In this document: piece after piece, positions 1 to 64,000 of the stretch | Position numbering within the stretch: the first letter of the stretch is position 1 | Layout of the letters: each line of letters starts with the position of its first letter | Source of the DNA: Candidatus Shapirobacteria bacterium CG_4_10_14_0_8_um_filter_39_15 | GTDB taxonomy: Bacteria; Patescibacteriota; Microgenomatia; UM-FILTER-39-15 | NCBI GenBank assembly: GCA_002784465.1 | Contig: PFLE01000013.1 | Location: 10,972-74,971, forward strand | Length of the DNA stretch: 64,000 nt | Reading direction: 5' to 3' | Notes under the pieces: generated by a model | Seen by the model: the letters and a program-made list of their open reading frames with translations, nothing else | Databases searched by the model: none | What the model was told of the DNA's origin: nothing | Program-made: the position numbers and the translations under genes

Positions 1-1437
1 TTGCCCTAAAATTTTTATCGGTTAGAATCCGCGGAACATCAACCAATGTCGTATCTTCCTTGTGTAAAAGGGTTAATAAGGAATTCCTCAAAATATATTC
101 CAGCCGCGGCCCCCAAGAGTAAGAATAAAGTTTGTAAAAAATCGCCACAATCCCTGACGCTACCAATTCCCGTAATTCCGGATTTTTCACTTCCAAAAAA
201 TTTAAATGGAACGGGTGGGCAATATCTGACGGGTCAAGATAGCAAACATCATTTATTCGATTAGAAGGAACATAATCTAAAATATTGGCCGAAAGATCAC
301 CGTGAGGATCAATCACGCCTATTCCCTCTCCGTTTCTCATATCGTTAATCGCCATATTGGCAATTAAGGTAGATTTTCCGGTTCCGCTTTTCCCGATAAT
401 ATAAACATGTTTTGCCCGATCTCTTTTTTTAATTCCATAAACCACCATTTTATTTTTATATTCGGTTTTGGCAAAAAAATTAATCAGTTTTTTCTCTTCA
501 TCAGTAGTAACACTAAAAGAAGTTGGTAGATTATCCGGCGGTTCTCCGACTAAGCGCGTTCCCCAAGCAATATTTCTAATCCCCGCTAAAGTTAATGAAG
601 GCAGATGAAAAATTGTCGCCAATTCCGCAATATTTAAAACTTGACGGCCCGGAAAATAAGCTGCCCGGCGGGTAAGAATCGCCTTAAGGAATTTTTTATC
701 CTGTAAAAATGAAGGGCGGCTTAAGGACAAAGCATTTCCTTCACCTAAAGAAAGGCTGCCGAAAGAACCGGCCAAGTTTTTTAGTTGCGACTGGCTTTTG
801 GATTTATAAGGAGAACAAACCAATAATCTAATCGCGCAGTTAAATCCCTGTTGATTTATTTTTAGCTCAATAATTTTAGCGTGAGGGTGGGCCACCACTC
901 GTCCATCCGGAGAAAGAATTCCTTTGCGGACAACGCTGGCACCGATTTGCTGCCAACCGCTGCCGGCCGGCAAGATAACAATTTGCATCAGCATTTTTTC
1001 TTCCTTTTCTGCCATGGCCATCGTTCCCAAAACTGCGGACAAAGGATCAGTTTCTTTAAAATCGGTATATGTTTTAAGCGGATAATAAAAAGGTGCCGTC
1101 AGTTTCAATTGTCCATAAGATTGGGAAAAGTCTTTAGTAAGCCAGCCGGGTAGATAATCCGAGACGACGGTCAAAGTAGCTTTAGGATATTGGGCCGATA
1201 ATTGGCTCTCAAAGTAGGTCCGATATTCCAGCGGAACCACGGCATAAAAATGAATTACCTGCTCATAAGTAGCAATTTCAAAAACAATCGGCTGACCTTT
1301 TCCCAAAAGACGATCTAAAAAAGAAAGTCTGATGTTAGAAAGAGAGGCAAAGACACCCGCCATCGTTTCCGGTGTGTGTTCCGTATCCCTTGGCAATCTC
1401 AATTCCAAAATTACATTTTTCTCAATTTTCTCCATCA
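1..1437 (-). CDS. P-loop ATPase resembling T4SS coupling proteins (TraD/TrwB/VirD4 family); 5' partial at window edge
   Basis: Minus-strand ORF starts ATGATG at 1437 (MMEKIEKNVILELRLP...) and runs to the window edge. It has a Walker A IIGKSGTGKST followed by VIDPHGDL, which matches the TrwB/TraD pattern GxTGxGKS...IVDPxGD. No N-terminal TM helices seen. It is not in the ORF track because it is truncated by the edge. Confidence 0.45.
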
Positions 1438-1603
1438 TAATAATTTTAGCAGATTATTGTATTTCTTCATAATTTCCATTTCAAGATTATGGGGGTGAAA
1501 TTTAATTATGTTTTCATTTACAATTTCTGTTGTCCTGTGTTTGCGCATATATAACAACTGCGTCTTTCTCGCTAAAATTTCTAAAAAATCAAGGAAAAAA
1601 TTC

Positions 1604-2284
1604 TTAGGCATTAGGTAAATATTTTTTCACCCAGAAATTCGCGGTCATAAATTTATGATAAGTATTTTCTCTTTCAAAAATTGGTCTCATTTGGCAAATC
1701 TCGTGAGCAATAAATAAATTCTGGTCTTTAATAACCAAGTTATCATTAGAAATAAACAGATTCGGACAAATCATGTTGGCAATTTTATTGGGCCGCCGAT
1801 ACAATCCCCGAAGACAAAGAAGCACCACAACTAATCCCCTGGTTAACCAAAGACGATTCTTTGAAGTAATAAAGAATAAATCAATATCGTCTTTTTCGTC
1901 TGAATTTTTTACCGCCAGCGAACCGGTAATGCCTATCAGCTTGATCCATTTAATATGTTTCAAGATTTGTACTGCACGGTTAGCAATTGCTAATTTCTTC
2001 CTCGACCAAACTTCCCGATCTTTTCTAATCTTGATGTTTCTTTCTTTTCCCGATAAACAATAATAATTGTTAAGCAACCGAATCTTTTTATCTTTTAACA
2101 GACCTTCCAGATCCATATTCCATTTTCTTTTTCCATCTTCTACCTTCCAACCTCCACCTCGGCTCGACCGCCGAGTCGAGACGGGTCCACCTTCCAACAC
2201 CAACCACCGCCAGATTTCTTCTTTTTTCAGAGGGTAGGCAAATAAATCAGCATAAAGCAAAGTTCGAAGAATAGCATTTTTCAT
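1604..2284 (-). CDS. Nucleotidyltransferase-fold protein (pol-beta-like NTase) with a GC-rich in-frame insertion
   Basis: GS-x9-DxD motif GITGSLAVKNSDEKDDIDLFF. The central low-complexity segment GGPVSTRRSSRGGGWKVEDG is encoded by a GC-rich palindromic stretch at about 2135-2212. Confidence 0.5.
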   Translation of the reverse strand: MKNAILRTLLYADLFAYPLKKEEIWRWLVLEGGPVSTRRSSRGGGWKVEDGKRKWNMDLEGLLKDKKIRLLNNYYCLSGKERNIKIRKDREVWSRKKLAIANRAVQILKHIKWIKLIGITGSLAVKNSDEKDDIDLFFITSKNRLWLTRGLVVVLLCLRGLYRRPNKIANMICPNLFISNDNLVIKDQNLFIAHEICQMRPIFERENTYHKFMTANFWVKKYLPNA

Positions 2285-2290
2285 TCCCGA

Positions 2291-3733
2291 TCATCTTACC
2301 ACAGAAGCGGAAACGCCGTACTGGCTTAAGACTTGAGATACTCCTTGGCTGGTTGTTTCCAAAGCCTGTTTGGCGCCGGATTTGCCGAAATTGACCGCGT
2401 TGACGGCATCTTCAAAATATTTGATAATCTTGTCGTTTATCCCATTGTCGTGGGTATCCGAAGAAAGATATCCGGACTTGGCGGCCTGCGCCTGCTGAAC
2501 AAAAGCACCAACGTAATTTGAATCTTTAAGCGAATCCCCTAATTCACGGCGGGAATACGGCTCGCCGAAAAGCCGAAGATCGGATTCGGTTTTATAAAGC
2601 TTTTGCATTGTTTCTTTGTTGGAAAGGTATTTGACGAATTTCCAGGCGGCTTCCTGACTCGGACTTTTTTTGGAAACCCCTTCCACCCAATAGCTGGCCC
2701 AGGTAACATTGGTGTCGGCCAGCTGCGGAATCGGCAAGATTTTAAAATTTAGGTTTGGATTAGCCTGCTTAATCGTAAATGCTTCCCAGGAAGGACCGAA
2801 ATAAATTGCCAACTTGCCTAAGATAAACTGTTGGGTAGATGACGACAAGGTTTCATCCCAAACCAAATCCGATTGGGAAAACAAAGTAAAATAAGTAAGC
2901 GCGTCTTCGGCCAACTGACCGATCGGTTTATTAAGATCCGCGCCGTTTTGAAGCATCATCGCCGCCAGAATATCCGACCAGTGATCAATATTTTCCGTTC
3001 GGCCCAAGGCCGCCCCGGCAATTTGGATCTGCCCCCGGCTTCTTTGGGCCGGCGTTGTTAATTCACTGGCGGTTTTGCGCAATTCATCCCAAGTGGTTGG
3101 CGGCGTTTTTCCGGCCGTCGTAAAAAGATCTTCATTAATATACATTCCTAAGCCATCAATTTCTAAAGGTATGCCGACATAATTATTGCCAATTTTTAAA
3201 TCTCGGGCAGCAACCGGATAAAAAGTTGATTCAAAAGTGGCATTGTCCATCACGCTGACCGGCACCGGCGACAGTTCGTTTTTGAACATCGGCACCCAGG
3301 TGTTGTGATACCGAAAAATATCCGGACCTTTATTTTGAGCAAAAGCGGAGGATAACCGCTCGCGGTATTCGGTTGGCGAATTATAAACGTAATTAATTTT
3401 AATATCCGGATTTGCTTTTTCAAAATCGGCAATCACTCCGGCCATTGCTCCATACGGTTCCCAAAGACCCCAATAGGTTAAAGTTGATTTACCAACTTTA
3501 GAAGCATTGGGAAGTAGAATTTTTGAAACCGCCACTAAAACAACGGCTAAAACAATTAAAATCAAAACGATTGGTAAAAATCTTTTAATAACGGAGGGTT
3601 TTTCTTCAAAAGGTAAAACCGCGGGCGCTTCCGGACCGGCCGGGGAAAAAGTTTCTACCGGCGGCGTTTCTACAACAGGCGGTGTTTCTGTCACTGGTAA
3701 AGGATTAGACGGTAAGGGTAGTTCCGTATCCAT
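2291..3733 (-). CDS. Extracellular solute-binding protein (ABC sugar-type, family 1), N-terminal Pro-rich tail and TM anchor; no permease or ATPase partner nearby
   Basis: 480 aa with a TM segment FLPIVLILIVLAVVLVAV followed by an SBP-like domain (TYWGLWEPYG..., many W/Y). It sits alone, so it is an orphan SBP. Confidence 0.65.
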   Translation of the reverse strand: MDTELPLPSNPLPVTETPPVVETPPVETFSPAGPEAPAVLPFEEKPSVIKRFLPIVLILIVLAVVLVAVSKILLPNASKVGKSTLTYWGLWEPYGAMAGVIADFEKANPDIKINYVYNSPTEYRERLSSAFAQNKGPDIFRYHNTWVPMFKNELSPVPVSVMDNATFESTFYPVAARDLKIGNNYVGIPLEIDGLGMYINEDLFTTAGKTPPTTWDELRKTASELTTPAQRSRGQIQIAGAALGRTENIDHWSDILAAMMLQNGADLNKPIGQLAEDALTYFTLFSQSDLVWDETLSSSTQQFILGKLAIYFGPSWEAFTIKQANPNLNFKILPIPQLADTNVTWASYWVEGVSKKSPSQEAAWKFVKYLSNKETMQKLYKTESDLRLFGEPYSRRELGDSLKDSNYVGAFVQQAQAAKSGYLSSDTHDNGINDKIIKYFEDAVNAVNFGKSGAKQALETTSQGVSQVLSQYGVSASVVR

Positions 3734-3751
3734 ACAACTATATTAACATAA

Positions 3752-3872
3752 AGTAGGTAATCAGTTAATCAGGATATCGGGAAAAGAGAGTAGAGATCAG
3801 TTGTCAGAAATCTCCCGATATTCTGTTCTCTGTTTTACTTAACCCGATACTCTGGTCTACTGATTTACTTCT
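3752..3872. repeat. Palindromic ~120-bp dispersed repeat (family A: ATCAG/CTGAT words), copy R1, in the divergent promoter region of the SBP gene and tsaD
   Basis: GGTAATCAGTTAATCAGGATATCGGGAAAAGAGA...CTCTGTTTTACTT...TCTACTGATTTACT aligns at about 75% with the copy at 26873-26996 and with the other copies. The termini are inverted (ATCAG...CTGAT). Confidence 0.6.
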
Positions 3873-3909
3873 ATTTTCAGATTTATCTTTTTGGCCGTAT
3901 AATACTCCT

Positions 3910-5154
3910 ATGAAGATTTTAGCTATTGAATCCTCTTGTGATGAGACCGCTGCGGCGATTGTTGAAGATGGAACGAAAATTTTATCCAACGTTGTCGCCT
4001 CTTCGGTCGAAATGCACGCCAAAACCGGTGGCATTATTCCCGAGGTAGCGGCAAGAGAACAGGTTAAATGCATTATTCCCGTAATACAAGAGGCTCTCAA
4101 CAGGACAGATTTCAGTAAATCAGTAAAACAGTACAACAGTGAAACGGTAATCGGTAAAACGGTAAAAAAAGTTACTGAAATTACTGATTACTGTTCTACT
4201 GATTCACCGCTTAACCGTTTTACTGACATAGACGCCATAGCGGTAACCGTTGGTCCCGGATTGGTTGGTTCATTGCTTGTTGGTATTGAAACCGCTAAAA
4301 CGCTTGCCTATCTTTGGCAAAAACCAATTGTACCGATAAATCATTTGGTTGGACACATCTACGCGAATTGGCTTAACACCAGTAAACCAGTAGAACAGTT
4401 AAACCGTACAACAGCAGTCGGTAAGACAGTAAAAAAAGTTACTGAAATTACTGATTACTGTTCTACTGATTTACCGTTTCACTGTTTTACCGAACCGAAT
4501 TTTCCAGCGATAGCCCTCGTTGTTAGTGGCGGACATACTGATTTAGTTTTAATGAAAAACCATGGAAAAATTGAGTGGCTTGGCGGAACCAGAGACGATG
4601 CGGGCGGAGAATGTTTCGATAAATCGGCACGTTTACTGGATTTACCTTACCCTGGAGGTCCTTCTATCTCTGCCGCAGCTCAACAATATAGCAATATAAC
4701 AATAAAACAATCGGCCATTCGACTCCCTCGCCCCTTAATGGATGAAGATAACTTTGACTTTAGTTTTTCGGGATTAAAGACAGCGGTCCTCCGTGAGGTT
4801 CAAGACCTAAAAAACAATCAGCAATATAACAATATAACAGTAGAACAATTATCTTATGAACTCCAAGAAGCTATTACCGATGTTTTGGTTACTAAAACCA
4901 TTCGTGCTGCCGAAAAATATAAGGTTAAATCCATTCTTCTCGCCGGCGGCGTCTCCGCGAACCAAAGATTACGAGAAAAAATGCATTTAAAATTTAAAAA
5001 TTTAAAATTTAAAATTGAGTTTTGGTGTCCCCCGCCAAAACTTTGCACCGACAACGCCGCCTATATCGCTTCCTGCGCTTATTTCAACTATAAACCAGTC
5101 CCCTGGCAGGATATTAAAGTTAATCCGGGATTAACAATTTCCGACAAAATCTAG
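3910..5154 (+). CDS. tsaD: tRNA N6-adenosine threonylcarbamoyltransferase TsaD (Kae1/YgjD family) carrying in-frame repeat insertions
   Basis: N-terminus MKILAIESSCDETAAAIV, HAKTGGIIPEVAAREQ, VSGGHT, DFSFSGLKTAV and C-terminal CTDNAAYIA are present. It is 414 aa versus about 340 typical, because of two ~38-aa inserts and simple-repeat segments. Confidence 0.85.
   Translation: MKILAIESSCDETAAAIVEDGTKILSNVVASSVEMHAKTGGIIPEVAAREQVKCIIPVIQEALNRTDFSKSVKQYNSETVIGKTVKKVTEITDYCSTDSPLNRFTDIDAIAVTVGPGLVGSLLVGIETAKTLAYLWQKPIVPINHLVGHIYANWLNTSKPVEQLNRTTAVGKTVKKVTEITDYCSTDLPFHCFTEPNFPAIALVVSGGHTDLVLMKNHGKIEWLGGTRDDAGGECFDKSARLLDLPYPGGPSISAAAQQYSNITIKQSAIRLPRPLMDEDNFDFSFSGLKTAVLREVQDLKNNQQYNNITVEQLSYELQEAITDVLVTKTIRAAEKYKVKSILLAGGVSANQRLREKMHLKFKNLKFKIEFWCPPPKLCTDNAAYIASCAYFNYKPVPWQDIKVNPGLTISDKI
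4113..4226. repeat. Family-A-like palindromic element inserted in frame within tsaD (insert 1)
   Basis: cagtaaatcagtaaaacagtacaacagtg...gttactgaaattactgattactgttctactgattcacc is self-complementary (CAGTAAATCAG vs CTGATTTACTG words). It encodes DFSKSVKQYNSETVIGKTVKKVTEITDYCSTDSPLNRFTD, placed before the conserved IDAIAVTVGPG. Confidence 0.55.
4379..4492. repeat. Second in-frame palindromic insertion in tsaD (insert 2), about 85% identical to insert 1
   Basis: ...ggtaagacagtaaaaaaagttactgaaattactgattactgttctactgatttaccg... encodes TAVGKTVKKVTEITDYCSTDLPFHCFTEPN, placed between HIYANWLN and the conserved FPAIALVVSGGHT. Confidence 0.55.
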
Positions 5155-5295
5155 CCTCGCAAGGCCTGACCTTACGAGCTTAAACCTCATACACTATATC
5201 ATCACAAAGTGATGCTATAGCAAGACTTTGTGTCAAACAATTTAACAAAAAAAACAATTTAACAATTTTCTCCTCTCTTTGTGCTAAAATAAGGC

Positions 5296-5745
5296 ATGAT
5301 AGAAAATAAAAAATCCTTGGAAAAACCTGTTTATGCCTTTATTGATAGCCAAAATCTCAATCTTGGGGTTAGAAGTCAAGGTTGGAAACTTGATTGGCGG
5401 AAATTTAGACAATATTTACGGAATAAATATAATGTTGCAAACGCCTTTGCTTTTATTGGATATAAAGCAGGAAACGAAAAACTCTATCTTCAATTGCAGG
5501 AAATGGGTTACCTTGTAATTTTAAAACCAACTCTAGAACTTCCTGATGGATCAGTAAAAGGAAATGTTGATGCAGAACTAGTCCTGCATACCATGGTTCA
5601 GTTTAAGAACTTTAATAAAGCAATTATCGTTTCTGGAGACGGAGATTTTCATTGTTTGGTTGAGTATCTAGATCAACATGAAAAGATTTTTCATCTATTT
5701 GCTCCAAATAAACATTACTCATCGATTTACTTAGAAGTTCCCTAG
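5296..5745 (+). CDS. NYN-domain (LabA/DUF88-like) predicted RNase
   Basis: AFIDSQNL...KGNVDAELVLH...AIIVSGDGDF matches the NYN/LabA-like acidic-residue pattern. Confidence 0.55.
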   Translation: MIENKKSLEKPVYAFIDSQNLNLGVRSQGWKLDWRKFRQYLRNKYNVANAFAFIGYKAGNEKLYLQLQEMGYLVILKPTLELPDGSVKGNVDAELVLHTMVQFKNFNKAIIVSGDGDFHCLVEYLDQHEKIFHLFAPNKHYSSIYLEVP

Positions 5746-5853
5746 AATTAAAAGTGACCAAGATCAGCGGTCGGTCGAAACCTTAGGCTGCTTAGCTTGG
5801 TCATCGTGATGGTATAATCATACCAAATATTATTAAGTAAGTCAATTAGACGT

Positions 5854-7860
5854 ATGGATAAAAATTATGACCCAAAATTAGTTGAAGATAAAATTTACCA
5901 AATGTGGGAAGATGGCGGGTATTTTAAACCAAAAATTGATAAGACCAAAAAACCTTTTACCATCACCCTTCCCCCGCCAAATGTCACCGGTAGTCTTCAC
6001 GCCGGCCACGCAATGTATGTGATTGAAGATATTATGGTTCGCTACCACCGAATGCTTGGTGATCCAACCTTATGGCTGCCGGGTTTTGATCATGCCTCGA
6101 TTGCGGTCGAATATCTAGTTACCAAACGACTAGCCAAAGAAGGCAAGAACAAAAATGAAGTTGGTAGAGAAAAATTTATTAAAAGAGCCCTCGGCTTTAC
6201 CAATGAATCAAGAAGTTATATCCGCAACCAATTAAAAAAACTGGGCTTTTCTTTAGATTGGTCAAAAGAAGCTTATACCATGGACGAATCTTACGCCAGC
6301 GCAGTCAAGGAAGCTTTTAAAAGACTTTATGACAAAAATTTAATCTACAAAGGTGAAAGAATTATTAATTGGTGTCCTAAATGTCAAACCGCCATTTCTG
6401 ATTTGGAAAACGAACACCAAGAAGAAACCGGAAAACTTTATTATGTTAAATACGGTCCAATTACCATTGCCACCACTCGGCCGGAAACCATGTTTGCGGA
6501 TGTAGCGATCGCGGTTAATCCTAAAAATAATAATTACCAAAAATTTGTTGGTACTTTAGTCCCCCTTCCCCTAACTAACAGAAAAATCCCCGTTATCGAA
6601 GACGATGCGGTTGACCTGAATTTCGGAACCGGGGCTTTAAAAATTACTCCGGCTCATGATGAGTTGGATTTTGAAATTGGCAATCGTCATAAGCTTGAAA
6701 AATTATCAGTAATAAATAAGTATGGAAAATTAACCGAAATTGCAGGTAAATACGCCAACCTAAAAGTATTCGAGGCAAGAGAAGCAGTTGTAAATGATTT
6801 GCAGAACCAGAGCTTTTTGGAAAAGATTGAGGAATACAAACATTCTGTCGGCCATTGTCAAAGATGCCATACCATCACTGAACCGATTATTTCTGAGCAA
6901 TGGTTTGTTAAAACCGAAACTTTAGCTAAAAGAGCAATTAAGGCGGTAAAAGACGGTGAAATCAAAATCATTCCCAAATCGTTTGAAAAAATCTATTTTA
7001 ATTGGCTAAACAATATTCGGGATTGGTGCATTTCTAGGCAACTTTGGTGGGGACACAAAATTCCACTCGAAGGAGAAAACGATATTCTTGATACTTGGTT
7101 TTCTTCCGGACTTTGGCCGATCGCGGTTTTTGGTTGGCCAAACAAAACTTCTGAACTTAGTTATTTCTACCCTACCTCTGTCCGGGAAACAGGTTACGAT
7201 ATTTTATTTTTCTGGGTTTGCCGAGAAATTATGTTATGTTTGGAAATGACTAATCAAGTTCCCTTTCGAACCGTATATCTTCACGGTCTTATCCGGGATG
7301 AAAAAAATAAAAAATTTAGTAAAACTGCCGGCATTGGTTTTGATCCTTTAGAAATGATTGAAAAATACGGGGCTGACGCTTTAAGAATGGCTCTGGTTTT
7401 TGGCACGACCGCCGGCAAAGATCTGCATATCAATGAAGATAAAATCCGGGCGATGCGGAACTTTACAAACAAGATCTGGAACGCGGCGAGATTCACCTTG
7501 GCGCCTGAAATCAGCGTAGATCAGCGTACAAATCAGCGATCATCTGCGATTCATCCCGATGATCAATGGATCCTTTCGGAATTAGACAAAACAACAAAAA
7601 CAGTTACCCAGCATGTCGAGAAATATCAATTTGGACAAGCCGCAGAAGATTTGTACGAATTTTTCTGGCATTCATTTTGCGATAAATATATTGAAATGAC
7701 CAAAACCAGAAGAGAAGAGGCTCAACCGGCTTTGTTGTTTGTTCTAATTACCAGTCTCAAACTTCTCCACCCTTTTATGCCTTTTGTTACTGAAGAAATT
7801 TGGCAAAAAATGCCTCAACATGAAGACAAACCACTAATTATTGCCCAATGGCCAAAATAA
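5854..7860 (+). CDS. valS: Valine--tRNA ligase, short form lacking the C-terminal coiled-coil
   Basis: HIGH motif PPPNVTGSLHAGHA, KMSKS motif KFSKTAG, the CP1 editing region, and an anticodon-binding region. It ends at 668 aa. There is a simple-word in-frame segment at 7508-7550. Confidence 0.85.
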   Translation: MDKNYDPKLVEDKIYQMWEDGGYFKPKIDKTKKPFTITLPPPNVTGSLHAGHAMYVIEDIMVRYHRMLGDPTLWLPGFDHASIAVEYLVTKRLAKEGKNKNEVGREKFIKRALGFTNESRSYIRNQLKKLGFSLDWSKEAYTMDESYASAVKEAFKRLYDKNLIYKGERIINWCPKCQTAISDLENEHQEETGKLYYVKYGPITIATTRPETMFADVAIAVNPKNNNYQKFVGTLVPLPLTNRKIPVIEDDAVDLNFGTGALKITPAHDELDFEIGNRHKLEKLSVINKYGKLTEIAGKYANLKVFEAREAVVNDLQNQSFLEKIEEYKHSVGHCQRCHTITEPIISEQWFVKTETLAKRAIKAVKDGEIKIIPKSFEKIYFNWLNNIRDWCISRQLWWGHKIPLEGENDILDTWFSSGLWPIAVFGWPNKTSELSYFYPTSVRETGYDILFFWVCREIMLCLEMTNQVPFRTVYLHGLIRDEKNKKFSKTAGIGFDPLEMIEKYGADALRMALVFGTTAGKDLHINEDKIRAMRNFTNKIWNAARFTLAPEISVDQRTNQRSSAIHPDDQWILSELDKTTKTVTQHVEKYQFGQAAEDLYEFFWHSFCDKYIEMTKTRREEAQPALLFVLITSLKLLHPFMPFVTEEIWQKMPQHEDKPLIIAQWPK

Positions 7861-8369
7861 ATAAACCAAGACTATTTGTTTTTCTGTTTTTATTGATTAT
7901 CGCGTTTACCAGTCTTTATTCTCTTTTTCTTCCTAAAACCAGGGCTGAATTAGCCAAACAGCAATTAATTAATAATCCCAATGACATTCCTGCCCATCTG
8001 GTTTTAGCCGAAGAATTCTTGAATAACAACCAGCTCGAGGAAACACAAAAGGAATTGGTCGTCGTTGATAATCTAAACAAACAGCTAGCCCAAACCGAAC
8101 AGAAATCCAATGTTCTTGGAATCTCTTCAGTCGTCAATGGTCTTTGGACAAAGTGGCAGGAGGCAAATAAGACCGAACTAGAAAAGCTGGTTTTAAAATG
8201 GCGAGGAATTGTCGCCGATAACCTAAATTATCGCGACGGCTATCTGCGTTTGGCAATTTATTATTTCCGTCTGGGTGATGATCAAAAAGCCAAAGAAAAT
8301 CTAAATATCGCATTAAAGCTTGATCCCAATTTTGAGCCGGCAAAAAATCTTCAAAAATTCATTCCGTAG
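7848..8369 (+). CDS. Membrane-anchored hypothetical protein with TPR-like C-terminus
   Basis: Start overlaps the valS stop. TM segment LFVFLFLLIIAFTSLYSLF. Helical repeats (LAIYYFRLGDDQKAKENLNIALKLDPNF). Confidence 0.4.
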   Translation: MAKINKPRLFVFLFLLIIAFTSLYSLFLPKTRAELAKQQLINNPNDIPAHLVLAEEFLNNNQLEETQKELVVVDNLNKQLAQTEQKSNVLGISSVVNGLWTKWQEANKTELEKLVLKWRGIVADNLNYRDGYLRLAIYYFRLGDDQKAKENLNIALKLDPNFEPAKNLQKFIP

Positions 8370-8925
8370 AAAAAAGTCTAATCGTGGAAAGCATTAATTC
8401 AAATTGGCCCAAAAGCTGCGAATTGGCTGGCGTTAAAGAAATTTGGAATAAAGTATTTCCTTTGCGTAACAAATAATAAAAATTATTATTAACCATCAAC
8501 TTGGCCGCCTCGTTTCCCTGAATTGTCAGTGCCTCAAATTTTACCGGATTGTAGATTTTTGTTTCCGAATCATATTGACCAAATTGTCGATTAATATATT
8601 GAGACAAGGGCAAATTTTGGAAGCCGCTCACTTGCTGACTGACTACCAAAGTCACACAACTTTTCTCAACCAAAGGATTAATCGGAAAACCGTTCTCGTC
8701 AATACAATTGCTGGTTTGGAAATTGGCCAAAATTTTTATGCCGCTGCCTTGTTTTTTTTCAGAATAGAACCAGGTTGGCGGATATTTCAAAGAATAATCT
8801 AAGTCGCTTAAGGTTTTCCAACCGGCCGTCGGATTTTGTGCCGGCCTTCTGATTGCTTTAACTCCCAACAATAAAATAACAATCGTAACAATTGTAACAA
8901 GGAATGTCGCAGTTATTTTCTTCAT
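8359..8925 (-). CDS. Hypothetical secreted or membrane-anchored protein
   Basis: Likely start MKKITATFLVTIVTIVILLLG (internal Met of the ORF-track ORF; the track start overlaps the rplY 3' end). Confidence 0.4.
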   Translation of the reverse strand: MKKITATFLVTIVTIVILLLGVKAIRRPAQNPTAGWKTLSDLDYSLKYPPTWFYSEKKQGSGIKILANFQTSNCIDENGFPINPLVEKSCVTLVVSQQVSGFQNLPLSQYINRQFGQYDSETKIYNPVKFEALTIQGNEAAKLMVNNNFYYLLRKGNTLFQISLTPANSQLLGQFELMLSTIRLFSTE

Positions 8926-8935
8926 CAAAACGAAA

Positions 8936-9607
8936 TTATTCTTTTGGTGTTTCACTCGGAGCGGCCTCTTCGGTCGGTGTTTCTCCAGACGGAGCGGCTT
9001 CACCTTCGGCCGGAACTTCTGCCGCCGGAGGGGGCGTCACCACTTCTTCTTTTTGCAAAGCAACAATTTTTACTACCACTTCGGCCGGATCAGCCAAAAT
9101 CTTAATGATTTTAGTATCAACTTTAATTTCTCCAACCGTAATTTGATTATCAACCTCGACCAGACCAGAAATATCAACCGTTAATTTTTCCGGCAAATCG
9201 GCAGGCAGGGCCTCGACTTCCAATTCCGATAAAGGTTGAAGTAAAACCCCTAAGTTTTGCCTGATGGCTGGCGATTCACCAATTAGTTCTACCGGAACTT
9301 TCGCGGTTGTTTTTTCCGTTAAGGAAACCTCGTGGAAATCAATGTGAAGAATTTCTCCGGTTACCGGATGGATTTGAACATGGTGAATCAAAACCGGGTG
9401 AACCTTCTCCCCAATTTCAACATCAAGTAAAGTTGTCTCCCCGACCTGATCCCAAACTTTTTTAAACTCGTCATTTTTTACCTGAAGAGGTTCCGACTTA
9501 ATTTTCTTGCCATATAAATTAGCAGGGATTTTCCCCTCATTGCGGATTTTTTTAACCTTACGACCTAAGATTTCTCTTTTTTCGGCTTTAATGGCGATTC
9601 TTTTCAT
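8936..9607 (-). CDS. rplY: 50S ribosomal protein L25 / general stress protein Ctc
   Basis: MKRIAIKAEKREILGRKVKKIRNEGKIPANLYG..., with an acidic Pro/Glu-rich C-terminus typical of Ctc-form L25. Confidence 0.8.
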   Translation of the reverse strand: MKRIAIKAEKREILGRKVKKIRNEGKIPANLYGKKIKSEPLQVKNDEFKKVWDQVGETTLLDVEIGEKVHPVLIHHVQIHPVTGEILHIDFHEVSLTEKTTAKVPVELIGESPAIRQNLGVLLQPLSELEVEALPADLPEKLTVDISGLVEVDNQITVGEIKVDTKIIKILADPAEVVVKIVALQKEEVVTPPPAAEVPAEGEAAPSGETPTEEAAPSETPKE

Positions 9608-12381
9608 TTAATTAAAGAAATTTCCAACTGACGATCCTCGGATAAAGAAGTATTATATACTACCGACCCCTTCTCGGTCAAGATAGGGAAATTTGACCAA
9701 GAAACTGCCGAAGAAACCGGATAGGAAATCGATAACTTATAAGGGTCGCTGCTAAAACCTGATTGTTTTTGAATATATGCTAAATATTGTCCGGAAATAA
9801 ATTTTTGGCTCTCCGGCAATTGGTAGACAATTTCCAAGCTTTGTTTTCTACCCACGGGGACCGTCAAAACCAATCCAAATATTTTTTTACCAAGATCACT
9901 CGATTGCTCAACTTGACATTCTTGATTAGCAATCTGGCAGCCAATCAAGGAACTGTCCGAATTAACCAAAATCCGCAGATAGGCTTTGTAATCGCCGGCA
10001 GGAAAAACATTGCTCGGACTTTTGTTTTCGTAATCCAAACGCAAAGTTTCTTTTATTCCCCCATCCTCTTGAATCTGAACCGAACGGGAAATCGACCGAA
10101 CCAGAAAATAGTTGGCTTTGTTCACACCAACATTGGCCTCATTAACCATCAGATAATCGGACAAACAAGATCCAGATTTTTGACAAACAGCGTTTTCGAT
10201 TATTCCGTCCCAATGATTTTTCTCAAGAAAGGCGGCTATTTTAGAATCGTTGGAACTAATTAAAATATCTCTTTGGTTAAGCGATTCCATCATTGCTTGA
10301 AAAATTTTTATTTTCGTTTTCGCATCGGCGGATTTAATTTTGTCCATTAAAACCTGGGCCACTTGCCCTAAAAAATCTTCCTTTTGCTTTGATCCCGGGA
10401 AAAATCCGGCTTCAATATAATATTCGGCGGTTTGAAAAAAATTGTCGGCATTGATTGTTTCCCGATAATCAGGCAATTTCAATTCCCCAAACACCTTAAT
10501 TAATTTTTGGGCGGCGTTTAAATTAATTCCAATAACCGCATCGGCCTGCCGGCCGGTTTCTTTTTCCAGGAACCACTTGGCGCGGATCGCGTTCTGGCCA
10601 AAATCTGGGCTCCAATTCGAATCGCGCAAATACCAACCGTCAACACCCAAGAGTTCCTTCAGTCTTACCGGCGGCTCAACATGACCCTTTAGCTGGCCAT
10701 CAGCATCATAAACATCGCCAACGCCAAAATGAAAAAGCTTTCCCGATTCGAAAGAAGCTAGTCCATAAGAACCGATAAATCCTCCGCCCGGCCGAAGCTC
10801 CATATTGTTTTGAAAAAGAAAAAGATAAACTATCCCTTGATCAGCACCTAACAATTTCGGGGAAACAACCAAGAAATCGCGGTAAATTAATAAAAATTTT
10901 TTTATCTCGGGAATAAATTTTTTGATTTCCAGAATTTTTGGCCCAACAATTTTTTCCCGCCCGGTAAAACTATTTAATAAAGCATTCGTGACAGAGACTT
11001 TTTCAATCGCCGAATTGCACTCGACTTGCAACGAAGATAATGCTTCCTTGAAAGGTTGGTTTTCCGAGCCAATCACCGTTAAGAAAAGCAGGTTGCTTAA
11101 TTTACCAACCCGGCTTAAAACCAATAAGCTGTCTGCTAAATTTTCTCCTAGAGCAATTGTCTTTTCCTGATTACCCCAAACAAATTGGCCGGCTTTGGCA
11201 ATCGGACCAAGTAAGCTAATTTCTTTTTGAAAAACTAAGGTTTTATTTTCCAGATCCACAAAATCGCCTTTTCCGGCCAAGCGCTGAATTTCTTTCATTT
11301 GATAGACTAGTTGAAAGAAAATCAAGATTATAAACATCAAGGCAACAGCTAAAGAAGCAGGAATAAATAATAAAAATTTAGGAATTGTTTTTCGGGGGCG
11401 GGTTTTCTGTTCCTTTACCGCCGGCTTTCGGGAAAATTCCCTAAGAGTTTCTTTAATCCCATCTTCCAGGGTATATTCCGGACGCCAGCCTAAGGGGTTT
11501 TCGGTTTCTTGGGGTGTACTTTCGATTAAACTGGAGAAAGAATTTTGGGCCACATATTCGATTTCGATTTGCTTATCGGTTGCTAATTGCCGGTTTTTTT
11601 TCAATTCCTGACAAAAATCAACAAGCGTAATCGGATTAGCCGGTTTTAAATCAAAAATCTTGCCGGCGGTTCCCGGAACAAGAATTGACCGCAGGATGCC
11701 GCTGACCGCGTCTTTAACATAAAGCGGGTAAATTTTTCCCTCGCCTTCGGCCGGAATTTTCAGGTTTTGTCCGGACAACAATTGATCAAAACAATAACCA
11801 ATCAACCCTCCGTTCATTTTCATTCTTGGTCCATAAACATCGCCAACGCGAACGACCCGCAAGTCAAGATCTTGCCGCTTTAAATGATTAAGAATTAATC
11901 TTTCGGCGAACCGTTTCGATTCGTGAAAAGAGAGGTTCTCCCATTGGCCGGCGTTGTCCCAATCGGGCAATTTAAATATTTCCAAAGACGAACAGAATAA
12001 CAATTTGGCGTTGTTCTTTAAACATAAAGCGATTAAATTTTCGGTTCCGATTGAATTGCTTTGCATAATTTCCAAAGAAATATCTTTTCCGGAAAGATAT
12101 TCCTCAACTGAAGTTAAATTAAAAATATAGTTGATGGCCGGAAAGTGATTTTTAATATAGAAGTCCGGGTTGTTAATATTATCCTCCAACAAAACGAAAC
12201 TATTTTTTCCCTGCAGCGGTTCAATGTTTCTTTTTTCACCGGTTAAAAAATTATCGACACAAAGAACCTGACAATCTAAAGACAAAAGCGACTCGCACAA
12301 ATAAGAACCAACAAATCCGGCTCCGCCGGCAACCAGCGCCGTTGTTTTTCCGGGGGACAAATTTTCTAAAGAAGAAGGCAT
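9604..12381 (-). CDS. Fusion protein: NAD-dependent epimerase/dehydratase (UXS/RmlB-like), then a TM helix, then a large extracytoplasmic domain resembling DUF4012
   Basis: Rossmann GGAGFVGSYLCESLL at the N-terminus. TM segment LLFIPASLAVALMFIILIFF at about aa 335-355. The C-terminal ~570 aa contain LFQNNMELRPGGGFIGSYG (from memory, like the DUF4012 signature motif). Confidence 0.55.
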   Translation of the reverse strand: MPSSLENLSPGKTTALVAGGAGFVGSYLCESLLSLDCQVLCVDNFLTGEKRNIEPLQGKNSFVLLEDNINNPDFYIKNHFPAINYIFNLTSVEEYLSGKDISLEIMQSNSIGTENLIALCLKNNAKLLFCSSLEIFKLPDWDNAGQWENLSFHESKRFAERLILNHLKRQDLDLRVVRVGDVYGPRMKMNGGLIGYCFDQLLSGQNLKIPAEGEGKIYPLYVKDAVSGILRSILVPGTAGKIFDLKPANPITLVDFCQELKKNRQLATDKQIEIEYVAQNSFSSLIESTPQETENPLGWRPEYTLEDGIKETLREFSRKPAVKEQKTRPRKTIPKFLLFIPASLAVALMFIILIFFQLVYQMKEIQRLAGKGDFVDLENKTLVFQKEISLLGPIAKAGQFVWGNQEKTIALGENLADSLLVLSRVGKLSNLLFLTVIGSENQPFKEALSSLQVECNSAIEKVSVTNALLNSFTGREKIVGPKILEIKKFIPEIKKFLLIYRDFLVVSPKLLGADQGIVYLFLFQNNMELRPGGGFIGSYGLASFESGKLFHFGVGDVYDADGQLKGHVEPPVRLKELLGVDGWYLRDSNWSPDFGQNAIRAKWFLEKETGRQADAVIGINLNAAQKLIKVFGELKLPDYRETINADNFFQTAEYYIEAGFFPGSKQKEDFLGQVAQVLMDKIKSADAKTKIKIFQAMMESLNQRDILISSNDSKIAAFLEKNHWDGIIENAVCQKSGSCLSDYLMVNEANVGVNKANYFLVRSISRSVQIQEDGGIKETLRLDYENKSPSNVFPAGDYKAYLRILVNSDSSLIGCQIANQECQVEQSSDLGKKIFGLVLTVPVGRKQSLEIVYQLPESQKFISGQYLAYIQKQSGFSSDPYKLSISYPVSSAVSWSNFPILTEKGSVVYNTSLSEDRQLEISLIK

Positions 12382-12408
12382 TACTTGAATTTTAATCTGC
12401 GGGGCCGT

Positions 12409-12849
12409 TTAATGCAACAATTGTTCTGCTTGGTCTAAAGTTTGATTGACTAAACTATCCGCCAGAGAATTTTTTTCGCGGGGAATAAGACAATAAATTA
12501 TTATTTTATTTAGTTGTTTTTCCAATTGACGCGCTTGAATAATTAAGGACCGTAAACGAATATTTTTGATTTTATATATACCTTTTAGTTGATTAACCAT
12601 TAATTGTGAATCGGAAAAAAAATTTACGGTGTTAGTTTTTTCGCCGAGACTCTTTTTGTTTTTCAATAACCATTGCAGGGCCGCAATCATTGCCGAGAAT
12701 TCCGCAACGTTATTGGTTGTTTGTCCCAACGGCTTTCCCGTTCCGAAAATCTTTTTTCCGTTACCCGTCATCACGACAAAACCAATTGCTGCCGGTCCGG
12801 GATTTCCTCTTGCTCCGCCATCCGTATAAATATTTATTTCGTTATCCAT
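12409..12849 (-). CDS. rnhA: Ribonuclease HI
   Basis: IYTDGGARGNPGPAAIGFVV...TNNVAEFSAMIAALQ... is the RNase H fold, with catalytic D/E/D context. Confidence 0.85.
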   Translation of the reverse strand: MDNEINIYTDGGARGNPGPAAIGFVVMTGNGKKIFGTGKPLGQTTNNVAEFSAMIAALQWLLKNKKSLGEKTNTVNFFSDSQLMVNQLKGIYKIKNIRLRSLIIQARQLEKQLNKIIIYCLIPREKNSLADSLVNQTLDQAEQLLH

Positions 12850-14160
12850 TCAAAATATTTTACCTTTTGTTTTGAAAATTTCAATAAGGGTTTTTGGAAA
12901 TGTTATGCTAGGACGAAGGTCAAATTTTTTCGCCAAATATAAACTGGTTAAAACAAAAACCAGTCCTTCGGTCGCAATGGTATTAAAAGCCGCTGCTAAA
13001 TAAGAAAAATTTGGAATCAATAAAATGTTCGCGCCTAAATTAAAAAATAACGCCATAATCGCGATTGACAAAGAAACTTTTTGTTTTCCCAAAGCGATAA
13101 GAGTATATCCGGTAAGATGATTAAAGTAGGCGATAAAAGTAGCAAAGACTAAAATCCTTAAGGCAATAACACTGTTGCTAAAATCCGGTCCGCCGATAAT
13201 AGAAATTATCAAAGGCGCCAAAATAATTACGGTCAATAAAATTCCAACCGCAGCAATAAAAAGAATATCAAAAGTTTTCCGGTAAATTTCTTTAAGGATC
13301 GGGTTTTCTTTTGTATGATCAACCGAAATTTTTGCGATTACCGGAAAAAGAGCACCGGTTAGATAGGCCGCGCCTAAAATAAGATTATCGTGAACTTTAT
13401 ATGCCAACCCGTAAATTCCCACTGCTTCCGGTCCTTTCATTCCTTGCAGAATAATAATATCCAAGCGATTGTAAACGGAAAATAAAATGAGAAGAGCGCC
13501 GGTGGGTAAAGATTCACGTAAAATTTTCCTCGTTAAATCGGGATCTAAATGATAAGTAAAATTTGCCAATTCCCTCGCCCAGAAAAAAGAAAGGCCGATA
13601 CCAACCAAATTGCTGAAAAAATAAAGCATTAAAATTGTTGATAAATTTATTAATTGTCTGGCAAAGAGAAAAACCAATAAAAGAAAAATCAAGAAGAGAA
13701 TGCTAATTAAAACGTCAACCATTGCCATAAATTCAAATCTCAATTTAGTTTGGAAAACAACACTTAAAGAGGTCTTTAAAGAAATCAAAATTAAAACTAA
13801 ACCGATGATTTCAATCGGGATAAACAATGGCCTGAATAATGGAAAAATAGTTGCAATTAAGGTAATAAAGACCAGGCAAACCAAGGACGAGACTAAGCGG
13901 ATTACTAAAGCACCACCAAAAAGCGGGGATTGGGAGCTTTCGATTTTTGACGCTTCCCGAACAAAAATCATGCTGGTTCCCCAATCGGAAATCGTAACGA
14001 AAAACATTAAAACAGAAATAACAAAAATATAATTACCATAACCAGTGGTACCTAGAAGGCGGGTTAGAAGCGCGGTTGTAATAATCGTCGTAAAAATAAC
14101 GCCGGCGCGTCCTAAAATTTGCACAATCGTATTTTTAGCAACCTTTGGAAATAAACTCAT
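12850..14160 (-). CDS. Polysaccharide biosynthesis flippase (Wzx/MOP superfamily)
   Basis: About 12 TM segments with the N-terminal motif KNTIVQILGRAGVIFTTIITTALLTRLLGTTGYGNY typical of Wzx-like exporters. Confidence 0.65.
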   Translation of the reverse strand: MSLFPKVAKNTIVQILGRAGVIFTTIITTALLTRLLGTTGYGNYIFVISVLMFFVTISDWGTSMIFVREASKIESSQSPLFGGALVIRLVSSLVCLVFITLIATIFPLFRPLFIPIEIIGLVLILISLKTSLSVVFQTKLRFEFMAMVDVLISILFLIFLLLVFLFARQLINLSTILMLYFFSNLVGIGLSFFWARELANFTYHLDPDLTRKILRESLPTGALLILFSVYNRLDIIILQGMKGPEAVGIYGLAYKVHDNLILGAAYLTGALFPVIAKISVDHTKENPILKEIYRKTFDILFIAAVGILLTVIILAPLIISIIGGPDFSNSVIALRILVFATFIAYFNHLTGYTLIALGKQKVSLSIAIMALFFNLGANILLIPNFSYLAAAFNTIATEGLVFVLTSLYLAKKFDLRPSITFPKTLIEIFKTKGKIF

Positions 14161-14163
14161 GTT

Positions 14164-15384
14164 TCAATTATACCTCGTCAAACGAGGTTTACTCCAAGAC
14201 AGGCCGAGAACAATAGTAAAAAGGAGTTGAGTGGATTGTAAGGTCAGCCAATAGTGATCGAAAAGACCAAGGAACAAAATCACCGAGAGAGAAGCGAGAA
14301 GTGAGAAGTGGGAAGCGGGAATTCTTTTTAATGTTTGAAATAAAAGCCAAAGAAATAAAACTAAACCAACAAAACCGGTTTCGGCTAATACCAACAGAAA
14401 AATATTATGAACTGCCTGATACCAAAGAACTTGACCGCTGTCGTTCCAAAATTCCGGAAGTCTGACAATAAAATTATTTAGACCAACACCGAGAATTGGG
14501 GATTGTTGAAACATTTTTATTGCGGCGATATTTAAATCAACCCGCTGAAAAATTGCTTCGCTGCCTGATAGTTGACTAAACGCGAAAATAAAAATCAATC
14601 CAATAATCAAACTGGCCGAAAGAAAAACTTTTTTACCAATGATCCAGACAAGAATTAAAATTCCCGCCAGCCAAACAGAACGGGAGAAAGAAAGAAAAAT
14701 CGCACTAACAACTAAAATAATATACAAAAAGGAAAAAGACCGATTTCTTTTCCACCAATATGGAAAAGACAAAATAAAACCGACCAAAAGAAATCCGGCC
14801 AAAGCATTGGGATGGGGAAAGGTGGCATATGGTCTTAAAACCAGTTGTCCGTTGATAATTGCTTTGGCGATTCCCGGCGTCCCGGCGTCAAAAGTTCTTT
14901 CTCCCAACCAATACATTATTCCTCCTAATGATTTCTGTTTTAAAAACTGAATAACTGCAAACAGGCTGGAATAAATTACACTAATAGAAACTGGAAGCGA
15001 GAAGCGGGAAGCTTGATAATGATTTTGGATGATATAGATACCCAGAAAAACAAATTCAATAATTTTTATTAATAAATAAAATGCCGCTCCCTGGTTTTGA
15101 GCGAACAAGCAATTGATTAGCAAGAAAACCAAGAGACATAAAAACAAGATAAGAACTTTTGAATTTTTACTTGTAATTTTGACTTTTGACTTTTGACTTT
15201 TGACTTTCTCTACCAACCAATTAATCAGAATTCCAATAATAATCAGGTCCGTTAGATAAACAGTTGGGGAGAGGTAATCAATTCTTAATCCCTGAACAAA
15301 AGAAAAAGCCGGCCAAAAATGCTTACCCAATTGAACCGGCATCAAAAGCAGAAGAAGATACCAAAAAACAGAATGAAGTTTCAC
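14164..15384 (-). CDS. O-antigen ligase / Wzy_C family polymerase-ligase
   Basis: Polytopic membrane protein with a large loop (ATFPHPNALAGFLLVGF...). Contains simple-repeat-encoded segments (KVKSQKSKVKITSKNSKV from the 4x ttttgac run). Confidence 0.6.
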   Translation of the reverse strand: MKLHSVFWYLLLLLMPVQLGKHFWPAFSFVQGLRIDYLSPTVYLTDLIIIGILINWLVEKVKSQKSKVKITSKNSKVLILFLCLLVFLLINCLFAQNQGAAFYLLIKIIEFVFLGIYIIQNHYQASRFSLPVSISVIYSSLFAVIQFLKQKSLGGIMYWLGERTFDAGTPGIAKAIINGQLVLRPYATFPHPNALAGFLLVGFILSFPYWWKRNRSFSFLYIILVVSAIFLSFSRSVWLAGILILVWIIGKKVFLSASLIIGLIFIFAFSQLSGSEAIFQRVDLNIAAIKMFQQSPILGVGLNNFIVRLPEFWNDSGQVLWYQAVHNIFLLVLAETGFVGLVLFLWLLFQTLKRIPASHFSLLASLSVILFLGLFDHYWLTLQSTQLLFTIVLGLSWSKPRLTRYN

Positions 15385-15389
15385 TTGTT

Positions 15390-15854
15390 TTAACCCGCTT
15401 TATTAGGTTTTATAACCAAATGGCGATCCTTACCTTCACCTTCTGATTCGGCCGCCACATCGTTATATTCTGACAAAACCAAATGGATGACCCTTCTGTC
15501 CGAAGCCGAAAGACCTGGAAGACAAACCGATTCGCCGGAAAAACGGACTTTCTGGGCGGCATTCAAACCCATGTGGCGCAAAACTTCTTCTCGTTTTTGC
15601 CGGTAATCACCGACGTTGACAATAATCCGACCCCATTCACCCATTTCCCTGCTGGCAATAATGCTTAGCAAAAGCTGGAATGACGCTAAAGTTTCACCAT
15701 GTAAACCAATAAGAACACCGGAATCTTCGGTTTCTATCTGAACCATAATTGCTTGATTTTCTTTATCTTCAGAAACATCAAGTTTGGCTTCGACTTTCAA
15801 AAGCTTAAGCATTTTGGCTGCAATCTTTTTAACAATTTTCAATTTCTTTTCCAT
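15390..15854 (-). CDS. jag: Jag/KhpB-like KH-R3H RNA-binding protein
   Basis: KH-like IGLHGETLASFQLL and R3H LPGLSASDRRVIHLVLSEY; positioned after yidC as in the canonical operon. Confidence 0.8.
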   Translation of the reverse strand: MEKKLKIVKKIAAKMLKLLKVEAKLDVSEDKENQAIMVQIETEDSGVLIGLHGETLASFQLLLSIIASREMGEWGRIIVNVGDYRQKREEVLRHMGLNAAQKVRFSGESVCLPGLSASDRRVIHLVLSEYNDVAAESEGEGKDRHLVIKPNKAG

Positions 15855-16645
15855 GTTTTTATTTTGTTAATCCAAGGGGTTAAACCGCCAAGACCAGTTA
15901 TAAGATATTGTTGAATCATAGTAAAGAGGGAAAATATAAACCAGTACAAAACCAAGCCGGCGGGAAAGGTAAAACCAATCAAAATCGTCATAATCGGAAA
16001 AAGATAGAGCATTTGCGATTGCATTCCGGCCATCAAATCGTCTGATTTTTCTTTTGTCTGCGCCGCTTCTTTTTCCTCTTCCTTAACAATCGGCATCATC
16101 ATTTTTGAAGAAAGCAGTTGGGTCAGGGCGGCAAGGATTAGAAAAACTCCGGGTAAGGTTGGCAAACCGGCCAAATGTAAAACGTCGGGCTTGGTCAAAT
16201 CAATTATTCCCAAAAACGAAGTGTTAAGATGAGCTTGGGCCGGCAACTGCAAAATCGGGTAGAGCATTTGGTTTAATTTTTCCACCGTGGCGGCCCCTTG
16301 CTGAAGTAAAACTTTAGAAAAAGCCTGATAAAGGCCAATCAAAACCACCAGCTGAACAATTTGCGGCAGGCAACCGGCCGCCGGATTAGCCCCGTTTTTC
16401 TTATAAAGTTCCATCTGGGCGGCCGCCAATCCCTGTTTATCGCTGCCGAATTTCTGTTTTAATTTATTGATTTCCGGCGCCAGTTCCATCATTTTTTTCT
16501 GCGCTTTAATTGAGGGAATTGTTAATGGCGCCATTACCAGCCTGATAACAAGCGTCAAGAGAATTATGGCAACGCCTAAATCGCCGAAAATCCGGTAAAA
16601 AACAAAAAGGCCGTTTAATAATGGTTGAACTAAATAAGTTTCCAT
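15839..16645 (-). CDS. yidC: Membrane protein insertase YidC (short Gram-positive-type form)
   Basis: GCLPQIVQLVVLIGLY, FPAGLVLYWFIFSLFTMIQQYLI are conserved YidC/Oxa1 motifs. Confidence 0.9.
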   Translation of the reverse strand: METYLVQPLLNGLFVFYRIFGDLGVAIILLTLVIRLVMAPLTIPSIKAQKKMMELAPEINKLKQKFGSDKQGLAAAQMELYKKNGANPAAGCLPQIVQLVVLIGLYQAFSKVLLQQGAATVEKLNQMLYPILQLPAQAHLNTSFLGIIDLTKPDVLHLAGLPTLPGVFLILAALTQLLSSKMMMPIVKEEEKEAAQTKEKSDDLMAGMQSQMLYLFPIMTILIGFTFPAGLVLYWFIFSLFTMIQQYLITGLGGLTPWINKIKTWKRN

Positions 16646-16654
16646 ACAATTTAG

Positions 16655-16733
16655 GATATCAGTTGATCAGAATATCGGGACAAGAAATCTGAGAGCAGAA
16701 AACAGAAAATTTAACTGATATTCTGATTTACTA
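16655..16733. repeat. Family A palindromic repeat, copy R2 (yidD-yidC intergenic)
   Basis: ATCAGTTGATCAGAATATCGGGACAAGAAATCTGAGAGCAGAAAACAG...CTGATATTCTGATTTACT aligns with R1 and R4. Confidence 0.55.
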
Positions 16734-16931
16734 GATTAAAGGGTCCAGCCCGCCCTTGCTCCAGGGGTGACATCTGAAAATTCTCCTTAAACCCTTCCAG
16801 CTTCCCAAAAGTATACCATATTTTTCGATTGCTTGGTATGTATATTCCGAACAAGTTGGCTGGAAGCGGCATCCGGGTAAAGAAAAATATTGATGGTAAG
16901 TCTTAAGAAATTTAAGAAGAAGGGTTTTCAT
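16731..16931 (-). CDS. yidD: Membrane protein insertion efficiency factor YidD
   Basis: 66 aa with conserved Cys pattern (GCRFQPTCSEYTYQAIEKYG...CHPWSKGGLDP). Confidence 0.85.
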   Translation of the reverse strand: MKTLLLKFLKTYHQYFSLPGCRFQPTCSEYTYQAIEKYGILLGSWKGLRRIFRCHPWSKGGLDPLI

Positions 16932-17274
16932 TTTGAATTATTTTAGCTTGAACAAGCAATTTACCAATTTCTTGTTTTAACAACAAGGCTTCCGGCTTAA
17001 CAATAATTTTTTTTGCCCAAAAAACGATTTTATTGCCGTTTTTTATTTGCGGAAGAAATTGCCGAATAATTTCCCGAAAAATTCTTCTTGTTTGATTGCG
17101 ATCAACCGCTTTTTTAGATATTCGATTAGTGACGATAAAACCAAACTTCGGTGGTTGCTGGTCTTCAATAAACAAGGCTTGAAGAGTAAATAAGGAATGA
17201 GAATATTTTTGGCCCAAAAGGCGAACGTCATCAAAATCCTTTTTTGAAACCAGACGATTTTGCTTAGGAAGCAT
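16912..17274 (-). CDS. rnpA: RNase P protein component
   Basis: LPKQNRLVSKKDFDDV...KAVDRNQTRRIFREI; position between rpmH and yidD. Confidence 0.85.
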   Translation of the reverse strand: MLPKQNRLVSKKDFDDVRLLGQKYSHSLFTLQALFIEDQQPPKFGFIVTNRISKKAVDRNQTRRIFREIIRQFLPQIKNGNKIVFWAKKIIVKPEALLLKQEIGKLLVQAKIIQNENPSS

Positions 17275-17278
17275 GAGG

Positions 17279-17416
17279 TTATAAGGTAATTCTTTTTCGG
17301 CCGGTTAGAGTCCGGCGCTTTATAATCTTCCGACCATTAACGGTTCTGTTGCGGGCTCTAAATCCGTGTTTCCTTTGTCTTTTAAGTTTCTTTGGCTGGT
17401 ATGTTCTTTTTGGCAT
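17279..17416 (-). CDS. rpmH: 50S ribosomal protein L34 (missed by the ORF track because it is under 60 aa)
   Basis: Manual translation of the minus strand: [45 protein letters not shown], a clear L34 signature, immediately upstream of rnpA. Confidence 0.85.
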
Positions 17417-17463
17417 GTTTTCAGTATAGCACATAAATCCGAAATACGAAATCCGAAAATAAT

Positions 17464-17585
17464 AGTAAATCAGTAGATCAGAAAAATCAGGTTAAGCAAA
17501 ACAGAGAATAGCAAACAGTTTAGATATTTCTGATGTTCTGATCTCAGATTTCTTATCCCGATATACTGATTAACTGATAATCTAC
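17464..17585. repeat. Family A palindromic repeat, copy R3, in the rpmH-dnaA intergenic (origin) region
   Basis: AGTAAATCAGTAGATCAGAAAAATCAGGTTAAGCAAAACAGAGA...CTGATCTCAG...ATATACTGATTAACTGAT. Its left terminus equals the reverse complement of the right terminus of R1 and R4. Confidence 0.55.
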
Positions 17586-17618
17586 AAAATTCGATATTCG
17601 AATTTAGTCATTTTGGTT

Positions 17619-17650
17619 GTTGACAGATTGTGGATAACTTGTTTAATATG
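17619..17650 (+). promoter_or_regulatory. dnaA promoter (TTGACA-17-TTAATAT) overlapping a consensus DnaA box TGTGGATAA (17629-17637)
   Basis: ttgttgacagattgtggataacttgtttaatatgag lies immediately upstream of the dnaA ATG at 17680. Confidence 0.55.
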
Positions 17651-17679
17651 AGTGTGCTTCTGTTTTCTGCCCCAAAAAC

Positions 17680-19017
17680 ATGGACAATAATAATCTTTGG
17701 CAGCGAGTTTTAGAAGAACTTCGACTTTCGGTTTCCAAGCCGTATTATCAAACTCTCTTTCTACAAACAACTTTGATATCTTTAGAAAACAACGTTGCCA
17801 CTGTTTCCTGTACCAATCCTTATGTTCAGGGGATGATTGAAAACCGCTATTACAGTCTTTTAAAAAGCATCTTAGACAGCCAAACCAAAAACAACAATAG
17901 CCTCGTCTTTGTTATCAAAACAATTACCAAACAAGAATCTAAGGAAATTGGGCCGCTTTTCGAAAAAGAAGCGGTTAGGAAACCGGTTTTTGATACTCAT
18001 ACCGGATTAAATCCAAAATACACCTTTTCCTCTTTTGTAGTCGGAAATTCCAATAATTTTGCCCATGCCGCCGCCCAAGCCATTATTCAAAATCCGGGCG
18101 GGGCTTATAATCCCTTTTTTATTTGGGGCGGGGTCGGGGTCGGGAAAACCCATTTAATGCAGGCAATCGGCCACGCAATTTTGGAAAAAAATTCTGATTT
18201 TAAAGTTCTGTATACTCCTTCGGAAAATTTTACCAACGAACTGGTTCAGGCTTTACAGGACAAAAATATTTCCGTTTTCAAGAAGAGATATCGATCGATT
18301 GATGTCTTTCTTGTTGATGACATTCAATTTATCTCCGGCAAAGAATATTCCCAGGAGGAATTCTTTCATACTTTTAATGCTTTATATATGGCCGGCAAAC
18401 AAATTGTTTTGACTTCCGACCGGCCGCCGTCAGAGATAACCAAAGTCGAGGAGCGGCTTATTAGCCGGTTTATGGGCGGATTGACCGTCGACATTCAAGC
18501 GCCGGATTATGAAACCAGATTGGCAATTCTCAAAGCCAAGCGTTTAGAAAAGAACTTAACGATTGACGATGCGGTGCTTGATATTATTGCCCAAAATATT
18601 TCTTCCAACACCCGCGAGCTGGAAGGCCTTTTGTCGCAACTGGTAACCCAAGCATCTTCTTCTCATACCGAATTAAATACCGATTTTGCCAAAAGTTTTT
18701 TTGGAATTCAAAAACAAAAAACAAGTAAAATCCTCCAGCCGAAAAATGTGATTGCCGCCGTCAGCCGTCAATTTCAAATAAAAACCAGCGACTTAACCGG
18801 AGTTTCCCGCCGGGCTGAATTCGTCTTCCCCAGACAAATTATTATGTATTTACTGCGGGACGAGTTAAAGATTCCTTTGGTCAAGATCGGGGAAATGCTT
18901 GGCGGCCGCGATCATACAACGATTATTCATGGCTCGGAGAAAATTCGTCAACTTTTCAACAATGATGCGTCAATAAAACAGCAAATCATGTTGATTAAAC
19001 AGACTTTATCTGAATAA
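17680..19017 (+). CDS. dnaA: Chromosomal replication initiator DnaA
   Basis: Walker A GGVGVGKTHLMQAIGH, sensor and box VII regions, and a C-terminal DNA-binding domain (VSRRAEFVFPRQIIMYL). Confidence 0.95.
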   Translation: MDNNNLWQRVLEELRLSVSKPYYQTLFLQTTLISLENNVATVSCTNPYVQGMIENRYYSLLKSILDSQTKNNNSLVFVIKTITKQESKEIGPLFEKEAVRKPVFDTHTGLNPKYTFSSFVVGNSNNFAHAAAQAIIQNPGGAYNPFFIWGGVGVGKTHLMQAIGHAILEKNSDFKVLYTPSENFTNELVQALQDKNISVFKKRYRSIDVFLVDDIQFISGKEYSQEEFFHTFNALYMAGKQIVLTSDRPPSEITKVEERLISRFMGGLTVDIQAPDYETRLAILKAKRLEKNLTIDDAVLDIIAQNISSNTRELEGLLSQLVTQASSSHTELNTDFAKSFFGIQKQKTSKILQPKNVIAAVSRQFQIKTSDLTGVSRRAEFVFPRQIIMYLLRDELKIPLVKIGEMLGGRDHTTIIHGSEKIRQLFNNDASIKQQIMLIKQTLSE

Positions 19018-19026
19018 CTTTAAAAA

Positions 19027-19068
19027 TTGTCCACAAAATGTTAATACTTATCAACAAAATTATCCACA
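19027..19068 (+). promoter_or_regulatory. DnaA-box cluster between dnaA and dnaN (TTGTCCACA, TTATCAACA, TTATCCACA); candidate oriC segment
   Basis: attgtccacaaaatgttaatacttatcaacaaaattatccacattt in an AT-rich 250-bp intergenic region. Confidence 0.6.
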
Positions 19069-19266
19069 TTTCTAATCAGTTTTTAAACAAGAAAAAACCC
19101 GAAACTCAAAGTTCGTTATGGGATAGTGTTTCCTTTTTAACTGATCCAATCTTTCGTTTGGAGCTTAACCACACTCAATTTATGAGCAATCGGCGGTCAT
19201 TATCAACTTATCAACCACTTCTACTAAGACTATAACTATTAAGAATATATGATATACTTGTAATTA

Positions 19267-20406
19267 ATGAAACTTGTAATTCTTCAAGAAGATTTGAATA
19301 AAGCTTTAGTCACTGTTTCTCGTTCCGTTTCCAGTAAATCTTCTTTACCGATATTAGCCAATATTTTATTGGAAACAGAAGAAGGACGTCTTAAACTTTC
19401 CGCCACCAATTTAGAAGTCGGAATCAATTATTGGCTAGGTGTAAAAATTGACAATGAAGGTTCGATCACTATTCCTGCGAGGATAGTAAACGAGCTGATT
19501 GCTTCTTTACCGGCAGCAAAGATTGAGCTGGAAACCAAAGAATCAACTCTTTTTCTTTCAACCAACAATTTTAAAATCAACGTTGCCGGTTTGGATTCGG
19601 CCGAATTTCCCAAAGTACCGTTTTTTCCGAAAAATCCTTTGGCAGTTTTTGGCAAGGAAGATTTAATCAAAGGTTTAAGTCAGGTGGTGATTGCGGCGGC
19701 TCAAGACGAAGGCCGGCCGGTTTTGACGGGTGTTTTATTTACTTCTCGAATTGAAGGATTAACCATGGTGGCAACCGACGGGTACCGATTGTCTTTAAAA
19801 AAGATAAGCGCTCAAGAAATCGATAAATCTGTAGAAAAGCTGATCATCCCCGGAAAGACATTACAGGAAGTCGTGAGAATCGCCCAGGAAACCGCGGACA
19901 ACAAAGGAGGGAGTATCACCATCAAACTAGGATTGACAACGGAAAAAAGCCAGGCGGTCTTTTCTTTTCCGAATATTGATTTCTCGACTCGATTAATAGA
20001 AGGCGAATTTCCTGATTATCAAAAAATAATTCCGCAATCGTCAACCACTAAAGTAATTTTCGGTAAAGAAGAATTTTTACGAGCCATCAAAACGGCCTCG
20101 ATTATTGCTCGGGAGCAGGCGAATATTGTCAAGCTGGTGATTGATCCGGTTGGCAGCAGCGGCAAGATGACAATTACGGCGGAAACGGCTCAAGTAGGGG
20201 CGAACGAATCGGAAATAGAAGCCAAAACCGAAGGAGAGAAACTGGAAATCGCTTTTAATTATCGTTTTTTGCTGGATTTCTTAAACGTGGTTGAAGGAGA
20301 TGAAATTATTTTTGAAGCGGGTGGACCTTTAGCCCCGGGAGTTTTCAAGCCAACCGGCGACGATTCCTTTCTTCATATTATCATGCCGGTGAGAATTCAG
20401 GGTTGA
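19267..20406 (+). CDS. dnaN: DNA polymerase III beta sliding clamp
   Basis: 379 aa, three-domain clamp with MKLVILQEDLNKAL start, immediately after dnaA. Confidence 0.95.
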   Translation: MKLVILQEDLNKALVTVSRSVSSKSSLPILANILLETEEGRLKLSATNLEVGINYWLGVKIDNEGSITIPARIVNELIASLPAAKIELETKESTLFLSTNNFKINVAGLDSAEFPKVPFFPKNPLAVFGKEDLIKGLSQVVIAAAQDEGRPVLTGVLFTSRIEGLTMVATDGYRLSLKKISAQEIDKSVEKLIIPGKTLQEVVRIAQETADNKGGSITIKLGLTTEKSQAVFSFPNIDFSTRLIEGEFPDYQKIIPQSSTTKVIFGKEEFLRAIKTASIIAREQANIVKLVIDPVGSSGKMTITAETAQVGANESEIEAKTEGEKLEIAFNYRFLLDFLNVVEGDEIIFEAGGPLAPGVFKPTGDDSFLHIIMPVRIQG

Positions 20407-21365
20407 TCTTCCGTCGCCGGGAGAATAAGAATTGCTTGTATTGATTCTCCCGTCTGGTAAAAGAGATTTCCCCTAAAGACAAAAAACGGTCGATATTCTT
20501 GCTGATTTTTTACTCCGATAAAATATGCAAGTGAAACATCGTCAACCGTAATGCTTTTAATAATATTCATCAGCGGTGGTGAGAATTGTTCGCCCTGGGA
20601 ATTTATGGTTATGAAAAATTCTCCTTGCCCCTGCTCCAATTCTTCAATTACTTTATCGGAAGTTTTGAGGGGAATATCTGTTTTTTTTGTTTCATCAGGT
20701 TCAAAAAGATAAGAAACTAAATTAATTAGTTGTCCGGAAGTATTAATCTGGGCTTCTGTTATATTTTCCTGAATACTTAAACTTTTTAAAGGATATCCAT
20801 TTATTTGCTGTTCAAAAGCAACTTTCCAAATTTGGGCGGAAGAGGAGTCGGCGACGGGCAACAATTCAAGACCAAAGGCAGAATAACCTTTAATTGTTGG
20901 TATCGAATCCTGGTCAACCAAACCCCATAAAGTCAATTTTTCTTGGACAAGTGCTTCAGCGTCTTGGTAAGCGATTTTTTTATTAGCCAAAGAATATTTT
21001 CCGGAAAAAACAATTTGGTTGATAGTGGAAATAAAATTAACCCGGCCTAAATATTTAGCCAATAAAGCTTTTTCGGCGGCGATTGATTTGATGGAAATTG
21101 GGAAAACGGAAAGAGTTTTTGGAAATTGCGCAAAATTATTTTGGTTGAGATTGATTGTCAAGTATTCTCCGCCGATCATCAGACCGAACTCTGAAATTGG
21201 TTTGTAGATCTTTGAGGGCTGGCTAGAAGTTGGTTTAGGTTGTTTGATTGGGGCAACGGGAGCAATTGGTTTGGCAAAAAATTTAATAAGCAAAAGAGCA
21301 ACCGCAATAATTGCTAAAAAAATAATAAACCAGCGTTTTTTTAAGAATTTTTTAAGATTTTTCAT
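20397..21365 (-). CDS. Membrane-anchored extracytoplasmic protein; candidate T4SS VirB8-like component (speculative)
   Basis: Probable start MKNLKKFLKKRWFIIFLAIIAVALLL (internal Met; the upstream part of the track ORF overlaps the preceding gene). N-terminal TM then about 280 aa soluble domain; co-operonic with VirB4-like genes. Confidence 0.35.
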   Translation of the reverse strand: MKNLKKFLKKRWFIIFLAIIAVALLLIKFFAKPIAPVAPIKQPKPTSSQPSKIYKPISEFGLMIGGEYLTINLNQNNFAQFPKTLSVFPISIKSIAAEKALLAKYLGRVNFISTINQIVFSGKYSLANKKIAYQDAEALVQEKLTLWGLVDQDSIPTIKGYSAFGLELLPVADSSSAQIWKVAFEQQINGYPLKSLSIQENITEAQINTSGQLINLVSYLFEPDETKKTDIPLKTSDKVIEELEQGQGEFFITINSQGEQFSPPLMNIIKSITVDDVSLAYFIGVKNQQEYRPFFVFRGNLFYQTGESIQAILILPATEDQP

Positions 21366-21369
21366 GAAT

Positions 21370-24363
21370 TTACGGTGCTGGATTTGTCGGACAGCCATTG
21401 GCAACATCTTTAAAAGTACAGGAATTGTCGCAATTTGATAAATAATCACAAGGTGCGGGGGTATGCTCGCCCTGGCTAAAACAACCAAGTTCGATACTGC
21501 CGCAATCGCTAAAGCCCAAATGCAAATGACAACCAGTTGAGTGACCGGTGGTGCCCATAAAACCAATAATTGCTCCCTTACTGACATGCTTACCTAATTC
21601 AGTGGCAATACTTTTAAGGTGTCCATAAAGAGAAAAAAGACCCCCACCATGGTCAATAATAATATAATTTCCATAAGCGCCAAGTTCTAGCTGGTTTTCA
21701 CTGTAAAATATTTTGTAAATCGTGCCGTCTGCTACGGCATGAATGAGGATATTTACATTACTATTGGTACAATTCGTTGGTCCCGGGATATCAATTCCGG
21801 TATGACAATTACATTCGGTTGGGCTAAAAGGATCGTTATGATTGCCAAAAGGGGAAGAACAGGTATGGGAATTGTCAACCGGCCAATAAAAAGGTAAGGG
21901 GGATGGAGGGGCAATGGTTGGAAATTGGGCCGGGCAGCTGGACGAAGAGCCAGTCCAGGGAAATTGCATTCCGCCGCCGTTGGTGGGTAAAATAAAAGCA
22001 CCCGAGGCAATCATTATAATTATAAAAGCCAAAAAGCCAATTGAGCCGGCGCCGACGGCCACCCCGGCGGCAATCGGAGCGCCCGCAACAGAACCGGTGG
22101 TAATGGCAGAAATTAGCGAGGCGGCGCCTGAAGCCATTCCTGAAGCGGCCCCGCCCAGAGAAACTCCTAACCCCGGAGCCATTGCGGCCAAAGACCCGGC
22201 GCCCAAGGCCAAAAGACCTCCGCCCAAGAGAGCCGGTCCGCCCATGACCAGCGTTCCCAATCCGCCCAACATCATTCCTCCGGCAACTAAAGCTCCAGCA
22301 AGCTTTGGCCCCAGGTCTTTAAATTTCTTTTTGATAAAAGAAATAGCATCGGGGATAAAACCAACGACAAAACCAATAGCCGTTCCAACTCCTGGGGCAA
22401 CAGCAGTACCGACCGCTGCCGCACCAGCCGCAGTAGCAATCTTGCTAGCAACTTGTACTCCTAATTTTTTAGCCACTGCCGCGCTGATACCTTTGCCCAG
22501 CTTGCTTTTACTTAAGGCGGAAATAACCCGGCCGAAAGATTTTTGATAGATTGCTGTTTGAATTGAACCGAAGGAAGCGAATCTTCCGCCGGAAAGAAAA
22601 GTAACAAACCTTGTTTCTAAAGAAATTCGGAAAACAGCAATTCTGGGAGTTAAGAGTTGCGGAAGATAAATTCCCAATTCCTTGTCAAAAATTCTCGCCT
22701 TTTTCGTAAGTTGAGACAAGGAGTGATAGTGTTTCAATATTGTAACGACCGGTTTATCTCTGCCGTTTTCCTGCTGAACTTTTAATAATCGTTGGCCTTT
22801 TTCTTCTAATTTAACAATCGTTGGGTGAGTTTTTGGCATTCCCGCGCTCACTAAGACTTTGGCGCTTTCTAAATAGCGTTCACCAAATCTTCCCTCGGCA
22901 ATATCTTGCCATTCCGGAGTTTTGTTTTTGGTATTGATGATTGCGCCGGCAGCGGGAGTGGAGATAATGTGTTCCACTGTTGCCTTGAATCTTGCCATCG
23001 GGGAAACTCTTAACGGTTCTGTTCCGAGTTTAGTAAAGATTTCTTCAGGGAGAGGTTTCTCGATTCTTTCCAGCGCACTTATAATTTGGAGTTTTTGGGC
23101 GGTTTGTTCGACTTTTCCAACCAAGGTTTTGGTTTCGGCTGGTGTTAAACCTACTCCTTCATTTTCCATCGCTTGTTTGACGGCTTGGATGGCCGGGTCT
23201 TGTTCCCAACCTTTGGGTGAAAGAATTTGGGCGGTTAATACCTCGGTAGTTTTCTGACCTACTTTTTTAACAGTTTCTTTTGGAAGACCTTTTAATTTTG
23301 GTTCATCGCCAAAAACCATGGCCACGGTTTCTTCAAATTTTGCTTGTAAGGTTGGCAAGTCTTGAGGCATTTCCGGTTTGGCAACAACTTCTTGAATGTT
23401 TGGCAAAGTTTCAAAATATTTCTGAACCGTTTGGGCCGGAGATGAAGATTGGATTTGTTGAATTAAATCAGTCAATTGTTCTTTTTTCACAAAAACAACG
23501 CCGGCTTCTTGGAGGATTGTTTCAACGACACCTGACAAGGCTTGAGTTTTTTGAGGATTTGGTTCAGAATAATTACGAACAAAAGCCTCGGTAATTTTTT
23601 CCGTGGTTGGTAAAATTGTTGTTTCGGGAAGAGTTGGGTGTTGTTCAACAAGAATTTTTTGAATTTGTTCCTCTAAACCCGCTTTTATATCTGTTGGGAC
23701 TTGAGTTTTAGCCGCAGCGGCTTCTTTCGCCATTTCCGCCAGAGGAATTACCACCACTGGGGCAATCAAGGTTTGAATTTGTTTGGGTTCAAGACCGGTT
23801 TGTTGCTGTAAAATCGTCTTTAGATTTTCTTGTAAAATATTTGTCTTAACTCTTTCTTCTGGGGGAATGGCAATTTGTTGAGCGATTATTTGTTCAATAA
23901 ATGGATAAGCCGTAGCGGCTTGAGGAGTTTTTTCCAAAATCGAGGAAACTTTTTCTCGGATTTCTTTTGGAAGAATTGGTTCAGGAGTCACGGTTGGAAC
24001 CGGGGGTTCATAAACAACCTTTTCTGGAGGTTTTGCTTGAGCGGCTCTTTTTTCAAATTCTTTTTGAGCTTGGGATGCGTTTTGTTGGGTTTGCTGAACC
24101 TTTTCTCTGGCGGCGTCCATTTCCAGGGCCGCATTTTCCAAAATTTCCAAGGGCGGAAGACGGGAATCGTTAACCTCATCGTTATAGATTTTTTGAAGCA
24201 GATTGACGATTGTCAGAAGATTGTCGTCGTCGCGAATGCCATATTCTTTCAAAATCAGCCGGGTGTTGTGCAAAAAAAGAGCTCTCGGTTTTTCCGGACT
24301 GTCGATTAAATCCTGGCCTTCGGTAAGCAGGTCATAAATGTAGGGAAGATATTCGCTTCTCAT
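21370..24363 (-). CDS. Large membrane protein with C-terminal M23 (LytM-type) peptidase domain; candidate T4SS cell-wall hydrolase (PrgK/TcpG/VirB1 analogue)
   Basis: C-terminal HTGIDIPGP...YGNYIIIDHGGGLFSLYGHL...GTTGHSTGCHLH are the M23 motifs. A central Gly/Ala-rich hydrophobic block (about aa 600-760) gives multiple TM segments. The N-terminal 600 aa are helical, Q/E/K-rich and repetitive. Confidence 0.65.
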   Translation of the reverse strand: MRSEYLPYIYDLLTEGQDLIDSPEKPRALFLHNTRLILKEYGIRDDDNLLTIVNLLQKIYNDEVNDSRLPPLEILENAALEMDAAREKVQQTQQNASQAQKEFEKRAAQAKPPEKVVYEPPVPTVTPEPILPKEIREKVSSILEKTPQAATAYPFIEQIIAQQIAIPPEERVKTNILQENLKTILQQQTGLEPKQIQTLIAPVVVIPLAEMAKEAAAAKTQVPTDIKAGLEEQIQKILVEQHPTLPETTILPTTEKITEAFVRNYSEPNPQKTQALSGVVETILQEAGVVFVKKEQLTDLIQQIQSSSPAQTVQKYFETLPNIQEVVAKPEMPQDLPTLQAKFEETVAMVFGDEPKLKGLPKETVKKVGQKTTEVLTAQILSPKGWEQDPAIQAVKQAMENEGVGLTPAETKTLVGKVEQTAQKLQIISALERIEKPLPEEIFTKLGTEPLRVSPMARFKATVEHIISTPAAGAIINTKNKTPEWQDIAEGRFGERYLESAKVLVSAGMPKTHPTIVKLEEKGQRLLKVQQENGRDKPVVTILKHYHSLSQLTKKARIFDKELGIYLPQLLTPRIAVFRISLETRFVTFLSGGRFASFGSIQTAIYQKSFGRVISALSKSKLGKGISAAVAKKLGVQVASKIATAAGAAAVGTAVAPGVGTAIGFVVGFIPDAISFIKKKFKDLGPKLAGALVAGGMMLGGLGTLVMGGPALLGGGLLALGAGSLAAMAPGLGVSLGGAASGMASGAASLISAITTGSVAGAPIAAGVAVGAGSIGFLAFIIIMIASGAFILPTNGGGMQFPWTGSSSSCPAQFPTIAPPSPLPFYWPVDNSHTCSSPFGNHNDPFSPTECNCHTGIDIPGPTNCTNSNVNILIHAVADGTIYKIFYSENQLELGAYGNYIIIDHGGGLFSLYGHLKSIATELGKHVSKGAIIGFMGTTGHSTGCHLHLGFSDCGSIELGCFSQGEHTPAPCDYLSNCDNSCTFKDVANGCPTNPAP

Positions 24364-26180
24364 GTCGTTTTACCCAGCGCTTCTTGCTTTTGCCGCATTA
24401 ATTCTTCAGGCCGGGTGGTAATTAGAAGATGTTCTTCAGGAGAAGCCAAAACACGAATGCGAACGTGATTGGCGCCGGCAAAAAATAACCCTTCACCGAC
24501 GTTGGCAGCCAGTAAAAGATTTTTTTCTCCTTCGGAAAGGTAAAAGACTTTGGCAATTTGGTCAATGGCGGCCGGCGACTGCTTCATTAAAATCTGAATT
24601 GACGAGTTGGTGACAATCGCTTTTCCATAATCAGTGCTCAAAAAATCCTCCACGTCTTGGGTAATCGTGGTCAGCCCCAGCCAGTATTTCCGGGCTCTTT
24701 TGGCAATTGAGTAAATAAAATTGGCCGAATCCGGAAACTTCATCAGATACCAGGCCTCGTCAATAATCAAAATCCGGCGCTTCATATCCCGCTTAACCCG
24801 GGTCCAAATATAATCAAGAATGATAAACATCGCAATCGGTCGGAGAGCCTCCTCGAGACCTTTTAAAGAAAAAACCGTAAAAGCGTTTTTAATGTCAACG
24901 GTTGATCTTTGGTCAAAAATTCCCACAAACGAACCTTTAACGAATTTTTCAATTCGGTCAGCCAGGCCTTTGGCGTCCGTTTCTTCCATGCCGATTAAAA
25001 CTTTATAAAGATCTTCCATTAACGGCGGTTCGTTTTTTTGAGTGGCTGGTTCCGGGGTAATCCCCTTCAGTTTATAAGTCAAAATTAATGCCCGATCTAA
25101 GAGCGCTTCTTCCGAGGGAGTGAGATTGCCCATAATAACTTTAAAAAGCGAATGCAGGGAAAGAATTTTTAAACCCAATTCGTTTTCGTCCTTTTCATAA
25201 ACTTGCGATAAGTCAAAAGGATTTATTTTTGTTCCTGAATTAAAGGAAAACTCAATAAACTCACCGCCGATCGCCGCGGCCAAAGTCTTATATTCGGCCT
25301 CCGGATCAACGACGATGACTTCGGTACCGAACATGAGAGAACGAAGGGCTTCGAGTTTGACCAAATAACTTTTGCCTGCGCCTGACTTAGCAAATATCAC
25401 CGAGTTCGCGTTCTCCATGGTAAACCGGTCAAAAATAATTAAACTTCCGTTATGAAGATTAATGCCATACATAATTCCTTCATTGGCGGTTAGTTCCGAG
25501 GAAGTAAAAGGAAAAGTGGTGGCTAAGCTAGTGGTATCCATATTTCTGGTGATCATCAGCCGGTCAACGCAAAGCGGCAAAGTGGTTTTAAAGCCGTCTT
25601 CCATTTGTAAAGTCGTATTTTTGGAAACAATCAACAAAGAACCAAGGGTCGATTGCACTTGTTTGGTAACTCGGTCCAACTCTTCCAGTGAGTCGGCCGG
25701 GATCGTAATATAAAGCCCGAATTGGAAAAAGCGCTCAATGCCTTTGACCAACTGTTCCTGCAAAGCCCGGGCATCTTCCAGTTTGGCGGCCGTGCTCGGA
25801 TTAATCACCCGGCCTCCTTGGATATCTAAAGAAATTTCCGCTTCCATTTCGGCAATTTTTCGGCGCAAATCGTCTAAAACCGTTTTCCCCTCCACCGGAT
25901 AAATAAACATGGAAATATTTAAAGAATGATCAAAACTGATTAAGGGCGATAGCCAATTAGCGGCCACAAACCGCGGATAGCCGGCGACAAAAAGCGTTCG
26001 GAAATAAGAGTTGTTAATTTTAATATAATTAAAGTCAACTTCAATTGCCGACGGGGCAATAATATCTTTAACCGACAGCATTCCCTCGGCCAATTTCATA
26101 TCTGCCTCGGAACTTGCGGTTGTGCTTTCAGTTCCGGGTTCCGGGTCCTTAGTTTTACTAAAAGGCAATTTAAAATTCAT
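24360..26180 (-). CDS. VirB4/TrbE/TraE-family T4SS ATPase (C-terminal ATPase portion)
   Basis: Walker A FAKSGAGKSY, Walker B ILIIDEAWYLM, plus conserved VirB4 motifs (DPEAEY, TQ...DF). It is 606 aa, shorter than typical ~800-aa VirB4. Confidence 0.8.
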   Translation of the reverse strand: MNFKLPFSKTKDPEPGTESTTASSEADMKLAEGMLSVKDIIAPSAIEVDFNYIKINNSYFRTLFVAGYPRFVAANWLSPLISFDHSLNISMFIYPVEGKTVLDDLRRKIAEMEAEISLDIQGGRVINPSTAAKLEDARALQEQLVKGIERFFQFGLYITIPADSLEELDRVTKQVQSTLGSLLIVSKNTTLQMEDGFKTTLPLCVDRLMITRNMDTTSLATTFPFTSSELTANEGIMYGINLHNGSLIIFDRFTMENANSVIFAKSGAGKSYLVKLEALRSLMFGTEVIVVDPEAEYKTLAAAIGGEFIEFSFNSGTKINPFDLSQVYEKDENELGLKILSLHSLFKVIMGNLTPSEEALLDRALILTYKLKGITPEPATQKNEPPLMEDLYKVLIGMEETDAKGLADRIEKFVKGSFVGIFDQRSTVDIKNAFTVFSLKGLEEALRPIAMFIILDYIWTRVKRDMKRRILIIDEAWYLMKFPDSANFIYSIAKRARKYWLGLTTITQDVEDFLSTDYGKAIVTNSSIQILMKQSPAAIDQIAKVFYLSEGEKNLLLAANVGEGLFFAGANHVRIRVLASPEEHLLITTRPEELMRQKQEALGKTT

Positions 26181-26863
26181 TTTTTCTCCTGTTCAACCAT
26201 GCCGGCCGCATATTCTTTACCGGTGGTTAATTTTTGCCCGCCGGCCGATTCGGGATTATAAATATCATAAAAAAGCTGAATGGCCTCCTGGGTTTTGATT
26301 TCCCTGATTTTTAACCCTAAACGGCCAAACTGGCGGACAATATGATCCCTTTTTGGTAACAAATTCATTTTGGCTTTTTCCAGAACATATTCTTTGGCAT
26401 AGGGCAGATTTCTGGGTTTTTTGACCAAGGCGGTTAAGTTTTGACTGACACCCAATTCCATTGAGGAAAAAGGAATAATAATATAAAAAGTTTTATCCAA
26501 AACATTATTCTTTTTAACCGTTTCTTCGACAAACCGCCGGTATTTGCGCATTTGATCCTGTAAAAGGGAATTGGTTTGTTTTTGGATTTCCCGATCAAGT
26601 AAAGTAAGATATTGAGTGACGTCTTTTTGGCGGGAGCGGATGACCAGCTGAATCGGAAAGGTTAACGAGTTGAGCAATTCAGCATAAGCATAAATCGTTG
26701 CATCCTGCTCTCTTTCGGAAAGTAAGCCGAAATTAATGGCCGTGGTGGATAAAATCAAACAGCACGAACCATCTTTAAGGATTACAACGTTGTCAACCAC
26801 GTCTTCAATGTTCAGATGGTCTTGGGTGGTGCCGCGAATTGGAATGGATAATGGGTCGGGCAT
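26177..26863 (-). CDS. Probable N-terminal domain of a split VirB4 (overlaps the downstream ATPase ORF by 4 nt, ATGA)
   Basis: 228 aa + 606 aa = VirB4 full size. ATGA overlap indicates translational coupling. No separate family recognised for this ORF. Confidence 0.45.
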   Translation of the reverse strand: MPDPLSIPIRGTTQDHLNIEDVVDNVVILKDGSCCLILSTTAINFGLLSEREQDATIYAYAELLNSLTFPIQLVIRSRQKDVTQYLTLLDREIQKQTNSLLQDQMRKYRRFVEETVKKNNVLDKTFYIIIPFSSMELGVSQNLTALVKKPRNLPYAKEYVLEKAKMNLLPKRDHIVRQFGRLGLKIREIKTQEAIQLFYDIYNPESAGGQKLTTGKEYAAGMVEQEKK

Positions 26864-26872
26864 AATATTTGA

Positions 26873-26996
26873 ATAAGTAGATTATCAGTTAATCAGAATA
26901 TCAGGAAAAGAAATCTGAGAGCAGAAACCAGTAAAATTAACCGATTAACTGATCTCTGTTTTACTTTACCTGATTTTCCGATCTACTGATTTACTA
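26873..26996. repeat. Family A palindromic repeat, copy R4 (intergenic inside the T4SS operon)
   Basis: ATTATCAGTTAATCAGAATATCAGGAAAAGAAATCTGAGAGCAGAAACCAG...CTCTGTTTTACTTTACCTGATTTTCCGATCTACTGATTTACT is about 75% identical to R1. Confidence 0.6.
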
Positions 26997-27962
26997 TTAT
27001 TTCGCTTTAATTTCAATCGGTTCTACAATCTCTCCTTTTAATTCTACTCTTACATTATCAAACGCGTAACCATCTTTTTCCAAAAGAATGTCATAAAAAC
27101 CATTGGCCAATTGAGTCGCGGTACGGAATTGACCGATTTTATTGGTCCGTAGGGCCCGAACCGGATTGGCGCCTTGATCCAAAATTTCCAGGATGACATT
27201 TTCCAAAATCCGGCCGTTTTTATCCGTTACCATACCAGCCAAAATATTAGGAATTGTTGGCGCCGACGGCATCGGTATTTCCGAAGAATACCGGGCCGGC
27301 TGCGCTTGAATCGGTTGGCGGAAAGTCGATGGCGGCGGAATATAAGGAATATGCGGGGGAGTGTATTTGGGAATATGAACCGGTTGAATATTTGGCTGCT
27401 GAACTTCTAAAACAAACGGGCCGCTTAATTTGTGAACCTGCACATTTCCAGGATTTGGGATCTCGTTGGTAACCCGGGTAACCGGCGGAGTGGTCATTGA
27501 AAACATATTTTTAATTTGATTTACAAATTCGTCTTCTTTTTGGTCAATGGCGCTTTTTGCGACCGGCAAGGTGGCAACATATTCGATCATTTTAATTTTG
27601 TCTTGAGGAGTGACCACTTGTTGAGCCGGTTCGACTGGAAGTGGCGGCCGTTCTTCTAAAAATTCCGGTTTTTTGGGCGTTTTTTTCCAAAGATACTGGG
27701 TGGGTGAATAAATAGTTTTCAAAAAAGACATAAGCCAGGTTTCTAAAGGTCGTTCTTCAATCGGGAAAAAAGCCAGGCCAACGCCTAAGACCGCCGAAAC
27801 AAAAACCAATGGCCATTTGAAATACCAGGCTAAACCGGAAGCGTAAAAAATTAACGCTACCACCAAACCGCCGGCTAATTCCAGAAATTGTTTTAAGGTC
27901 ATATCACCGACCAGGCGAAATTCATAGCTTGCAATATTTTGCGGGACTGGGTGTTGCTCCAT
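26997..27962 (-). CDS. Membrane protein with two N-terminal TM helices and Pro-rich C-terminal region; possible VirB3-like T4SS component
   Basis: LKQFLELAGGLVVALIFYASGLAWYF...LVFVSAVLGVGLAFF. Position directly upstream of the VirB4 ORFs as in Gram-positive-type T4SS (PrgI/VirB3-like). Confidence 0.35.
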   Translation of the reverse strand: MEQHPVPQNIASYEFRLVGDMTLKQFLELAGGLVVALIFYASGLAWYFKWPLVFVSAVLGVGLAFFPIEERPLETWLMSFLKTIYSPTQYLWKKTPKKPEFLEERPPLPVEPAQQVVTPQDKIKMIEYVATLPVAKSAIDQKEDEFVNQIKNMFSMTTPPVTRVTNEIPNPGNVQVHKLSGPFVLEVQQPNIQPVHIPKYTPPHIPYIPPPSTFRQPIQAQPARYSSEIPMPSAPTIPNILAGMVTDKNGRILENVILEILDQGANPVRALRTNKIGQFRTATQLANGFYDILLEKDGYAFDNVRVELKGEIVEPIEIKAK

Positions 27963-28009
27963 ATAATTTATTTTTCAAAGCGCATAGGGTATAGTGTATA
28001 GGAGATGCG

Positions 28010-28375
28010 CTAAGACGTATTTTTCATTAAGGTTGTTAATATTTTAATAAGCTCTTCGTTCGTATCCTTAAATTTTTTAATTATTTGCTCGTCAAATTTA
28101 TTCGTTTCTAAAATAATTTCTAGCCAATAATCAGCTTCAAAACTGGAACCGCGAGCAATTCCTAAAAATTGATGATAACTTTTCGAATAATGTCTTCCAT
28201 AACCTTCAGCGATATTGGCGCCGATTGAAGAAACCGCTCTTATTAATTGTTTTATTAAGATTTCAGAAACTCGGTCCAACTTGGCATTGGCAAAATAGTT
28301 TATAACATCAATTGTTAAGGTTTTTGCCTTTTGATAGACGATTAGATTTTTATGGGAACTGGGCGGGTTTTCCAT
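28010..28375 (-). CDS. Four-helix-bundle protein (23S rRNA intervening-sequence protein / DGR Avd superfamily, PF05635-like), copy 1
   Basis: From the internal Met: MENPPSSHKNLIVYQKAKTL...AVSSIGANIAEGYGRHYSKSYHQFLGIARGSSFEADYWLEI matches the family pattern (WQKA...IxxNIAEGxxR...FLxIAxGSxxE). Confidence 0.7.
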   Translation of the reverse strand: MENPPSSHKNLIVYQKAKTLTIDVINYFANAKLDRVSEILIKQLIRAVSSIGANIAEGYGRHYSKSYHQFLGIARGSSFEADYWLEIILETNKFDEQIIKKFKDTNEELIKILTTLMKNTS

Positions 28376-28509
28376 TCTTTCTATGCACTTTGTGCTATGC
28401 ACTATGTTACTATCCATCGAGATTGGATTCAACTGCTTCAGACCCGATCACATTACAAACAAAATATGGCAAGTGGAAACAACTTGGTTGTTTGTGGTAA
28501 AATTAGGTT

Positions 28510-28932
28510 ATGGTTACCCGAGAACAAAAGGAAAAAATCTTTGCTTTGGGGAAAAAATACAATCTGGATTTTATTATCCTCTATGGTTCTGTGGCTAGAA
28601 ATCAGGCAGGAAAGCTTTCGGATTTAGATATTGCGGTTTATAAAAAAGGAGGGATTACTTCGGAAAAATATTTTGAACTTTACGGGAAAATGTTTGGGAT
28701 TTTTGAAAGTAAAGAAGTTGATTTAAAGACACTTAACGATCAGAGTATTTTATACCGGTATTTGGTGGTTCGCGACGGAATTTTGTTATTCGGAAATGAA
28801 TTGGAATATTTAAAATTTAAAACTTATATAATCCGTGATTATCAGGACAGCAAAGATCTTTTTGATTTGGCTGGATCTCTTGTTAGACGTCACCAGAAAG
28901 AATTGGAAGAAAGGTTAAATGTTAAATACTGA
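28510..28932 (+). CDS. Minimal nucleotidyltransferase (MntA-like antitoxin)
   Basis: LYGSVARNQAGKLSDLDIAV is the GS-x10-DxD NTase motif. Overlaps the downstream HEPN gene (ATGTTAAATACTGA). Confidence 0.75.
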   Translation: MVTREQKEKIFALGKKYNLDFIILYGSVARNQAGKLSDLDIAVYKKGGITSEKYFELYGKMFGIFESKEVDLKTLNDQSILYRYLVVRDGILLFGNELEYLKFKTYIIRDYQDSKDLFDLAGSLVRRHQKELEERLNVKY

Positions 28933-29353
28933 ATTTATCTACCAAAAAATTGCTTTAATCCGCCAAGATCTGGAATTTTTGGACAAAATGGCAAATTTGA
29001 GTTTTGAGGAAGTGGCTAAGGACTTCTATAAATACAATACCGTTCAAATGTTATTAATGAAAATCATTGGTCGAGCCATTGATATTAACGAACACCTTAT
29101 TGACGAATTGGCCAACGCAGAAACGAAATCGCCTGGGACTTATCGGGAAACTTTTTTACAACTGGCAGACTTGAAAATTTTACCGGCTGATTTTGCTTCT
29201 GAAATTGCCAAAAGCGCCGGATTCCGAAATGCAATTGTTCATGAATATGACAAATTAGACGATTTTATTATTTATAAAACAATCGGCGAGGCGGTAGTCC
29301 AATATACTAAATATTGCCATTATGTTTTAGATCTTATCTCCAGAAAGTCTTAA
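28919..29353 (+). CDS. HEPN-domain protein (HepT/DUF86-like toxin)
   Basis: R-x4-H-x-Y motif FRNAIVHEY near the C-terminus; overlapping pair with the preceding MNT. Confidence 0.75.
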   Translation: MLNTEFIYQKIALIRQDLEFLDKMANLSFEEVAKDFYKYNTVQMLLMKIIGRAIDINEHLIDELANAETKSPGTYRETFLQLADLKILPADFASEIAKSAGFRNAIVHEYDKLDDFIIYKTIGEAVVQYTKYCHYVLDLISRKS

Positions 29354-29425
29354 TTTTTCCAACCATCTTTAACTCTCGTCTTGTAGACAGGACAAGAATA
29401 TGATAAAATTGTTCCAAATGCAATT

Positions 29426-30703
29426 TTGAGGACTCTTTTATACGAATGGAAGGAAAGAAAATTACCCTTGGCCATAGAGCGCGATATTCATTTGGATATT
29501 TCCCGGCCGCCGGAAATTAAGAACGCCATGGTGATAACCGGTTTTCGGCGCGTAGGAAAGACCTATCTGCTTTATGAGACGATAGAAAAACTTTTAGAAA
29601 CTTATCCTCGTGAACAAGTGGTTTATCTTAATTTTGAGGATGAGCGGATAATCTCGCCCGCCACCGACCTTTTGACTGATCTCCTGCCGGAAATACAAGC
29701 GGTTTATGGTCAAAAACCTAAGTATTTATTTTTAGACGAACTGCAATTGATTCCCAATTGGTCAAAATGGGTACGCCGGATTCTTGATACGGAAACAGTC
29801 CAGATATTTATTACCGGTTCCTCCTCAAAAATGAGCAGTGCGGAATTACCGACTGAACTTCGAGGTCGGGCTTGGGAAACAAAAGTCGAGCCCCTTACTT
29901 TCAAAGAATTTTTGCGCTTTAAAAAAACTGCGATTGATAAGGAAAAGTTGACTTATGTAAAAGAAGAAGCGGCCCGTTTTTGTTTTCTTTTTGAGGAATA
30001 CATAACTTTTGGGGCATTGCCGGCCGTAGTCCTGACTCAATCCGAAAAAAAACAAGAGCTTTTACAGTCTTATTTTCAAACCGTGGTGCAAAGAGATATT
30101 GCCGAAAGATACAAAATAGACAACGACGTCGCCTTAAGAACCCTTTTGAAATTACTTCTTAATTCCAGTTATATCACCATATCCAAACTCACCAAGAACA
30201 TAAAAAGTCTGGGGATTCCCATTGGTAAATCAACCATTGACAGCTATCTCTCGTATATTGAAACCTCATATTTCCTAAATGAACTATATATTCATAATCC
30301 GGCGGTTATAAACCAATTGCAGTATCCGCGAAAGGTTTATTTTGTGGATACTGGGTTTATGACCGCCCTGTCAACAAAGTTTTCCAAAAACATGGGACGG
30401 TTATTTGAAAATGTTGTTTATCATAAACTCGCTCAAAGCAAGGAAACAATGTATTACTATAAAGACAATAAGGGAAATGAAGTTGATTTTGCGATTTTAG
30501 GGGAGGACAAAACGACCGCTTTGTATCAGGTTTGTTTTGATTTGACAGACGAAGAAATTCTCAATCGTGAAGTTAAATCACTTTTAAAAGCGAAAGAAAC
30601 GCTTAAATGCCAAAACCTTAATCTATTGTATCTTGAAAAAACAGAAACTTTTAAATTGCCTAAAGAAATTAAGCTTCTTTCCGCCCCGGAATTTTTCTTA
30701 TAA
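29426..30703 (+). CDS. AAA+ ATPase with C-terminal DUF4143 (COG1373 family), paralog 1
   Basis: Walker A ITGFRRVGKTYLL, Walker B LFLDELQ, restriction-endonuclease-like C-terminal region. Confidence 0.75.
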   Translation: MRTLLYEWKERKLPLAIERDIHLDISRPPEIKNAMVITGFRRVGKTYLLYETIEKLLETYPREQVVYLNFEDERIISPATDLLTDLLPEIQAVYGQKPKYLFLDELQLIPNWSKWVRRILDTETVQIFITGSSSKMSSAELPTELRGRAWETKVEPLTFKEFLRFKKTAIDKEKLTYVKEEAARFCFLFEEYITFGALPAVVLTQSEKKQELLQSYFQTVVQRDIAERYKIDNDVALRTLLKLLLNSSYITISKLTKNIKSLGIPIGKSTIDSYLSYIETSYFLNELYIHNPAVINQLQYPRKVYFVDTGFMTALSTKFSKNMGRLFENVVYHKLAQSKETMYYYKDNKGNEVDFAILGEDKTTALYQVCFDLTDEEILNREVKSLLKAKETLKCQNLNLLYLEKTETFKLPKEIKLLSAPEFFL

Positions 30704-30714
30704 ACTCAGTATAT

Positions 30715-30776
30715 TAAGTATTGTGGGTATATTTTGGATTTCATCTCAAAAAAGAATTAATTTTTCTTTACTACCA
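30715..30776. repeat. Conserved ~55-bp 3' element, copy 1 (also at 32060-32111)
   Basis: agtattgtgggtatattttggatttcatctcaaaaaagaattaatttttc versus aatattgcgggtatgttttagatttcatctcaaaaaagaattaatttttc. Confidence 0.6.
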
Positions 30777-30844
30777 GGCGAGCTTGGTAATTAGATAAAA
30801 AGGACTTGACAAATACAAATTATCAGATATAATGGATTTAGTAA

Positions 30845-32059
30845 ATGACAATTATCCGAGATTTAACCCTAAAGATAAATCATTACCTTCGATCGGAAGA
30901 GATTATTCTTATTATTGGAGCTAGACAATCGGGAAAAACGACGGTTCTTCATCAGTTGGAAGGATTCTTGCGTGAAGCAAAAGAGGTTTCCTTTTTTTTG
31001 AATCTAGAGGATTCAGAATATCTAACACTTTTGAACCAATCGCCAAAAAATATTTTTCAAATTTTTCCATTTGATCTAACCCAAAAAAACTTTCTTTTTG
31101 TTGACGAAATTCAATATTTGGATAATCCCTCAAACTTTTTAAAGTATTTATACGATGAATATGCGGGGAAAATTAAGATTATTGCTTCTGGTTCTTCGGC
31201 TTTTTATTTGGATAAAAAATTTAAAGAATCTTTGGCCGGGAGAAAAAGAATTTTTCAGTTATACACGCTTTCGTTTAAAGAATTTTTAAGATTTAAAGAC
31301 GAAACTCCGCTGGCCGAGAAGGATTTTATCGGATTAACTCTTTCGGAAAAGGAAAAAATAAGCCTTTACTATCAAGAATATGTGGTTTATGGAGGATATC
31401 CTAAGGTTGTTTTAGCGCCAAAAGAGGAAAAAGAAAATTTATTAAGTGATTTGGCCTACTCCTATATTAAGAAAGATATTTTCGAGTCGGGAATTAGGCA
31501 AGATGAAGTATTTTACCGGCTTTTTAAAATTTTAGCCTCGCAGACCGGAAACTTGGTCAATACCGCAGAATTAGCGGCAACCTTAGGAGTTTCTAAAACC
31601 GCGATTGATAATTATCTTTACACGATGCAAAAATCTTTTCATTTAGCTTTAATCCGGCCGTTTTTCCAAAACATCCGCAAGGAATTAACCAAAATGCCCA
31701 AAGTTTATTTTTTGGATTTGGGATTAAGAAACTTTTTTTGCAGCAATTTTAACCTTTTTGAAACACGGGATGATAAAGGACCGCTTTTGGAAAATGCCGT
31801 TTTTCGGCAGCTATTGGAAAAATATCCTTTGGAAGAGATTAAGTTTTGGCGGACAACGGCGAAACAAGAGGTTGATTTTATCGCTGGCGAAAACTCCGCT
31901 TTTGAGGTTAAATCGCAGGCAAAAAATGTCAGGCGGAAAGACTATCAAACCTTTTTAGAAAATTATCCAAAAATTAAGCTTTCCCTGGCTGTTTTTCAGG
32001 AAACAGAAAAAAAATCTAGCCCATTTCCCGTATATGAGGTTTGGCAGCTGCCAATTTAG
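30845..32059 (+). CDS. AAA+ ATPase with DUF4143 (COG1373 family), paralog 2
   Basis: IIGARQSGKTTVL, FLFVDEIQ; same architecture as paralogs 1 and 3; TTGACA-17-TATAAT promoter at 30808-30836. Confidence 0.75.
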   Translation: MTIIRDLTLKINHYLRSEEIILIIGARQSGKTTVLHQLEGFLREAKEVSFFLNLEDSEYLTLLNQSPKNIFQIFPFDLTQKNFLFVDEIQYLDNPSNFLKYLYDEYAGKIKIIASGSSAFYLDKKFKESLAGRKRIFQLYTLSFKEFLRFKDETPLAEKDFIGLTLSEKEKISLYYQEYVVYGGYPKVVLAPKEEKENLLSDLAYSYIKKDIFESGIRQDEVFYRLFKILASQTGNLVNTAELAATLGVSKTAIDNYLYTMQKSFHLALIRPFFQNIRKELTKMPKVYFLDLGLRNFFCSNFNLFETRDDKGPLLENAVFRQLLEKYPLEEIKFWRTTAKQEVDFIAGENSAFEVKSQAKNVRRKDYQTFLENYPKIKLSLAVFQETEKKSSPFPVYEVWQLPI

Positions 32060-32111
32060 TAAATATTGCGGGTATGTTTTAGATTTCATCTCAAAAAAGA
32101 ATTAATTTTTC
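32060..32111. repeat. Conserved 3' element, copy 2
   Basis: See copy 1; 30-bp core gatttcatctcaaaaaagaattaatttttc is identical. Confidence 0.6.
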
Positions 32112-32156
32112 CTCTTCCCTATTTGAATCTTGCAAAAAATGATATAATTCAAATAT

Positions 32157-33929
32157 ATGCCAGATCCAGAACGAAGACTGCCTATTCCTCCGCCCGAGGC
32201 CAGCCAGGAGCCAAGATACGTTCCTCCCGAAATGATGGGAAGTTATTATTATCCAATACAGGATAAGGATTTGGCGGTTGAGATTGTTAAGGCTAACAAC
32301 GAAACCCTTCCTGAAGTAATATCGAATGCGATTTCCTATAGCGAGGGATTAATTTTAGGACGGGAAGTAGATTTAACCGATGATAATGAAGTTCTGTTTT
32401 ATATGGGTTTATTCTTAACCGGCGAGGGTGCGTTAAAAGTTCCGCTATTTTCTTATGCCAATCAGGCTTTGGAAATTAGAACGAGTGGTCGAGTAAGAGA
32501 GATAAGAAGCGAGGCTAGAACAACGCGCAGACCGTTGACAGAGGAAGAAAAGAAAGAGAAAACACTTTTAATTGGGATGGAGAATTGGAACAATGCTCGT
32601 CAAACGGCTCATCAGGCTTTTTTGGAGAGAGTGATAACTTGTGCCTCCGAAGAGGCAGCTGCGGATTTGGCTTTGAATACTCCGGCTCAAAAAGCCCCGA
32701 CAACACCGGACAAAACCGTTTGGCAAAATCTTTTTGGCCAACCGACGAAAGAAGGAGAAGCAACTCCTCAAAGTGAGTTTGGTAATTACGTGGATCTCAC
32801 CATGAGAGGGTTGGTGGCAATAGGAATTCCTCCTAGGGGCACACCCGAGTTTGATCGCTTACACCCTGACTTTAAGAACTTCAATTTTAGAGAAGTTTTG
32901 CCGCCAGCGGATAGAAATATACTTCCATGTACGATCTATACGACGGGTTTTGATAGCGAAAGTTTTAAAGCCTTGCTTAATTATGCGTTGCATATTTCCG
33001 ATGGAAGAATGGATGTTGTTTGGGAAGCGTGGAAATTATTTGAGACATGGGAAATGACAACAAATTTCGGATATATGAAAGATTTTGGGCAGAAGAAAGA
33101 TACCCCTAAATATATACACGGAGATCATAAATTAGGAGGCGCCCCGATAATGAGTGCGCTTTATGCCTGGATAGATCATCTTCCGGAAAAAAGGGCTTTT
33201 GAATATGGATATTGGGCCGATGGTACTTTAAATCCGGAATCGCCTCACAAACTTTCCCATAGCGGACACCCCTTAAGTATTTCTAAAATTCCATCGCTTT
33301 GCGGAGATTTTCTTAAAGAAACGAAGGTTGATGCGCCCGGCGGAGGAAAAAAGTCACTTCGGGAAATTTGGGCAGGGGGAATGTCTTTTGCTGATCGCGA
33401 ATTTCCCTGGACGCATTTAGAACAAGCAACACAAGATATGTCGCGGCTTGAGGAACAGGATTTTGGATCTTACAGCAGTTGGTTATTTAGGCGAAGAAGA
33501 GCTTTCAATATGGTTAAGGATATTAGAGAATTACCCTTCAAAGGTTTAAATGATTATGGAAAAGCAGACTTCTTTTCTTCGAGAATCAGAAACTGGAGGA
33601 ATACTTTGTATTTGCCGAAAGCGGATCAATATACACCAGATCAAAATCCGATGGTTTGGTTAATGGCAGACATCATTTTTAATCATCATCCGGAAACTAA
33701 CAATCATATTCCTTGGGCGCAAAAAAACCCGGATTTAGCTCTAAGAACCAGCCTTGATCCAAAAGAACGGTTTTCTTTTAATCCTATAAACGATCCCGAC
33801 GCAAAAAAACTATCTGCTTGGGAATTTTTAAGAGCTGGTTATGATTCAACCTGGATAACAAAGAAAGATGCTGAGTGGATTCGGGATTATCTTAAGATTC
33901 CTACCGCGGTGGGACAAAGAGGTCTTTAG
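32157..33929 (+). CDS. Hypothetical 590-aa cytoplasmic protein; W/Y/H-rich; no recognisable domain; locally higher GC
   Basis: Long uninterrupted ORF, no TM or signal peptide. First 150 nt about 47% GC versus about 37% background. Confidence 0.5.
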   Translation: MPDPERRLPIPPPEASQEPRYVPPEMMGSYYYPIQDKDLAVEIVKANNETLPEVISNAISYSEGLILGREVDLTDDNEVLFYMGLFLTGEGALKVPLFSYANQALEIRTSGRVREIRSEARTTRRPLTEEEKKEKTLLIGMENWNNARQTAHQAFLERVITCASEEAAADLALNTPAQKAPTTPDKTVWQNLFGQPTKEGEATPQSEFGNYVDLTMRGLVAIGIPPRGTPEFDRLHPDFKNFNFREVLPPADRNILPCTIYTTGFDSESFKALLNYALHISDGRMDVVWEAWKLFETWEMTTNFGYMKDFGQKKDTPKYIHGDHKLGGAPIMSALYAWIDHLPEKRAFEYGYWADGTLNPESPHKLSHSGHPLSISKIPSLCGDFLKETKVDAPGGGKKSLREIWAGGMSFADREFPWTHLEQATQDMSRLEEQDFGSYSSWLFRRRRAFNMVKDIRELPFKGLNDYGKADFFSSRIRNWRNTLYLPKADQYTPDQNPMVWLMADIIFNHHPETNNHIPWAQKNPDLALRTSLDPKERFSFNPINDPDAKKLSAWEFLRAGYDSTWITKKDAEWIRDYLKIPTAVGQRGL

Positions 33930-33931
33930 TT

Positions 33932-35515
33932 TCATCTTCCCGATAGAATCTTCTTGGTCGCAGCTTCTTTAGTATTCCAAGTAAGGCCTTGCCATTCTGT
34001 AGGTATTACAGGGCTTTTTCCTGTTGTTAAGTTGCGATAGCCTGCTTCAATTCCTCCGGCGGCCCCCATTCTTCCTGCAGCCATTGGAACACCCATTGCT
34101 GCTTCCCCTATTCCTAGTCTATCTCCAAACGATTTCCCAGCCAAAACATTTTTAATCATATCGGCAACATGAGGCGTCATGAGCATCAATCCTAAGGCAA
34201 CAAAGATCATTAAAAAGAAAAAGCTGACTCTGGCTGGGATACTCGCTTGTACGACTTGTTGAACTTCGGCTAAGGTTGATGGTGAGGCACCGGGAATAGA
34301 AACAATTCCTATTCCTGCGAAAGCTCCTTCGAGTAATGGCATTTCATGGAGGGATTCCCTAACCAGAAAATTGGCGATCAAGAGCATTGTTAAAACGACT
34401 GGTAGAACCGCGAGGTTGCTCAAAATATTTTTAAACCAAGCACCGGTTGAGCTGGAAGCAGGAAGGGCGCCAAAAGCAAGAAGAAATGGAGCGAAAATAA
34501 TTGCCAAAACAACATTTACATAAGCCTTAAGCAACGTCCACAAAAGACGAAAAAGGGCGATGATGAAAACGATAGCAAAAATGATCAAAAGAATTAATGC
34601 GCCGACGACTGCGCCGGTAGCCATTCCCGCCGGTCCTCCAAATGGAATACCGGCAACTCCTCCAACAATCATGCCAAGAATAATAAGGAAGACAGCACCG
34701 ATTTCAAACGGTGCCATTGCGGATTGAATAATTAAGCTAGCATTATCAACAACAGAGGTAACCGGGGTCCCGGAGACAAAACTGAAATAATCAGGCCGAA
34801 GTTGATGAAAAACACCCAAAAGAAGATTATTAATAATCCACATAAGGTCGACTAAAAAGCCAGCGATAGCATAGGAAAAAGTGACCAGAATTAAGCCAAT
34901 AATAATTTTTGGGAGGGCTGCCTCGAGGGTAATTATTGTGCGCGGATCCACTTTAAATCGAAACATGATGGCAAAACCGGTAATCACAAAAACCAAAACA
35001 AAAAGAAGGTAAGACATGTCTCGAAAAGCTTTCCAGAGAGGCAAAACCGTTTCCATACTTGTAAATCCAATGCCATTATCTTGTGCATAAGCCGGTTTAG
35101 CGATGCCGACCTTTGAACCAAGATCAGCTAAATAAGTCAATCCCGAAGCGGGAGGTGCTTGGTAAACTAAACCAATAAGAGAAGCGAGGGTTGGAACAAG
35201 TCCGCCATTATCTGTTCCCGGACTTGGGGTACCGCCGCTGGAAACAGTACTCAATTTTGGCATTCCTGCCTGATCCGCAAAAGAAAACATAATGGCTTTA
35301 ATGGTTTCGCGAACAAAACTTTGCAAATTCATATCCGGGGATTCTATTGCTTGCTGATATAAAAGAGGATATGAGGCTTCGGGTGTAGAAAATGCCAGAA
35401 CAGGTTTGGAAACGGCAAGAGAACCTGCAATTAAGAGAAAACCTAAGACAAATATGCGGAATTTGGTGTTCATAATGAATAAATTAAATCTAACATCATT
35501 ATTTTTTATTTTCAA
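33932..35515 (-). CDS. Polytopic membrane protein, VirB6/TrbL-like candidate (T4SS inner-membrane channel)
   Basis: Signal peptide (FLLIAGSLAVSKPVLAF), about 200-aa periplasmic N-domain, then about 6-7 TM helices rich in G/A/I (IPFGGPAGMATGAVVGALILLIIFAIVFII). Next to the pilin operon. Confidence 0.45.
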   Translation of the reverse strand: MKIKNNDVRFNLFIMNTKFRIFVLGFLLIAGSLAVSKPVLAFSTPEASYPLLYQQAIESPDMNLQSFVRETIKAIMFSFADQAGMPKLSTVSSGGTPSPGTDNGGLVPTLASLIGLVYQAPPASGLTYLADLGSKVGIAKPAYAQDNGIGFTSMETVLPLWKAFRDMSYLLFVLVFVITGFAIMFRFKVDPRTIITLEAALPKIIIGLILVTFSYAIAGFLVDLMWIINNLLLGVFHQLRPDYFSFVSGTPVTSVVDNASLIIQSAMAPFEIGAVFLIILGMIVGGVAGIPFGGPAGMATGAVVGALILLIIFAIVFIIALFRLLWTLLKAYVNVVLAIIFAPFLLAFGALPASSSTGAWFKNILSNLAVLPVVLTMLLIANFLVRESLHEMPLLEGAFAGIGIVSIPGASPSTLAEVQQVVQASIPARVSFFFLMIFVALGLMLMTPHVADMIKNVLAGKSFGDRLGIGEAAMGVPMAAGRMGAAGGIEAGYRNLTTGKSPVIPTEWQGLTWNTKEAATKKILSGR

Positions 35516-35594
35516 GACCCTAAAATTAAACTTGTTCCGAGAAAATTAACAATATTGTTAATTTGTTGGGAAGTATATTATTACCAGCGTCCCC

Positions 35595-35649
35595 TTGACA
35601 AAAACTTATTTTTTAGCTAAAATCTACTGGATGCCGTAAAAATTACGGC
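35595..35649 (+). promoter_or_regulatory. Promoter TTGACA-17-TAAAAT followed by inverted repeat GCCGTAAAATTACGGC, upstream of abiEi (likely autoregulatory operator)
   Basis: ccccttgacaaaaacttattttttagctaaaatctactggatgccgtaaaaattacggc. Confidence 0.45.
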
Positions 35650-35664
35650 TTTTAGTAGCATTAT

Positions 35665-36249
35665 ATGATTAACAACGACTTTATTTTACAACTTTATTAT
35701 CGGCCGGAAACGGTTTTCACTATTAATGAGATTGCCCAACTCTACCCTGACGTTTCTTACGAGAGTGTGCGTGACCGCCTATATTATTTTGCTAAAACCG
35801 GGAAATTGAAACGGCCTCACCAGGGGATTTATGCGAAAAACGACTACCATCCTTTTGAATTGGCCAATAAACTTTATAAACCGTCATATATCAGTTTGGA
35901 AACTGTCCTGGCAAAACAAGGCGTGGTCTTTCAGTCTTACAAAACAATTTTTGTTGTTTCCTATTTGACAAGAACAATAACCATAAACGAGACAGAAATC
36001 CAGTATCGGCAAATTAAAGGAGAAATCTTGACCAATACTGAAGGAATTGATCAGAAAGATGGTTATTTTACGGCTACCCGCGAGCGGGCGTTTTTAGACG
36101 CAATTTATATCTATAAAAATTATCATTTTGACAATTTAGGGGCAATTGATTGGAACGAAGTTGAAGCCCTTAAAAAAATCTATAAAAGCAAAATCTTTGA
36201 AAAAAGAGTTGGGGAGTATTATCAATTATCCAAGGAGGAACATGGTTAA
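35665..36249 (+). CDS. AbiEi-like antitoxin / transcriptional regulator (type IV TA, abortive infection)
   Basis: 194 aa, N-terminal wHTH-like; overlaps the AbiEii start by 8 nt; typical AbiEi-AbiEii gene order. Confidence 0.6.
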   Translation: MINNDFILQLYYRPETVFTINEIAQLYPDVSYESVRDRLYYFAKTGKLKRPHQGIYAKNDYHPFELANKLYKPSYISLETVLAKQGVVFQSYKTIFVVSYLTRTITINETEIQYRQIKGEILTNTEGIDQKDGYFTATRERAFLDAIYIYKNYHFDNLGAIDWNEVEALKKIYKSKIFEKRVGEYYQLSKEEHG

Positions 36250-36946
36250 CATTGATTTGCACCGAACCATTTTTATTAATATTTTACGGGAAATTTATTC
36301 TGATCCAAGTTTAAGAAGTGTTTTGGGTTTTAAGGGCGGAACCGCGGCCTTTTTGTTTTACGGATTGCCCCGTTTTTCCGTTGACTTGGATTTTGATTTA
36401 CTGGATTTGAAGCAAAAAGAAGTCGTTTTTACCCGGTTAAAAGAAATTCTACCCAATTTTGGTACTCTGACAGAGGCGATCGAAAAACGATATACTCTTT
36501 TTTTCCTTCTGAATTACCAAAAAGGAGAAAGAAATTTGAAAGTGGAAATCTCCAAAAGACCGGTTAAGGCGGATTTTACTATTAAAAATTATTTGGGTAT
36601 TTCGATGTTGGTAATGGCGCCGGCTGATATGGCGGCGGGGAAGATTTCCGCCTTGTTGACTCGAAAACGATTTGCCTCTCGAGATGTTTATGATGTTTGG
36701 TTTTATTTAAAAAATAATTGGCCAATTAACGAGAAGTTGTTGCAGGAAAAAACGGGAATGTCGTTGGCTAATGCTCTAAAAAAAGCACAGGAAAAGGTAA
36801 ATGGTCTTAAAAAAACAGAGTTATTGTCTGGTTTGGGTGAACTTTTGGATAATAAACAAAAAATGTGGGTGAGAGAAAAGTTAATTGAAGAAACAATTTA
36901 TTACTTAAAACTATATCAATCACAAATATTAGACTTAAGACATTAG
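36242..36946 (+). CDS. AbiEii/AbiGii-family nucleotidyltransferase toxin (DUF1814)
   Basis: FKGGTAAFLFYGLPRFSVDLDFDLL matches the GGTAL...RFSEDLDF signature of the family. Confidence 0.75.
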   Translation: MVNIDLHRTIFINILREIYSDPSLRSVLGFKGGTAAFLFYGLPRFSVDLDFDLLDLKQKEVVFTRLKEILPNFGTLTEAIEKRYTLFFLLNYQKGERNLKVEISKRPVKADFTIKNYLGISMLVMAPADMAAGKISALLTRKRFASRDVYDVWFYLKNNWPINEKLLQEKTGMSLANALKKAQEKVNGLKKTELLSGLGELLDNKQKMWVREKLIEETIYYLKLYQSQILDLRH

Positions 36947-37014
36947 TTATAAATTTGAATATCGAATATCGAAATCCGAAACAATTTTCAAAATTCAAAA
37001 TTTCAAGTTAAAAT

Positions 37015-37330
37015 TCAAAAGTTTTTGCTTTTAAGTTTGATTACGCCAGCGGCTAACATATTAGCAATTTCCGTAACTTCATTTAGCAATCGTATAATAC
37101 TTTCTTTTTTCTCTACCAAGCCGGAATCTCTTAAAAGGCATAACCAATATTTTGTTTCGTTGGCACTTCTTAAAGCAATCTCGTAAAATTTCTTGAACTC
37201 CAAGCGGGAGCTAGAAGCTCCTCCTTCAATAAGATTTGCTCCGATTGACATTGCCGCCCTTAATAATTAATCAGCAATAACCCAAGCGGCTCGTTTATTA
37301 GGAAGAGTGTCCATTAACGTAATTATAGCG
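37015..37330 (-). pseudogene. Truncated or frameshifted four-helix-bundle (IVS/Avd-like) gene, copy 2
   Basis: The ORF MSIGANLIEGGASSSRLEFKKFYEIALRSANETKYWLCLL covers only the C-terminal half of the family. An upstream out-of-frame remnant (MDTLPNKRAAWVIAD*) resembles the RRAAxSI segment. Confidence 0.5.
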
Positions 37331-37445
37331 AGGCTAAATTGATAACACCGTGTCTTTAAATCACTTTTAAATTTTGAATTGTAATTTTGCATTTTGAATT
37401 TTGCCTTTTGACTTTATGTAATTAAATTTTAAATTTCAAATTGGT

Positions 37446-40400
37446 TTATGGTTTGCAACAAACATTCACACCTCCGCAACCATCCCCGCCGGGTAGTCCA
37501 GTGCCGAGAGTGTCATTTGCAGCACAACTATCAGTGCAAGTTCCACCCAGTTGAGAACAAGAGAGGACGGGGTTAACGCTCGTTAAGCTGGCTGGAAACA
37601 GACTGTTGGTTACCCATTGTTTTGCCTGTTGGATTCCGCCCAAGTGGGGGAAATAAAACTGGCCTTCGGTCGGAGAAGTTGAACCGTCTTTGTGTCTTTG
37701 AAGGGGACAATCACCTTTGATTGGTAGGTTTCCGGAACACCAACCAACCTGATCGCTGTAAGGTGTATATTTTATTGTTGCCTGGCTTATTGCTGGTGTA
37801 TCCGGAAAACCGGGATGAAAGGAAGGACGAAAAATATTAAGCACCCCCATTGATCCACTGGTCTGATTCCAAATATCATCAAGATAGGGGTGAATTAAGC
37901 TGACCCCTATATTACGGCTAACTTGCTCACTATCATTCCAGATGGTTGGTTGGCTTCCTTCTCGGCCGGTCCATTCGTAACATCGATTATCAGTATTTTG
38001 TATTTGGACACAGACCGGATCAGGCGCAACATTATTGGGATTTGCCCAATCACCGGCTTCACAAGTTACCGTATGTCCGTTTCCTCGTCCACCCAAATCA
38101 AGACAGGGGTCCATATTTATCTGATCATATTTTCCTTCTTCAAGCAGCCAAGCTTGACAAGCCCAACTGGATCCATTGCAGGCAACATATCGATTATTTT
38201 CAAATTTATCCACCGCGGTTAGTTTATATTGAATATTGCTGCAGCAAAGAGTATCGCCGGTTCCGGTAATGGCATCTTTTTTAATACAGGAATCAATTGA
38301 TTTGGCTGGATCCTGGAAACAAGTTGGCGGTGGGGCCGGGGCAACACCGCAAGTCGTATCCCATTTATAAGTCCCATCGGCGTTTTGAGCCAAGGTGATA
38401 CTGCAAGAAACGGATCCTCCATCCACGCAGCAGTTCGCTCGGGAACCGCCGGAAGCTTTTGTCCAATTGGCAGAAACTGTAAAAGCATCGCCAACATTCA
38501 TATTTATGGTGCTGGGATGATAATTAGTTCCCCATTGAGTTTCCCATTTACCCGGACACTGGATTTCTGGACCGCCAGTGTCTGATAAAAATCCGCTGGC
38601 GCCTCCAGAATCATAGATTGATAAATTCTTTAAATGGGAAATACCGTCACAATTTTGTCCGGCCGGACAGGGAACACAAAAATAAGATTTAAAACTATGT
38701 TGTCCTGGGGCTGGAGCATCAATATCATAAAAAGTCATATTACCTGTACAGTATCTTTGGCAGGGTGGAGGAGTCGCCGCCTGAACGGATTTGGGACTAA
38801 ATAAGCCAGTGAGTGGATTGTTGGTAGAGGAATTATCAGCAAGAACATTCTGGTTATTGGAAATTTGGGCCGTTGTGGTAATTGGTTCATTGTAGGGAAT
38901 TAAAATACTGGAAACTATTTTACTTGATTCATATAATCTTGCCAGATGGGGAACTTTTTCAACCTGATTTTTATTGGTGGGATCTAAATTTGTAAAAGTG
39001 TCTTCGTTTTTAGCACCTAAATAAGGTTGAATCAGGCCTTCGGTATCTTCCCGGGAAACCAATGGAACCGCTTCCCAAATACGCCCCCAAGTACTTTTTT
39101 TCCAAGTCGCCCACTTTATTTCATAATCAGAGTCGTTGACCGAAGGAGGAAGATGACTGGCAATTTCCGAAAGTTTTTTATGCCCTTCGAGGTCTGAAAA
39201 CGGCGGAATCGGTATAAAACCCATACTATAATAACGAACGTCTATAGGTAAGAGCTTCCCTAATGGTGATGCGTTATAAGCTCGTAAGATTAAACCAATT
39301 TTATCAATTTCCACAGCTTGATCAGCACTATTATTAAATAAACAATGATGAAACCATTCATCCTTGCTAGGTACAGGTACTCCTAATTTTTTATAAATTA
39401 AACTAATTAAATTAAATTCGTTCCAAATATCATAAGAAATCTCCATAATAAACGGAGCATCCCAACAAAGACGGGTTGGATAGTTAACCATATAATCATG
39501 AATTTTTCCTTCAAAAGGCGCTTGGGTATTAAGCGAGCGCACCGCCCTGGCGACCATTTGTTCTTTAAGGGTGTCTTGGTAGGTCATGGGTGTTAATTTT
39601 CTTAAAACCCCGGCATAATTAACATAATCCAACCAGTATTTTTCATAGTTTTTATAATATTCATTTGTTCCTTCAAAATAATCCGCCAAATATTTACTTT
39701 CACTTTCTTGGTCTTCCTTACCCACAAAAGGAATAGTAATATCTTTTGGATTAATCGTAATTGTTCCGCCCCAAGTGGTAGTGACTAAATGAGGAACAGT
39801 TAACGTTGCATCAGTACAGCTATCTGGACCCATCCATCTTTGCCAGGAAACATGATCAGTGACGGTAAAACTGGTAGCGCAGCTGCCGGAATTATTACCA
39901 ATATTGCAAGCTTGACAGGCGACCGGTCGGGAATTACGGTCACCGTTTTGAGTTAGGTCGCAAACCGTTGATGGATAATTCGGAAGGGGGGGTTTAGTAT
40001 CAATCGTTCCCGGAAGTGTAGTATTTGCTTTTGCGGGTGTATTACAAGGATCCCACCAATCGTTTTTCCAGCGCGGATCCATAAATCCGCCGGTATCTCT
40101 AATTGCCACCTGAATATCTCCGTGAGCCGTTCCTAATATTTCGGAAGCACCTAAAGCGGGTAGTTGAACCCGTCCGGCAGCATTAAGTTGATTATATAAA
40201 GCTAAAAGTTCCGGTCTAACGGTAAAATTTCCCATAATATGGATACCGTATCCGTTTCTAATCCCGCCGCCGGTATTATACATAATAAAAATCTCATTAG
40301 ATGAAGCATAATAAACCATCACCTGTTTGCCGTTGCCGATACTAAACGGAGCAGCGGGCACAAGGATATTTCCGGTTGATGAACCGTTAGTGGAAAAACC

Positions 40401-40742
40401 AACAACTGAAGCATAATCACTTGGGTTTTCTTTTATAGTTTCTAAAGCATCAATCGGTAAATTGGTACCACTATCATATTGATGAATTCGGTATAAAGTG
40501 GTAACCACTGGCCGGGCATCATCCTCAACCAAACCGCACAATCTGGGAGCACTGTTTACGGGATGCGCGAAATAAAAAAGACCATAATTATGACCTTGCT
40601 CACCGATTGGAATTTGAACTAAACCTCTTAAGCTTATTCTTAGATCCAGATCGGTTTCTGCAGTACGGGCATAAATTGGGGAAGATATACCAGCAAACCA
40701 GACAACCAGTAAACTAGAAAACCCGAATAGAAGTTTCTTCAT
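37446..40742 (-). CDS. 1098-aa secreted Cys/Trp-rich surface protein, candidate pilus-associated adhesin; C-terminus carries a defensin-like 6-Cys motif
   Basis: Signal peptide MKKLLFGFSSLLVVWFAGISSPIYA. Last gene of the pilin operon. Terminal CSQLGGTCTDSCAANDTLGTGLPGGDGCGGVNVCCKP has the pattern C-x6-C-x3-C-xn-C-x5-CC. Confidence 0.55.
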   Translation of the reverse strand: MKKLLFGFSSLLVVWFAGISSPIYARTAETDLDLRISLRGLVQIPIGEQGHNYGLFYFAHPVNSAPRLCGLVEDDARPVVTTLYRIHQYDSGTNLPIDALETIKENPSDYASVVGFSTNGSSTGNILVPAAPFSIGNGKQVMVYYASSNEIFIMYNTGGGIRNGYGIHIMGNFTVRPELLALYNQLNAAGRVQLPALGASEILGTAHGDIQVAIRDTGGFMDPRWKNDWWDPCNTPAKANTTLPGTIDTKPPLPNYPSTVCDLTQNGDRNSRPVACQACNIGNNSGSCATSFTVTDHVSWQRWMGPDSCTDATLTVPHLVTTTWGGTITINPKDITIPFVGKEDQESESKYLADYFEGTNEYYKNYEKYWLDYVNYAGVLRKLTPMTYQDTLKEQMVARAVRSLNTQAPFEGKIHDYMVNYPTRLCWDAPFIMEISYDIWNEFNLISLIYKKLGVPVPSKDEWFHHCLFNNSADQAVEIDKIGLILRAYNASPLGKLLPIDVRYYSMGFIPIPPFSDLEGHKKLSEIASHLPPSVNDSDYEIKWATWKKSTWGRIWEAVPLVSREDTEGLIQPYLGAKNEDTFTNLDPTNKNQVEKVPHLARLYESSKIVSSILIPYNEPITTTAQISNNQNVLADNSSTNNPLTGLFSPKSVQAATPPPCQRYCTGNMTFYDIDAPAPGQHSFKSYFCVPCPAGQNCDGISHLKNLSIYDSGGASGFLSDTGGPEIQCPGKWETQWGTNYHPSTINMNVGDAFTVSANWTKASGGSRANCCVDGGSVSCSITLAQNADGTYKWDTTCGVAPAPPPTCFQDPAKSIDSCIKKDAITGTGDTLCCSNIQYKLTAVDKFENNRYVACNGSSWACQAWLLEEGKYDQINMDPCLDLGGRGNGHTVTCEAGDWANPNNVAPDPVCVQIQNTDNRCYEWTGREGSQPTIWNDSEQVSRNIGVSLIHPYLDDIWNQTSGSMGVLNIFRPSFHPGFPDTPAISQATIKYTPYSDQVGWCSGNLPIKGDCPLQRHKDGSTSPTEGQFYFPHLGGIQQAKQWVTNSLFPASLTSVNPVLSCSQLGGTCTDSCAANDTLGTGLPGGDGCGGVNVCCKP

Positions 40743-40747
40743 TGTTG

Positions 40748-41059
40748 TTACGAGCTGGGAATACTAAAGTTGAGAACATCAACACCGGTGAATTGCCAAA
40801 TAAATTTCATAATCAACCAGATAATTACCAGCATCACCAGGCCAAAAATGGCATAGGTTATGGTTTGAGAAGCCGAGGCAGACGCTTTTGGATCTCCTCC
40901 GGAAGTCATATATTTAAAACCACCCATGATCAACAAGATAAATAAAAGCAAAACCCCCAGCTGGGCCGCGATATTCAAAATAATTTTAAATATGCACTCG
41001 AATCCTTGAAGAGTTGCAACGCCGCCGATTGTACATTTAGGATCTTCCCAAATAGCCAT
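40748..41059 (-). CDS. VirB2/TrbC-like small pilin paralog
   Basis: Two hydrophobic helices flanking the loop motif GGFKYMTSGGDPKAS...AIFGLVMLVI. This pattern is shared by all eight paralogs. Confidence 0.55.
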   Translation of the reverse strand: MAIWEDPKCTIGGVATLQGFECIFKIILNIAAQLGVLLLFILLIMGGFKYMTSGGDPKASASASQTITYAIFGLVMLVIIWLIMKFIWQFTGVDVLNFSIPSS

Positions 41060-41142
41060 ATATTTAGTTTATCAGACCATAATAAAAACACAATACCCCG
41101 AGCCAAGCTCCGGGTATTGTAATTCTTGTACAAAAATCCAAC

Positions 41143-41535
41143 CTAAATCGTTGGAATATTTACGTTGAGAATGTGGATGTCAAAGAATTTCTCAATTAAG
41201 CTCGTAATTGCCCAAGCCGAGAAAACAATGACTAGACCGATTAAAGCGGCCGTGATTCGATTCTTCGCGCCCTCGGTTCCAGCCTTATCACCGCCGGAAA
41301 CTAGCCATTGAATACCGCCGATGACCAGCATAAAGAAAAAGGCCAAAGCGGCAACTACCATAATCAATTGAACAATTGCCGAAAGCATTGAACCAATATC
41401 TAAATTAGCCATATTAACCCATTGGCCAGTGGTGGGTTTTAAATTAATTATGTCGTTTGCTTGGGCAAAGGCTGACCCGGCTAGGTTAACCATTAAGCTT
41501 GCAGTTCCTGCTAAAGATAAAATTGTTTTTTTCAT
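41143..41535 (-). CDS. VirB2/TrbC-like small pilin paralog with signal peptide
   Basis: LVIGGIQWLVSGGDKAGTEGAKNRITAALIGLVIVFSAWAI. Confidence 0.55.
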   Translation of the reverse strand: MKKTILSLAGTASLMVNLAGSAFAQANDIINLKPTTGQWVNMANLDIGSMLSAIVQLIMVVAALAFFFMLVIGGIQWLVSGGDKAGTEGAKNRITAALIGLVIVFSAWAITSLIEKFFDIHILNVNIPTI

Positions 41536-41562
41536 TTTCTCACCTCCTTTCGAACTACTTAT

Positions 41563-41889
41563 TTATTTTAACATAATCGCGTCAATATTTATGAGCGTTA
41601 GATCCATATTGAAAAATTTACCCACCAAGCCGATTACGGCATAAGCGCTAAAAACTAAAATTAAACCAATAAGAGCATGGGTCATTTGTTCCTTGGATGC
41701 TTCTGTTCCTGCCTTATCGCCGCCGGAAGTCATATATTGGACGCCGCCGATGACTAAAAGCACAAAACTAACAAGAGAAGCAATCACGAAAAGAAGAGTA
41801 ATCATGGCCGGCAGGAATTTATTTAAGAATTCAACCCCGTTAAGAGCTTGTAAATTAGTTGATAAAGCTGGATTTGTTATTTCTGCCAT
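41563..41889 (-). CDS. VirB2/TrbC-like small pilin paralog
   Basis: LLVIGGVQYMTSGGDKAGTEASKEQMTHALIGLILVFSAYAV. Confidence 0.55.
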   Translation of the reverse strand: MAEITNPALSTNLQALNGVEFLNKFLPAMITLLFVIASLVSFVLLVIGGVQYMTSGGDKAGTEASKEQMTHALIGLILVFSAYAVIGLVGKFFNMDLTLINIDAIMLK

Positions 41890-41893
41890 TTAA

Positions 41894-42325
41894 TTATTGT
41901 AAAGTCACTGAACTAGCACAACTTGGGTCAATAAACTTACCCGGGTTTAGAATATCTAAACCAAGGATTTTGCTTACAAGATCAATAAGAAAAATTCCGG
42001 CAATAATAATTACTAAACCAACCAGCCCGTGAGTAATTCTTTTTTGGGCATTTTCTGTAGCCATTTTGTCCCCGCCGGCGGATAACCAGGCAAGCGCTCC
42101 GCCGAACAATAAAAAGACAAAATATAATCCGGCGATAATCGTTAATAGTCCCACAATCGTTGACATTGCCATGTTCAATTTATCGATTGCTCCACAAGGA
42201 TGCTTACCCCCCAAATTCATTGAAACAATATCACCAAGCTTACCTAATCCTTGTAACCAGCCCACGCTCGGACCCCAGTCGTCTATTGGTGTTTTATTTT
42301 GTGCTAGTAAAGTTAAAATTATCAT
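41894..42325 (-). CDS. VirB2/TrbC-like small pilin paralog
   Basis: LLFGGALAWLSAGGDKMATENAQKRITHGLVGLVIIIAGIFL. Internal start MIILTLLAQNK chosen to avoid overlap with the next gene. Confidence 0.5.
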   Translation of the reverse strand: MIILTLLAQNKTPIDDWGPSVGWLQGLGKLGDIVSMNLGGKHPCGAIDKLNMAMSTIVGLLTIIAGLYFVFLLFGGALAWLSAGGDKMATENAQKRITHGLVGLVIIIAGIFLIDLVSKILGLDILNPGKFIDPSCASSVTLQ

Positions 42326-42693
42326 AAATTTGGGTTTGGTGTATAAATTTGCGGAAAAAGGATTGCCCCGGCATCTTGAAACAAAAGCCAACCGAAAATT
42401 GCTGCCAAAACAAACGATCCGGCTACTAAGAATAACCCAATTAGGGATTGGGTTAATTTTCCAACCGCCTTTTCCACTTGTTTGGAGTCGCCTCCAGCAG
42501 ACATAAATTGGTAACCAGCCATAATGACATTAATAAAAGCATAAAGCCCGGCAATAACAATAACAAGCTTAATGCCGTTGTTTAAAAAAGAAACAAGACC
42601 TGGAGCGATGCCCTTACTTCCGGATAGATTTGAATAAACATCAACTCCTGGTGGAGGGTTAATTTTACCTAACGGACTGGTTGGTATCGCCAT
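42322..42693 (-). CDS. VirB2/TrbC-like small pilin paralog
   Basis: IMAGYQFMSAGGDSKQVEKAVGKLTQSLIGLFLVAGSFVL. Confidence 0.55.
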   Translation of the reverse strand: MAIPTSPLGKINPPPGVDVYSNLSGSKGIAPGLVSFLNNGIKLVIVIAGLYAFINVIMAGYQFMSAGGDSKQVEKAVGKLTQSLIGLFLVAGSFVLAAIFGWLLFQDAGAILFPQIYTPNPNL

Positions 42694-42697
42694 ATTG

Positions 42698-43021
42698 TTA
42701 CAAAATCTTAAAGCCAGTAATTGCTTCTACTATCTGGATTATCCAATAACTGGTAAAAATAATCAAGAACCCGATTAAGGCTGAAGTTACCGCCGAAGCC
42801 CCCTGACCGGTTTTTCTTGGGTCGCTTTCCTGGCCGCCGGCAATCACCGCCAACCCCCCGCCGATTAATAAAAAGAAAAGCAAAATTCCCGCCAAAATAT
42901 AAATGTTGGGTAAAAGAACGGAAACTAGAGAACCCAAACTGTCAAAAAGAGCAGGAGCATAAGTGTTTTTGTCAATGGTAACAGCGGCATAAGCATGATT
43001 CACAAGATAAGAATATAACAA
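42698..43021 (-). CDS. VirB2/TrbC-like small pilin paralog (first gene of the operon)
   Basis: LLIGGGLAVIAGGQESDPRKTGQGASAVTSALIGFLIIFTSYWI. Confidence 0.5.
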   Translation of the reverse strand: MLYSYLVNHAYAAVTIDKNTYAPALFDSLGSLVSVLLPNIYILAGILLFFLLIGGGLAVIAGGQESDPRKTGQGASAVTSALIGFLIIFTSYWIIQIVEAITGFKIL

Positions 43022-43039
43022 TTAGAGAAGGGGTGTCAA

Positions 43040-43163
43040 ATGGGTAAGGGTTAAGGTGAAGCAGTTAGTTAAGGCCATGGTTATGGTTAAGTGGAATACT
43101 CCCCCAGACTTTACCTCCCGACCAAACCAATTGCCTTACCCTTACCTCTACCTCCTAACATTC
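43040..43163. repeat. Long imperfect inverted repeat built from GGTAAGG / CCTTACC words in the divergent promoter region (pilin operon / idsA)
   Basis: Left arm gggtaagggttaaggtgaagcagttagttaaggccatggttatggttaagtgg. Right arm ccttacccttacctctacctcc. Confidence 0.6.
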
Positions 43164-43196
43164 CGGCTTGTCAGATAAAGTATAATCAAGCTAGAC

Positions 43197-44243
43197 ATGG
43201 AAGTTGATTTTAAACAAGTATTATCAGCTAAAAAAGATTTAGTCTGGTCGGAAATTGAAAAATATTTGAAAAGTCTGGGGAAATATCCCGATTACTGTTC
43301 AATCCCTCCAAAATATCAAGACTTGGCGGATTTTAACCAAAAAATCATCAGCGACTATCCCCAAAGAAAAGGTAAATATTTACGGCCAACCTTAGTTTTA
43401 TTAACTGCTTCAGCGATGAGTTTTCCCGAGCAGAAAGCAATTCGAACCGCCGCGGCGATGCAGGTTTCCGAAGACTGGATTTTAAATCATGACGATTTGG
43501 AAGACGATTCTCTGGAAAGACGGGGACAGCCCTGTTTGCACCGGTTATACGGCAAGGAATTGGCCATTAATGCCGGAGACGGTTTGCAAACTTTAATGTG
43601 GAAAATATTAATTGATAACCAATCACCGGAAATTATGGATGAGTTTTACCGGATTTTAAACCGTACAATTTTAGGCCAGACTGCCGAGATTAAATGGCGC
43701 AATGACAACCGGTTTGATTTAACCGAAGAGGATGTTTTATTTATTTTGGAAAGCAAGACGGGCTACTATACCATCGGCGGGCCGATGCGCTTGGGAGCGA
43801 TTCTGGCTGGAGCGAGTAAAAAACAATTGGATTTGCTTTATGAATTTGGAAAATTACTTGGCTATTGTTTTCAGATTAAGGATGATCTTTTGGATTTGAC
43901 TTCTGATTTTGCCGGTTTAAAAAAACAACTGGGAAATGATATTTACGAAGGAAAAAGAACGATCATGCTGGTTGATTTGATGCGGAAGCTGGACGCGGGA
44001 AGCGGGATAAGATTGAAAAATATTTTGCGAAAGACCAGAGACCAAAAGACCAAAGACGAAGTGGCTTGGGTTTTAGAAATGATGAAAATTCACGGGAGTT
44101 TGGTTTATGGGGAAAAATTAATGAATAAATATGCCAAGCAAGCAAAAAGTTTTTTTAATAAAAATCTGGATTTTCTTTCTGAACAACCTGCGCGCGACCA
44201 ACTGAAAACATGTATTGATTTTTTAACCGAAAGAACGCATTAA
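43197..44243 (+). CDS. idsA: Polyprenyl diphosphate synthase (trans-isoprenyl diphosphate synthase family)
   Basis: First DDxxD motif LNHDDLEDDS and second KDDLLD; Gerpp/Fpp synthase-like length. Confidence 0.8.
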   Translation: MEVDFKQVLSAKKDLVWSEIEKYLKSLGKYPDYCSIPPKYQDLADFNQKIISDYPQRKGKYLRPTLVLLTASAMSFPEQKAIRTAAAMQVSEDWILNHDDLEDDSLERRGQPCLHRLYGKELAINAGDGLQTLMWKILIDNQSPEIMDEFYRILNRTILGQTAEIKWRNDNRFDLTEEDVLFILESKTGYYTIGGPMRLGAILAGASKKQLDLLYEFGKLLGYCFQIKDDLLDLTSDFAGLKKQLGNDIYEGKRTIMLVDLMRKLDAGSGIRLKNILRKTRDQKTKDEVAWVLEMMKIHGSLVYGEKLMNKYAKQAKSFFNKNLDFLSEQPARDQLKTCIDFLTERTH

Positions 44244-44834
44244 ATGGAAATTTTACCAACCCCTCTTAGTGAAATTCAAAAATTGTCCCAAACTGTCTAT
44301 ATGCCAGATCAAAAACTTATTTTAGTGGATGAAAACGACCGATTTTTAGATAAATATGCCTCCAGAAAAAAATGCCATCTTGGTTTAGGTTTACACCATC
44401 GGGCTTTTACGGTCATGATTCTCAATAAAAAAGGTGAAGTACTTTTACAACATCGGAAACACCAACTTTGGGATAAGGTTTGGGATCTGACCAATAGTCA
44501 CCCGCAGCGCTTAGCTGACGGTACAGACGAAACCTACGAGGAAGCGATCCAAAAGTGTTTGATTCGAGAGTGGGGAATCAGTATTCCGGTTAAAAAAATC
44601 TTCAGTTTTAATTATTATGCCAAGTTAGATGGTCAATGCGAAAATGAATTTTGTGTTTTTTTTATGGGGAAATATAATGGTCAGATTTTTCCCAATTCTG
44701 AAGTGGCTTATGGAAGCAAATGGATAGCCCTGCCGGAATTATTGGCGGATATTAAAATTAATCCTAACCAATATACTCCATGGGCGATTAAAGCACTAAA
44801 AGAATTCTCATTAGGAAATAACTTGATAATTTAA
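44244..44834 (+). CDS. idi: Isopentenyl-diphosphate delta-isomerase, type 1 (Nudix)
   Basis: HRAFTVMILNKKGEVLLQHRKHQLWDKVWDLTNSHP and the conserved E.EF...W motifs. Start ATG overlaps the idsA stop. Confidence 0.75.
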   Translation: MEILPTPLSEIQKLSQTVYMPDQKLILVDENDRFLDKYASRKKCHLGLGLHHRAFTVMILNKKGEVLLQHRKHQLWDKVWDLTNSHPQRLADGTDETYEEAIQKCLIREWGISIPVKKIFSFNYYAKLDGQCENEFCVFFMGKYNGQIFPNSEVAYGSKWIALPELLADIKINPNQYTPWAIKALKEFSLGNNLII

Positions 44835-45694
44835 TAACCCGATAAAAGATTTAAATCATCTAAAGTAGCAAAATTGCAGCCGGTACAATACCGGTCGGAA
44901 ACATTATCATGCTCAAAATAACCTTTATATTGTCCACCATAGAGTTTCGTGGTAATAAAATTTGCCGTAAACTTGGCTTTATTTAAAAGCCACGAGGCCT
45001 CACGGGGATATGAGGTGCGCATACCATCGTATAAGGAAATAAGCCCACGAAGAATCAGGTGGTTACTCGATAACATTTTTACGCTTCTTGCCGCTCCCAC
45101 GGCCGCTTCCTTGTACCCATAATTTACAGTATCCCACAATATATTATGAGTAGCCACCGCTTTCCTCATTTTATTTAAAATCCACGTTTGTGAGGTAGAA
45201 TCAAGTTTCCAAAGCTTAGCTCCAGCCATTAACGGCATTCCCTGTTCAAAAGCAAGCGGACCTACCAATGGCTGTCCTCCATAGACCGAAATACTTTTAT
45301 AATATCCTCCATAGCTATCAGAAACCCAATAAGGTTCAAGGCTTTGTTTTAGTAAATATCTTCCCAGCATCATAAAAATGTCTTTTTCAGGGTTGGAAGA
45401 GATCTCGGCTAAAGAAAAGTCATAATAGGCAACACCGCCAATGGCAATCACCGGTCCTGCTGCTGACTTTTGAGCAAGACTCGGATTGTATATTAAAGCC
45501 AATGAGGAACCAATGGCCATCGCTCGGGAATAGAGATCAACCTTTGATTTATTATTACCGGAATAATAAGTTCTTGCGGCTACGAGAGAATATTGACCGC
45601 CAACCGTCCTTCCAATTTTGTCATAATCAAATTTATTATTTATAAGATCGGAAATTACCGAATCAATTAGTGATATTTCATAGTCAATCGTCAA
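44831..45694 (-). CDS. Hypothetical protein (287 aa), Y/G-rich
   Basis: ORF only. Possibly continuous with the upstream 189-aa ORF (14-nt gap). Confidence 0.35.
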   Translation of the reverse strand: MTIDYEISLIDSVISDLINNKFDYDKIGRTVGGQYSLVAARTYYSGNNKSKVDLYSRAMAIGSSLALIYNPSLAQKSAAGPVIAIGGVAYYDFSLAEISSNPEKDIFMMLGRYLLKQSLEPYWVSDSYGGYYKSISVYGGQPLVGPLAFEQGMPLMAGAKLWKLDSTSQTWILNKMRKAVATHNILWDTVNYGYKEAAVGAARSVKMLSSNHLILRGLISLYDGMRTSYPREASWLLNKAKFTANFITTKLYGGQYKGYFEHDNVSDRYCTGCNFATLDDLNLLSGY

Positions 45695-45708
45695 ATTCGC
45701 CCTCCTTT

Positions 45709-46278
45709 TTAGTTCATCCGAATTTTTTTGAGTTGTTCCTGCTGCGCATCTATATAAAAGAGATGGGGTAAAAGCGGTTGCGTCATTAATGTTGTCCCAA
45801 TCGCCCGCCCAATTTCCGGTTTCCGACCAATCTTGTTTATTGCGACATATAAAAACATGTTGAAAAATAGAATTATAAGAAGACGAGAGCCCGTAACAGA
45901 ACCGGTGTCAGTTGGTGTACATAGTCTCGATAAAGCAGGAGAAATACACCCTGAACCAATTTCTCCACAATCATAAGCAGCTGGTTTAGTTGCCCCGGTC
46001 AGACCTTTGTAAATCACCAAAGTTTTTTGGGTCGCATCTAAAATGCTGGAATTTTGAGCTTGGCTAAGATAATTCAAAAGGGAAGATTGTAATTGTGCGT
46101 CATTAATCATTTTGATAGCGCTATTTATGTCTGGCGGCATGGCGGAAGCGGCCTTAGGATTTAAAATCATTCTGGATTGAGGGTTAATAAAAATAGCAAT
46201 TAATCCAATAATAAGAACCGACAAAGCAAGAAAAAGAAGAGAGAATAAACTTCCCCGTTTATTAGATTTTTTACTCAC
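45709..46278 (-). CDS. Hypothetical membrane-anchored protein (189 aa)
   Basis: N-terminal TM LFSLLFLALSVLIIGLIAIF. Confidence 0.35.
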   Translation of the reverse strand: MSKKSNKRGSLFSLLFLALSVLIIGLIAIFINPQSRMILNPKAASAMPPDINSAIKMINDAQLQSSLLNYLSQAQNSSILDATQKTLVIYKGLTGATKPAAYDCGEIGSGCISPALSRLCTPTDTGSVTGSRLLIILFFNMFLYVAINKIGRKPEIGRAIGTTLMTQPLLPHLFYIDAQQEQLKKIRMN

Positions 46279-46316
46279 AATTTAATAATAAGAATCGGGG
46301 GGGGATTATCAAGGGG

Positions 46317-47681
46317 TCAATTTTTAACACATTTTCCGCTCGCATCCGGATAATTTCCGTCTAATTGACAATTATATCCTGCCGGACACGCAACTCCTGC
46401 AAATCCCCCGCAGAATTTTCCTTCGGGATTTGATGGGGTTGGAGTTGATGTTACTTCTGCTTTTGAATTGAACTCCATTGTTACAAGCAACTTATTTACG
46501 GCCGATTCGACATCCTTGTAGGTACCGGCTGTTTCAATGGTAATAATATAAACAAGATCGTCTTTAAGAGAAAATATTTCGGTAGTATTCCAAAGTCCGC
46601 AAGGAGTATCCCGATATGTCAATCCTTCAACCCTCCCAATTTTACTAGAGTATCCTTTCGATTTACTGATACAGGAGTCGATTTGCGGTACAATATCTTC
46701 TAATTTACGACTGTCTGCATTTTGATATGTTATCGCCAGGGTAAAATTTACTTTATTTATCGCCGGAGAAATTATTTGAACCACTCCGGGCGTATCAACA
46801 AAAACTCCATCAACCGAAGCTATTTTATTTTCGTTTAATTTATATCCCGAAGGGTATCGAATTGAATATCGCCCATTATTATTTGAATAGAGACTCCAAT
46901 TGGCAGGATTTTCTTCTGGATAAGTAAATTTAAAAGAAGCCCTTATATACTCAAACTGGGTATAAAAATCATGCGCCTTTTCGGTATCTGCCTGGATAAC
47001 GGAGGTGGCAATTTCATAACAGGTCGTGTTTTTCAGATGACGAAAAATCTTGTTTTTATAATTTACTCCATTGATAGTTGAAGAATTAGAATAAGTCCGA
47101 AAGAGTTCACCACCAAAAATATTATCAATTAATGAATGATCGTTATAAAGATTTTCACACTCGGTTTTTTTGATATTTGGTTTTACGGATACAGAAATTA
47201 TGGCAACCGTGTTTTCAAGTTCAATTACGGGTTTTACTCCGAGGAAAGATTGTCCCCGATCTTCAGTAGTTAAAAAGTTAGCAGGATAATTAAATTCAAA
47301 TTGATATTTTTCGTTGCGATAGACTATGTTCGGAATTGGTTCCGAAGTTGGAGTCGCAAGAGGAACCGGCTCTAAATTTTTTAGTGAAACAGGATTTTTC
47401 TCTAAGAGATTTCTCATACACCAACCTATCGCATCCGCCGTTTTGGTTGTTTTCAAACAGAAATAACCCCGAGGGCATATCGTCCCCATAAAACCACCGC
47501 AAGAAATATCTGTCTTTAAACTTTTAAATCCAAAATATCCAATAATAATGAAAATAACCAGAAAGAGAATTACCAAAAGTAAAAATATTTTTGGTTTTTT
47601 GGAAGAAACGGGAACGGGTGAAACAGGAGTATTTTCAGGTTGAACAAGATTTACGGGTGGTTGAGTTGGTTGCGGATCCAT
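46317..47681 (-). CDS. Hypothetical membrane-anchored secreted protein with CGGFxGxxCPxGYxC motifs at both ends
   Basis: TM FLLLVILFLVIFIIIGYF. N-proximal CGGFMGTICPRGYFC and C-terminal CGGFAGVACPAGYNC...C. Confidence 0.4.
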   Translation of the reverse strand: MDPQPTQPPVNLVQPENTPVSPVPVSSKKPKIFLLLVILFLVIFIIIGYFGFKSLKTDISCGGFMGTICPRGYFCLKTTKTADAIGWCMRNLLEKNPVSLKNLEPVPLATPTSEPIPNIVYRNEKYQFEFNYPANFLTTEDRGQSFLGVKPVIELENTVAIISVSVKPNIKKTECENLYNDHSLIDNIFGGELFRTYSNSSTINGVNYKNKIFRHLKNTTCYEIATSVIQADTEKAHDFYTQFEYIRASFKFTYPEENPANWSLYSNNNGRYSIRYPSGYKLNENKIASVDGVFVDTPGVVQIISPAINKVNFTLAITYQNADSRKLEDIVPQIDSCISKSKGYSSKIGRVEGLTYRDTPCGLWNTTEIFSLKDDLVYIITIETAGTYKDVESAVNKLLVTMEFNSKAEVTSTPTPSNPEGKFCGGFAGVACPAGYNCQLDGNYPDASGKCVKN

Positions 47682-47776
47682 AAATCCATTATTCCACCTG
47701 GAAAATTTTCTGTCAAGGGAAAAGTGATCAGAACCGTTTCTGAAAAAGAAATTCTTCTAACGATGATAACACCCTC

Positions 47777-47825
47777 TTGACAAAAAGAAAGTGTTACTTT
47801 ATACTTCAACTGTTAGGTAACACTT
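47777..47825 (+). promoter_or_regulatory. Sigma70-like promoter TTGACA-17-TATACT with the -10 region flanked by a perfect 9-bp inverted repeat AAGTGTTAC / GTAACACTT (operator candidate)
   Basis: ttgacaaaaagaaagtgttactttatacttcaactgttaggtaacactt ends 1 nt before the ATG at 47827. Confidence 0.5.
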
Positions 47826-47826
47826 T

Positions 47827-48231
47827 ATGAAAACAAAGATAAAAGCAAAACAGAAAGCGTGGGAGTTTTACGAAGCGTGGCGACAAGTTAAGTCAAATTC
47901 ACCAGCCTTAGGTTGTGAAGTAAGGGTATCGCTTTTGGGCTGGCGACACATTACAGGAGCAACGGGAGCGAAAAAACGGACATTTAAGGATATGTATTGG
48001 CGGTTAAAGCTTTTGCCTTATGCCAAGCAAATTATTGAAACTTCGACTACTGTTCAGAACATATCAGAAAGGAAAGGGAGGAAATATTACGCCTTAGAGG
48101 CAATGATAGAAATTGAACAGGATAACTCTAAAAGTATGCGGAAAGTAAGAGTCATTTTATTGGAAGATAAACAGGGTAATAAGATATTTTATTCAGTAAT
48201 GGACAAAAAAAGTGGGTCGCCTCACGCTTAG
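47827..48231 (+). CDS. Hypothetical basic 134-aa protein upstream of fic
   Basis: ORF with strong promoter and operator; no recognised family. Confidence 0.4.
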   Translation: MKTKIKAKQKAWEFYEAWRQVKSNSPALGCEVRVSLLGWRHITGATGAKKRTFKDMYWRLKLLPYAKQIIETSTTVQNISERKGRKYYALEAMIEIEQDNSKSMRKVRVILLEDKQGNKIFYSVMDKKSGSPHA

Positions 48232-48297
48232 GTTTTTAGACTTTAGCGTTATGGAGAGTAAAAACTCTCTCAACCCACCAAAAGAATATTAACACCA

Positions 48298-48315
48298 GTT
48301 GACAATTTTGTCAAC
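48298..48315 (+). promoter_or_regulatory. Perfect 18-bp palindrome GTTGACAATTTTGTCAAC overlapping a -35-like TTGACA, 12 nt upstream of the fic start; candidate operator for the Fic C-terminal HTH
   Basis: Seen directly in the sequence. Confidence 0.5.
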
Positions 48316-48327
48316 CTTAAGGACAAA

Positions 48328-49299
48328 ATGAACGATAAATTACAGGAAAAACTTAAAACCTTAACCGAGAAAAAAAAGGAACTGGATAAACAGAAACCTT
48401 TAACCGCCGAGGTTCTAAAAAATCTTGAAGGATGGTTGAAAGTTGAGTTGACCTATTCTTCTAATGCGATTGAGGGAAATACCTTAACTCGGTTAGAAAC
48501 GGCAGAGGTGATTGAGAAGGGGATTTCGGCGGCCTTGACAGGCAAATCCCTGCAAGACCAACTGGAAGCCATAAACCACGCAAAAGCGGTAGAGTTTATC
48601 AAAACCCTTGCCAAAGAGGAAAAGAGTCATCAATTTATAACCGAGCAAGATATCAAAGCGATTCATAAAATTATCCTCACGGGTATTAATGACGAGTGGG
48701 CGGGCAGATACCGGGAAAGCGATATGACAGAATTTATTCAGTGGCTCGAGACACAACAAAATATCCACCCGTTTCGGGTTGCCGCTGACGCTCATTTCAA
48801 GTTCGTGTCTATTCACCCTTTTGTTGATGGTAACGGAAGAACGGCCAGACTTCTCATGAACCTTATTTTAATTATCAATGGTTATCCCATGGCCATTATT
48901 AGAAATGAAAACAGAACCGAATATCTGGATGCGGTAAATACCGGACAGACTAAAGGCAATTTGGAAATGTTTTACGCGGTTATAGAAGAAGCAGAAGAAC
49001 GCTCTCTTGATGCTTACCTCAATGCCGCCCGAGGCAAACCAGTCATTCCTGTTTTAATGGGTAAAGACAAAGAGACAAAACTTCTCAAGATTGGAGAACT
49101 TGCCCAAGCCGCCAGAGAAACGAAACCGACGATCAGGTTTTGGACCAAAGAGGGATTATTGGAAATTGCCAAGCTTACAAAAGCAGGTTATGCGCTTTAT
49201 GACTCTAAAATGATCGAAAGAGTCAAAGAAATTAGACGCCTGCAGAATGAGGAGAGGTTATCAATTGCAGAGATTAAAAATAGACCAAACTTCGAATGA
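48328..49299 (+). CDS. fic: Fic-family protein (class II, N-terminal inhibitory helix) with C-terminal MerR-like/winged HTH
   Basis: Fic motif HPFVDGNGRTARLLMNLIL. Inhibitory motif S-x-x-x-E-G in YSSNAIEGN. C-terminus KPTIRFWTKEGLL...YALYDSKMIERVKEIRRLQNEERLSIAEI. Confidence 0.85.
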   Translation: MNDKLQEKLKTLTEKKKELDKQKPLTAEVLKNLEGWLKVELTYSSNAIEGNTLTRLETAEVIEKGISAALTGKSLQDQLEAINHAKAVEFIKTLAKEEKSHQFITEQDIKAIHKIILTGINDEWAGRYRESDMTEFIQWLETQQNIHPFRVAADAHFKFVSIHPFVDGNGRTARLLMNLILIINGYPMAIIRNENRTEYLDAVNTGQTKGNLEMFYAVIEEAEERSLDAYLNAARGKPVIPVLMGKDKETKLLKIGELAQAARETKPTIRFWTKEGLLEIAKLTKAGYALYDSKMIERVKEIRRLQNEERLSIAEIKNRPNFE

Positions 49300-49306
49300 T
49301 TTTTCA

Positions 49307-49348
49307 AGATAAACAACCCGATAATTTAGTAACTTGACTTTATGAATT
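49307..49348. promoter_or_regulatory. Perfect 12-bp inverted repeat AACCCGATAATT ... AATTATCGGGTT (18-nt spacer containing TTGACT) between fic and ATPase paralog 3
   Basis: Seen directly; could be a terminator for fic or an operator for the ATPase gene. Confidence 0.45.
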
Positions 49349-49369
49349 ATCGGGTTAAAATATAAGTAT

Positions 49370-50617
49370 ATGATAAAACGGAAGATTTTTAAGGAACTCA
49401 AAGACCATTTAGATAAAAAAGAAATTACCCTGATTGTTGGTCCTCGTCAGGCAGGGAAAACAACTTTGATGGTGCTTTTAAAAGAACACCTGGAAGCTCA
49501 AGGTAAAAAAACAATTTTTTTCAATCTTGATATTGAAGCGGATAAACAACTCTTTGTTTCTCAAGAGCAATTATTGCACAAAATAGCCATAGAAATAGGG
49601 GAGAGTGAAGGCTATGTGTTTATTGACGAAATCCAACGCAAAGAAAACGCCGGGTTGTTTTTAAAAGGATTGTATGACATGAATCTACCATACAAGCTGA
49701 TTGTTTCCGGTTCAGGCTCAGTCGAACTCAAAGAAAAGATCCATGAGTCCTTAGCCGGGAGGAAACGTGTGTTTGAACTTTCAACATTAAGTTTTATTGA
49801 GTTTGTGAATTACAAAACAGAATATAAGTATGAAATCAAGCTTCCAGAATTTTTTGCGATCGAACCAAACCAAACCCAAAGACTATTAGAGGAATATCTG
49901 AGCTATGGTGGCTATCCGCGCGTGATCCTTGAAGACACGGTTGATCGGAAGCGTCGGATTATGGCCGAACTGTATCAAAGTTATTTAGAGCGTGATATTG
50001 TCTCCTTGCTCGGAATTAAAAAGACTGAAAGTTTTACGGCCTTGGTTCAAATTATGGCCTCGCAGGTAGGTAATTTAGTGAATGTAACTGAACTTTCCAA
50101 TACTTTAAATATTTCAACAGTAACCGTCAGTGATTATCTGTGGTATATGCAAAAGACCTTTTTGGTAGATAAGGTTACTCCATATTTCAGGAACATAAGA
50201 AAAGAAATAACCAAAGCTCCAGTATTTTATTTTTATGATTTAGGCATGAGAAATTATGCCCTTGGTACTTTTGGGACAACTCCCATTAGCGATAACGGCT
50301 TTCTGTTTCAAAACTTCATTTACCATTTGCTTAAAAATAAAACTCAAGACTCCTCGGCTCGGGTTCACTATTGGAGAACGACCGATAAGGCAGAAGTAGA
50401 TTTTGTGATAGATAAAGTTCAGGAAGTTATTCCGATTGAAGTGAAGTATAAAAAGCTGTCAGAGACGGAGACAACAAGGTCATTTCAAAACTTCCTTTCG
50501 AAGTATCAACCCAAACTAGGGTATGTTATTCATCTGGGGAAAGAGAGCAAAGAAAGAGTAGGAAATACAGAAATTGCCTTTTTGCCTTATTCTCAATTCC
50601 TTTTTCAAGATTTATAG
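49370..50617 (+). CDS. AAA+ ATPase with DUF4143 (COG1373 family), paralog 3
   Basis: IVGPRQAGKTTLM, VFIDEIQ; collinear with paralogs 1 and 2. Confidence 0.75.
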   Translation: MIKRKIFKELKDHLDKKEITLIVGPRQAGKTTLMVLLKEHLEAQGKKTIFFNLDIEADKQLFVSQEQLLHKIAIEIGESEGYVFIDEIQRKENAGLFLKGLYDMNLPYKLIVSGSGSVELKEKIHESLAGRKRVFELSTLSFIEFVNYKTEYKYEIKLPEFFAIEPNQTQRLLEEYLSYGGYPRVILEDTVDRKRRIMAELYQSYLERDIVSLLGIKKTESFTALVQIMASQVGNLVNVTELSNTLNISTVTVSDYLWYMQKTFLVDKVTPYFRNIRKEITKAPVFYFYDLGMRNYALGTFGTTPISDNGFLFQNFIYHLLKNKTQDSSARVHYWRTTDKAEVDFVIDKVQEVIPIEVKYKKLSETETTRSFQNFLSKYQPKLGYVIHLGKESKERVGNTEIAFLPYSQFLFQDL

Positions 50618-50670
50618 CATTCGTCTCCTCGAATGATTTTTCTCCCTTTTACGACTAAATAATTACCAGT

Positions 50671-51816
50671 ATGAAGAATATTGTTGTCTTAGGTTCAACC
50701 GGTTCGGTTGGGAAACAGACATTGGAAGTGGTTGAAGCCCATCCGGAAGAATTTAAAGTTGTTGGATTAGGCTGTAATTCTAATATCGATTTGTTAAGGC
50801 AACAGGCGGACAAGTATAAACCGGATTGGTTGGCGGTTAGTGATGAAAAAAAAGGCCGTCAACTTTCCGTGAAATTGGCAAACAAAAAAATCAAAGTCTT
50901 TTTTGGTGAAGATTCCTTGTCTCGAATTGCCGTTCACCCAAAGGCAGAAATGGTGGTCGTGGCGGTGATGGGAGCGGCCGGAATAAAGCCAACCCTGATG
51001 GCGATCAGGGCAAGAAAAGACATTGCCCTGGCGACCAAAGAAGTAATGGTCGCGGCCGGTGATTTAGTTAACGAAGAAGTGAAGAAAAATAAAATTAATT
51101 TAATTCCGGTTGATTCGGAACACAGCGCCATTTTTCAGTGTTTGCATTATGACGATCGGAAGGAAGTCGGCAAAATTTATTTAACCTGTTCGGGCGGGGC
51201 ATTCCGCGGTAAAAAAAGATGCGATTTGGAAAATGTTAAACCAAAAGACGCCTTAAGGCACCCGAATTGGAAAATGGGCGCCAAAATTACCATTGACTGC
51301 GCGACATTGATGAATAAAGGCTTGGAAATGATTGAAGCCCAAAAACTTTTTGGGTTGGCAATTAACCAGGTGGAAATAGTTTTGCATCCCCAAAGCGTAA
51401 TTCACTCTATGGTAGAATTTGTGGATGGCAATATCATTGCCCAGCTTGGACCGGCGGATATGCGTTTTCCGATTCGTTACGCCTTGGCTTTTCCGAAAAG
51501 ATTAAAAAATCATTTTACTTTTCTTAACCCTTTTACTACCCCGCAAATGAATTTTTCATCCCCTGATTGGGAAACTTTTGAATGTTTATCCTTGGCTAAA
51601 AAGGCGGCCGAAATCGGAGGGACAATGCCGGCGGTTTTAAATGCCGCGGATGAAATCGCGGTTGGTCTTTTCCTGCAAAATAAAATCAAATTTCTGGAAA
51701 TTCCCAGGTTGGTTAAGAAAATAATGGAAAATCACCGGGTGATTAATCAGCCAACACTGGAAGAAGTTTTTCAGGCCGATGACTGGGCGAGAAAACAAAC
51801 CAGTGGTATGATATAG
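50671..51816 (+). CDS. dxr: 1-deoxy-D-xylulose 5-phosphate reductoisomerase
   Basis: VVLGSTGSVGKQTLEVV N-terminus, and PVDSEHSAIFQC, LTCSGGAFRG conserved blocks. Confidence 0.9.
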   Translation: MKNIVVLGSTGSVGKQTLEVVEAHPEEFKVVGLGCNSNIDLLRQQADKYKPDWLAVSDEKKGRQLSVKLANKKIKVFFGEDSLSRIAVHPKAEMVVVAVMGAAGIKPTLMAIRARKDIALATKEVMVAAGDLVNEEVKKNKINLIPVDSEHSAIFQCLHYDDRKEVGKIYLTCSGGAFRGKKRCDLENVKPKDALRHPNWKMGAKITIDCATLMNKGLEMIEAQKLFGLAINQVEIVLHPQSVIHSMVEFVDGNIIAQLGPADMRFPIRYALAFPKRLKNHFTFLNPFTTPQMNFSSPDWETFECLSLAKKAAEIGGTMPAVLNAADEIAVGLFLQNKIKFLEIPRLVKKIMENHRVINQPTLEEVFQADDWARKQTSGMI

Positions 51817-51818
51817 GG

Positions 51819-52307
51819 GTGATTGACAAGATTGATCAGGCAAAATTATTAAATTTTATTAAAAGCAAGGTTGGAGATAACGACGAAGTTGAAGAAATTT
51901 ATCAGGAAACTTTAATTTCGGCTTATGAATCATTGGGGCGTTTTTCAGGAAGATCGACAATTTTTACCTGGTTGGTGAGTATCGCCAGACACGAAATCGG
52001 TGATTATTATCGAAAAAGGAAAATTAAAATTTTTCTTTTTTCTCACCTTCCCTGGTTGGAAAATCTAGCGACCGAGGCCTTAGGTCCGGAGCAGGAACTA
52101 TTAAAAAAAGAATTACAAACAAGAGTAATAAGGGTGATGGGGGAAATAAGGGAGGAATATCGACAAGTCCTAAAATTAAAATATTATGAAGGATTCTCGG
52201 TTTTGGAAATTGCGCAAAAATTAAATGAAAATACAAAAACAATTGAATCAAGACTTTTCCGGGCCCGGGTCTCTTTTGCTAAAACTTTCACTGCTGACCG
52301 CGGTTAA
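51819..52307 (+). CDS. ECF-type sigma-70 family sigma factor (GTG start)
   Basis: Region 2 (IYQETLISAYESLGRF...FTWLVSIARHEIGDYYRKR) and region 4 HTH (VLEIAQKLNENTKTIESRLFRAR). Confidence 0.75.
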   Translation: MIDKIDQAKLLNFIKSKVGDNDEVEEIYQETLISAYESLGRFSGRSTIFTWLVSIARHEIGDYYRKRKIKIFLFSHLPWLENLATEALGPEQELLKKELQTRVIRVMGEIREEYRQVLKLKYYEGFSVLEIAQKLNENTKTIESRLFRARVSFAKTFTADRG

Positions 52308-52377
52308 AGAAAGCTATTTGTTTTTGGCCAATCTTTACGGTTTTCTTTTTCACCCCCAAAAAACCTTAAGAAAAATT

Positions 52378-52482
52378 ATGGCTGACCGGTCGCAATTCGG
52401 ACTTTTTGCGGCCAGCGGTTTTGGCTTGATTCTGTTTTTTGCCTTCTTAGCCTTTCTTTTTTACTGGTTTTTTGTAAAATGA
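52378..52482 (+). CDS. Small hydrophobic protein downstream of the sigma factor (possible minimal anti-sigma or membrane peptide)
   Basis: MADRSQFGLFAASGFGLILFFAFLAFLFYWFFVK; start uncertain. Confidence 0.3.
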   Translation: MADRSQFGLFAASGFGLILFFAFLAFLFYWFFVK

Positions 52483-53207
52483 CAATGAAAATGGAAAACA
52501 TTCCGACACATGTGGCGATTATTATGGATGGCAACCGCCGTTGGGCGGCCAAAAACGGTTTAGGGGCCGTGGCGGGCCATGAGAGGGCGGCCAAAAAGGC
52601 AATTGAACCGTTGGTAGAACGAGCCGCCAAAATGGGAATTTCCTATCTTACTTTTTGGGCGTTTTCAACCGAGAACTGGAAGAGAGACAAACAAGAGGTT
52701 GAGGGTTTGTTTAGAATTTTCCGCGAGGTTTTAGGCGATAAGATTGATTGGTTAAATGAAAAAGGAGTTAAGGTTCGGTATATTGGGGATATTGAAAAAT
52801 TTCCGGCTGATATTTGCGATAAAGTGAAACAAGGAATTGAAAAAACCAAAAATAATACCGCGATTACGGTTTCTTTTGCCTTAAATTACGGCGGCCGGGA
52901 TGAAATTTTAAGAGCGATCAAAAAAGTCCTAGCCGCGGGTGTTACCGACGGAGAATTAACCGAGGAAAGATTTTCCCAATTTTTGGATACGGCGGGTATT
53001 CCTGATCCTGATTTAATTATCCGAACCGGCGGCCAACTCCGTTTGTCCGGCTATCTTCCCTGGCAAAGCATTTATGCCGAGCTTTATTTTACCCCGGTTT
53101 TGTTTCCGGATTTTAGTCCAGCGGAATTTGATAAGGCGATTGAGGAATATCAGCAAAGAACAAGAAGGTTTGGGGGGGGAAAGTTTAAAGACTATAAAAA
53201 GAAGTGA
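52479..53207 (+). CDS. uppS: Undecaprenyl diphosphate synthase (cis-prenyltransferase)
   Basis: HVAIIMDGNRRWA, FSTENWKR, RTGGQLRLSGYLPWQS motifs. Confidence 0.9.
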   Translation: MTMKMENIPTHVAIIMDGNRRWAAKNGLGAVAGHERAAKKAIEPLVERAAKMGISYLTFWAFSTENWKRDKQEVEGLFRIFREVLGDKIDWLNEKGVKVRYIGDIEKFPADICDKVKQGIEKTKNNTAITVSFALNYGGRDEILRAIKKVLAAGVTDGELTEERFSQFLDTAGIPDPDLIIRTGGQLRLSGYLPWQSIYAELYFTPVLFPDFSPAEFDKAIEEYQQRTRRFGGGKFKDYKKK

Positions 53208-53211
53208 ATCA

Positions 53212-53290
53212 GCACACAAGAGCACTAGTACGTCAGAACACCAGAGCGCTGGAAACTAGTACACTGGTGCACTAGATCACCAGATCACTA
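53212..53290. repeat. Left arm of CACTAGTAC-word inverted repeat flanking four-helix-bundle gene copy 3
   Basis: cacaagagcactagtacgtcagaacaccagagcgctggaaactagtacactggtgcactagatcaccagatcactagtactctagg; partner arm at 53681-53760. Confidence 0.6.
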
Positions 53291-53308
53291 GTACTCTAGG
53301 ATAGGATT

Positions 53309-53668
53309 ATGAACGAAGATGCTTCTTACAAAAAACTAATAATTTGGCAAAAGGCCGATCTTTTTGCTAGAGAAATCTATAAAGTCACAGTATTTTTTCC
53401 CAAAGATGAAATATATGGTTTAACCTCCCAGATACGAAGAGCTGTTCTCTCCGTTGTTCTTAATATTATTGAAGGTTATGCAAGAAATAATAAGAAAGAA
53501 TTTAAGAATTTTTTAAGGATTGCTTATGCTTCGTTGGTTGAGGTTGAATATTTGCTCGAATTTTCATCTGTTAGAGGCTACATAACGAAAGAAAAATATT
53601 TTTTTCTTAATGGTTTAAGAGACGAATGTGGAAAAATTCTTTGGAAGTTTATGCTTTCCCAAAAATAG
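53309..53668 (+). CDS. Four-helix-bundle protein (23S-IVS / Avd superfamily), copy 3
   Basis: KKLIIWQKADLFAREIYKVT...GLTSQIRRAVLSVVLNIIEGYARNNKKEFKNFLRIAYASLVEVEYLLEF. Confidence 0.75.
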   Translation: MNEDASYKKLIIWQKADLFAREIYKVTVFFPKDEIYGLTSQIRRAVLSVVLNIIEGYARNNKKEFKNFLRIAYASLVEVEYLLEFSSVRGYITKEKYFFLNGLRDECGKILWKFMLSQK

Positions 53669-53680
53669 CGATTTATTATC

Positions 53681-53760
53681 CTGGCGTACTAGTGTACTAG
53701 TGTTCTGGAGTACTCGTTTGTTGGTTCTGGTGTACTGGCTCACTAGTGTTCTAGTGTACT
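53681..53760. repeat. Right arm of CACTAGTAC-word inverted repeat
   Basis: ctggcgtactagtgtactagtgttctggagtactcgtttgttggttctggtgtactggctcactagtgttctagtgtact. Confidence 0.6.
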
Positions 53761-54253
53761 AAAACAATCCGGTACTTAACCCCAGAATTTTCTCCATAAT
53801 CTGGGTAATCCAGAAGGCACAGAAAATGATCAGAAAACCGATTAAGGCACCGGTTAATTTGCCTTTGGCCGAAGCGGCCGCTTTTGGATCGCCGGCGCTA
53901 ACCATCAATTGAAAACCTCCGGCAATCAGCATTAACAGTAAAATAATTCCGGCCAATCCAAAAATCCAGGGAAGTAAAAGGGAAACGATGGCGCCAATGC
54001 TGGTGAATTGTGGATTAAAATTGGGAACACTGATTCCATGAAAAGAGGTGCTATTTGGAACACAACAGAATCTAGGTCCACGGGCAACGGCCTGGCAATC
54101 CATTTTCCCATTATTGGTTTCCCCAAATGGGTTACATACAGTTTTACAAATCCCATAAATGGCAGTACAATCATTTCCGTTGACCGCAAAAATATTGTTT
54201 GGTGAAATAAAAAGGGAAAGAAAAATAAATAAAAAGATAATTTTTTTTAGCAT
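53759..54253 (-). CDS. VirB2/TrbC-like pilin paralog with N-terminal defensin-like cysteine domain
   Basis: Signal peptide; DCTAIYGICKTVCNPFGETNNGKMDCQAVARGPRFCC (C-x6-C-x3-C-x12-C-x9-CC); then the pilin module LMLIAGGFQLMVSAGDPKAAASAKGKLTGALIGFLIIFCAF. Confidence 0.55.
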   Translation of the reverse strand: MLKKIIFLFIFLSLFISPNNIFAVNGNDCTAIYGICKTVCNPFGETNNGKMDCQAVARGPRFCCVPNSTSFHGISVPNFNPQFTSIGAIVSLLLPWIFGLAGIILLLMLIAGGFQLMVSAGDPKAAASAKGKLTGALIGFLIIFCAFWITQIMEKILGLSTGLF

Positions 54254-54257
54254 TTTT

Positions 54258-54761
54258 TTACAATCCAGGTATTCCTAAAATATCCATTCCAATTAATCTT
54301 AACAAAAAGACTGAAAAAATGATTAGTAAAAGTCCGGTTAAAGCCGAGGTAATGGTTTCCTTGCCGGCCTGAATGCTTTTTGGGTCACCACCAGAAGCCA
54401 TAATTTGGAAAGTGCCGAAAAGCATTAATAAAAAAGCAATTCCGCCGCCAATCCCAACAGCTAACCCTAAAATGTTAGTAATAAAATTGGTTGGGTTGAA
54501 AGTATCAATACAGCCAATGGCGGTTTTAAGGCCGGCGGGACCACTTGAAGTGGTACAACTAGAACTGTCAGGGTTGGCATCCACACAGCAAACATGATTG
54601 CCTGGAGCACAAGTTCCGACCGAATGCTCGGTGTTATCACAAGTGAACTTACAGATTCCATCACCTCCGTGACAAGTAACGACCGCGCGGGCCGTATTAT
54701 AAAAAAAAGAAAAACAAAGTGTTGCAGCAATAAAAACACCAAAAAGAAAAAACTTCTTCAT
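54258..54761 (-). CDS. VirB2/TrbC-like pilin paralog with N-terminal defensin-like cysteine domain
   Basis: Signal peptide; TCHGGDGICKFTCDNTEHSVGTCAPGNHVCC (C-x6-C-x3-C-x9-C-x6-CC, close to the beta-defensin spacing C-x6-C-x4-C-x9-C-x6-CC); then MLFGTFQIMASGGDPKSIQAGKETITSALTGLLLIIFSVF. Confidence 0.55.
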   Translation of the reverse strand: MKKFFLFGVFIAATLCFSFFYNTARAVVTCHGGDGICKFTCDNTEHSVGTCAPGNHVCCVDANPDSSSCTTSSGPAGLKTAIGCIDTFNPTNFITNILGLAVGIGGGIAFLLMLFGTFQIMASGGDPKSIQAGKETITSALTGLLLIIFSVFLLRLIGMDILGIPGL

Positions 54762-54810
54762 TAATTTTAGTTTAGCATACTCTGGTGGAATTTAACAACT
54801 AAAGAGTAAG

Positions 54811-54935
54811 AAGATCAGTTGAACAGAAAATCAGGTTAAGAAAACAGAGAGCAGAGAACTGTTAATTCAATATTGCCGATATTCTGATCTCCGATAATCT
54901 TTTCCTGATATACTGGTCTACTGATTTACCATTAA
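54811..54935. repeat. Family A palindromic repeat, copy R5 (divergent region between the pilin pair and the SpoIID-domain gene)
   Basis: GAAGATCAGTTGAACAGAAAATCAGGTTAAGAAAACAGAGAGCAGAG...CCGATATTCTGATCTCCGAT...CCTGATATACTGGTCTACTGATTTACC closely parallels R3. Confidence 0.55.
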
Positions 54936-54953
54936 CTGTTATAATTACACAAG

Positions 54954-56711
54954 ATGAAACTTCGCCGCCCAATTTTTATTTTACTGGTTGTCTTGTGTAC
55001 TAGTTCACTAGTGCACTGGTACACTAGTACATCAGTACGCGCCCTCTCTCCCGATTGCAGCCAGCCTGCTTCTAATATTCCGCCGGATAAATGGGAGACT
55101 TGCCGTTTGGAATACGAAAAAGAAGCAGATCTATTGGGCTCGGCCAATGCGACCAATCGGGAAGAACTGACCAGTCTGCAAAAACAGTTGACCAGTCTAA
55201 GTCAAAGAATCAAAGCCTTGGGAAATCAGATTGATTCATTGAGTAAAGATATTACCAATCGTGAAGTGGACATTGGGGTTCAGGAAAAACTTCTTTCTGC
55301 CAGAATCCGCGATTATTATATTAAAAGCCATTATTTTTCACCCCTATTGATCTTTTTTTCTTCCAAAACCGCCACCGATTTATCAAGGGAATTAAGTTTG
55401 CGCAACGCGGTGATGACTAATGACAAAAACGCGATTTTATCCCTTTCCCAAAAAGTGACCCAATTAACCAGTGACAAAACCACGGTTCAAAAAAACAAAG
55501 ATTCTTTAACCGCTTTGGCCAAAAAAGTTGACGACCGGGCGACTTTTTTACAAGGGGAAGTTAAAAAAACGGAATCATATTTAGCGGCCTTAAGCGCCAA
55601 ACAACAAGAGTTGATTGCCTTAAAGGCGGGCGGATTTTCGACCTCTGTCGGAGATGTCCCGCCGGCCGATGATCCGGCTTCCCGGCCCGATTATAATCCG
55701 GGTTTTTCTCCGGCATTTGCCGCTTTTTCTTTTGGCGCGCCTCACCGGAAAGGAATGAGTCAATACGGCGCTTTTGGCCGAGCTAAGCTCGGTCAATCGG
55801 TTGAAGATATTTTGCATGCTTATTACGGCGGGGGAATTGAAATTAAAAAAGATTATTCCAATGAAACGATCGTGCTTGGTAGATATAATTCTCAGGGTAA
55901 GTTAATTTGCGATCAAGGATCTGTTGATTTAGAAACGTATGCAAAACGGATTTATGAAATGCCCGGATCTTGGGGAGATAGTGGTGGCATGGAAGCACTC
56001 AAGGCCCAGGCCGTCGCAGCAAGATCGTACGGTTTAGCTGCAGTAAAAGGGAGCGGTTGTATTTGCATGACCGAAGCCTGCCAGGTTTACAAACCGGCGA
56101 ACAAAGGCGGTAAATGGGACGAAGCGGTTAACGTCACCCGCGGTTGGGTATTAATGGCCAACGGCCAGCCTTTTTCGGCCTGGTATGCGTCAACGGCCGG
56201 CGGCTATACTTTTTCTTATACCGGTAATGGTTATTCAACGCCCGGTTTATGGGATACGACCGGCGGTCGAGGAGCTTGGACAGATGGCGCTTATGAAAAA
56301 CTGGCCGGATCGCCCTGGTTTTATAAAGCCTGGTATCGGGTGAGAAGCGGCGATGTTTGCGGCGGCCGGAATCATCCCTGGCTAACATCTTCAGACATGG
56401 CTGATATTCTGAATGCCTGGAAAGTTTTATTTCAAGGCGGCGGTGATGCCGGCCGAATTTTTCCACCTGACAATTGCGGCGGGGGCAATCCTTATTCCAT
56501 AAGCGAATTGCAGACGATCGGCGGTTTTACCGGCGTTTCCGGCGTTTCCCAAGTAATTTATGGCGATAACGGCTCAACCATTTCCGTCAGCCTAGTAACC
56601 AATAAAGGAGAAGTGAAAATTACTGGTGAAGAATTCAAAAAGGCCTTTAACTTGCGGGCGCCGGGCAATATCGGTATCAAGAGCTCACTTTTTAATCTGG
56701 TTAAAAAATGA
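54954..56711 (+). CDS. SpoIID/LytB-domain protein with N-terminal signal/TM and coiled-coil region
   Basis: C-terminal domain with GMSQYGAFGRAKLGQSVEDILHAYYGG (SpoIID signature). N-terminal coiled coil (LTSLQKQLTSLSQRIKALGNQIDSL). The signal-peptide region is encoded by CACTAGT-word repeats (55000-55040). Confidence 0.65.
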   Translation: MKLRRPIFILLVVLCTSSLVHWYTSTSVRALSPDCSQPASNIPPDKWETCRLEYEKEADLLGSANATNREELTSLQKQLTSLSQRIKALGNQIDSLSKDITNREVDIGVQEKLLSARIRDYYIKSHYFSPLLIFFSSKTATDLSRELSLRNAVMTNDKNAILSLSQKVTQLTSDKTTVQKNKDSLTALAKKVDDRATFLQGEVKKTESYLAALSAKQQELIALKAGGFSTSVGDVPPADDPASRPDYNPGFSPAFAAFSFGAPHRKGMSQYGAFGRAKLGQSVEDILHAYYGGGIEIKKDYSNETIVLGRYNSQGKLICDQGSVDLETYAKRIYEMPGSWGDSGGMEALKAQAVAARSYGLAAVKGSGCICMTEACQVYKPANKGGKWDEAVNVTRGWVLMANGQPFSAWYASTAGGYTFSYTGNGYSTPGLWDTTGGRGAWTDGAYEKLAGSPWFYKAWYRVRSGDVCGGRNHPWLTSSDMADILNAWKVLFQGGGDAGRIFPPDNCGGGNPYSISELQTIGGFTGVSGVSQVIYGDNGSTISVSLVTNKGEVKITGEEFKKAFNLRAPGNIGIKSSLFNLVKK

Positions 56712-56723
56712 TATCATTGGAAT

Positions 56724-57305
56724 ATGCCGGATGTCTATGTTGCTCCACAAGCGAAATTGCCGATAAGGGTTGACAATTTAACCCTTAATCCGATCGGATT
56801 AAATTTTGAAACCAGAGACGATACCGAGGAAGTAGTTTTGCTCCTGCGAAGACACGTTATTACAAACATTCCCTGGATCATCATTGCGATTATTATGTTA
56901 TTTGCCCCGTTGGTTCTCTCTTTCTTTCCGCTTCTAAGCTTTTTACCGCTTCGTTTTCAGTTTATGGCAACAATTATCTGGTATTTATTAACCACCGCTT
57001 TTATTTTTGAAAATTTTTTAAGCTGGTATTTTAATGTATATCTGGTAACCAATGAACGGATTATTGATTATGATTTTTTCAACCTTCTATACAAAAACAC
57101 CTCTGATGCGGAATTAAATAAAATCCAAGATATTAATGTCCAAATGGGAGGATTATCGCAAACCTTATTTAACTATGGTACGGTGTTAATTGAAACCGCT
57201 GGTGAAATCCCCAATTTGGAGTTTGATTTGGTTCCTAATCCGGCTTACGTTGTAAAGGTAATAAGAGAATTAGAAGATCAGATCCCACCCGGAGGAAATT
57301 TATGA
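56724..57305 (+). CDS. Membrane protein with bacterial PH (bPH_2/YdbS-like) domain
   Basis: Two TM helices then the region NERIIDYDFFNLLYKNTSDAELNKIQDINVQMGGLSQTLFNYGTVLIETAG typical of bPH_2. Confidence 0.45.
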   Translation: MPDVYVAPQAKLPIRVDNLTLNPIGLNFETRDDTEEVVLLLRRHVITNIPWIIIAIIMLFAPLVLSFFPLLSFLPLRFQFMATIIWYLLTTAFIFENFLSWYFNVYLVTNERIIDYDFFNLLYKNTSDAELNKIQDINVQMGGLSQTLFNYGTVLIETAGEIPNLEFDLVPNPAYVVKVIRELEDQIPPGGNL

Positions 57306-57538
57306 ATTCAAATGATTTTCTGACGATGTTTTTAAATGCTCAAATTTGGTTGGTTGTTAAATTATTTGTAATTTTGGCTTTATTAATTTATCTTATTTTT
57401 GCCATTGTGATTATTCGTCAGGTGGATTTAATGACCAAGGCGATTAATTTTTCCCTGGATGGTATTTTAAAAATCATCGCGGTAATTCATTTTGTTGGAG
57501 CAATCGTGATTTTCCTGGTGGCTTTAATTGTTCTCTAG
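57302..57538 (+). CDS. Small two-TM membrane protein
   Basis: 78 aa, two hydrophobic helices; start overlaps the upstream stop. Confidence 0.35.
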   Translation: MNSNDFLTMFLNAQIWLVVKLFVILALLIYLIFAIVIIRQVDLMTKAINFSLDGILKIIAVIHFVGAIVIFLVALIVL

Positions 57539-57598
57539 GTTGGTTATAGACATCACGTTTCGGATTAAATGTGATGTATATATAAAATCGTATTTTAT

Positions 57599-59431
57599 AT
57601 GAAAAATTTTACTGTCCGAATATCCAAACTGGTTGGTCCGCCAACCGTTTCCTCCTGGTCGCAAATTCATGATTTTTTTCCTGACGATCTAGAAAAAAAA
57701 CAAAAACGGGGAATTTTTCTGGCGGTTTTAACTTTTTCCGGGGTGGAACAAGGAATTGACGCTGTCAGTTACGGCCGGGAAATTCTGTCTCGAATTCATG
57801 AAGAATATTATGGAGAGATCGAGACCTCGGCGATGGAAAAACTGGTTACCTCGGTAAAAAAAGTTGCGGCGGAGTTTGACGGGAGCGAACATCATCTGGA
57901 AATAATTGCTGGTGCATTGGTGGAAAACGCTCTATATTTGGCAATTTCCGGTTTGGGGGAAGTTTTAGTGAAAAGGAACGGTCAATTACAGAAGATTCTG
58001 GTTGGGACTAGTGAAAAAACCGAAAGCGCCAGCGGTTTTGTTCTACCCGGGGATTTAGTGGTTTTCGGAACCGAAGCATTGGCTAAAAATTTGGCCGACG
58101 GCGTATTAAAAGCCGCCTTGGATAATGAAACACCCGAGGAAATAACCGAGGTTTTAGCACCGTTGACAATCGGCAAAGAAGAAAATGCCCAAATCGCCTG
58201 TTTGGTTTTTCGGGTTTCGGAAATACCAGAATCAGTTTCAGAACCGCCGCCGGCAAAAAAAGCGAAATTTAAAATCAGCGTTCCGAAAATTAATTTAAGG
58301 CGTTTTACGATTAAGGTTTCTTCGGAATCCACAAAAGGCCGGCGAATCGCCTTCAGCATTGCCTTGGTATTAATTGTTTTACTGCTTACCAGCGTTTTTT
58401 TTGGGATTACCAAAAGAGGCCAAACGGAAAAAACCAAAATTTACACCGACTTGTCCGTTCAAATTGACCAAAAAATCAATGACGGGCAAGCTTTAGTGAC
58501 ATTAAATCCGAGCAAAGCCAAAGAACTTTTTCTTTCGGCTCAACAACAGCTCGATCAATTGAAAAACCTCAAAATTAATATTCCGGAAACCCAGCAATTG
58601 ACCGCTAAAGTTGAAGACGCTTTGGGATTGGTCGTTAAGGAATACAGCTTAAGCGAGGCGCCGCTTTTTTTTGATCTGGGTTTAATTAAAGATAAAGCCA
58701 GCGGCAACCAATTGTTTCTTTTGGGTAAAAAATTAGTCGTTTTTGATAAAGCCGCCAATAATATCTATACGATTGATATCGATCAGAAATCGGCTAAAAT
58801 TGCCGCGGGCAAGGATTTACCGGTCAACTCCCGGTTGATTGCCGGCGATAGTAATTTTGTTTTTACCTTAGGAGACGAAGGGATTTTTAAAACCGATCTT
58901 TCGAACCAAACGACCAGTCAAATGATTAAAACCGATTCCGAATGGGGGCAAATTAAAGCGCTCGGTGATTTTGGCGGCAATCTTTATTTATTTGATCCGT
59001 TAAAAAAGAGCATTTGGCGCTATCAAAGTTTGGAAACCGGTTTTTCTACCAAACAAACCTGGTTTAAATCAACCACTCTGCCTGATTTTGCCGGCGCCGT
59101 TTCCATGGCGGTTGACGGCTCAATCTGGTTATTGGATCAAAATGGTAAAATTTATAAATTCACCGGCGGGGTCCAGGAAAGTTTTAGCTTAAAAGGCTTG
59201 GATAAGCCATTACTATTACCGGCAGTGATTTATACTGATTCAGACCAAACTAATGTCTATATTTTGGATAAAGGCAATAATCGGATCTTGGTATCCAGCA
59301 AATCAGGTGATTACCAAGGCCAATATATTTGGGAGGGATTATCGGGAATTACCGATTTTGTCGTGACGGAAACGGACAAAAAAATCTTTTTACTGCAAGA
59401 GAATAAAATTTTAACAATTGAGTTAAAGTAA
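57599..59431 (+). CDS. Hypothetical bitopic protein (cytoplasmic N-domain, TM, large extracytoplasmic C-domain)
   Basis: TM IAFSIALVLIVLLLTSVFFGI at about aa 245-267; C-terminal region with repeated beta-rich segments; no family recognised. Confidence 0.4.
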   Translation: MKNFTVRISKLVGPPTVSSWSQIHDFFPDDLEKKQKRGIFLAVLTFSGVEQGIDAVSYGREILSRIHEEYYGEIETSAMEKLVTSVKKVAAEFDGSEHHLEIIAGALVENALYLAISGLGEVLVKRNGQLQKILVGTSEKTESASGFVLPGDLVVFGTEALAKNLADGVLKAALDNETPEEITEVLAPLTIGKEENAQIACLVFRVSEIPESVSEPPPAKKAKFKISVPKINLRRFTIKVSSESTKGRRIAFSIALVLIVLLLTSVFFGITKRGQTEKTKIYTDLSVQIDQKINDGQALVTLNPSKAKELFLSAQQQLDQLKNLKINIPETQQLTAKVEDALGLVVKEYSLSEAPLFFDLGLIKDKASGNQLFLLGKKLVVFDKAANNIYTIDIDQKSAKIAAGKDLPVNSRLIAGDSNFVFTLGDEGIFKTDLSNQTTSQMIKTDSEWGQIKALGDFGGNLYLFDPLKKSIWRYQSLETGFSTKQTWFKSTTLPDFAGAVSMAVDGSIWLLDQNGKIYKFTGGVQESFSLKGLDKPLLLPAVIYTDSDQTNVYILDKGNNRILVSSKSGDYQGQYIWEGLSGITDFVVTETDKKIFLLQENKILTIELK

Positions 59432-59432
59432 A

Positions 59433-59548
59433 ACAGTAAATCAGAAGATCTGGTAAAGCAAATCCGAGAGCAGAATATCAGTAAGGAGAGAACAGATTTC
59501 CGATCCCTGTTCTCTTGACCCGATTTTACCGATTTACTGATATTCTTA
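59433..59548. repeat. Family A palindromic repeat, copy R6 (upstream of smpB)
   Basis: AAACAGTAAATCAGAAGATCTGG...CCGAGAGCAGAATATCAG...CTGTTCTCTTGACCCGATTTTACCGATTTACTGATATTCTTATTG. Confidence 0.5.
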
Positions 59549-59556
59549 TTGATTAT

Positions 59557-59985
59557 ATGGTGATTCACAACCGCAAGGCCAAATTTGAATATGAACTATT
59601 TGATCACCTTGAAGTGGGCATAGTATTGACCGGCGGAGAGGTAAAGAGCGTTTCCGAAGGTCATGTCGGTTTGGATGATGCCTACGTCAAAGTGATTGAC
59701 GGAGAACTTTTTTTGGTTAATGCCCACATTCATCCTTACGAATTTGCGCAAGAGGCGGATCCAAAACGAAGCCGAAAACTTTTAATCCATAAAAAAGAAC
59801 TTCTGGCTTTAGAAAATAAAATGCAGCAAAAAAATTTGGACCTGGTGCCAATAAGTTTATATTTCCATGGTCACAAGGTAAAACTGGAAATTGCCCTCGC
59901 TAAAGGAAAGAAAGAATTTGAGAAAAAAGAAAGCGTTAAAAAGAGGGATATTGAAAGAAGAATGGAAGAGGAAATAAAAGAATAA
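59557..59985 (+). CDS. smpB: SsrA-binding protein SmpB
   Basis: From the internal Met: MVIHNRKAKFEYELFDHLEVGIVLTGGEVKS...LLIHKKELLALENK are conserved SmpB blocks. The track ORF start at 59515 would read through the repeat. Confidence 0.85.
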   Translation: MVIHNRKAKFEYELFDHLEVGIVLTGGEVKSVSEGHVGLDDAYVKVIDGELFLVNAHIHPYEFAQEADPKRSRKLLIHKKELLALENKMQQKNLDLVPISLYFHGHKVKLEIALAKGKKEFEKKESVKKRDIERRMEEEIKE

Positions 59986-60028
59986 TCGAAAACACTTTGC
60001 TTCTACTAAGGAAGAAACCAAACTTTGG

Positions 60029-60352
60029 GTGGATCAAGCGGAAGATGATTATAAAACTGCGAAAGCAATGTTCAGAACCCATCGTTGGGGATACACCTGT
60101 TTTTGTTCTCAACAAGCCTTGGAAAAGATTTTTAAGGGAGCAATAATTGAATTAGTTAACAAAAGACCACCGAGATCACACGATTTGGTGAAACTCGCCA
60201 AAGAATCGTCGCTGGAATTACTAAAATCAGATTTTGAAATATTAGACGAAATTACTCAACATTATTTTAGAGTCCGTTATCCGGATGTTTATAAAAAAAT
60301 ATATTCAAACGAGAAAGTTGCGAAAACAACCTTTGAACAAACAGAAAAGTAA
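60029..60352 (+). CDS. HEPN-domain protein
   Basis: R-x4-H motif in KRPPRSHDLVKL; helical 107 aa. Confidence 0.55.
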   Translation: MDQAEDDYKTAKAMFRTHRWGYTCFCSQQALEKIFKGAIIELVNKRPPRSHDLVKLAKESSLELLKSDFEILDEITQHYFRVRYPDVYKKIYSNEKVAKTTFEQTEK

Positions 60353-60354
60353 TT

Positions 60355-60606
60355 GTTTTTGGTTCTTATGCAAAGGGAATTGCGAAAAGAGAGAGTGATA
60401 TTGATTTTTTAGTTGTTTCAGAAGACTTTAAAAGAAAATCATTTGATAAAAGATACTCTTTATTGATGAAGGCGCGGCTTCATCCTGAAATGATGAAAAT
60501 TGCGATTGATTCGTTTGGCATTACTCCTAAAGAATATGAGAATGCCAGTACTCTTACAACTTTAGGAGAGGCAAAAGAAACCGGCATTACTGTTTATTCT
60601 GCATAA
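60355..60606 (+). pseudogene. N-terminally truncated or start-less minimal nucleotidyltransferase (MNT) immediately after the HEPN gene
   Basis: Frame from 60355 reads VFGSYAKGIAKRESDIDFLVVSEDF...TVYSA* (GS-x9-DID NTase motif). There is no ATG/GTG/TTG at the expected position and an in-frame TGA at 60334. Confidence 0.45.
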
Positions 60607-60646
60607 TCTTGCTTTTAGGATCCTTTTTTGATATAATATTCCTCAC

Positions 60647-61010
60647 GGGGATGAATTGGTTTCGACAGATTTAGTTCTTTAAAAACTGCAAGCCGGCGAT
60701 GATCACAAGCCGTAAAACCGATCAAAAACTAAACGGCACAAGCAATTATGCCGCCAATTACGCGTACTGCTAAACCCAGTATCTTAATTGCGCTGATGGA
60801 ATCTTTTTCTGGCGAGAATTCATCGGTGTCAACAAAGCCAGAATGCTCTTTACTAGATTGATTCCCTAATAAAGAAAAGATAAAAAAATCTTTATCCTGA
60901 TTTTCCTGTTGACTGGATCAGATCGGGACGAGAATTAATTATCAACCAAGCTTGTAGATGTTTTTATTAACCAAACCTGGATCCGAGTTCAATTCTCGGC
61001 ATCTCCACCC
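60647..61010 (+). ncRNA. ssrA: tmRNA (ssrA)
   Basis: 5' GGGGATGAATTGGTTTCGACAG (canonical GGGG...TTCGAC start). 3' tRNA-like T-arm CCGAGTTCAATTCTCGG and acceptor strand CATCTCC pairing with 5' GGGGATG, then ACC. TATAAT at about -10. Candidate tag ORF ...GTSNYAANYAYC ending TAA at 60771-60773. Located right after smpB. Confidence 0.75.
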
Positions 61011-61020
61011 TTCGCTCTTT

Positions 61021-61067
61021 GTTTAACAACAAAGAGCTTCGGAGTGGCACGGCCACCCTTTATTTTT
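61021..61067 (+). terminator. Intrinsic terminator module (two hairpins CTTTGTT-TAAC-AACAAAG and GGAGTGGC-ACG-GCCACCC followed by TTTATTTTT), copy 1 of a 47-bp exact direct repeat
   Basis: Exact 47-bp repeat of 61147-61192; immediately 3' of tmRNA. Confidence 0.6.
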
Positions 61068-61146
61068 CATGGAACCTTGGGATTTATAACGAAGGGTGCC
61101 CCAAACGAAGTCTTTAGACGAAGTGGGGCAATTATAATTTCTTTTG

Positions 61147-61192
61147 TTTAACAACAAAGAGCTTCGGAGTGGCACGGCCACCCTTTATTTTT
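61147..61192 (+). terminator. Copy 2 of the 47-bp terminator-like module, overlapping the GTG start region of the GIY-YIG ORF
   Basis: gtttaacaacaaagagcttcggagtggcacggccaccctttattttt repeated 126 bp downstream of copy 1. Confidence 0.5.
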
Positions 61193-61471
61193 GTGAAACG
61201 GGATAAACTGAGTGAAGGGTGTTACAATTTATTTGTGTACTACGTTTATATTCTTCAATTAAGAGATAAAACTCATTACGTTGGTTATTCCTCAAACCTT
61301 AAACAACGAATAAACGAACACATAATTGGTAACGTAAATCAAACAAAGAACCTTTTACCACTGAAATTGATCTATTATTCCGCCTTTGAACAAAAAATAA
61401 AGGCTCTTCATTTTGAAAAATATCTTAAATCTTGTTCCGGATATGCATTTAGAAACAAAAGACTCATCTGA
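61169..61471 (+). CDS. Small GIY-YIG nuclease-domain protein (YhbQ/Slx1-like); true start probably the internal GTG at about 61243
   Basis: YYVYILQLRDKTHYVGYSSNLKQRINEH is the GIY-YIG signature (YxYIL...YVGxxxNLxxRxxxH). The upstream part of the track ORF translates the terminator repeat. Confidence 0.6.
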   Translation: MARPPFIFVKRDKLSEGCYNLFVYYVYILQLRDKTHYVGYSSNLKQRINEHIIGNVNQTKNLLPLKLIYYSAFEQKIKALHFEKYLKSCSGYAFRNKRLI

Positions 61472-61478
61472 TTTTTTG

Positions 61479-62192
61479 ATGGGAATACTTGATTTTATTT
61501 TTCCAAAGAAATGTTTAAACTGCGGGAAAACCGGAGCCTATTTTTGTTCCGAATGTTTGAATTTTACTTCTTTAGACCGGGAAAGAATTTGTCCGGTTTG
61601 CGAAAGACCGGCGATTGGGGGAGCGACTCACCCCGGTTGTTTGAAAGACCGCAGTCTCGACGGTTTTACTTCTGTTTTTAATTATAAAGGGATTATCAGA
61701 AAAGGAATTGGCAAACTAAAATATAAATTTGTTTCGGATATTGCTGGTGAATTGGTGGAATTATTTTTATCTTCTTTGGGCGAGGATGAAAATTTTACTC
61801 GATTTTGCAGACAACCAAATATTGTTTTAGTTCCGGTGCCATTACACCCCAGCCGTGAACGTTGGCGGGGTTTTAGTCAGACAAAAATGCTTGGGAATTT
61901 GATAGCCGGGAATTTAGGAATTAGTTTTCAACCTGATTTACTTATAAGAGTTAAGAATACTAAGCCTCAAGTTGGTTTAAAAGAAGACGAAAGAAAAACC
62001 AATATAAAAGATGCTTTCTCTCTGAATCCCGCATCCAGCTTCCCTGCCTCGCCGCAAGGCGGGCCACTTCTCACTTCTAACTTCTTACTTTTTGACGATG
62101 TCTGGACTTCGGGATCAACTTTAAAAGAAGCTGCCAGAACTTTGAAAAAAGCCGGAGCGGGAAAAGTTTGGGGACTGACTTTGGCAAGGTGA
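61479..62192 (+). CDS. comF: ComF-family protein (phosphoribosyltransferase-like; competence protein ComFC homolog)
   Basis: N-terminal Cys4 CLNCGKTGAYFCSECL...CPVCERP and C-terminal PRTase motif LLFDDVWTSGSTL. Internal Met MGILDF chosen as start. Confidence 0.7.
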   Translation: MGILDFIFPKKCLNCGKTGAYFCSECLNFTSLDRERICPVCERPAIGGATHPGCLKDRSLDGFTSVFNYKGIIRKGIGKLKYKFVSDIAGELVELFLSSLGEDENFTRFCRQPNIVLVPVPLHPSRERWRGFSQTKMLGNLIAGNLGISFQPDLLIRVKNTKPQVGLKEDERKTNIKDAFSLNPASSFPASPQGGPLLTSNFLLFDDVWTSGSTLKEAARTLKKAGAGKVWGLTLAR

Positions 62193-62226
62193 TATTGAGG
62201 CGGGAAACTGGTATAATTGGAATACT

Positions 62227-62315
62227 GGAGGGTTGGCCGAGAGGTCTATGGCGATGGGTTGCTAACCCATTGAGTTGCAAGACTCGCACAGGTTCAAATC
62301 CTGTACCCTCCGCCA
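62227..62315 (+). tRNA. tRNA-Ser (anticodon GCT), type II with long variable arm; CCA encoded
   Basis: GGAGGGT acceptor / ACCCTCC-G-CCA. Anticodon stem ATGGG / CCCAT with loop TTGCTAA. Variable arm GAGTTGCAAGACTC. T-arm ACAGGTTCAAATCCTGT. Confidence 0.8.
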
Positions 62316-62316
62316 G

Positions 62317-62403
62317 GGAAGGGTGCCGGAGTGGTCTATCGGCCCGGTCTTGAAAACCGTGGAGGACGAAAGTCCTACGCGAGTTCGAATCTCGCCCCTT
62401 CCG
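62317..62403 (+). tRNA. tRNA-Ser (anticodon TGA), type II; CCA not encoded
   Basis: Acceptor GGAAGGG / CCCTTCC. Anticodon loop CTTGAAA. Variable arm GGACGAAAGTCC. T-arm GCGAGTTCGAATCTCGC. Starts 1 nt after the first tRNA. Confidence 0.7.
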
Positions 62404-62424
62404 CAGATCGTGAAGTGACAAAGT

Positions 62425-62456
62425 GCGCTCGCCGCGGGGGCGGGCGCGGCGAGCGC
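62425..62456 (+). other. Extremely GC-rich perfect hairpin (12-bp stem GCGCTCGCCGCG / CGCGGCGAGCGC) 3' of the tRNA-Ser pair; no T-run
   Basis: gcgctcgccgcgggggcgggcgcggcgagcgc in an otherwise AT-rich region. Confidence 0.5.
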
Positions 62457-62525
62457 ATTAAAGCCTCGCAACGGGGAAAATTCAAGGCGACGGCCGGATA
62501 AGAAGTAGTTCGAACCGACTTTTCT

Positions 62526-62559
62526 GGTGAAGAATAGCAATTCTTCGCCATTATTTTTT
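62526..62559 (+). terminator. Rho-independent terminator for the comF / tRNA-Ser transcription unit
   Basis: ggtgaagaat-agca-attcttcgcc followed by ATTATTTTTT. Confidence 0.55.
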
Positions 62560-62613
62560 GTGCGCGCGATTTTTCTTTTTGCGTGGCAAAAAGAATTATA
62601 TCATGATTGAAGA

Positions 62614-64000
62614 TTACTGTGCGGGGTTTTCGAGAAAGAAACGCGTTATTCCCTTCTTTTGCTCGGTCATTGATATATGATTTCCTTTTGGTAAAAGGGT
62701 TCCTCCTTCTTGCTGGAGAATAATTTTACTTGGTGATAATTTTGTAATTACAGTTTTAATCAAATAACTTCCGTTATTCTCTGGTAATTCGTTTCCTGGT
62801 GTATTAAGGAATTCGCTGTATGTTTCTTTTTTAACATATGTTTTAACCGGAGTGTTAATTAGGCCTAATCCTGACTCAAATTCCAGTGGTTTCGCAAAAT
62901 ATCTTACTGTTTGATTATCAATTACCTCGATAGGGTTTACAAATTGTATGATAATCGCTACGTCTCTTTCTCCATAGACCGGCGGACTCATATTCGGATC
63001 AACTAATCTTTCTGATCCATCATCATACTTGACATATACAAGATTTTCTGTCTGGTTGCGATCAAAAACTTTCAATAAATAACCACCTTCTTGATTGTTA
63101 AAACTCCTAACAATATAGTAGTAAACACCGGTGTAAGGAGCAGTAAACTCAATTCTAGTATCTTTTTGATCTAACATCTGTCCTTGTTCGTCGTAAAGTT
63201 CAGACCTGATAAAACCTCCAGGATTAGTTGTTCTATCTTCCATCGCTACAGTCGTAAGTCTTTGTCCTTTAAATGCTTCAAAGGTATAAAATTTTCCATA
63301 ACCGTCTTTATAAGGAGTGTCGTTTTTAGTAATTCTTTCTGGTAATGGGTCGCCCATCACTTCAATTTTCGTGTATTGATTTTTGTCTATTCCCGCAATG
63401 CTTTCCGCCGCATAAACATAATCTATTATCGTGAAACCTCGACTTAACTTTTGATCAGAACTCGAGACTGATTGTATTAAACTTTCAAACTGATTAGTAA
63501 TCTGTTCGGTTGACTTTCTATACAGCGTTACAACCAATGAATTCCCTTTGTTTGTAAAAGTCGCTTGTTTAACTAGACGATTAGATTTCTGAAAATTTTC
63601 TTTTCCTTCTGTTATAACTACAGATAGGTTATTAATTTTCTTTTGTTCTGTTTTTTCTGCTGTTACGAATGGATTTTTAATCAAACGGGAAGACGAAATA
63701 GACTCTATTTCAACAAAAGAATTTTCTGCACTTACATTAGGAATAAAAAACTTTCCATAAAAATGCTGTTTTGATTGATTAGAAATTTTAGCGCTCCAGT
63801 CTGTGGGCAAGTGAAAAGAAAAACCTGTTTCTAAGGAAACATTTGGTTTGCTGGTAACTTGTTGTGCCGGTTCCTTTATAGTTGTTGGAACAGCTTCCAG
63901 TGGGATAGTTGGTTCTGTTTCCGTTGTCTGACTCGTGCCAAGTTTGGTTGAGACAGAAGTTTTATAAAAATAAAATCCAAAGCTTCCACTTACTAATAAA
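62614..64000 (-). CDS. Hypothetical membrane-anchored or secreted protein, 5' partial (continues past the window end; the track start at 63810 is an internal TTG)
   Basis: Reading frame stays open upstream of 63810 to 64000 (..LLVSGSFGFYFYKTSVSTKLGTSQTTETEPTIPLEAVPTT...), with a hydrophobic anchor then a T/P-rich linker. No family recognised. Confidence 0.45.
   Translation of the reverse strand, partial: LLVSGSFGFYFYKTSVSTKLGTSQTTETEPTIPLEAVPTTIKEPAQQVTSKPNVSLETGFSFHLPTDWSAKISNQSKQHFYGKFFIPNVSAENSFVEIESISSSRLIKNPFVTAEKTEQKKINNLSVVITEGKENFQKSNRLVKQATFTNKGNSLVVTLYRKSTEQITNQFESLIQSVSSSDQKLSRGFTIIDYVYAAESIAGIDKNQYTKIEVMGDPLPERITKNDTPYKDGYGKFYTFEAFKGQRLTTVAMEDRTTNPGGFIRSELYDEQGQMLDQKDTRIEFTAPYTGVYYYIVRSFNNQEGGYLLKVFDRNQTENLVYVKYDDGSERLVDPNMSPPVYGERDVAIIIQFVNPIEVIDNQTVRYFAKPLEFESGLGLINTPVKTYVKKETYSEFLNTPGNELPENNGSYLIKTVITKLSPSKIILQQEGGTLLPKGNHISMTEQKKGITRFFLENPAQ

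Follow-up and report, generated by a model that had tools for sequence, protein, structure and literature searches.

Background

ORF-bearing intervening sequences (IVSs) of 23S rRNA occur in Leptospira, Coxiella burnetii, Xanthomonas, and Brucella. The Coxiella IVS has a 28-bp terminal stem of inverted repeats and is excised by RNase III, whose cleavage removes the SD (PMC4990558). Tandem heptamers GACAGAT are located beside its S23p ORF, in two to three full copies depending on the strain plus one degenerate copy (PMC4990558). IVSs occur sporadically and are considered selfish elements of horizontal origin (PMC4990558). The TAACTGA repeats of Beggiatoaceae and cyanobacteria are intergenic tandem heptamers, often located directly upstream of start codons (MacGregor 2015, PMC4679880), and the patchy phylogenetic distribution of heptamer repeats of this type suggests horizontal spread (PMC4679880).

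We analyzed a 64-kb stretch of DNA, termed here the window, the host of which is a CPR bacterium (Ca. Shapirobacteria). Comparison of three loci in this window, c1, c2, and c3, with the rRNA IVSs revealed the following features: (i) like the IVSs, the loci contain an S23p/PF05635 ORF in the loop of a terminal-inverted-repeat stem, (ii) as in Coxiella, where the heptamer copy number differs by strain, tandem short words adjoin the ORF, (iii) unlike the IVSs, the loci are outside rRNA (no rRNA was found in the window, and 0 of 60 homolog loci lie in it) and occupy intergenic junctions of protein-coding genes, and (iv) their arms are longer (up to ~95 nt) and consist almost entirely of 7-8-nt words. 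Excision by RNase III has been shown for the rRNA members only.

In our favored reading, to which we assign a probability of roughly 0.6, the loci are free-standing relatives of the ORF-bearing 23S rRNA IVSs, namely self-contained cassettes with word-array terminal inverted repeats. Such a cassette of ~0.4-0.55 kb would comprise one ~120-aa four-helix-bundle (4HB) gene of the S23p/23S_rRNA_IVP family, enclosed by terminal inverted repeats of tandem 7-8-nt words. When a host transcript reads through the cassette, the arms would pair along their length and leave the ORF as the loop of the resulting long duplex. By analogy with the rRNA-borne members, RNase III probably cuts this duplex, and the cut would separate the cassette from the RNA on either side, so that the insertion would be nearly neutral. 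Our preferred guess is that the cassette protein binds its own word arrays.

Three four-helix-bundle loci in the window

The reconstructed components of the three loci are the following:

27976-28001, minus strand: c1 downstream arm, eroded
28010-28375, minus strand: c1 four-helix-bundle gene, intact, 121 aa (PF05635, E = 9e-27)
28381-28406, minus strand: c1 upstream arm in gene sense, CATAGTG/CATAGCA/CAAAGTG words, period 7
36947-37022, minus strand: c2 downstream arm, best-paired core 36982-37022
37015-37362, minus strand: c2 four-helix-bundle gene, decayed, N-terminus missing (PF05635, E = 1.5e-21)
37363-37445, minus strand: c2 upstream arm, CAAAATT/CAAAATG heptamer array, best-paired core 37363-37403
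53210-53303, plus strand: c3 upstream arm, period-8 words of the CACTAGTA / CACCAGAT type, pairing with 53677-53761
53309-53668, plus strand: c3 four-helix-bundle gene, intact, 119 aa (PF05635, E = 1.1e-33)
53677-53761, plus strand: c3 downstream arm, reverse-complement words GTACTAGT, period 8, ~9.8 copies

The first-pass annotation of this DNA had proposed three four-helix-bundle genes, each forming the loop between the arms of a long inverted repeat that are mutually reverse-complementary in their words, and had likened them to rRNA IVSs placed outside rRNA. This description was confirmed: all three genes match PF05635 and, with 94.9 (c1), 89.8 (c2), and 107.4 bits (c3) against a cut-off of 24, TIGR02436; the arms were recovered at all three loci within a few bases of the proposed coordinates, those of c1 being weak; and the Coxiella IVS likewise has tandem heptamers beside its ORF. 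The three proteins share only 30-36% identity with each other, and no further copy was detected by tblastn in the 64-kb window.

The c3 arms form a duplex of -95.1 kcal/mol (z = -9.1; none of 300 dinucleotide shuffles did equally well), and the fold of the whole locus has z = -6.2. The upstream arm begins 3 nt past the UppS stop codon, and the downstream arm runs to the stop codon that terminates the convergent pilin gene. The module is identical across ten independent assemblies of the same population, and thus it is not an assembly artefact. The SD-like AGGA of c3 (53299-53302) is within the stem, hence translation of c3 probably needs opening or cutting of the stem. A promoter scan found no sigma-70-like promoter upstream of c3; since CPR promoters may differ, this result gives weak support to its co-transcription. 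The c3 protein is identical (100%) to an NCBI 'four helix bundle protein' of Ca. Shapirobacteria CG08 and is similar to the solved pentamer structure 2GSC (E = 6.5e-14).

Avd, the accessory protein of diversity-generating retroelements, is a pentamer that works on nucleic acid in partnership with a reverse transcriptase. It is very unlikely that the cassettes are remnants or accessory genes of such elements: Avd has a homologous four-helix-bundle fold (PMC10053308), and c3 weakly matches the bAvd (PF22296, 38.9 bits) and DivGenRetAVD (32.6 bits) models, but both scores are under the curated cut-offs (40 and 80 bits, respectively), a reverse transcriptase domain was observed in no scanned neighboring gene, and no template/variable repeat pair was seen.

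The c2 gene, suspected from the start to be a pseudogene, is indeed one: a TAA interrupts its reading frame at 37267-37269, and a start codon is lacking. Its closest homologs show 47-52% identity. Its arm cores (41 nt, 83% complementary, period 7) form the third-longest inverted repeat within 700 nt across the whole 64-kb window. Compared with shuffles, they reach only z = -1.9 (14 of 300 as good), because the sequence is A/T-rich and of low complexity. The downstream arm, the outer part of which consists of GAATATC/CGAAAT words, overlaps the final codons of the ORF, and the upstream array is 87% similar to an array at 15155-15207. The c1 arms (26 nt, 73% complementary) have z = -2.9 (3 of 300 shuffles as good), and their inverted repeat is outside the 25 longest in the window. 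The expectation that the stems would surpass shuffled controls and that each locus would fold stably was thus borne out for c3, whereas c2 and c1 have modest stems and whole-locus folds that are not significant. Taken alone, the c1 stem is weak; the c1 orthologs, with longer xAGTACA arrays and z from -4 to -6.8, are convincing.

Complementary arms in homologous loci

Arm complementarity was analyzed in two independent sets of homologs, with z<-3 scored as positive and shifted flank windows used as controls. Set 1 comprises 83 genes drawn from GTDB genomes across many phyla, and Set 2 comprises 69 genes from metagenomes found by a different motif; many of these loci are on MAG contigs, the taxonomic labels of which may be unreliable. 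Positive flanks were observed for 36 of 83 genes in Set 1 (median -2.35), compared with 2 of 143 controls (median -0.06; Mann-Whitney p = 6e-20), and for 24 of 69 genes versus 0 of 82 controls in Set 2. Flanking inverted repeats thus accompany homologs elsewhere, as the first reading required, in 60 of 152 cases versus 2 of 225 shifted controls when both sets are pooled. Tandem period-7/8 arrays were found in at least one flank of 27 of 83 (Set 1) and 35 of 69 genes (Set 2), and in 1 of 150 and 3 of 95 control windows, respectively (pooled, 62 of 152 genes versus 4 of 245 windows). Approximately 35-40% of the homologs have neither arrays nor significant complementarity. These counts, together with z = -9.1 for c3, make it hardly credible that the arms reflect chance complementarity of low-complexity sequence, an explanation with which c2 and c1, considered alone, would agree.

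The cultured cyanobacteria Calothrix NIES-22 and Nostoc punctiforme carry GGGTGTA arrays at their 4HB cassettes, with z of about -6, and thus the organisms overlap with those carrying the known heptamer repeats. Short tandem heptamer repeats (STRR) of cyanobacteria were reportedly described by Mazel et al. in 1990; the word arrays of the cassettes are presumably similar to these STRR sequences. The TAACTGA-type repeats differ from the cassettes in that they are described as direct repeats without a gene, with one inverted set only reported.

At the DNA level, the arms are genuine inverted repeats. Stems of the sense and antisense strands are about equally stable, the sense strand showing no clear advantage (34 of 60, p = 0.054), so that RNA form, as against a DNA inverted repeat, is not evidenced as what is maintained; an RNA-only signal is not supported.

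Word families follow protein lineages

The word family differs from one protein subclade to the next: xAGTACA/xAGTGCA in c1-like, A-rich xxCAAAA/TAAAA in c2-like, and CAC[ACT]AG in c3-like loci. Arm word content follows protein similarity (Mantel rho 0.16, p<=0.001), and rho is 0 for distal flanks. On these grounds, the three window copies are taken as three old cassette lineages. The different arms had originally been explained either by compensatory evolution on a conserved structure or by independent acquisitions; the word families represent three cassette lineages, one of them decaying, and not compensatory evolution, which favors the second possibility.

Copying, gain, and loss of cassettes

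Two loci of one Ignavibacteria MAG (L054 and L056) share 99.3% identity across a segment of exactly 415 bp that runs from TAGAGCACAAGAGCACAAG to CTTGTGCTCTTGTGCTCTA, and have unrelated flanks. In 49 locus pairs, nucleotide identity of at least 75% is limited to the ORF and, in the best pairs, up to 66 nt of the arms; one of these pairs combines Nitrospirota and Nitrospinota (81%). The pilin/UppS junction, which contains c3 in the window, carries a cassette of an unrelated lineage in the relative L174, whereas in the syntenic L175 the whole 53208-53758 segment is absent and a 3-nt spacer is left. The comparisons presented here show that arms and ORF stay together as a unit in inheritance, in duplication, and in exchange between genomes, and that orthologous intergenic junctions may or may not contain a cassette. 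This suggests that the loci are small self-contained cassettes gained, lost, and copied whole in many bacterial phyla. The cassette unit includes neither a transposase nor a recombinase nor a reverse transcriptase, and no target-site duplication was identified; from the distribution only, we infer that the cassettes may be mobile.

The c1 cassette is absent from its site in L174, and it is syntenic upstream of a PrgI-like gene in at least eight relatives (L092-L097, L099, and L175), with intact ORFs at 48-65% identity. Such long vertical descent at one site suits a domesticated or host-useful gene no less than a selfish one. More generally, all the loci could be ordinary host genes under RNA-level control, inherited mainly vertically with occasional transfer, in which the arms are not parts of a mobile element but a processing or stability stem that controls how much of a useful RNA- or DNA-binding protein is made. 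The c1 synteny, the SD of c3 in its stem, and nine invariant polar residues, which point to a conserved molecular function, agree with this explanation. We nevertheless consider it unlikely, given near-identical copies at unrelated loci in a single genome (L054/L056), cross-phylum similarity limited to the module, a junction that, among relatives, has no cassette, a cassette, or a cassette of an unrelated lineage, and arms kept by pseudogenes such as c2.

The 9.4-kb block between c1 and c2 (28.0-37.4 kb) had been proposed to be a single mobile island. Comparison with L174 and L175 refutes this proposal, because conserved core genes are located within the block: the 590-aa and 527-aa orphans have syntenic orthologs in both relatives. 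Only two sub-segments are variable, MNT/HepT/2x AAA_14 by c1 and AbiEii/o194 by c2.

Word hairpins without an ORF

Word hairpins lacking an ORF, overlooked by the earlier reader, are spread through the window, and some of them are within coding sequence:

4109-4229, plus strand: in-frame hairpin in tsaD, CAGTAAAA / TTACTG words
26868-26995, minus strand: hairpin of 128 nt (z = -4.4)
54982-55037, no strand assigned: palindrome of c3-type words, GTACTAGT / CACTAGTG (z = -2.3)

The hairpin at 26868-26995 has family copies at 17455-17590, 3745-3875, 16657-16728, 54814-54930, and 59424-59475. Under the cassette reading, such hairpins, common in this genome, would be left after loss of the ORF. Conversely, the hairpins may have come first, as REP- or MITE-like host-specific repeats, with 4HB genes landing in or captured by their loops, and the arms would then be outside the gene's own unit. 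The abundance and dispersal of ORF-less hairpins, and the fact that the spacer filled by the 26868-26995 hairpin carries an extra (second) 4HB cassette in L096, are in line with this order of events, as are rRNA IVSs that take the place of loops on pre-existing helices (PMC4990558). It is rather improbable, however: similarity between loci and phyla reaches into the arms (<=66 nt in the 49 pairs) and stops at their ends, the protein clade and not the host predicts the word family, and the words of the dispersed hairpin family differ from those of c1-c3.

Like MITEs and Rickettsia palindromic elements (RPE), the window hairpins are palindromes of short length scattered through the genome. MITEs are derived from a parent element with a recognizable transposase, whereas the sole candidate parent here encodes a 120-aa helical bundle for which no catalytic domain is known. 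RPE are tolerated in frame within essential genes, and the two in-frame hairpins of tsaD and the dispersed family of ~125-nt hairpins behave alike. The palindrome at 54982-55037 is 1.2 kb from c3, in the signal-peptide region of a SpoIID-like ORF. The tsaD hairpin at 4109-4229 is the longest inverted repeat in the window and has a second copy at about 4378-4500; the two are 92% identical over the central 73 nt and 85% over the whole alignment, with z = -3.5 and -2.6, and the Pfam match of TsaD is broken into three stretches.

Three four-helix-bundle genes and their family

The window has a GC content of 39.6% and carries three genes of the four-helix-bundle (4HB) family, designated c1, c2, and c3:

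28010-28375, minus strand: c1, 23S_rRNA_IVP / four-helix-bundle family
37015-37362, minus strand: c2, 23S_rRNA_IVP / four-helix-bundle family, pseudogene (in-frame TAA, start codon missing)
53309-53668, plus strand: c3, 23S_rRNA_IVP / four-helix-bundle family

The family assignment, proposed in the first-pass annotation, was confirmed by profile searches, in which c1, c2, and c3 score well over the curated cut-offs of both PF05635 (93.8, 77.0, and 116.1 bits; cut-off 33.8) and TIGR02436 (94.9, 89.8, and 107.4 bits; cut-off 24). The three genes are only 30-36% identical to each other, no two of them are alike, and a tblastn search found no fourth copy in the window. Sequence similarity links c3 to the solved pentamer XCC0516 (2GSC; E 6.5e-14) and to the solved chain 2RLD. 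Nine polar residues (Q, R, S, N, E, G, S, E, and Y) are invariant and suggest a specific site of binding or catalysis. The family is very large, a single-sequence search (E<=1e-3) having delineated 16,128 clusters at 50% identity; to our knowledge, no function has been assigned to this S23p, or "four helix bundle protein", family since 1993, except for the role of its Avd branch in diversity-generating retroelements (DGRs).

Inverted word arrays around the 4HB genes

Each of the three genes is bracketed by upstream and downstream tandem arrays of short words that are reverse-complementary to each other, and tandem repeats were reported by TRF at all six arms. Since the ORF dominates the whole-locus folds of c1 and c2, which are not significant (z -0.4 and -1.4), we adopted a test of the arm-versus-arm duplex. 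The stems postulated in the first-pass annotation differ in how they compare with shuffled controls: (i) the c3 arms, of ~95 nt and built of period-8 words, form a duplex of -95 kcal/mol (z -9.1) that clearly beats the controls, none of 300 dinucleotide shuffles being as good, and the whole-locus fold of c3 reaches z -6.2; (ii) the c2 arms, of 41 nt and 83% complementarity, rank third in the 64-kb window among all inverted repeats within 700 nt and have a z of only -1.9, owing to their A/T-rich, repetitive sequence; and (iii) the c1 arms, of 26 nt and 73% complementarity, are weak taken alone (z -2.9).

The c3 module occupies the entire gap from the UppS stop codon to the stop codon of the convergent pilin gene, and its SD-like AGGA lies within the stem. 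The arms match no Rfam family, and scans for promoters and terminators around c3 and c1 gave nothing above the shuffled expectation. In ten assemblies of the population the c3 module is identical, and hence uninformative on arm evolution.

Word arrays among 4HB homologs

Two independent sets of homologs were analyzed. Set 1 comprises 83 genes, 47-67% identical to c3, on one-genome-per-species contigs of CPR, Omnitrophota, Nitrospirota, Planctomycetota, Ignavibacteria, Chlorobium, and others; set 2 comprises 69 genes on metagenome contigs, collected via the SIGAN/YWL motif common to c1 and c2. For every gene, pairing between the 110 nt preceding the start and the 110 nt following the stop was scored against dinucleotide shuffles. 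A z<-3 was obtained for 36 of the 83 genes of set 1 (median -2.35), against 2 of 143 controls with the same geometry shifted by 1.3 kb (median -0.06; Mann-Whitney p = 6e-20), and for 24 of 69 genes of set 2 against 0 of 82 controls. The placement of the ORF in the loop of a terminal-inverted-repeat stem, as seen at c1-c3, extends to 60/152 homologs at this threshold.

The arms of these homologs are also periodic. By autocorrelation, lag 7 or 8 was the best in 47 of 48 periodic arms of set 1, the remaining one having lag 6. Arrays were found in at least one flank of 27/83 genes of set 1 (1/150 control windows) and 35/69 genes of set 2 (3/95 control windows), with a median length of ~4.5 copies; 58-68% of the homolog genes have either arrays or significant complementarity. 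The pattern extends to cultured cyanobacteria: inverted GGGTGTA/GGGTGTG arrays surround the 4HB gene of Calothrix brevissima NIES-22 and of Nostoc punctiforme PCC 73102, with z of about -6. Neither a universal word motif nor a fixed arm polarity could be retained, the upstream arms of c3-like genes being C/A-rich and arms of the cyanobacteria and of the homolog locus L109 being G/T-rich.

Some cyanobacterial loci show further features. On plasmid pCC7120gamma of Nostoc PCC 7120 (L171), the 4HB gene adjoins an ISL3 transposase and has arrays on both sides, CTTCAAA upstream and GGCAGAG-type downstream, that are non-complementary (z -0.7), so that the word arrays may be more fundamental than the stem. 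On Calothrix NIES-22 plasmid1 (L172) and Nostoc punctiforme pNPUN01 (L173), a tyrosine recombinase / phage integrase gene lies directly 5' of the cassette, that is, the arms together with the ORF.

Arms and ORF as one unit

The word family is specific to each protein subclade: CAC[ACT]AG-type octamers for c3-like genes, xAGTACA/xAGTGCA for c1 orthologs, and A-rich xxCAAAA/TAAAA for c2-like genes. The homolog L001, 67% identical to c3, has the same GTACACTA words as c3. The 6-mer content of the arms tracks protein identity (Mantel rho 0.16, p<=0.001), whereas flanks 310-400 nt away give rho 0.00; this co-variation is compatible with self-recognition and fits simple co-inheritance equally well.

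The differences between the c1, c2, and c3 arms had been ascribed to compensatory evolution or to independent acquisitions. We do not uphold the former explanation, as the three genes represent three old lineages, each with its own word family, and among c1 orthologs the words drift inside one family. Pairing of cognate arms of c1 orthologs has a small advantage over that of non-cognate arms (-28.4 vs -23.3 kcal/mol), small because one word family is common to them, and gives no support to compensatory change.

Two contigs of one Ignavibacteria MAG (L054 and L056) are 99.3% identical over exactly 415 bp and have unrelated flanks. This unit consists of a 19-nt perfect terminal inverted repeat spanning two to three words, together with the ORF and the opposite arm. 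In addition, 49 locus pairs have at least 75% nucleotide identity limited to the ORF, with the best pairs reaching up to 66 nt into the arms, and their flanks are unrelated over at least 400 nt on either side. Pairs that cross phyla by label include Nitrospirota/Nitrospinota (81%) and Nitrospirota/Omnitrophota (76%).

Gain and loss at orthologous sites

Comparison with two broadly syntenic Patescibacteria contigs, L174 and L175, and with contigs carrying c1 orthologs (L092-L099) revealed empty and filled sites. At the convergent pilin/UppS junction, the window carries the 551-bp c3 cassette; in L175 the junction is a 3-nt spacer (TAA-AAA-TTA), and in L174 it is occupied by a cassette from an unrelated lineage, which has GAGAAGTG words (z -4.7) and shares 27% identity with c3. 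A further, c2-like cassette of L174 lies between two pilin genes. Cassettes of the c1 type lie upstream of the PrgI-like gene in the window, L175, and L092-L099, and are absent in L174; L096 has a second cassette downstream of this gene, a position at which the window carries just a word hairpin with no ORF. We conclude that the 4HB loci are discrete cassettes and behave like small units that are mobile, or at least exchangeable.

The proposal that c1 and c2 bracket a single 9.4-kb island (28.0-37.4 kb) is refuted by synteny: the 527-aa and 590-aa orphans inside this block have syntenic orthologs in L174 and L175. Only two parts of the block are variable, MNT/HepT/2x AAA_14 by c1 and AbiEii/o194 by c2, and their GC content is lower (0.335-0.345). 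HepT/MNT/DUF4143 also occur beside the c1 ortholog of L099. What stands of the boundary role is that the cassettes lie at junctions of conserved and variable segments, and they mark intergenic junctions prone to gain and loss.

The surrounding T4SS-like/pilus cluster (24360-27962 and 37446-41535) is conserved and syntenic across Patescibacteria (L174, L175). It includes several T4SS_pilin genes, PrgI-like and TraC-like genes, a TraG P-loop ATPase, a protein of ~900-1100 aa without Pfam matches, and the two orphans, and in this genome it is broken at two points by toxin-antitoxin and ATPase genes. In L092-L094, L097, and L099, the conserved motif TGTGAAAAAGG...CTTGAA...CACTTCACGAAGTAA lies ahead of the upstream arm, ~60-110 nt before the c1-ortholog start; it is absent in the window and L096, and could act as a promoter or form a small structured element.

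Relation to known systems

The cassettes share features with several described systems. They closely parallel ORF-bearing 23S rRNA intervening sequences (IVSs), in which a terminal-inverted-repeat stem likewise encloses a gene of this protein family in its loop. In the Coxiella 23S IVS, tandem heptamers (GACAGAT) of strain-variable copy number adjoin the ORF, and RNase III cleaves in the stem, removing the SD (PMC4990558). By analogy, the arms of the cassettes would pair in read-through transcripts and the stem would then be cut by RNase III. Sense and antisense stems differ in stability and G-U content by a weak trend only (34/60, p = 0.054), and this near-equality does not separate maintenance at the RNA level from that at the DNA level. 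Unlike IVSs, the cassettes are not inserted in rRNA: Rfam searches found no rRNA in the window, which has one tmRNA and two tRNA-Ser genes, and none near the 4HB gene in 60 homolog loci.

The genes also differ from Avd of DGRs: c3 scores under both model cut-offs (NF033474, 32.6 vs 80; PF22296, 38.9 vs 40), no reverse transcriptase (RT) domain was found in the neighboring genes scanned, and no template/variable repeat pair was seen. Resemblance to a TIR transposable element or MITE is seen in the discrete, TIR-bounded 415-bp unit at unrelated sites, in the 49 module-confined pairs, and in the empty and filled sites of relatives. The 4HB gene is the only gene of the cassette; no transposase, recombinase, or reverse transcriptase was found within the unit and no Pfam transposase domain was detected, PADLOC defence models gave no match, and no clear target-site duplication was seen in the flanks of L054/L056 and c3. 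The head-to-tail 7-8-nt units are also similar to the STRR tandem heptamer/octamer arrays. Heptamer repeats (TAACTGA) of Beggiatoaceae, cyanobacteria, and Bacteroidetes have been tied to no gene (PMC4679880). No published account of free-standing 4HB genes with inverted word arrays was found in full-text searches that covered few subscription journals, the nearest descriptions being those of the rRNA IVSs and of the TAACTGA repeats.

A broader reading, to which we give a probability of about one in four, is that the 4HB cassettes are minimal autonomous mobile elements and form a very large class that has been overlooked. Their ring-forming product would recognize its own words, with about one word per subunit, as suggested by the median array length and the pentameric solved relatives, and would mediate copying or retro-copying as its homolog Avd partners RT; rRNA IVSs, cyanobacterial heptamer arrays, and in-frame ORF-less hairpins of CPR genomes would all stem from this one system. 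If most family members are cargo of word-array cassettes, rRNA intervening sequences would have a concrete origin, the tandem heptamer arrays of cyanobacteria and other phyla, so far unexplained, a candidate source, and the hairpin insertions inside CPR genes an explanation. Array binding, RNase III cutting, and cassette movement are testable in cultured Nostoc punctiforme and Calothrix. For annotation, the word arrays should not be taken for CRISPR-like or other repeats.

ORF-less hairpins and stray word arrays

Words of this kind also occur in the window apart from 4HB genes:

3910-5154: tsaD, an essential gene, with two in-frame insertions of ~35-40 aa (4109-4229 and ~4378-4500)
26868-26995 (minus), 17455-17590 (plus), 3745-3875, 16657-16728, 54814-54930, 59424-59475: dispersed word-hairpin family of ~125 nt, AATCAG/CTGATT, pieces 84-92% identical
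15155-15207: ACTTTTG x7.7 in a Wzy_C-like ORF, 87% similar to the c2 arm
40689-40727: ACCAGAAA array at the N-terminus of a 1098-aa ORF
4682-4711, 4822-4849, 4985-5016: AACAATAT and ATTTAAA arrays in tsaD

Both tsaD inserts are DNA hairpins of CAGTAAAA/TTACTG words, each encoding VGKTVKKVTEITDYCSTD, and they share 92% identity in the central 73 nt and 85% across the full alignment. No inverted repeat in the window is longer than the first insert, and the TsaD Pfam match is broken into three stretches. The inserts resemble Rickettsia palindromic elements, and words of the same type flank the 4HB gene of L009, a Blackburnbacteria locus. Some words contain probable cyanobacterial STRR heptamers: CAACAGT (STRR3) in the tsaD hairpin (4140-4150) and CCCCAGT (STRR1) in the arms of the homolog locus L020.

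Most checked copies of the AATCAG/CTGATT hairpins are intergenic, just 5' of start codons, and may have promoter or 5'-UTR functions. The one-sided arrays in coding sequence, those of the Wzy_C-like ORF, the 1098-aa ORF, and tsaD, are all translated into low-complexity peptide.

Follow-up and report, generated by a model that had tools for sequence, protein, structure and literature searches.

A large soluble protein with apparently rapid turnover in a fixed slot of a patescibacterial type IV secretion locus

Does a large protein without assignable motifs, encoded between two ATPase genes and the gene of a polytopic membrane protein, belong to an accessory block or to the system that surrounds it? 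This question is raised by a 590-aa open reading frame (ORF) in a 64,000-nt stretch of DNA of Candidatus Shapirobacteria, which is referred to here as the window. A preliminary description had regarded the gene as an orphan of distinct composition and as candidate cargo or effector of an accessory block. The reading frame as such stands: it begins with ATG on the plus strand, and its translation matches the hypothetical protein COT44_03435 of Ca. Shapirobacteria at NCBI with 100% identity over the full length. Also in keeping with the preliminary description, the sequence predicts a cytoplasmic protein, with neither a transmembrane (TM) segment nor a signal peptide (the highest 19-residue Kyte-Doolittle mean is 1.29), and no motif could be assigned by Pfam, NCBIfam, PHROG or PADLOC.

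The supposed distinct composition, on the other hand, disappeared upon comparison. GC content is indeed raised at the 5′ end, reaching 48% in the first 150 nt; for the whole gene it is 42.3% (rank 11 of 58 window ORFs, z +0.93), with a GC3 of 35.9% (z -0.14), in agreement with the flanking genes of a type IV secretion system (T4SS), which have 42 to 45% GC. This comparison, named in the preliminary description as one that could refute its reading, places the gene within the normal range of the genome; the compositional deviants are AT-rich genes inserted upstream of it. Of the three residues in which the protein had been called rich, only Trp stands out clearly (2.7%, rank 5 of 58); His is mildly elevated (2.2%, rank 9) and Tyr average (3.6%, rank 27).

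The features of the region are as follows.

17680 to 20406, plus strand: dnaA and dnaN (Pfam).
21370 to 24363, minus strand: M23 peptidoglycan hydrolase (Pfam and NCBIfam).
24360 to 26180, minus strand: VirB4 ATPase (Pfam and NCBIfam).
26177 to 26863, minus strand: TrsD/TraC-like protein (Pfam and NCBIfam).
26997 to 27962, minus strand: PrgI/VirB3-like protein (Pfam and NCBIfam), in an operon (21370 to 27962) divergent from the 590-aa gene.
28510 to 28932, plus strand: MNT (Pfam).
28919 to 29353, plus strand: HepT (Pfam).
29426 to 30703, plus strand: AAA_14/DUF4143 ATPase 1 (Pfam).
30845 to 32059, plus strand: AAA_14/DUF4143 ATPase 2 (Pfam).
29300 to 29359, 30707 to 30766 and 32052 to 32111, plus strand: copies of a 60-nt direct repeat, each 5′ of the next plus-strand gene.
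32140 to 32148, plus strand: extended -10-like element TGATATAAT, 8 nt 5′ of the ATG of the 590-aa gene, read from the sequence.
32157 to 33929, plus strand: the 590-aa gene, founding member of an uncharacterised family.
33932 to 35515, minus strand: VirB6-like polytopic membrane protein, convergent with the 590-aa gene, the stop codons being 2 nt apart.
35665 to 36946, plus strand: AbiEi/AbiEii (Pfam, NCBIfam, PADLOC).
37446 to 40742, minus strand: large signal-peptide protein (signal peptide and TM pattern).
40748 to 43021, minus strand: about six small two-TM VirB2-like pilin genes (PF18895 T4SS_pilin matches, TM pattern).

The window has the published gene set of the MPF-FATA-like T4SS of the ultra-small Patescibacteria (CPR) (PMC10633639, Wang et al. 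2023; PMC12102498, Quinonero-Coronel et al. 2025), namely, VirB4, TrsD, PrgI/VirB3, a VirB6-like protein, a peptidoglycan hydrolase and an array of VirB2-like pilins. Like the published loci, its T4SS locus adjoins dnaA/dnaN and is without a relaxase and a coupling protein (T4CP). Given the position of dnaA and dnaN, the T4SS is encoded beside the replication origin; cumulative GC skew reaches its minimum at about 18 to 20 kb in the window, and the dnaA-dnaN linkage is also seen in three related loci. The order PrgI-TrsD-VirB4-hydrolase is repeated in 19 related loci, and the pilin array, which lies upstream of the gene for the large signal-peptide protein in one operon, recurs in this arrangement as well. 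The VirB6-like protein has about 8 to 10 hydrophobic segments and homologs in at least 579 clusters, with no match to Pfam TrbL. Its AlphaFold2 model (pLDDT 74) returned R388 TrwI/VirB6 as all of the top five PDB matches in Foldseek, at a weak E of 0.04 to 0.16 (probability 0.87 to 1.0; TM 0.34 to 0.45 on the target side).

Exhaustive HMMER scanning showed that the 590-aa protein is not an orphan but belongs to a small, real family, with 78 cluster representatives at E≤1e-3, of which 46 reach E≤1e-30. Word-indexed searches, whether with the single sequence or with a 48-sequence profile, had returned only the protein itself plus one relative, such that the exhaustive scan was required; a scan of GTDB with a 9-sequence alignment recovered two loci. 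The relatives carry the taxon labels Shapirobacteria, Microgenomates or Patescibacteria group. All 78 representatives are soluble, stand-alone proteins, mostly of 550 to 760 aa. Together with four further proteins found at the same genomic position (see below), they show a maximum hydropathy below 1.4 and not a single domain fusion. Sequence-profile searches of PDB, Pfam (with all 48 members), NCBIfam, PHROGs and PADLOC gave no match, and a P-loop is missing from the 71-sequence alignment, as are conserved His, Cys, Ser and Lys residues. What the family does retain is a near-invariant Tyr261 (86% conserved), a residue that on its own is not diagnostic of a relaxase, along with a number of conserved Asp, Glu and Arg positions, the acids about as numerous as the arginines. 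These are spread over the whole length, which looks structural and not like an active site. In pairs at 72 to 76% identity, dN/dS is 0.08 to 0.19; the gene is under ordinary purifying selection, like its neighbours, with positive selection not demonstrated.

Several tempting readings of individual motifs were rejected along the way. The string APGGGKKS, which resembles a Walker A motif, is not conserved and is split by insertions in homologs; HSGHP and NHHPE are no HUH motifs, as their His residues are not conserved and HSGHP keeps only Gly370 and Pro372. A T4SS coupling protein of the VirD4/TcpA type was discarded in view of the missing Walker A/B motifs, conserved Lys, Gly-rich loop, TM anchor and P-loop fold, and there was no AAA, TraG or T4SS-DNA_transf match in Pfam or NCBIfam. 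A conjugative relaxase (HUH, Rep_trans or PD-(D/E)xK) was dismissed for lack of a conserved His and of any Pfam, NCBIfam or structural match. A polyprenyl synthase gene lies nearby and had prompted the idea of a terpene synthase, of which neither the DDxxD nor the NSE motif is conserved in the family.

The AlphaFold2 model has a pLDDT of 89.2 and a pTM of 0.89, so a mainly helical fold is predicted with confidence. Residues 1 to 35 form a predicted disordered, acidic tail rich in Pro and Gly, and the remainder is compact and mainly alpha-helical. Foldseek found no structural neighbour of the model in PDB or BFVD: the top E-values were 0.04 and 0.08, respectively, with TM≤0.16, and the alpha-solenoid, P450 and terpene synthase matches (E>0.04, TM≤0.16) are noise. 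Neither homology searches nor Foldseek on this model, both of which the preliminary description had proposed, placed the protein in a housekeeping or any other known family. It is a real protein whose predicted fold is without a known relative.

Within related genomes, whose loci we designate by L numbers, the position of the family is strikingly constant. In all 23 informative loci (those with more than about 600 nt of sequence downstream of the homolog), the gene is convergent with a VirB6-like gene, and in 19 loci it is divergent from prgI-trsD-virB4-hydrolase. The VirB6-like gene is the family's most constant neighbour; the linkage also holds in L003, L008 and L018, where the VirB4 operon sits elsewhere. 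There is one copy of the gene in each locus. Examining presence and absence among relatives, as had been suggested, spoke against an accessory gene: it has a fixed place in the T4SS locus of all related genomes examined. It thereby takes up a slot of constant position in the T4SS locus of Microgenomatia-type Patescibacteria, which is chromosomal and origin-proximal. The slot contains one large gene for a soluble protein made in the cytoplasm. Apparently a transcription unit of its own, this gene lies on the strand opposite to every structural T4SS gene and meets the VirB6-like channel gene head-on at the 3′ end of the latter. Regarding transcription, we found no Shine-Dalgarno sequence ahead of the ATG, and a consensus promoter scan gave no full -35/-10 pair upstream of the gene. 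The position of TGATATAAT, combined with the absent Shine-Dalgarno sequence, suggests that the gene is read from a promoter of its own into an mRNA that is leaderless or nearly so.

While the position is constant, the occupant is not. Four loci were reached via the VirB6-like gene and are thus unbiased as to the 590-aa family, albeit a sample of four only. Their VirB4 proteins are 75 to 81% identical to that of the window, and all four have a large soluble gene in the slot (1122, 766, 633 and 768 aa). One of its products is a remote homolog; the other three are undetectable against the family by HMM, hhalign or BLAST, although such undetectable similarity is compatible with a shared fold. In a VirB4 tree, the four loci are interspersed among family-bearing ones, and the slot occupant changes past recognition between loci with 83 to 86% identical VirB4. 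An illustrative pair is L030 and L015, where VirB4 is 86% and the VirB6-like protein 45% identical, and the slot proteins share no similarity. Where homology is retained, as between the window and L001, identity amounts to 77% for VirB4, 70% for TrsD, 54% for DnaN, 45% for PrgI and 38 to 57% for the pilins, compared with 34% for the slot protein and 35% for the VirB6-like protein. Judged by these comparisons, the slot is hypervariable and fast-evolving relative to the otherwise very similar T4SS loci. It is in its fixed position within the virB4/virB6/pilin cluster that the gene resembles a core component; in its conservation it departs from the structural subunits, homology being lost at 75 to 86% VirB4 identity.

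The genes that gave the region its accessory appearance are of a different kind. MNT-HepT and the ATPase genes (28510 to 32059) match PADLOC PDC-S09 and PDC-S01, have 33 to 38% GC and would serve in defence or as toxin-antitoxin. Two AAA_14/DUF4143 genes do lie on one side of the 590-aa gene and the VirB6-like gene on the other, as described earlier; calling the ATPases duplicated overstates the case, as they are old paralogs with 27% identity. AbiEi/AbiEii is a second insertion, between the genes for the VirB6-like and the large secreted protein, which are adjacent in L001. The repeated element noted ahead of the 590-aa gene is real, being the third copy of the 60-nt direct repeat (nhmmer E 4e-17 to 3e-15); it extends across the stop codon of ATPase 2 and ends 46 nt upstream of the start, and the corresponding gaps of L011 and L020 have weak copies. 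The gap between prgI and the slot gene varies from 119 bp in L005, where it is empty, through about 230 bp in L010 and 1.4 kb in L001, to 3.5 kb in L011, where TA-like gene pairs fill it. L015 and L016 have nearly identical coding regions and flanks of 99.4 to 99.8% identity, yet different cassettes, while the slot gene is kept. Scans for tRNA and Rfam genes found no integration site near this hotspot. It is the genes for the ATPases, MNT-HepT and AbiE that are inserted into the T4SS locus, at a hotspot that differs between strains. PADLOC, which matches the neighbours (PDC-S01, PDC-S09, AbiE), has no match for the 590-aa or any other slot protein.

What, then, might the slot protein do? Our favoured reading, to which we assign a probability of roughly 40%, is that of a dedicated translocated T4SS substrate, either an effector or a host-specificity factor. 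The protein would pass through the VirB4/VirB6 channel and the pilus into the host bacterium, with its acidic, disordered, Pro/Gly-rich N-terminal tail as candidate recognition signal, and the rapid turnover of the slot would reflect adaptation to different hosts. Indirect support comes from a protein that is soluble, encoded by its own transcription unit, predicted to have a fold without relatives and located in a hypervariable slot; to this extent, one half of the earlier proposal, the effector, survives, and the cargo of an accessory block does not. The N-terminal 30 residues have a net charge of -2.4 in the family and -3.3 in the other slot proteins, compared with +0.9 for the window background, and 18 to 23% Pro+Gly in both groups versus 9%; a tail of this kind does not count among the established T4SS signals. 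In contrast, the last 20 residues have an unremarkable composition (net charge +1.0 versus +0.7 for the background). None of the known T4SS signals (BID, XVIPCD, a positively charged or hydrophobic C-tail) was found in the protein, and no coupling protein was seen near it. Helicobacter CagA and the Bartonella Beps are large soluble T4SS effectors without a signal peptide, encoded in or beside the T4SS cluster; they are lineage-restricted and fast-evolving and have folds without relatives. The slot protein is like them in being large, soluble, locus-encoded, lineage-restricted and fast-evolving, with a predicted fold free of relatives, but differs in that neither a known translocation signal nor a chaperone or a coupling protein is present, and in that it belongs to a monoderm epibiont instead of a pathogen of eukaryotes. 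The single copy per locus would be less usual for a repertoire of effectors than for a part of the machine, and together with the ordinary purifying selection it counts against the substrate reading. A bolder extension, which we think rather doubtful, holds that the opposite-strand slot on the virB6 side encodes the long-sought substrate of the essential patescibacterial T4SS: each lineage would inject into its host bacterium one large, polymorphic effector of new fold, swapped or remodelled like a polymorphic toxin to match its hosts, with the N-terminal tail as a new, coupling-protein-free targeting signal.

The main rival is a tentative but serious one, in which the protein is a cytoplasmic module of the T4SS itself, the separate counterpart of what extended VirB6 proteins carry as large hydrophilic domains. 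Bound to the short VirB6-like protein, to VirB4 or to both, it would act as a platform, a gate or a receptor for substrates, and could stand in for the coupling protein, a cytoplasmic-face protein of similar size that is conspicuous by its absence from this locus. A machine part would explain why linkage is tightest to the VirB6-like gene, even with the VirB4 operon elsewhere, why the slot gene is always present as a single copy and why both proteins diverge alike; in addition, the VirB6-like proteins of this clade are short (450 to 580 aa). Extended VirB6 domains, e.g., that in the C-terminal part of F TraG, differ from one related system to the next. In Southlakia, SEML1_0011 (998 aa) and the VirB6 protein SEML1_0013 (1088 aa) are listed as polytopic with C-terminal ARM-like soluble domains (PMC10633639 and supplement), and hydrophilic domains in extended VirB6, their role not known, are described in PMC12857230. 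Likened by description, these domains are large, helical, soluble and VirB6-associated, as is the slot protein. In Saccharibacteria, which provide the only experimental system, there is no separate slot-type gene and soluble helical domains are fused to VirB6-like proteins, an observation favouring the module. Different from extended VirB6, however, the slot protein is the product of a separate gene, never fused: a Rosetta-stone search found no membrane-domain fusion in the 78 family members, and the best 120 VirB6-like homologs are all too short to contain it. Furthermore, its evolution is decoupled from that of the VirB6-like protein and VirB4 (L030 versus L015), and transcription from the opposite strand does not suit a subunit, for which co-expression in stoichiometric amounts would be expected.

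An enzyme processing DNA or substrate in the cytoplasm, or a regulator of the T4SS, is in our view improbable. It could be a relaxase-like protein acting in the upstream gap, or a regulator of transcription or assembly, divergent from the prgI operon. Regulators and relaxase/oriT modules are typically transcribed divergently from an operon, as the slot gene is, and replacement in the slot would fit relaxase families, which are mutually non-homologous and swappable and of which very different ones may await discovery (PMC12102498). Tyr261 and the conserved Asp, Glu and Arg residues likewise speak for such a protein; the scatter of the conserved polar residues over the whole length, on the other hand, looks structural. 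Neither sequence searches nor Foldseek revealed a HUH, Rep_trans, PD-(D/E)xK, HTH or nucleic-acid-binding fold, and in the system studied, ComEC-independent essentiality and the absence of a T4CP argue against DNA transfer (PMC12857230). Least probable by far is a compositionally foreign orphan that arrived as cargo with the ATPase and toxin-antitoxin block. The gene adjoins the MNT-HepT and AAA_14 cassettes in the same orientation and shares the upstream repeat with them. Its composition, however, is normal for the genome, homologs occupy the same T4SS position without cassettes (L005, L010 and L031-type layouts), and cassettes differ between loci and strains while the slot gene stays; the synteny of the family in T4SS loci refutes this reading.

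Patescibacterial T4SSs are essential for epibiotic growth, the first T4SS found to be essential for the growth of its bearer (PMC10633639, PMC12857230). Neither a relaxase nor a coupling protein can be recognised in their loci, and they have no known substrate (PMC10633639, PMC12102498, PMC12857230). The 590-aa family and the opposite-strand soluble slot are absent from the components described in PMC10633639 and PMC12102498; the stretch from prgI to the pilins in Southlakia has genes for membrane proteins only, all on one strand (PMC10633639). The earlier reading of the gene as foreign cargo is corrected: it is the defence cassettes around it that are inserted, marking a strain-variable hotspot within an essential locus. 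With a confidently predicted fold that has no neighbour, the family is a good target for structure determination. A protein that evolves or is exchanged at a much higher rate than the surrounding machinery makes the conserved slot of the Microgenomatia type a candidate for the T4SS substrate or for a specificity module.

The reading frame at 32157-33929 (+) was found as described, with an ATG start and a 590-aa product, and it is a real gene: over the full length, its protein is 100% identical to COT44_03435, a hypothetical protein of Candidatus Shapirobacteria bacterium CG08_land, which places the window in a CPR/Patescibacteria (Microgenomates) genome. The view that the protein is cytoplasmic was also upheld. 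Its highest 19-residue Kyte-Doolittle mean is 1.29 and a signal peptide is absent from its N terminus, from which we conclude that it is soluble and made in the cytoplasm. The distinct composition ascribed to it in the preliminary description, on the other hand, disappeared when all 58 ORFs of the window were compared, GC being 42.3% (z +0.93, rank 11) and GC3 35.9% (z -0.14). The T4SS genes on both flanks match it in GC content (42-45%), and the contrast seen by eye is due to the AT-rich genes upstream (33-38% GC). Among the residues thought to be enriched, only Trp stands out (2.7%, rank 5 of 58); Tyr is average and His mildly high.

Nor is the protein an orphan, as had been proposed. A word-indexed homolog search returned a single relative (34% identity); scanning 1.84 billion cluster representatives exhaustively with HMMER yielded 78 proteins at E≤1e-3, 46 of them at E≤1e-30. 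Nearly all are full-length (543-763 aa), and all 78 are soluble, with no membrane or other domain fused to any of them. Conserved residues occur over the entire chain of a 71-sequence alignment and include E63, G64, E90, R148, R158, P184, D185, G209, Y261, F270, W292, E299, E349, G370, P372, W418, W442, R448 and R478, while a P-loop and conserved His, Cys, Ser or Lys residues are absent. Family pairs at 72-76% identity have dN/dS values of 0.08-0.19, indicating purifying selection, as on the neighboring genes.

Outside its own family, the protein has no known relative. It gave zero matches in Pfam, NCBIfam, PHROGs and PADLOC, and profile searches of PDB sequences returned nothing. A confident AlphaFold2 model computed from a 48-sequence alignment (mean pLDDT 89.2, pTM 0.89) predicts residues 1-35 to be disordered and the remainder to be largely helical apart from a few small hairpins. 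Foldseek comparison of this model with 350,542 PDB chains and BFVD gave no match at E≤1e-3 (best E, 0.04 in PDB and 0.08 in BFVD; TM-scores ≤0.16). In neither database does the predicted fold have a known neighbor.

The surrounding locus is a Patescibacterial MPF-FATA-like T4SS, a kind already known (Wang et al. 2023, PMC10633639; Quinonero-Coronel et al. 2025, PMC12102498), with which it shares an origin-proximal place, a pilin array and the lack of a relaxase and a coupling protein.

Gene order of the T4SS locus in the window (coordinates, strand, feature)
17680-20406, +, dnaA-dnaN
21370-24363, -, M23 hydrolase
24360-26180, -, VirB4
26177-26863, -, TrsD/TraC-like
26997-27962, -, PrgI/VirB3-like
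28510-29353, +, MNT-HepT
29426-32059, +, two AAA_14/DUF4143 ATPases
32157-33929, +, the 590-aa protein
33932-35515, -, polytopic protein (VirB6-like)
35665-36946, +, AbiEi/AbiEii
37446-40742, -, 1098-aa signal-peptide protein (large secreted protein)
40748-43021, -, about six T4SS_pilin genes

The place of the 590-aa gene in this order, here called the slot, is fixed. Using its homologs, we fetched 28 loci (L001-L028) from ENA, JGI, Logan, NCBI and GTDB. Downstream sequence exceeded ~600 nt in 23 loci, and in every one of these a convergent VirB6-like homolog lies 3′ of the slot gene, usually 0-40 nt away. In 19 loci, prgI-trsD-virB4-hydrolase and the slot gene are divergent. Recurrent neighbors are pilin arrays and dnaA/dnaN, and even P0054, P0066 and P0072, the weakest members of the family, sit in the same neighborhood. 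In three loci (L003, L008 and L018) the VirB4 operon is elsewhere, yet the polytopic gene and pilins are still linked to the slot gene. The polytopic neighbor is plausibly VirB6: when its AlphaFold2 model (pLDDT 74) was compared with the PDB, R388 TrwI/VirB6 took the first five places (probability 0.87-1.0), followed by DotA, with E values of only 0.04-0.16.

Several further features of the locus deserve mention. dnaA-dnaN and the minimum of the cumulative GC skew locate the origin at ~18-20 kb of the window. In the region 17680-43021, the T4SS structural operons to the right of the origin all lie on the minus strand, head-on to replication, and the slot gene and every inserted cassette are co-directional with it. 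In most loci the stop codons of the slot and VirB6-like genes are merely 0-40 nt apart (33929/33932 in the window; 12025/12026 in L002; 11899/11901 in L008; 11752/11755 in L028). Because this leaves no space for a terminator, the two transcripts must overlap; this hints at a possible antisense coupling or transcriptional interference. Between the two genes, on the VirB6 strand, L005, L007, L029 and L032 have an ORF of 47-71 aa. In many loci (43197-44243 in the window; 18597-19658 in L001; 11741-13596 in L005; L029-L032), a polyprenyl synthetase gene lies directly beside the pilin array, often with undecaprenyl-diphosphate synthase (Prenyltransf) and sometimes with two further pilin genes beyond; this linkage is conserved. 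Between dnaN and the M23 hydrolase, a 396-aa protein (20397-21587, -) is encoded by an ORF that overlaps the hydrolase ORF at 21370-21587. It has three TM segments at its N terminus and lacks a Pfam match. In L027 and L028, its place is taken by genes of 338-350 aa. The protein may be a further T4SS component, as yet undescribed, e.g., a VirB8 analogue. The window also carries a tmRNA gene (60647-61009; tag peptide GTSNYAANYAYC), followed by two adjacent tRNA-Ser genes (62227-62404). Finally, L002 (CAZPLB010000001.1) and L003 (CAZGPK010000010.1) are GTDB records titled 'uncultured Gammaproteobacteria bacterium', yet both carry a Patescibacteria-type T4SS locus with the family; the submitter taxonomy looks wrong.

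The gene had been proposed as cargo of the accessory block upstream, a reading which comparison of related loci does not support. The gap that separates the slot gene from prgI measures 119 bp in L005, ~230 bp in L010, 1.4 kb in L001 (a 242-aa gene and a 23S_rRNA_IVP gene), 3.5 kb in L011 (small paired toxin-antitoxin-like genes, 6440-9913) and 4.2 kb in the window (27963-32156). The two strains L015 (9036-9899) and L016 (7539-8196) have different gap genes between flanks that are 99.4-99.8% identical, and the inserted genes match candidate-defence or toxin-antitoxin families (PDC-S01, PDC-S09 and AbiE in PADLOC). The block is therefore an insertion, the slot gene is not, and the latter is independent of the defence cassettes. 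That it is nonetheless foreign cargo seems to us very improbable. The gap itself is a hotspot for small cassettes (toxin-antitoxin pairs, AAA_14/DUF4143 'PDC-S01' ATPases, 23S_rRNA_IVP/bAvd, DUF433), marked by no tRNA, integrase or Rfam element. The AbiEi/AbiEii type IV toxin-antitoxin pair (35665-36946) marks a second site of insertion, where it separates the VirB6-like gene from that for the large secreted protein (the two are adjacent in L001); it lies on the strand opposite to the surrounding operon, itself essential-looking.

The two ATPases are indeed paralogs, but with a mutual identity of only 27% they are old ones and no recent duplication. The conserved element noted at the 3′ end of the second proved to be a 60-nt direct repeat, present in three copies that are 75-88% identical (29300-29359, 30707-30766 and 32052-32111) at the 3′ ends of HepT, ATPase 1 and ATPase 2. 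An extended -10-like TGATA(A/T)AAT follows every copy, and the next plus-strand gene lies 46-79 nt downstream of the copy. Weak copies occur in the same gap of L011 (7377-7423 and 9812-9855) and L020 (1546-1591). The repeat may serve as a promoter or operator common to these genes, or may mark a cassette junction.

While its place is fixed, the occupant of the slot is unusually variable. Between the window and L001, amino-acid identity is 77% for VirB4, 70% for TrsD, 54% for DnaN, 45% for PrgI, 38-57% for the pilins, 35% for the VirB6-like protein, and 34% each for the large secreted protein and the slot protein. The slot protein is a T4SS locus component by position, though not by conservation. 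To counter ascertainment bias, four extra loci (L029-L032; n=4 unbiased loci) were reached through VirB6-like homologs. Their VirB4 proteins are 75-81% identical to that of the window, L031 being the nearest T4SS (VirB4 81%, VirB6-like 44%). In every one of them, the slot is filled, in the same orientation, by exactly one large soluble gene (1122, 766, 633 and 768 aa) without a Pfam match. By hmmsearch, phmmer, hhalign and BLAST, none of the four proteins is recognisable as a family member, and they do not resemble each other. With domain-level HMMs, the L032 protein gave collinear weak matches in three segments (E of 4e-6, 6e-4 and 0.02), including the LCxSYLxExxV and PW motifs, and is thus a remote homolog; L031 was borderline, and L029 and L030 gave nothing. 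Conversely, L002, L007, L027 and L028, whose VirB4 is merely 61-67% identical, carry clear family members at 25-27% identity, and in a neighbor-joining VirB4 tree (no bootstrap support) non-family loci are interspersed among family-bearing ones. L030 and L015 share 86% identity in VirB4 and 45% in the VirB6-like protein, yet their slot proteins lack similarity, as do those of L031 and L001. By sequence, then, the occupant has repeatedly been either swapped or remodelled past recognition, while the machine stayed constant; the missing similarity would still be compatible with a shared fold. The N-terminal 30 residues of all occupants, homologous or not, are acidic, Pro/Gly-rich and poorly hydrophobic, with net charges of -2.4 and -3.3 against +0.9 for other window proteins.

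What might such a protein do? Our preferred reading, to which we give a probability of roughly 40%, is that it would be the dedicated translocated substrate of the T4SS, an effector or host-specificity factor. This would suit a protein that is soluble, lacks a signal peptide, is transcribed on its own, has a relative-less fold and shows rapid turnover, and also a secretion system without a known substrate on which epibiotic growth depends as an essential function (PMC10633639, PMC12857230). Against it, we count the lack of secretion evidence and of a known signal, strict single-copy universality, ordinary dN/dS, and no coupling protein nearby. The main rival, a cytoplasmic channel module encoded by a gene of its own, is somewhat unlikely. 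It would fit the tight linkage to a short VirB6-like gene and be analogous to the ARM-like soluble domains that two Southlakia VirB6-like proteins (998 and 1088 aa) carry as fusions (PMC10633639), and to 'extended' VirB6 proteins generally (PMC12857230), but the slot protein evolves decoupled from its VirB6-like neighbor and is never fused to it. An unrecognised DNA-processing enzyme or regulator is distinctly less probable. A coupling protein was rejected, the P-loop being missing, and the protein is not recognisable as a relaxase.

Whichever role applies, neither the family nor an opposite-strand slot for a soluble gene is among the T4SS components described in PMC10633639 and PMC12102498. 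We rate the slot as a fast-evolving and hitherto undescribed position, probably for an accessory protein or effector, in a secretion system that was itself recognised only recently.

Follow-up and report, generated by a model that had tools for sequence, protein, structure and literature searches.

A six-cysteine module resembling beta-defensins in sequence and predicted fold on pilus-related proteins of a Shapirobacteria bacterium

A large secreted protein of Candidatus Shapirobacteria bacterium CG_4_10_14_0_8_um_filter_39_15, encoded at the end of a pilin gene array, terminates in a short six-cysteine tail. This tail is probably a mobile, disulfide-stabilised binding module displayed at the cell surface, and one member of a prokaryotic family that resembles the beta-defensins in sequence and in predicted fold. 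Two VirB2-like pilins encoded in the same 64,000 nucleotides of DNA (the whole stretch analysed, here called the window) carry one copy each, and the placement of all three copies on secreted parts of one pilus-related gene set is supported by the data described below.

Three copies of one module in the window

The genes and the tail under discussion are as follows.

37446..40742, minus strand: gene for a 1098-aa secreted, Cys-rich protein (37 Cys), the final gene of the pilin array (ORF translation)
37455..37559, minus strand: six-Cys beta-defensin-like module at the extreme C-terminus of the 1098-aa protein (translation, regular expression, family HMM)
54258..54761, minus strand: 167-aa pilin gene (ORF; PF18895 match)
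53759..54253, minus strand: 164-aa pilin gene (ORF; PF18895 match)

Translation of the large gene ends in ...VLSCSQLGGTCTDSCAANDTLGTGLPGGDGCGGVNVCCKP and a stop codon. The cysteines of this tail are spaced C-x6-C-x3-C-x15-C-x5-CC and span nucleotides 37455-37559, so that the end at 37560 given in the initial annotation was one base too far; KP and the stop codon occupy nucleotides 37446-37454. Directly before the module is a 13-aa linker rich in Ser, Thr and Pro, and the protein begins with a Sec-type signal peptide, recognised by inspection.

A real six-Cys module closing the 1098-aa protein, and its presence as a common mini-domain on the two Cys-pilins, had been proposed in the initial annotation; translation, pattern search, shuffle controls and profile HMMs confirm the former, and the HMM identifies the three sites as copies of one domain. 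A six-frame search of the 64 kb with C-x6-C-x3/4-C-x6-20-C-x4-10-CC finds exactly three sites, in the 1098-, 167- and 164-aa ORFs, and the same expression occurs in none of 200 shuffles of the window. When the 1098-aa protein is shuffled 20,000 times the expression arises once, and as many shuffles of the Cys-rich C-terminal 458 aa alone yield it 11 times. A family HMM built on 79 modules from outside the window was applied to all 1059 stop-to-stop ORFs of the window; it returned the 164-aa pilin (E 1.4e-10), the 167-aa pilin (3.5e-5) and the 1098-aa protein (4.6e-5), with the next-best ORF at 0.24. With the outside-window HMM the best domain of the real 1098-aa protein scores 17.7 bits, and the highest score among 3000 shuffles is 8.6 bits. 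A smaller HMM, from 13 external modules, had scored the tail at just 9 bits after heavy composition-bias correction, hence the need for the deeper 79-module HMM.

The Cys spacing is shared in part. A C-x6-C-x3-C start and a final CC are common to the three modules, whereas the later loops differ (x15/x5, x9/x6 and x12/x9): the 167-aa pilin has C-x6-C-x3-C-x9-C-x6-CC (nucleotides 54585-54674) and the 164-aa pilin C-x6-C-x3-C-x12-C-x9-CC (nucleotides 54062-54169), while the full x6, x3, x15, x5 spacing once ascribed to all three is found only in the 1098-aa protein. The three copies have a pairwise identity of 31-36% and are not each other's closest relatives; in the list of 81 relatives of any one copy, the others rank 19th to 64th. 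Intragenomic duplication as the origin of the three copies is rejected, as they are not mutual nearest relatives. The module of the 1098-aa protein is a divergent member of the family.

The large protein and the pilin genes

No known domain was recognised in the 1098-aa protein. It matches no Pfam family and no PDB sequence at E <= 1, its sole NCBIfam match is a spurious one to halocyanin, far under the cut-off, and it has no sequence match to known pilus tip or adhesin families (VirB5/TraC, PrgB-type adhesins) or to solved structures. Its 59 homologues, from Patescibacteria, terminate at a conserved motif, ...G.FYFP.LGG.Q.AK.W...L.P, that in this protein precedes the module; the module is thus a discrete appendage placed exactly behind the conserved C-terminal motif of the large-protein family, and none of the 59 homologues carries it.

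Downstream of the stop codon lies what by eye looks like part of a four-helix-bundle protein of the 23S rRNA IVS type, and just past it a convergent AbiEii toxin gene. The tail was also considered as a remnant of a lost downstream pilin, which is rejected since no pilin remnant is present 3' of the stop codon.

The surrounding genes are those of a type IV secretion system (T4SS) and its pilins.

40748..43021, minus strand: array of six VirB2-like T4SS pilin genes (PF18895 matches, ORFs)
42698..43021, 42322..42693 and 41894..42391, minus strand: array pilin genes (ORFs)
41563..41889, 41143..41535 and 40748..41059, minus strand: further array pilin genes (ORFs)
43012..43039, minus strand: promoter-like site, TTGACA, 16 nt, TATATT with TG (11/12 matches, consensus scan only)
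21370..27962, minus strand: monoderm-type T4SS core genes, adjoining dnaA and dnaN
26997..27962, minus strand: PrgI/VirB3-like gene of the T4SS core
26177..26863, minus strand: 228-aa ORF with no Pfam match, at the position of a TraC-like gene in the related loci L001 and L002
24360..26180, minus strand: VirB4 of the T4SS core
21370..24363, minus strand: 997-aa M23 peptidase of the T4SS core

The 1098-aa gene starts 5 nt past the last of the six PF18895 (T4SS_pilin) genes (40748..43021). The promoter-like site lies slightly upstream of the first pilin gene or overlaps its start, and would fit a single transcript that covers both the array and the large gene. Four PF18895 matches in the array are above the curated cut-off of 26.6 bits (34.2-42.1) and three are below it (25.3, 21.9, 18.3); none of the six array pilins bears the six-Cys module. 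Microgenomatia have been described as having variable VirB2-like pilin arrays and a monoderm-type T4SS by dnaA (PMC12102498), and the window is like those Patescibacteria genomes in both its PF18895 array and its T4SS adjoining dnaA. In that paper no mention was found of Cys-rich N-terminal passenger domains on pilins, of a defensin-like module, or of a conserved large protein closing the array.

The two Cys-pilins are encoded at a separate locus, by a SpoIID gene, 13-14 kb from the pilin array and about 16 kb from the 1098-aa gene. Both consist of a signal peptide, the beta-defensin-like module, a linker and a PF18895 pilin domain, the 167-aa protein having in addition a Cys...GCI loop between linker and pilin domain. 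PF18895 is matched in the C-terminal two-helix region of both (37.5 and 33.8 bits against the cut-off of 26.6), and a further match, to NCBIfam NF045849 (pilin-like conjugal transfer protein), stays below threshold, with 35 bits where 40 are required.

Three syntenic loci, L001 to L003, retain the pilin array and the large protein, placed behind the array in each, as well as the SpoIID-adjacent pilin pair; L001 and L002 also have the T4SS core gene order of the window. The expected conservation of the module in homologous operons is not borne out: it is absent from L001 and L002, and in L003 it is on one pilin only, the neighbouring pilin and the large protein being without it. One further homologue, P0059, is a fusion in which a linker connects the large-protein C-terminus to a 167-aa-type pilin. 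Operon position, synteny and this fusion suggest that the 1098-aa protein is tied to the pilus.

A prokaryotic module family

Profile searches collected 82 distinct modules, of which three come from animals and the other 79 from prokaryotic proteins or from metagenome proteins without assignment; most are on Patescibacteria pilins, and two are from named archaea (Altiarchaeota, Aenigmarchaeota). The collecting profile included the three window modules, so some circularity attaches to these counts. The modal spacing is C-x6-C-x3-C-x11-C-x5-CC and the consensus ..C...GG.CK..C...E...G..DC......CC.P; neither Pfam nor NCBIfam has a model for this family, and scans of GTDB genomes found no relatives.

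The commonest site of the module is between the signal peptide and the VirB2-like pilin domain. Other carriers include tandem arrays of up to 7 copies, often as beads spaced by Pro-rich linkers, an M23 peptidoglycan hydrolase with two copies (P0205), a dockerin protein, and archaeal proteins. Domain architectures are promiscuous, and the orthologues of the large protein lack the module. The family behaves as a mobile cassette, shuffled among extracellular proteins of Patescibacteria (CPR) and, in two named cases, of Altiarchaeota and Aenigmarchaeota. The module cores have a median net charge of -2 across the family, with -3 for the tail of the 1098-aa protein, -2 for the 167-aa pilin and +2 for the 164-aa pilin; being mostly anionic, the module is not a classical cationic defensin.

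Likeness to beta-defensins

The prokaryotic modules resemble beta-defensins both in profile comparisons and in predicted models. As one profile (A2) had included three animal modules, the search of PDB sequences (177,635 entries) and the hhalign comparison were repeated with a prokaryote-only profile (A3), and the outcome was unchanged. A3 has 14 PDB matches, all of the beta-defensin fold, among them the crocodile defensin CpoBD13 (E 4.9e-5), hBD3 (2.2e-4), a penguin defensin, hBD4, crotamine, a big defensin, helianthamide and a tick carboxypeptidase inhibitor. Among isolated modules, 35 of 82 match PF13841 (Defensin_beta_2) at E <= 0.1, the best at 2.9e-7; Myotoxins, Defensin_beta, Defensin_big, DEFB136 and Inhibitor_I68 are matched as well. 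One pilin-domain protein (P0182) is above the PF13841 gathering cut-off, at 25.8 versus 22.2 bits. A 17-module profile run over 1.84 billion proteins retrieved a genuine animal peptide, flounder beta-defensin I-3 (E 5.6e-4), which hhalign aligns with A3 at 96.5% probability and which is 44% identical to a CPR pilin module. A homologue search from this flounder sequence gave 3 fish sequences only, too few for an animal-side profile.

In profile alignments all six Cys of the window modules align with Cys of hBD3, hBD4 and crotamine, and the modules resemble beta-defensins at other positions too, with GG ahead of C2, Glu following C3 and Gly ahead of C4. All three window modules are of the motif type C-x6-C-x3/4-C-x9-11-C-x5-7-CC, with later loops varying. 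None of them reaches the Pfam gathering cut-offs for PF13841 or PF00711; the isolated 167-aa pilin module scores 21.1 bits (cut-off 22.2) and 19.1 bits (cut-off 21), respectively, and the isolated 164-aa pilin module and 1098-aa tail have no Pfam match even at E <= 10.

AlphaFold2 (AF2) predicts a short helix and three strands for the 167-aa pilin module (pLDDT 80.7). Its best Foldseek match is hBD4 (TM 0.72, rmsd 0.8 Å), a big-defensin domain is matched at TM 0.74, and the best 50 of 73 PDB matches at E <= 10 are all trans-defensins or beta-defensin-like toxins; the best Foldseek E-value is 0.08, and at such tiny domain size E-values are not significant. Beta-defensin structures were among those on which AF2 was trained, so that the predicted fold and the Cys pattern are not independent. 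The tail of the 1098-aa protein is modelled at low confidence (pLDDT 60.5), and all 14 Foldseek PDB matches of this model are beta-defensin-fold proteins. Given the lack of a Pfam match of its own, the 9 bits in the first HMM and the low-confidence model, its link to beta-defensins runs via the prokaryotic family profile. Beta-defensin disulfides are paired C1-C5, C2-C4 and C3-C6 (PMC7203481). The close superposition of the model on hBD4 implies that pairing in the module would be of the same type.

Comparison with known proteins brings out what is distinctive in the modules. Vertebrate beta-defensins (PF00711/PF13841) have six Cys at nearly the same spacing (C-x6-C-x3-C-x11-C-x7-CC in flounder beta-defensin I-3), the short helix and three-stranded sheet predicted for the 167-aa pilin module, and profile matches at E 5e-5 to 1e-2. 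They are, however, free peptides cut from precursors, whereas the modules are prokaryotic and lie inside larger secreted or membrane proteins, those of the window being part of bacterial proteins 164 to 1098 aa long; the C3-C4 and C4-C5 loops of the modules are also often longer. Beta-defensins are strongly cationic, the net charges of hBD1-3 and crotamine being +4 to +6, in contrast to the mostly anionic modules. Crotamine (PF00819, myotoxins) is the top PDB match of the 82-module profile (E 1.4e-5, 28.8 bits) and has a G-K-M-D-C stretch in common with the 164-aa pilin module, and big defensins (PF14862) have the same fold as one domain of a two-domain protein. Both are nonetheless cationic animal toxins or immune peptides, and crotamine has x6 between C2 and C3. 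In the tick carboxypeptidase inhibitor, avian AvBD11 and helianthamide, which are themselves among the profile and Foldseek matches, the beta-defensin fold serves as a protein-binding or inhibitor module that can be repeated in tandem, although these proteins are eukaryotic, have no link to a pilus and act on other targets. Small disulfide-rich units of defensin type are known from bacteria in the cis-defensins xanthusin-1 and actifensin/actinomycesin (PMC11561630, PMC12284004). Those are free secreted peptides of the CS-alpha-beta fold with a C...CxxxC...CxC pattern, while the window modules end in CC and match trans-defensin families only.

A proposed role and its alternatives

In the explanation that we favour, the last 37 residues of the 1098-aa protein would be an autonomous mini-domain stabilised by three disulfides, from a large prokaryotic family with the beta-defensin (trans-defensin) Cys pattern and predicted fold. 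If the F-pilus is a guide, a module set between the signal peptide and the membrane-embedded pilin domain would face outwards from the pilus. In this Shapirobacteria lineage the large secreted protein, itself presumably co-transcribed with the pilin array, would also have gained one copy at its C-terminus, attached by a short S/T/P linker. A compact, protease-resistant and surface-exposed module might then contact the envelope of a partner cell, and so give the pilus and its accessory protein a surface for recognition or adhesion. Display on the pilus, a binding function and the disulfide pairing are inferred, and if the source habitat is anoxic, as it may be, disulfide formation outside the cell would be uncertain.

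The initial annotation had seen in the shared module a common interaction or assembly unit of a putative tip adhesin and minor pilins, for example for docking or disulfide-linked capping. On that view the tail of the large protein would pair with the N-terminal copies on the Cys-pilins, by beta-strand dimerisation like that of some beta-defensins or by disulfide exchange, and thereby anchor the large protein to the pilus as its tip or cap. Dimers are known for beta-defensins such as hBD2, and a non-covalent contact between modules is conceivable, since in this genome only are all three pilus-related proteins equipped with one and since the P0059 ("Rosetta-stone") fusion indicates that the large-protein C-terminus and a 167-aa-type pilin can be joined. 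A conserved unit is nevertheless not supported: the operon layout is conserved, yet none of the 59 homologues has the module, and in L003 a single pilin bears it. The module is also found in tandem arrays and on proteins outside the pilus system, the three window copies are no nearer each other than they are to foreign modules, and the Cys-pilins are encoded well away from the array. All six Cys, moreover, are presumably in internal disulfides; as they align with the Cys that form three such bonds in beta-defensins, no thiol would be spare for an intermolecular one. Docking is on balance unlikely. Rather unlikely, too, is an offensive, defensin-like effector, on the pilus and large protein or released from them, that would help an epibiotic parasite to breach its host by acting on the membrane (as crotamine) or on cell-wall precursors (as hBD3 with lipid II). 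Such a role would fit the resemblance of the modules to crotamine and beta-defensins, both in sequence and in predicted fold, and the two copies on the M23 peptidoglycan hydrolase, where a wall-targeting domain is expected. Yet the modules are mostly neutral or anionic, the 1098-aa tail among them, there are no obvious processing sites for freeing a peptide, and multiple beads with Pro-rich linkers are more typical of structural or binding repeats; a cationic membrane-lytic peptide in particular is unlikely.

The two remaining explanations would take away the defensin relationship or the module itself. It is very improbable that the Cys bind a metal (Zn or an Fe cluster) in place of forming disulfides, with a merely convergent Cys spacing. 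The sample name CG08_land suggests a subsurface and possibly anoxic source, no Dsb-like gene was found within the 64-kb window, and the 167-aa pilin has a weak metallothionein match (E 0.99), but the modules have the conserved non-Cys features of beta-defensins, are placed behind Sec signal peptides, and in profile searches match disulfide-bonded beta-defensin-fold proteins only and no metal-binding families. Chance similarity inside a Cys-rich protein might be invoked in view of its 37 Cys and of the just 31-32% identity between the tail and the pilin modules, more than half of the identical positions being Cys. The initial annotation had allowed for this, and it is now scarcely tenable, being effectively refuted by the shuffles and the outside-window HMM; the exact position of the module behind a conserved C-terminal motif speaks against it as well.

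Implications

Trans-defensins (alpha-, beta- and big defensins) are said to have evolved in animals only (PMC7203481), and bacteria to possess cis-defensins only (PMC11561630); a literature search for prokaryotic beta-defensin or trans-defensin domains returned nothing relevant. A prokaryotic family that matches beta-defensins by sequence profile, Pfam models and predicted fold would challenge this animal-only view and call for a new account of how the superfamily arose, unless the case is a strong one of convergence. We regard it as possible, though with more doubt than conviction, that the modules are true homologues of animal beta- and big defensins, the trans-defensins being then older or horizontally exchanged, and that the window copies might also pair. 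Were this true, the trans-defensin superfamily would be no animal invention, and its fold would be a pilus-displayed passenger in ultra-small episymbiotic bacteria and archaea.

For the biology of the CPR, VirB2-like pilins bear swappable, presumably disulfide-rich passenger domains, and a conserved large secreted protein closes the pilin array. The small autonomous module should express easily, and passenger domains and large protein together offer handles on how episymbionts might recognise or grip their hosts.

A shared six-cysteine module

Three proteins encoded in the window carry the same small six-cysteine domain, and the sharing is real and well past chance. A six-frame search with the pattern C-x6-C-x3/4-C-x6-20-C-x4-10-CC finds exactly three sites in the 64 kb, namely the C-terminal tail of a large, 1098-aa protein and the heads of two Cys-pilins; no site was present in any of 200 shuffles of the window. 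The genes concerned are these:

Pilus-related genes of the window
21.4-28.0 kb: monoderm-type T4SS core (PrgI/VirB3-like gene, 228-aa ORF, VirB4, M23 hydrolase)
37446..40742, minus strand: COT44_03460, hypothetical protein of 1098 aa with 37 cysteines
40748..43021, minus strand: array of six small pilin genes with Pfam matches to PF18895 (T4SS_pilin, VirB2-like)
53759..54253, minus strand: 164-aa Cys-pilin with a PF18895 domain
54258..54761, minus strand: 167-aa Cys-pilin with a PF18895 domain

Shuffling the 1098-aa protein 20,000 times produced the pattern in one shuffle, and the same treatment of its C-terminal 458 aa, a stretch rich in Cys, produced it in 11. A family HMM, built from 79 modules that all come from outside the window and run over all 1059 stop-to-stop window ORFs, was significant for the same three proteins only (E 1.4e-10, 3.5e-5 and 4.6e-5), with the next-best ORF at E 0.24. 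On the 1098-aa protein it scores 17.7 bits, against at most 8.6 for shuffled copies; this, with the empty window shuffles, effectively refutes chance similarity in Cys-rich sequence. The mini-domain that the initial annotation saw on tail and pilins is thus upheld, whereas the common cysteine spacing it described holds for the opening half and the closing CC but not for the later loops: successive spacings are x6, x3, x15, x5 in the tail, x6, x3, x9, x6 in the 167-aa pilin and x6, x3, x12, x9 in the 164-aa pilin.

Pilus loci and their surroundings

The window (G+C 39.6%) comes from a lineage of the Patescibacteria (CPR). By inspection the 1098-aa protein begins with a Sec-type signal peptide (MKKLLFGFSSLLVVWFAGISSPIYA), and it ends ...FPASLTSVNPVLS-CSQLGGTCTDSCAANDTLGTGLPGGDGCGGVNVCCKP, followed by the stop. 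Its gene follows the last pilin gene of the array at a distance of 5 nt; a strong promoter-like site (43039-43012) lies immediately upstream of the array. All six array genes match PF18895, four above the curated cut-off. The best match is a 130-aa pilin (41143..41535), at the end of whose gene lies a terminator-like hairpin with a T-run (41137..41155, minus strand), separated by an 83-nt gap from the next pilin gene; the hairpin could be an attenuator downstream of a major pilin. The Cys-pilin genes form a separate pair adjoining a SpoIID gene, 13-14 kb away from the array, and both products read, from N to C, signal peptide, six-Cys module, linker and pilin domain.

In the T4SS core the unannotated 228-aa ORF occupies the position of a TraC-like gene in syntenic loci. 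The core stands directly beside rnpA, dnaA and dnaN, at the replication origin region, with yidC just upstream (16912..27962 for the whole, core included), in agreement with the arrangement, and the proximity of T4SS and origin region, published for Patescibacteria (PMC12102498). Past the 1098-aa gene, at 32157..35515, lie two unannotated genes of 590 aa (plus strand) and 527 aa (minus strand), matched in size and orientation by the genes after the large protein in L001, L002 and L003, three syntenic loci of other genomes; their products may be part of the same system. Between them and the 1098-aa gene are an AbiEii toxin gene, preceded by an ORF that may be an antitoxin, and a fragment like a four-helix-bundle (23S rRNA IVS-type) protein. 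Copies or fragments of this "23S rRNA intervening sequence protein" type (PF05635) occur at 28010..28432 (scanned with Pfam) and at 53309..53668 and about 37040..37250 (both recognised by eye); two of them flank pilus-related loci, and a gene of this type also lies between the pilin genes of L001.

A 454-aa protein (46317..47681, minus strand) bears a different four-Cys mini-module at either end (CGGFMGTICPRGYFC...C close to the N-terminus and CGGFAGVACPAGYNC...C at the C-terminal end), with a PsbP_2-like domain between them and a weak Lustrin_cystein match; it gives the window a second case in which a small Cys module recurs at the ends of proteins. A tmRNA gene (tag peptide GTSNYAANYAYC) and two neighbouring tRNA-Ser genes (anticodons GCT and TGA) are found at 60647..61009 and 62227..62404; the long minus-strand ORFs over 62077..62540 are probably spurious readings across the tRNA-Ser genes.

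The module family and its likeness to beta-defensins

Among 1.84 billion representative proteins, a profile of 17 modules had 39 matches at E <= 0.001. Modules occur singly or as tandem arrays of up to seven copies spaced by Pro-rich linkers. Many of the carriers have a pilin domain; others are small proteins with a membrane helix at the N-terminus, large Cys-rich proteins, one M23 peptidoglycan hydrolase and one dockerin protein. Named sources include the archaea Candidatus Altiarchaeota and Candidatus Aenigmarchaeota. Some of the matched proteins (P0187, P0211) open with what resembles, to the eye, a class III signal peptide of archaea, the type IV pilin-like kind (MNKKGVELSLNAVIIAV..., ...KKGQFFLIAAIV...), which hints that archaea carry the same module on another kind of filament subunit. 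Of the two animal matches, one is a genuine beta-defensin of flounder, I-3 (E 5.6e-4), and the other an uncharacterised protein from a hemichordate. Altogether 82 distinct modules were collected, 79 prokaryotic or unassigned and three animal, with modal spacing x6, x3, x11, x5 and the consensus C...GG.CK..C...E...G..DC......CC.P.

Four routes (two through Pfam, a PDB profile search and a predicted structure), which we count as independent, agree on beta-defensin likeness. In Pfam, the whole 167-aa pilin has sub-threshold matches to Defensin_beta_2 and Defensin_beta, and P0182, a pilin-domain relative, scores 25.8 bits on PF13841, above the gathering cut-off of 22.2. Scanned singly, 35 of the 82 modules match PF13841 (best E 2.9e-7); the other matches are mostly to related families (Myotoxins/crotamine, Defensin_beta, Defensin_big, DEFB136, Meleagrin, tick carboxypeptidase inhibitor), with single weak matches to each of a few unrelated ones, such as a zinc finger and two DUFs. 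The tail in isolation matches no Pfam family and is tied to beta-defensins by way of the prokaryotic family.

Among all PDB sequences, 20 matched the 82-module profile at E <= 10, every one a trans-defensin or a beta-defensin-like toxin or inhibitor (best crotamine, E 1.4e-5). Because this profile includes the three animal modules, the search was repeated with 42 modules from pilin-domain proteins, two named archaeal proteins and the window only; all 14 matches have the same fold, led by CpoBD13 (4.9e-5), hBD3 (2.2e-4) and a penguin defensin (0.0019), with hBD4, crotamine, big defensin, helianthamide and others further down. Aligned to the flounder peptide with hhalign, the prokaryote-only profile reaches a probability of 96.5%, and that peptide shares 44% identity with one CPR pilin module over 34 residues.

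The 167-aa pilin module, modelled from the 82-sequence alignment (pLDDT 80.7), is predicted to form a short helical turn and three strands, a fold that is not independent of the Cys pattern, AF2 having seen beta-defensin structures. Its top Foldseek match in PDB is hBD4 (TM 0.72/0.67, rmsd 0.8 Å, probability 1.00), and the best 50 of 73 matches at E <= 10 are all beta-, alpha- or big defensins or beta-defensin-like toxins, Foldseek E-values not being significant at such small domain size. A low-confidence model of the tail, from only 17 sequences (pLDDT 60.5), finds the same fold in 14 of 14 PDB structure matches. Homology with animal beta-defensins and convergence upon them both stand as explanations.

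The module differs from classical defensins, which are free peptides, in being a domain inside larger bacterial and archaeal proteins. It differs also in charge: the family is mostly neutral or anionic (median net charge -2; tail -3, 167-aa pilin -2, 164-aa pilin +2), in contrast to +4 to +6 for hBD1-3 and crotamine.

Conservation, docking and the likely role of the module

The initial annotation proposed a docking or disulfide-linked capping unit common to a putative tip adhesin and minor pilins, and conservation does not bear this out. The module is missing from all 59 homologues of the large protein, which are 28-46% identical and apparently all belong to Patescibacteria; these homologues end in a conserved ...G.FYFP.LGG.Q.AK.W...L.P motif, past which the window protein continues with a 13-aa linker and the module. 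The three syntenic loci keep the layout of the window (SpoIID, pilin pair, isoprenoid genes, array of 5-6 pilins, large protein and two conserved unknown genes, followed in L001 and L002 by the T4SS core); of their three large proteins and the five SpoIID-adjacent pilins covered, only one L003 pilin has the module:

Module content of the syntenic loci
L001: large protein without module; pilin pair, one with a different Cys-rich head, the other with none
L002: large protein without module; SpoIID-adjacent 169-aa pilin with a different Cys-rich head
L003: large protein without module; pilin pair, one with the beta-defensin-like module, the other with a different Cys-rich head

Such differences among the four loci indicate that the module is swapped in and out lineage by lineage. 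All six of its cysteines align with the internal-disulfide cysteines of beta-defensins, which argues against a disulfide-linked cap. The three window copies form one family by HMM; at 31-36% identity to one another, and ranking 19th to 64th of 81 among one another's relatives, they are not nearest relatives, which rules out recent duplication or a matched set as their origin.

Homotypic docking between tail and pilin heads nevertheless has two points in its favour, the presence of the module on all three proteins in this genome alone of the four, and P0059 (1248 aa), a large-protein homologue that runs through the C-terminal motif and a Pro/Thr linker into a PF18895 pilin of the 167-aa type. 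The fusion implies that the two ends joined in it, C-terminal in the large protein and N-terminal in such a pilin, are compatible; at the level of sequence it is a Rosetta-stone link from the array-closing protein to the pilins. Set against the module-free large proteins and the lack of close kinship among the three copies, docking of this kind seems rather unlikely. A defensin-like effector used offensively is less probable again, given the anionic charge of the module, and metal binding by it is quite improbable. The module most likely serves in binding or recognition toward the envelope of a partner cell, a reading that fits its place on the M23 hydrolase, in the usual slot of wall-targeting domains.

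The module would be a mobile, disulfide-stabilised, extracellular mini-domain. In the F-pilus the pilin N-terminus is at the outer surface; by analogy, a module between signal peptide and two-helix pilin core would decorate the filament exterior. It is only one among several passenger types: among homologues of the 167-aa pilin (120 listed) the Cys-rich N-terminal domains are very diverse, and about a quarter of these proteins carry one or two copies of the beta-defensin-like module. Across Patescibacteria these pilins (P0061-P0180) show many unrelated Cys-rich N-terminal domains, of 4 to 25 cysteines, some duplicated. On the large protein the module is a lineage-specific C-terminal accessory. 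Accessory domains differ among the homologues (in precomputed Pfam, PF00150 cellulase, GH5, in P0044; PF11790 Glyco_hydro_cc in P0024; PF13620 CarboxypepD_reg in P0003, P0033 and P0048; the pilin in P0059), so that the conserved core seems, from these sequences, to be a scaffold with exchangeable ends.

Variable VirB2-like pilin arrays figure in published work on the T4SS of Patescibacteria (PMC12102498); in publications on that system we found no mention of Cys-rich passenger domains, an array-closing large protein or a defensin-like module. The defensin literature reports only cis-defensins from bacteria (PMC11561630) and states that animals alone evolved trans-defensins (PMC7203481). No beta-defensin-like domain from a prokaryote was found described in the literature searched, the coverage of which was incomplete, so that an earlier description is possible. 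The fold itself is already known; what is new is its taxonomic setting, its domain context and its charge.
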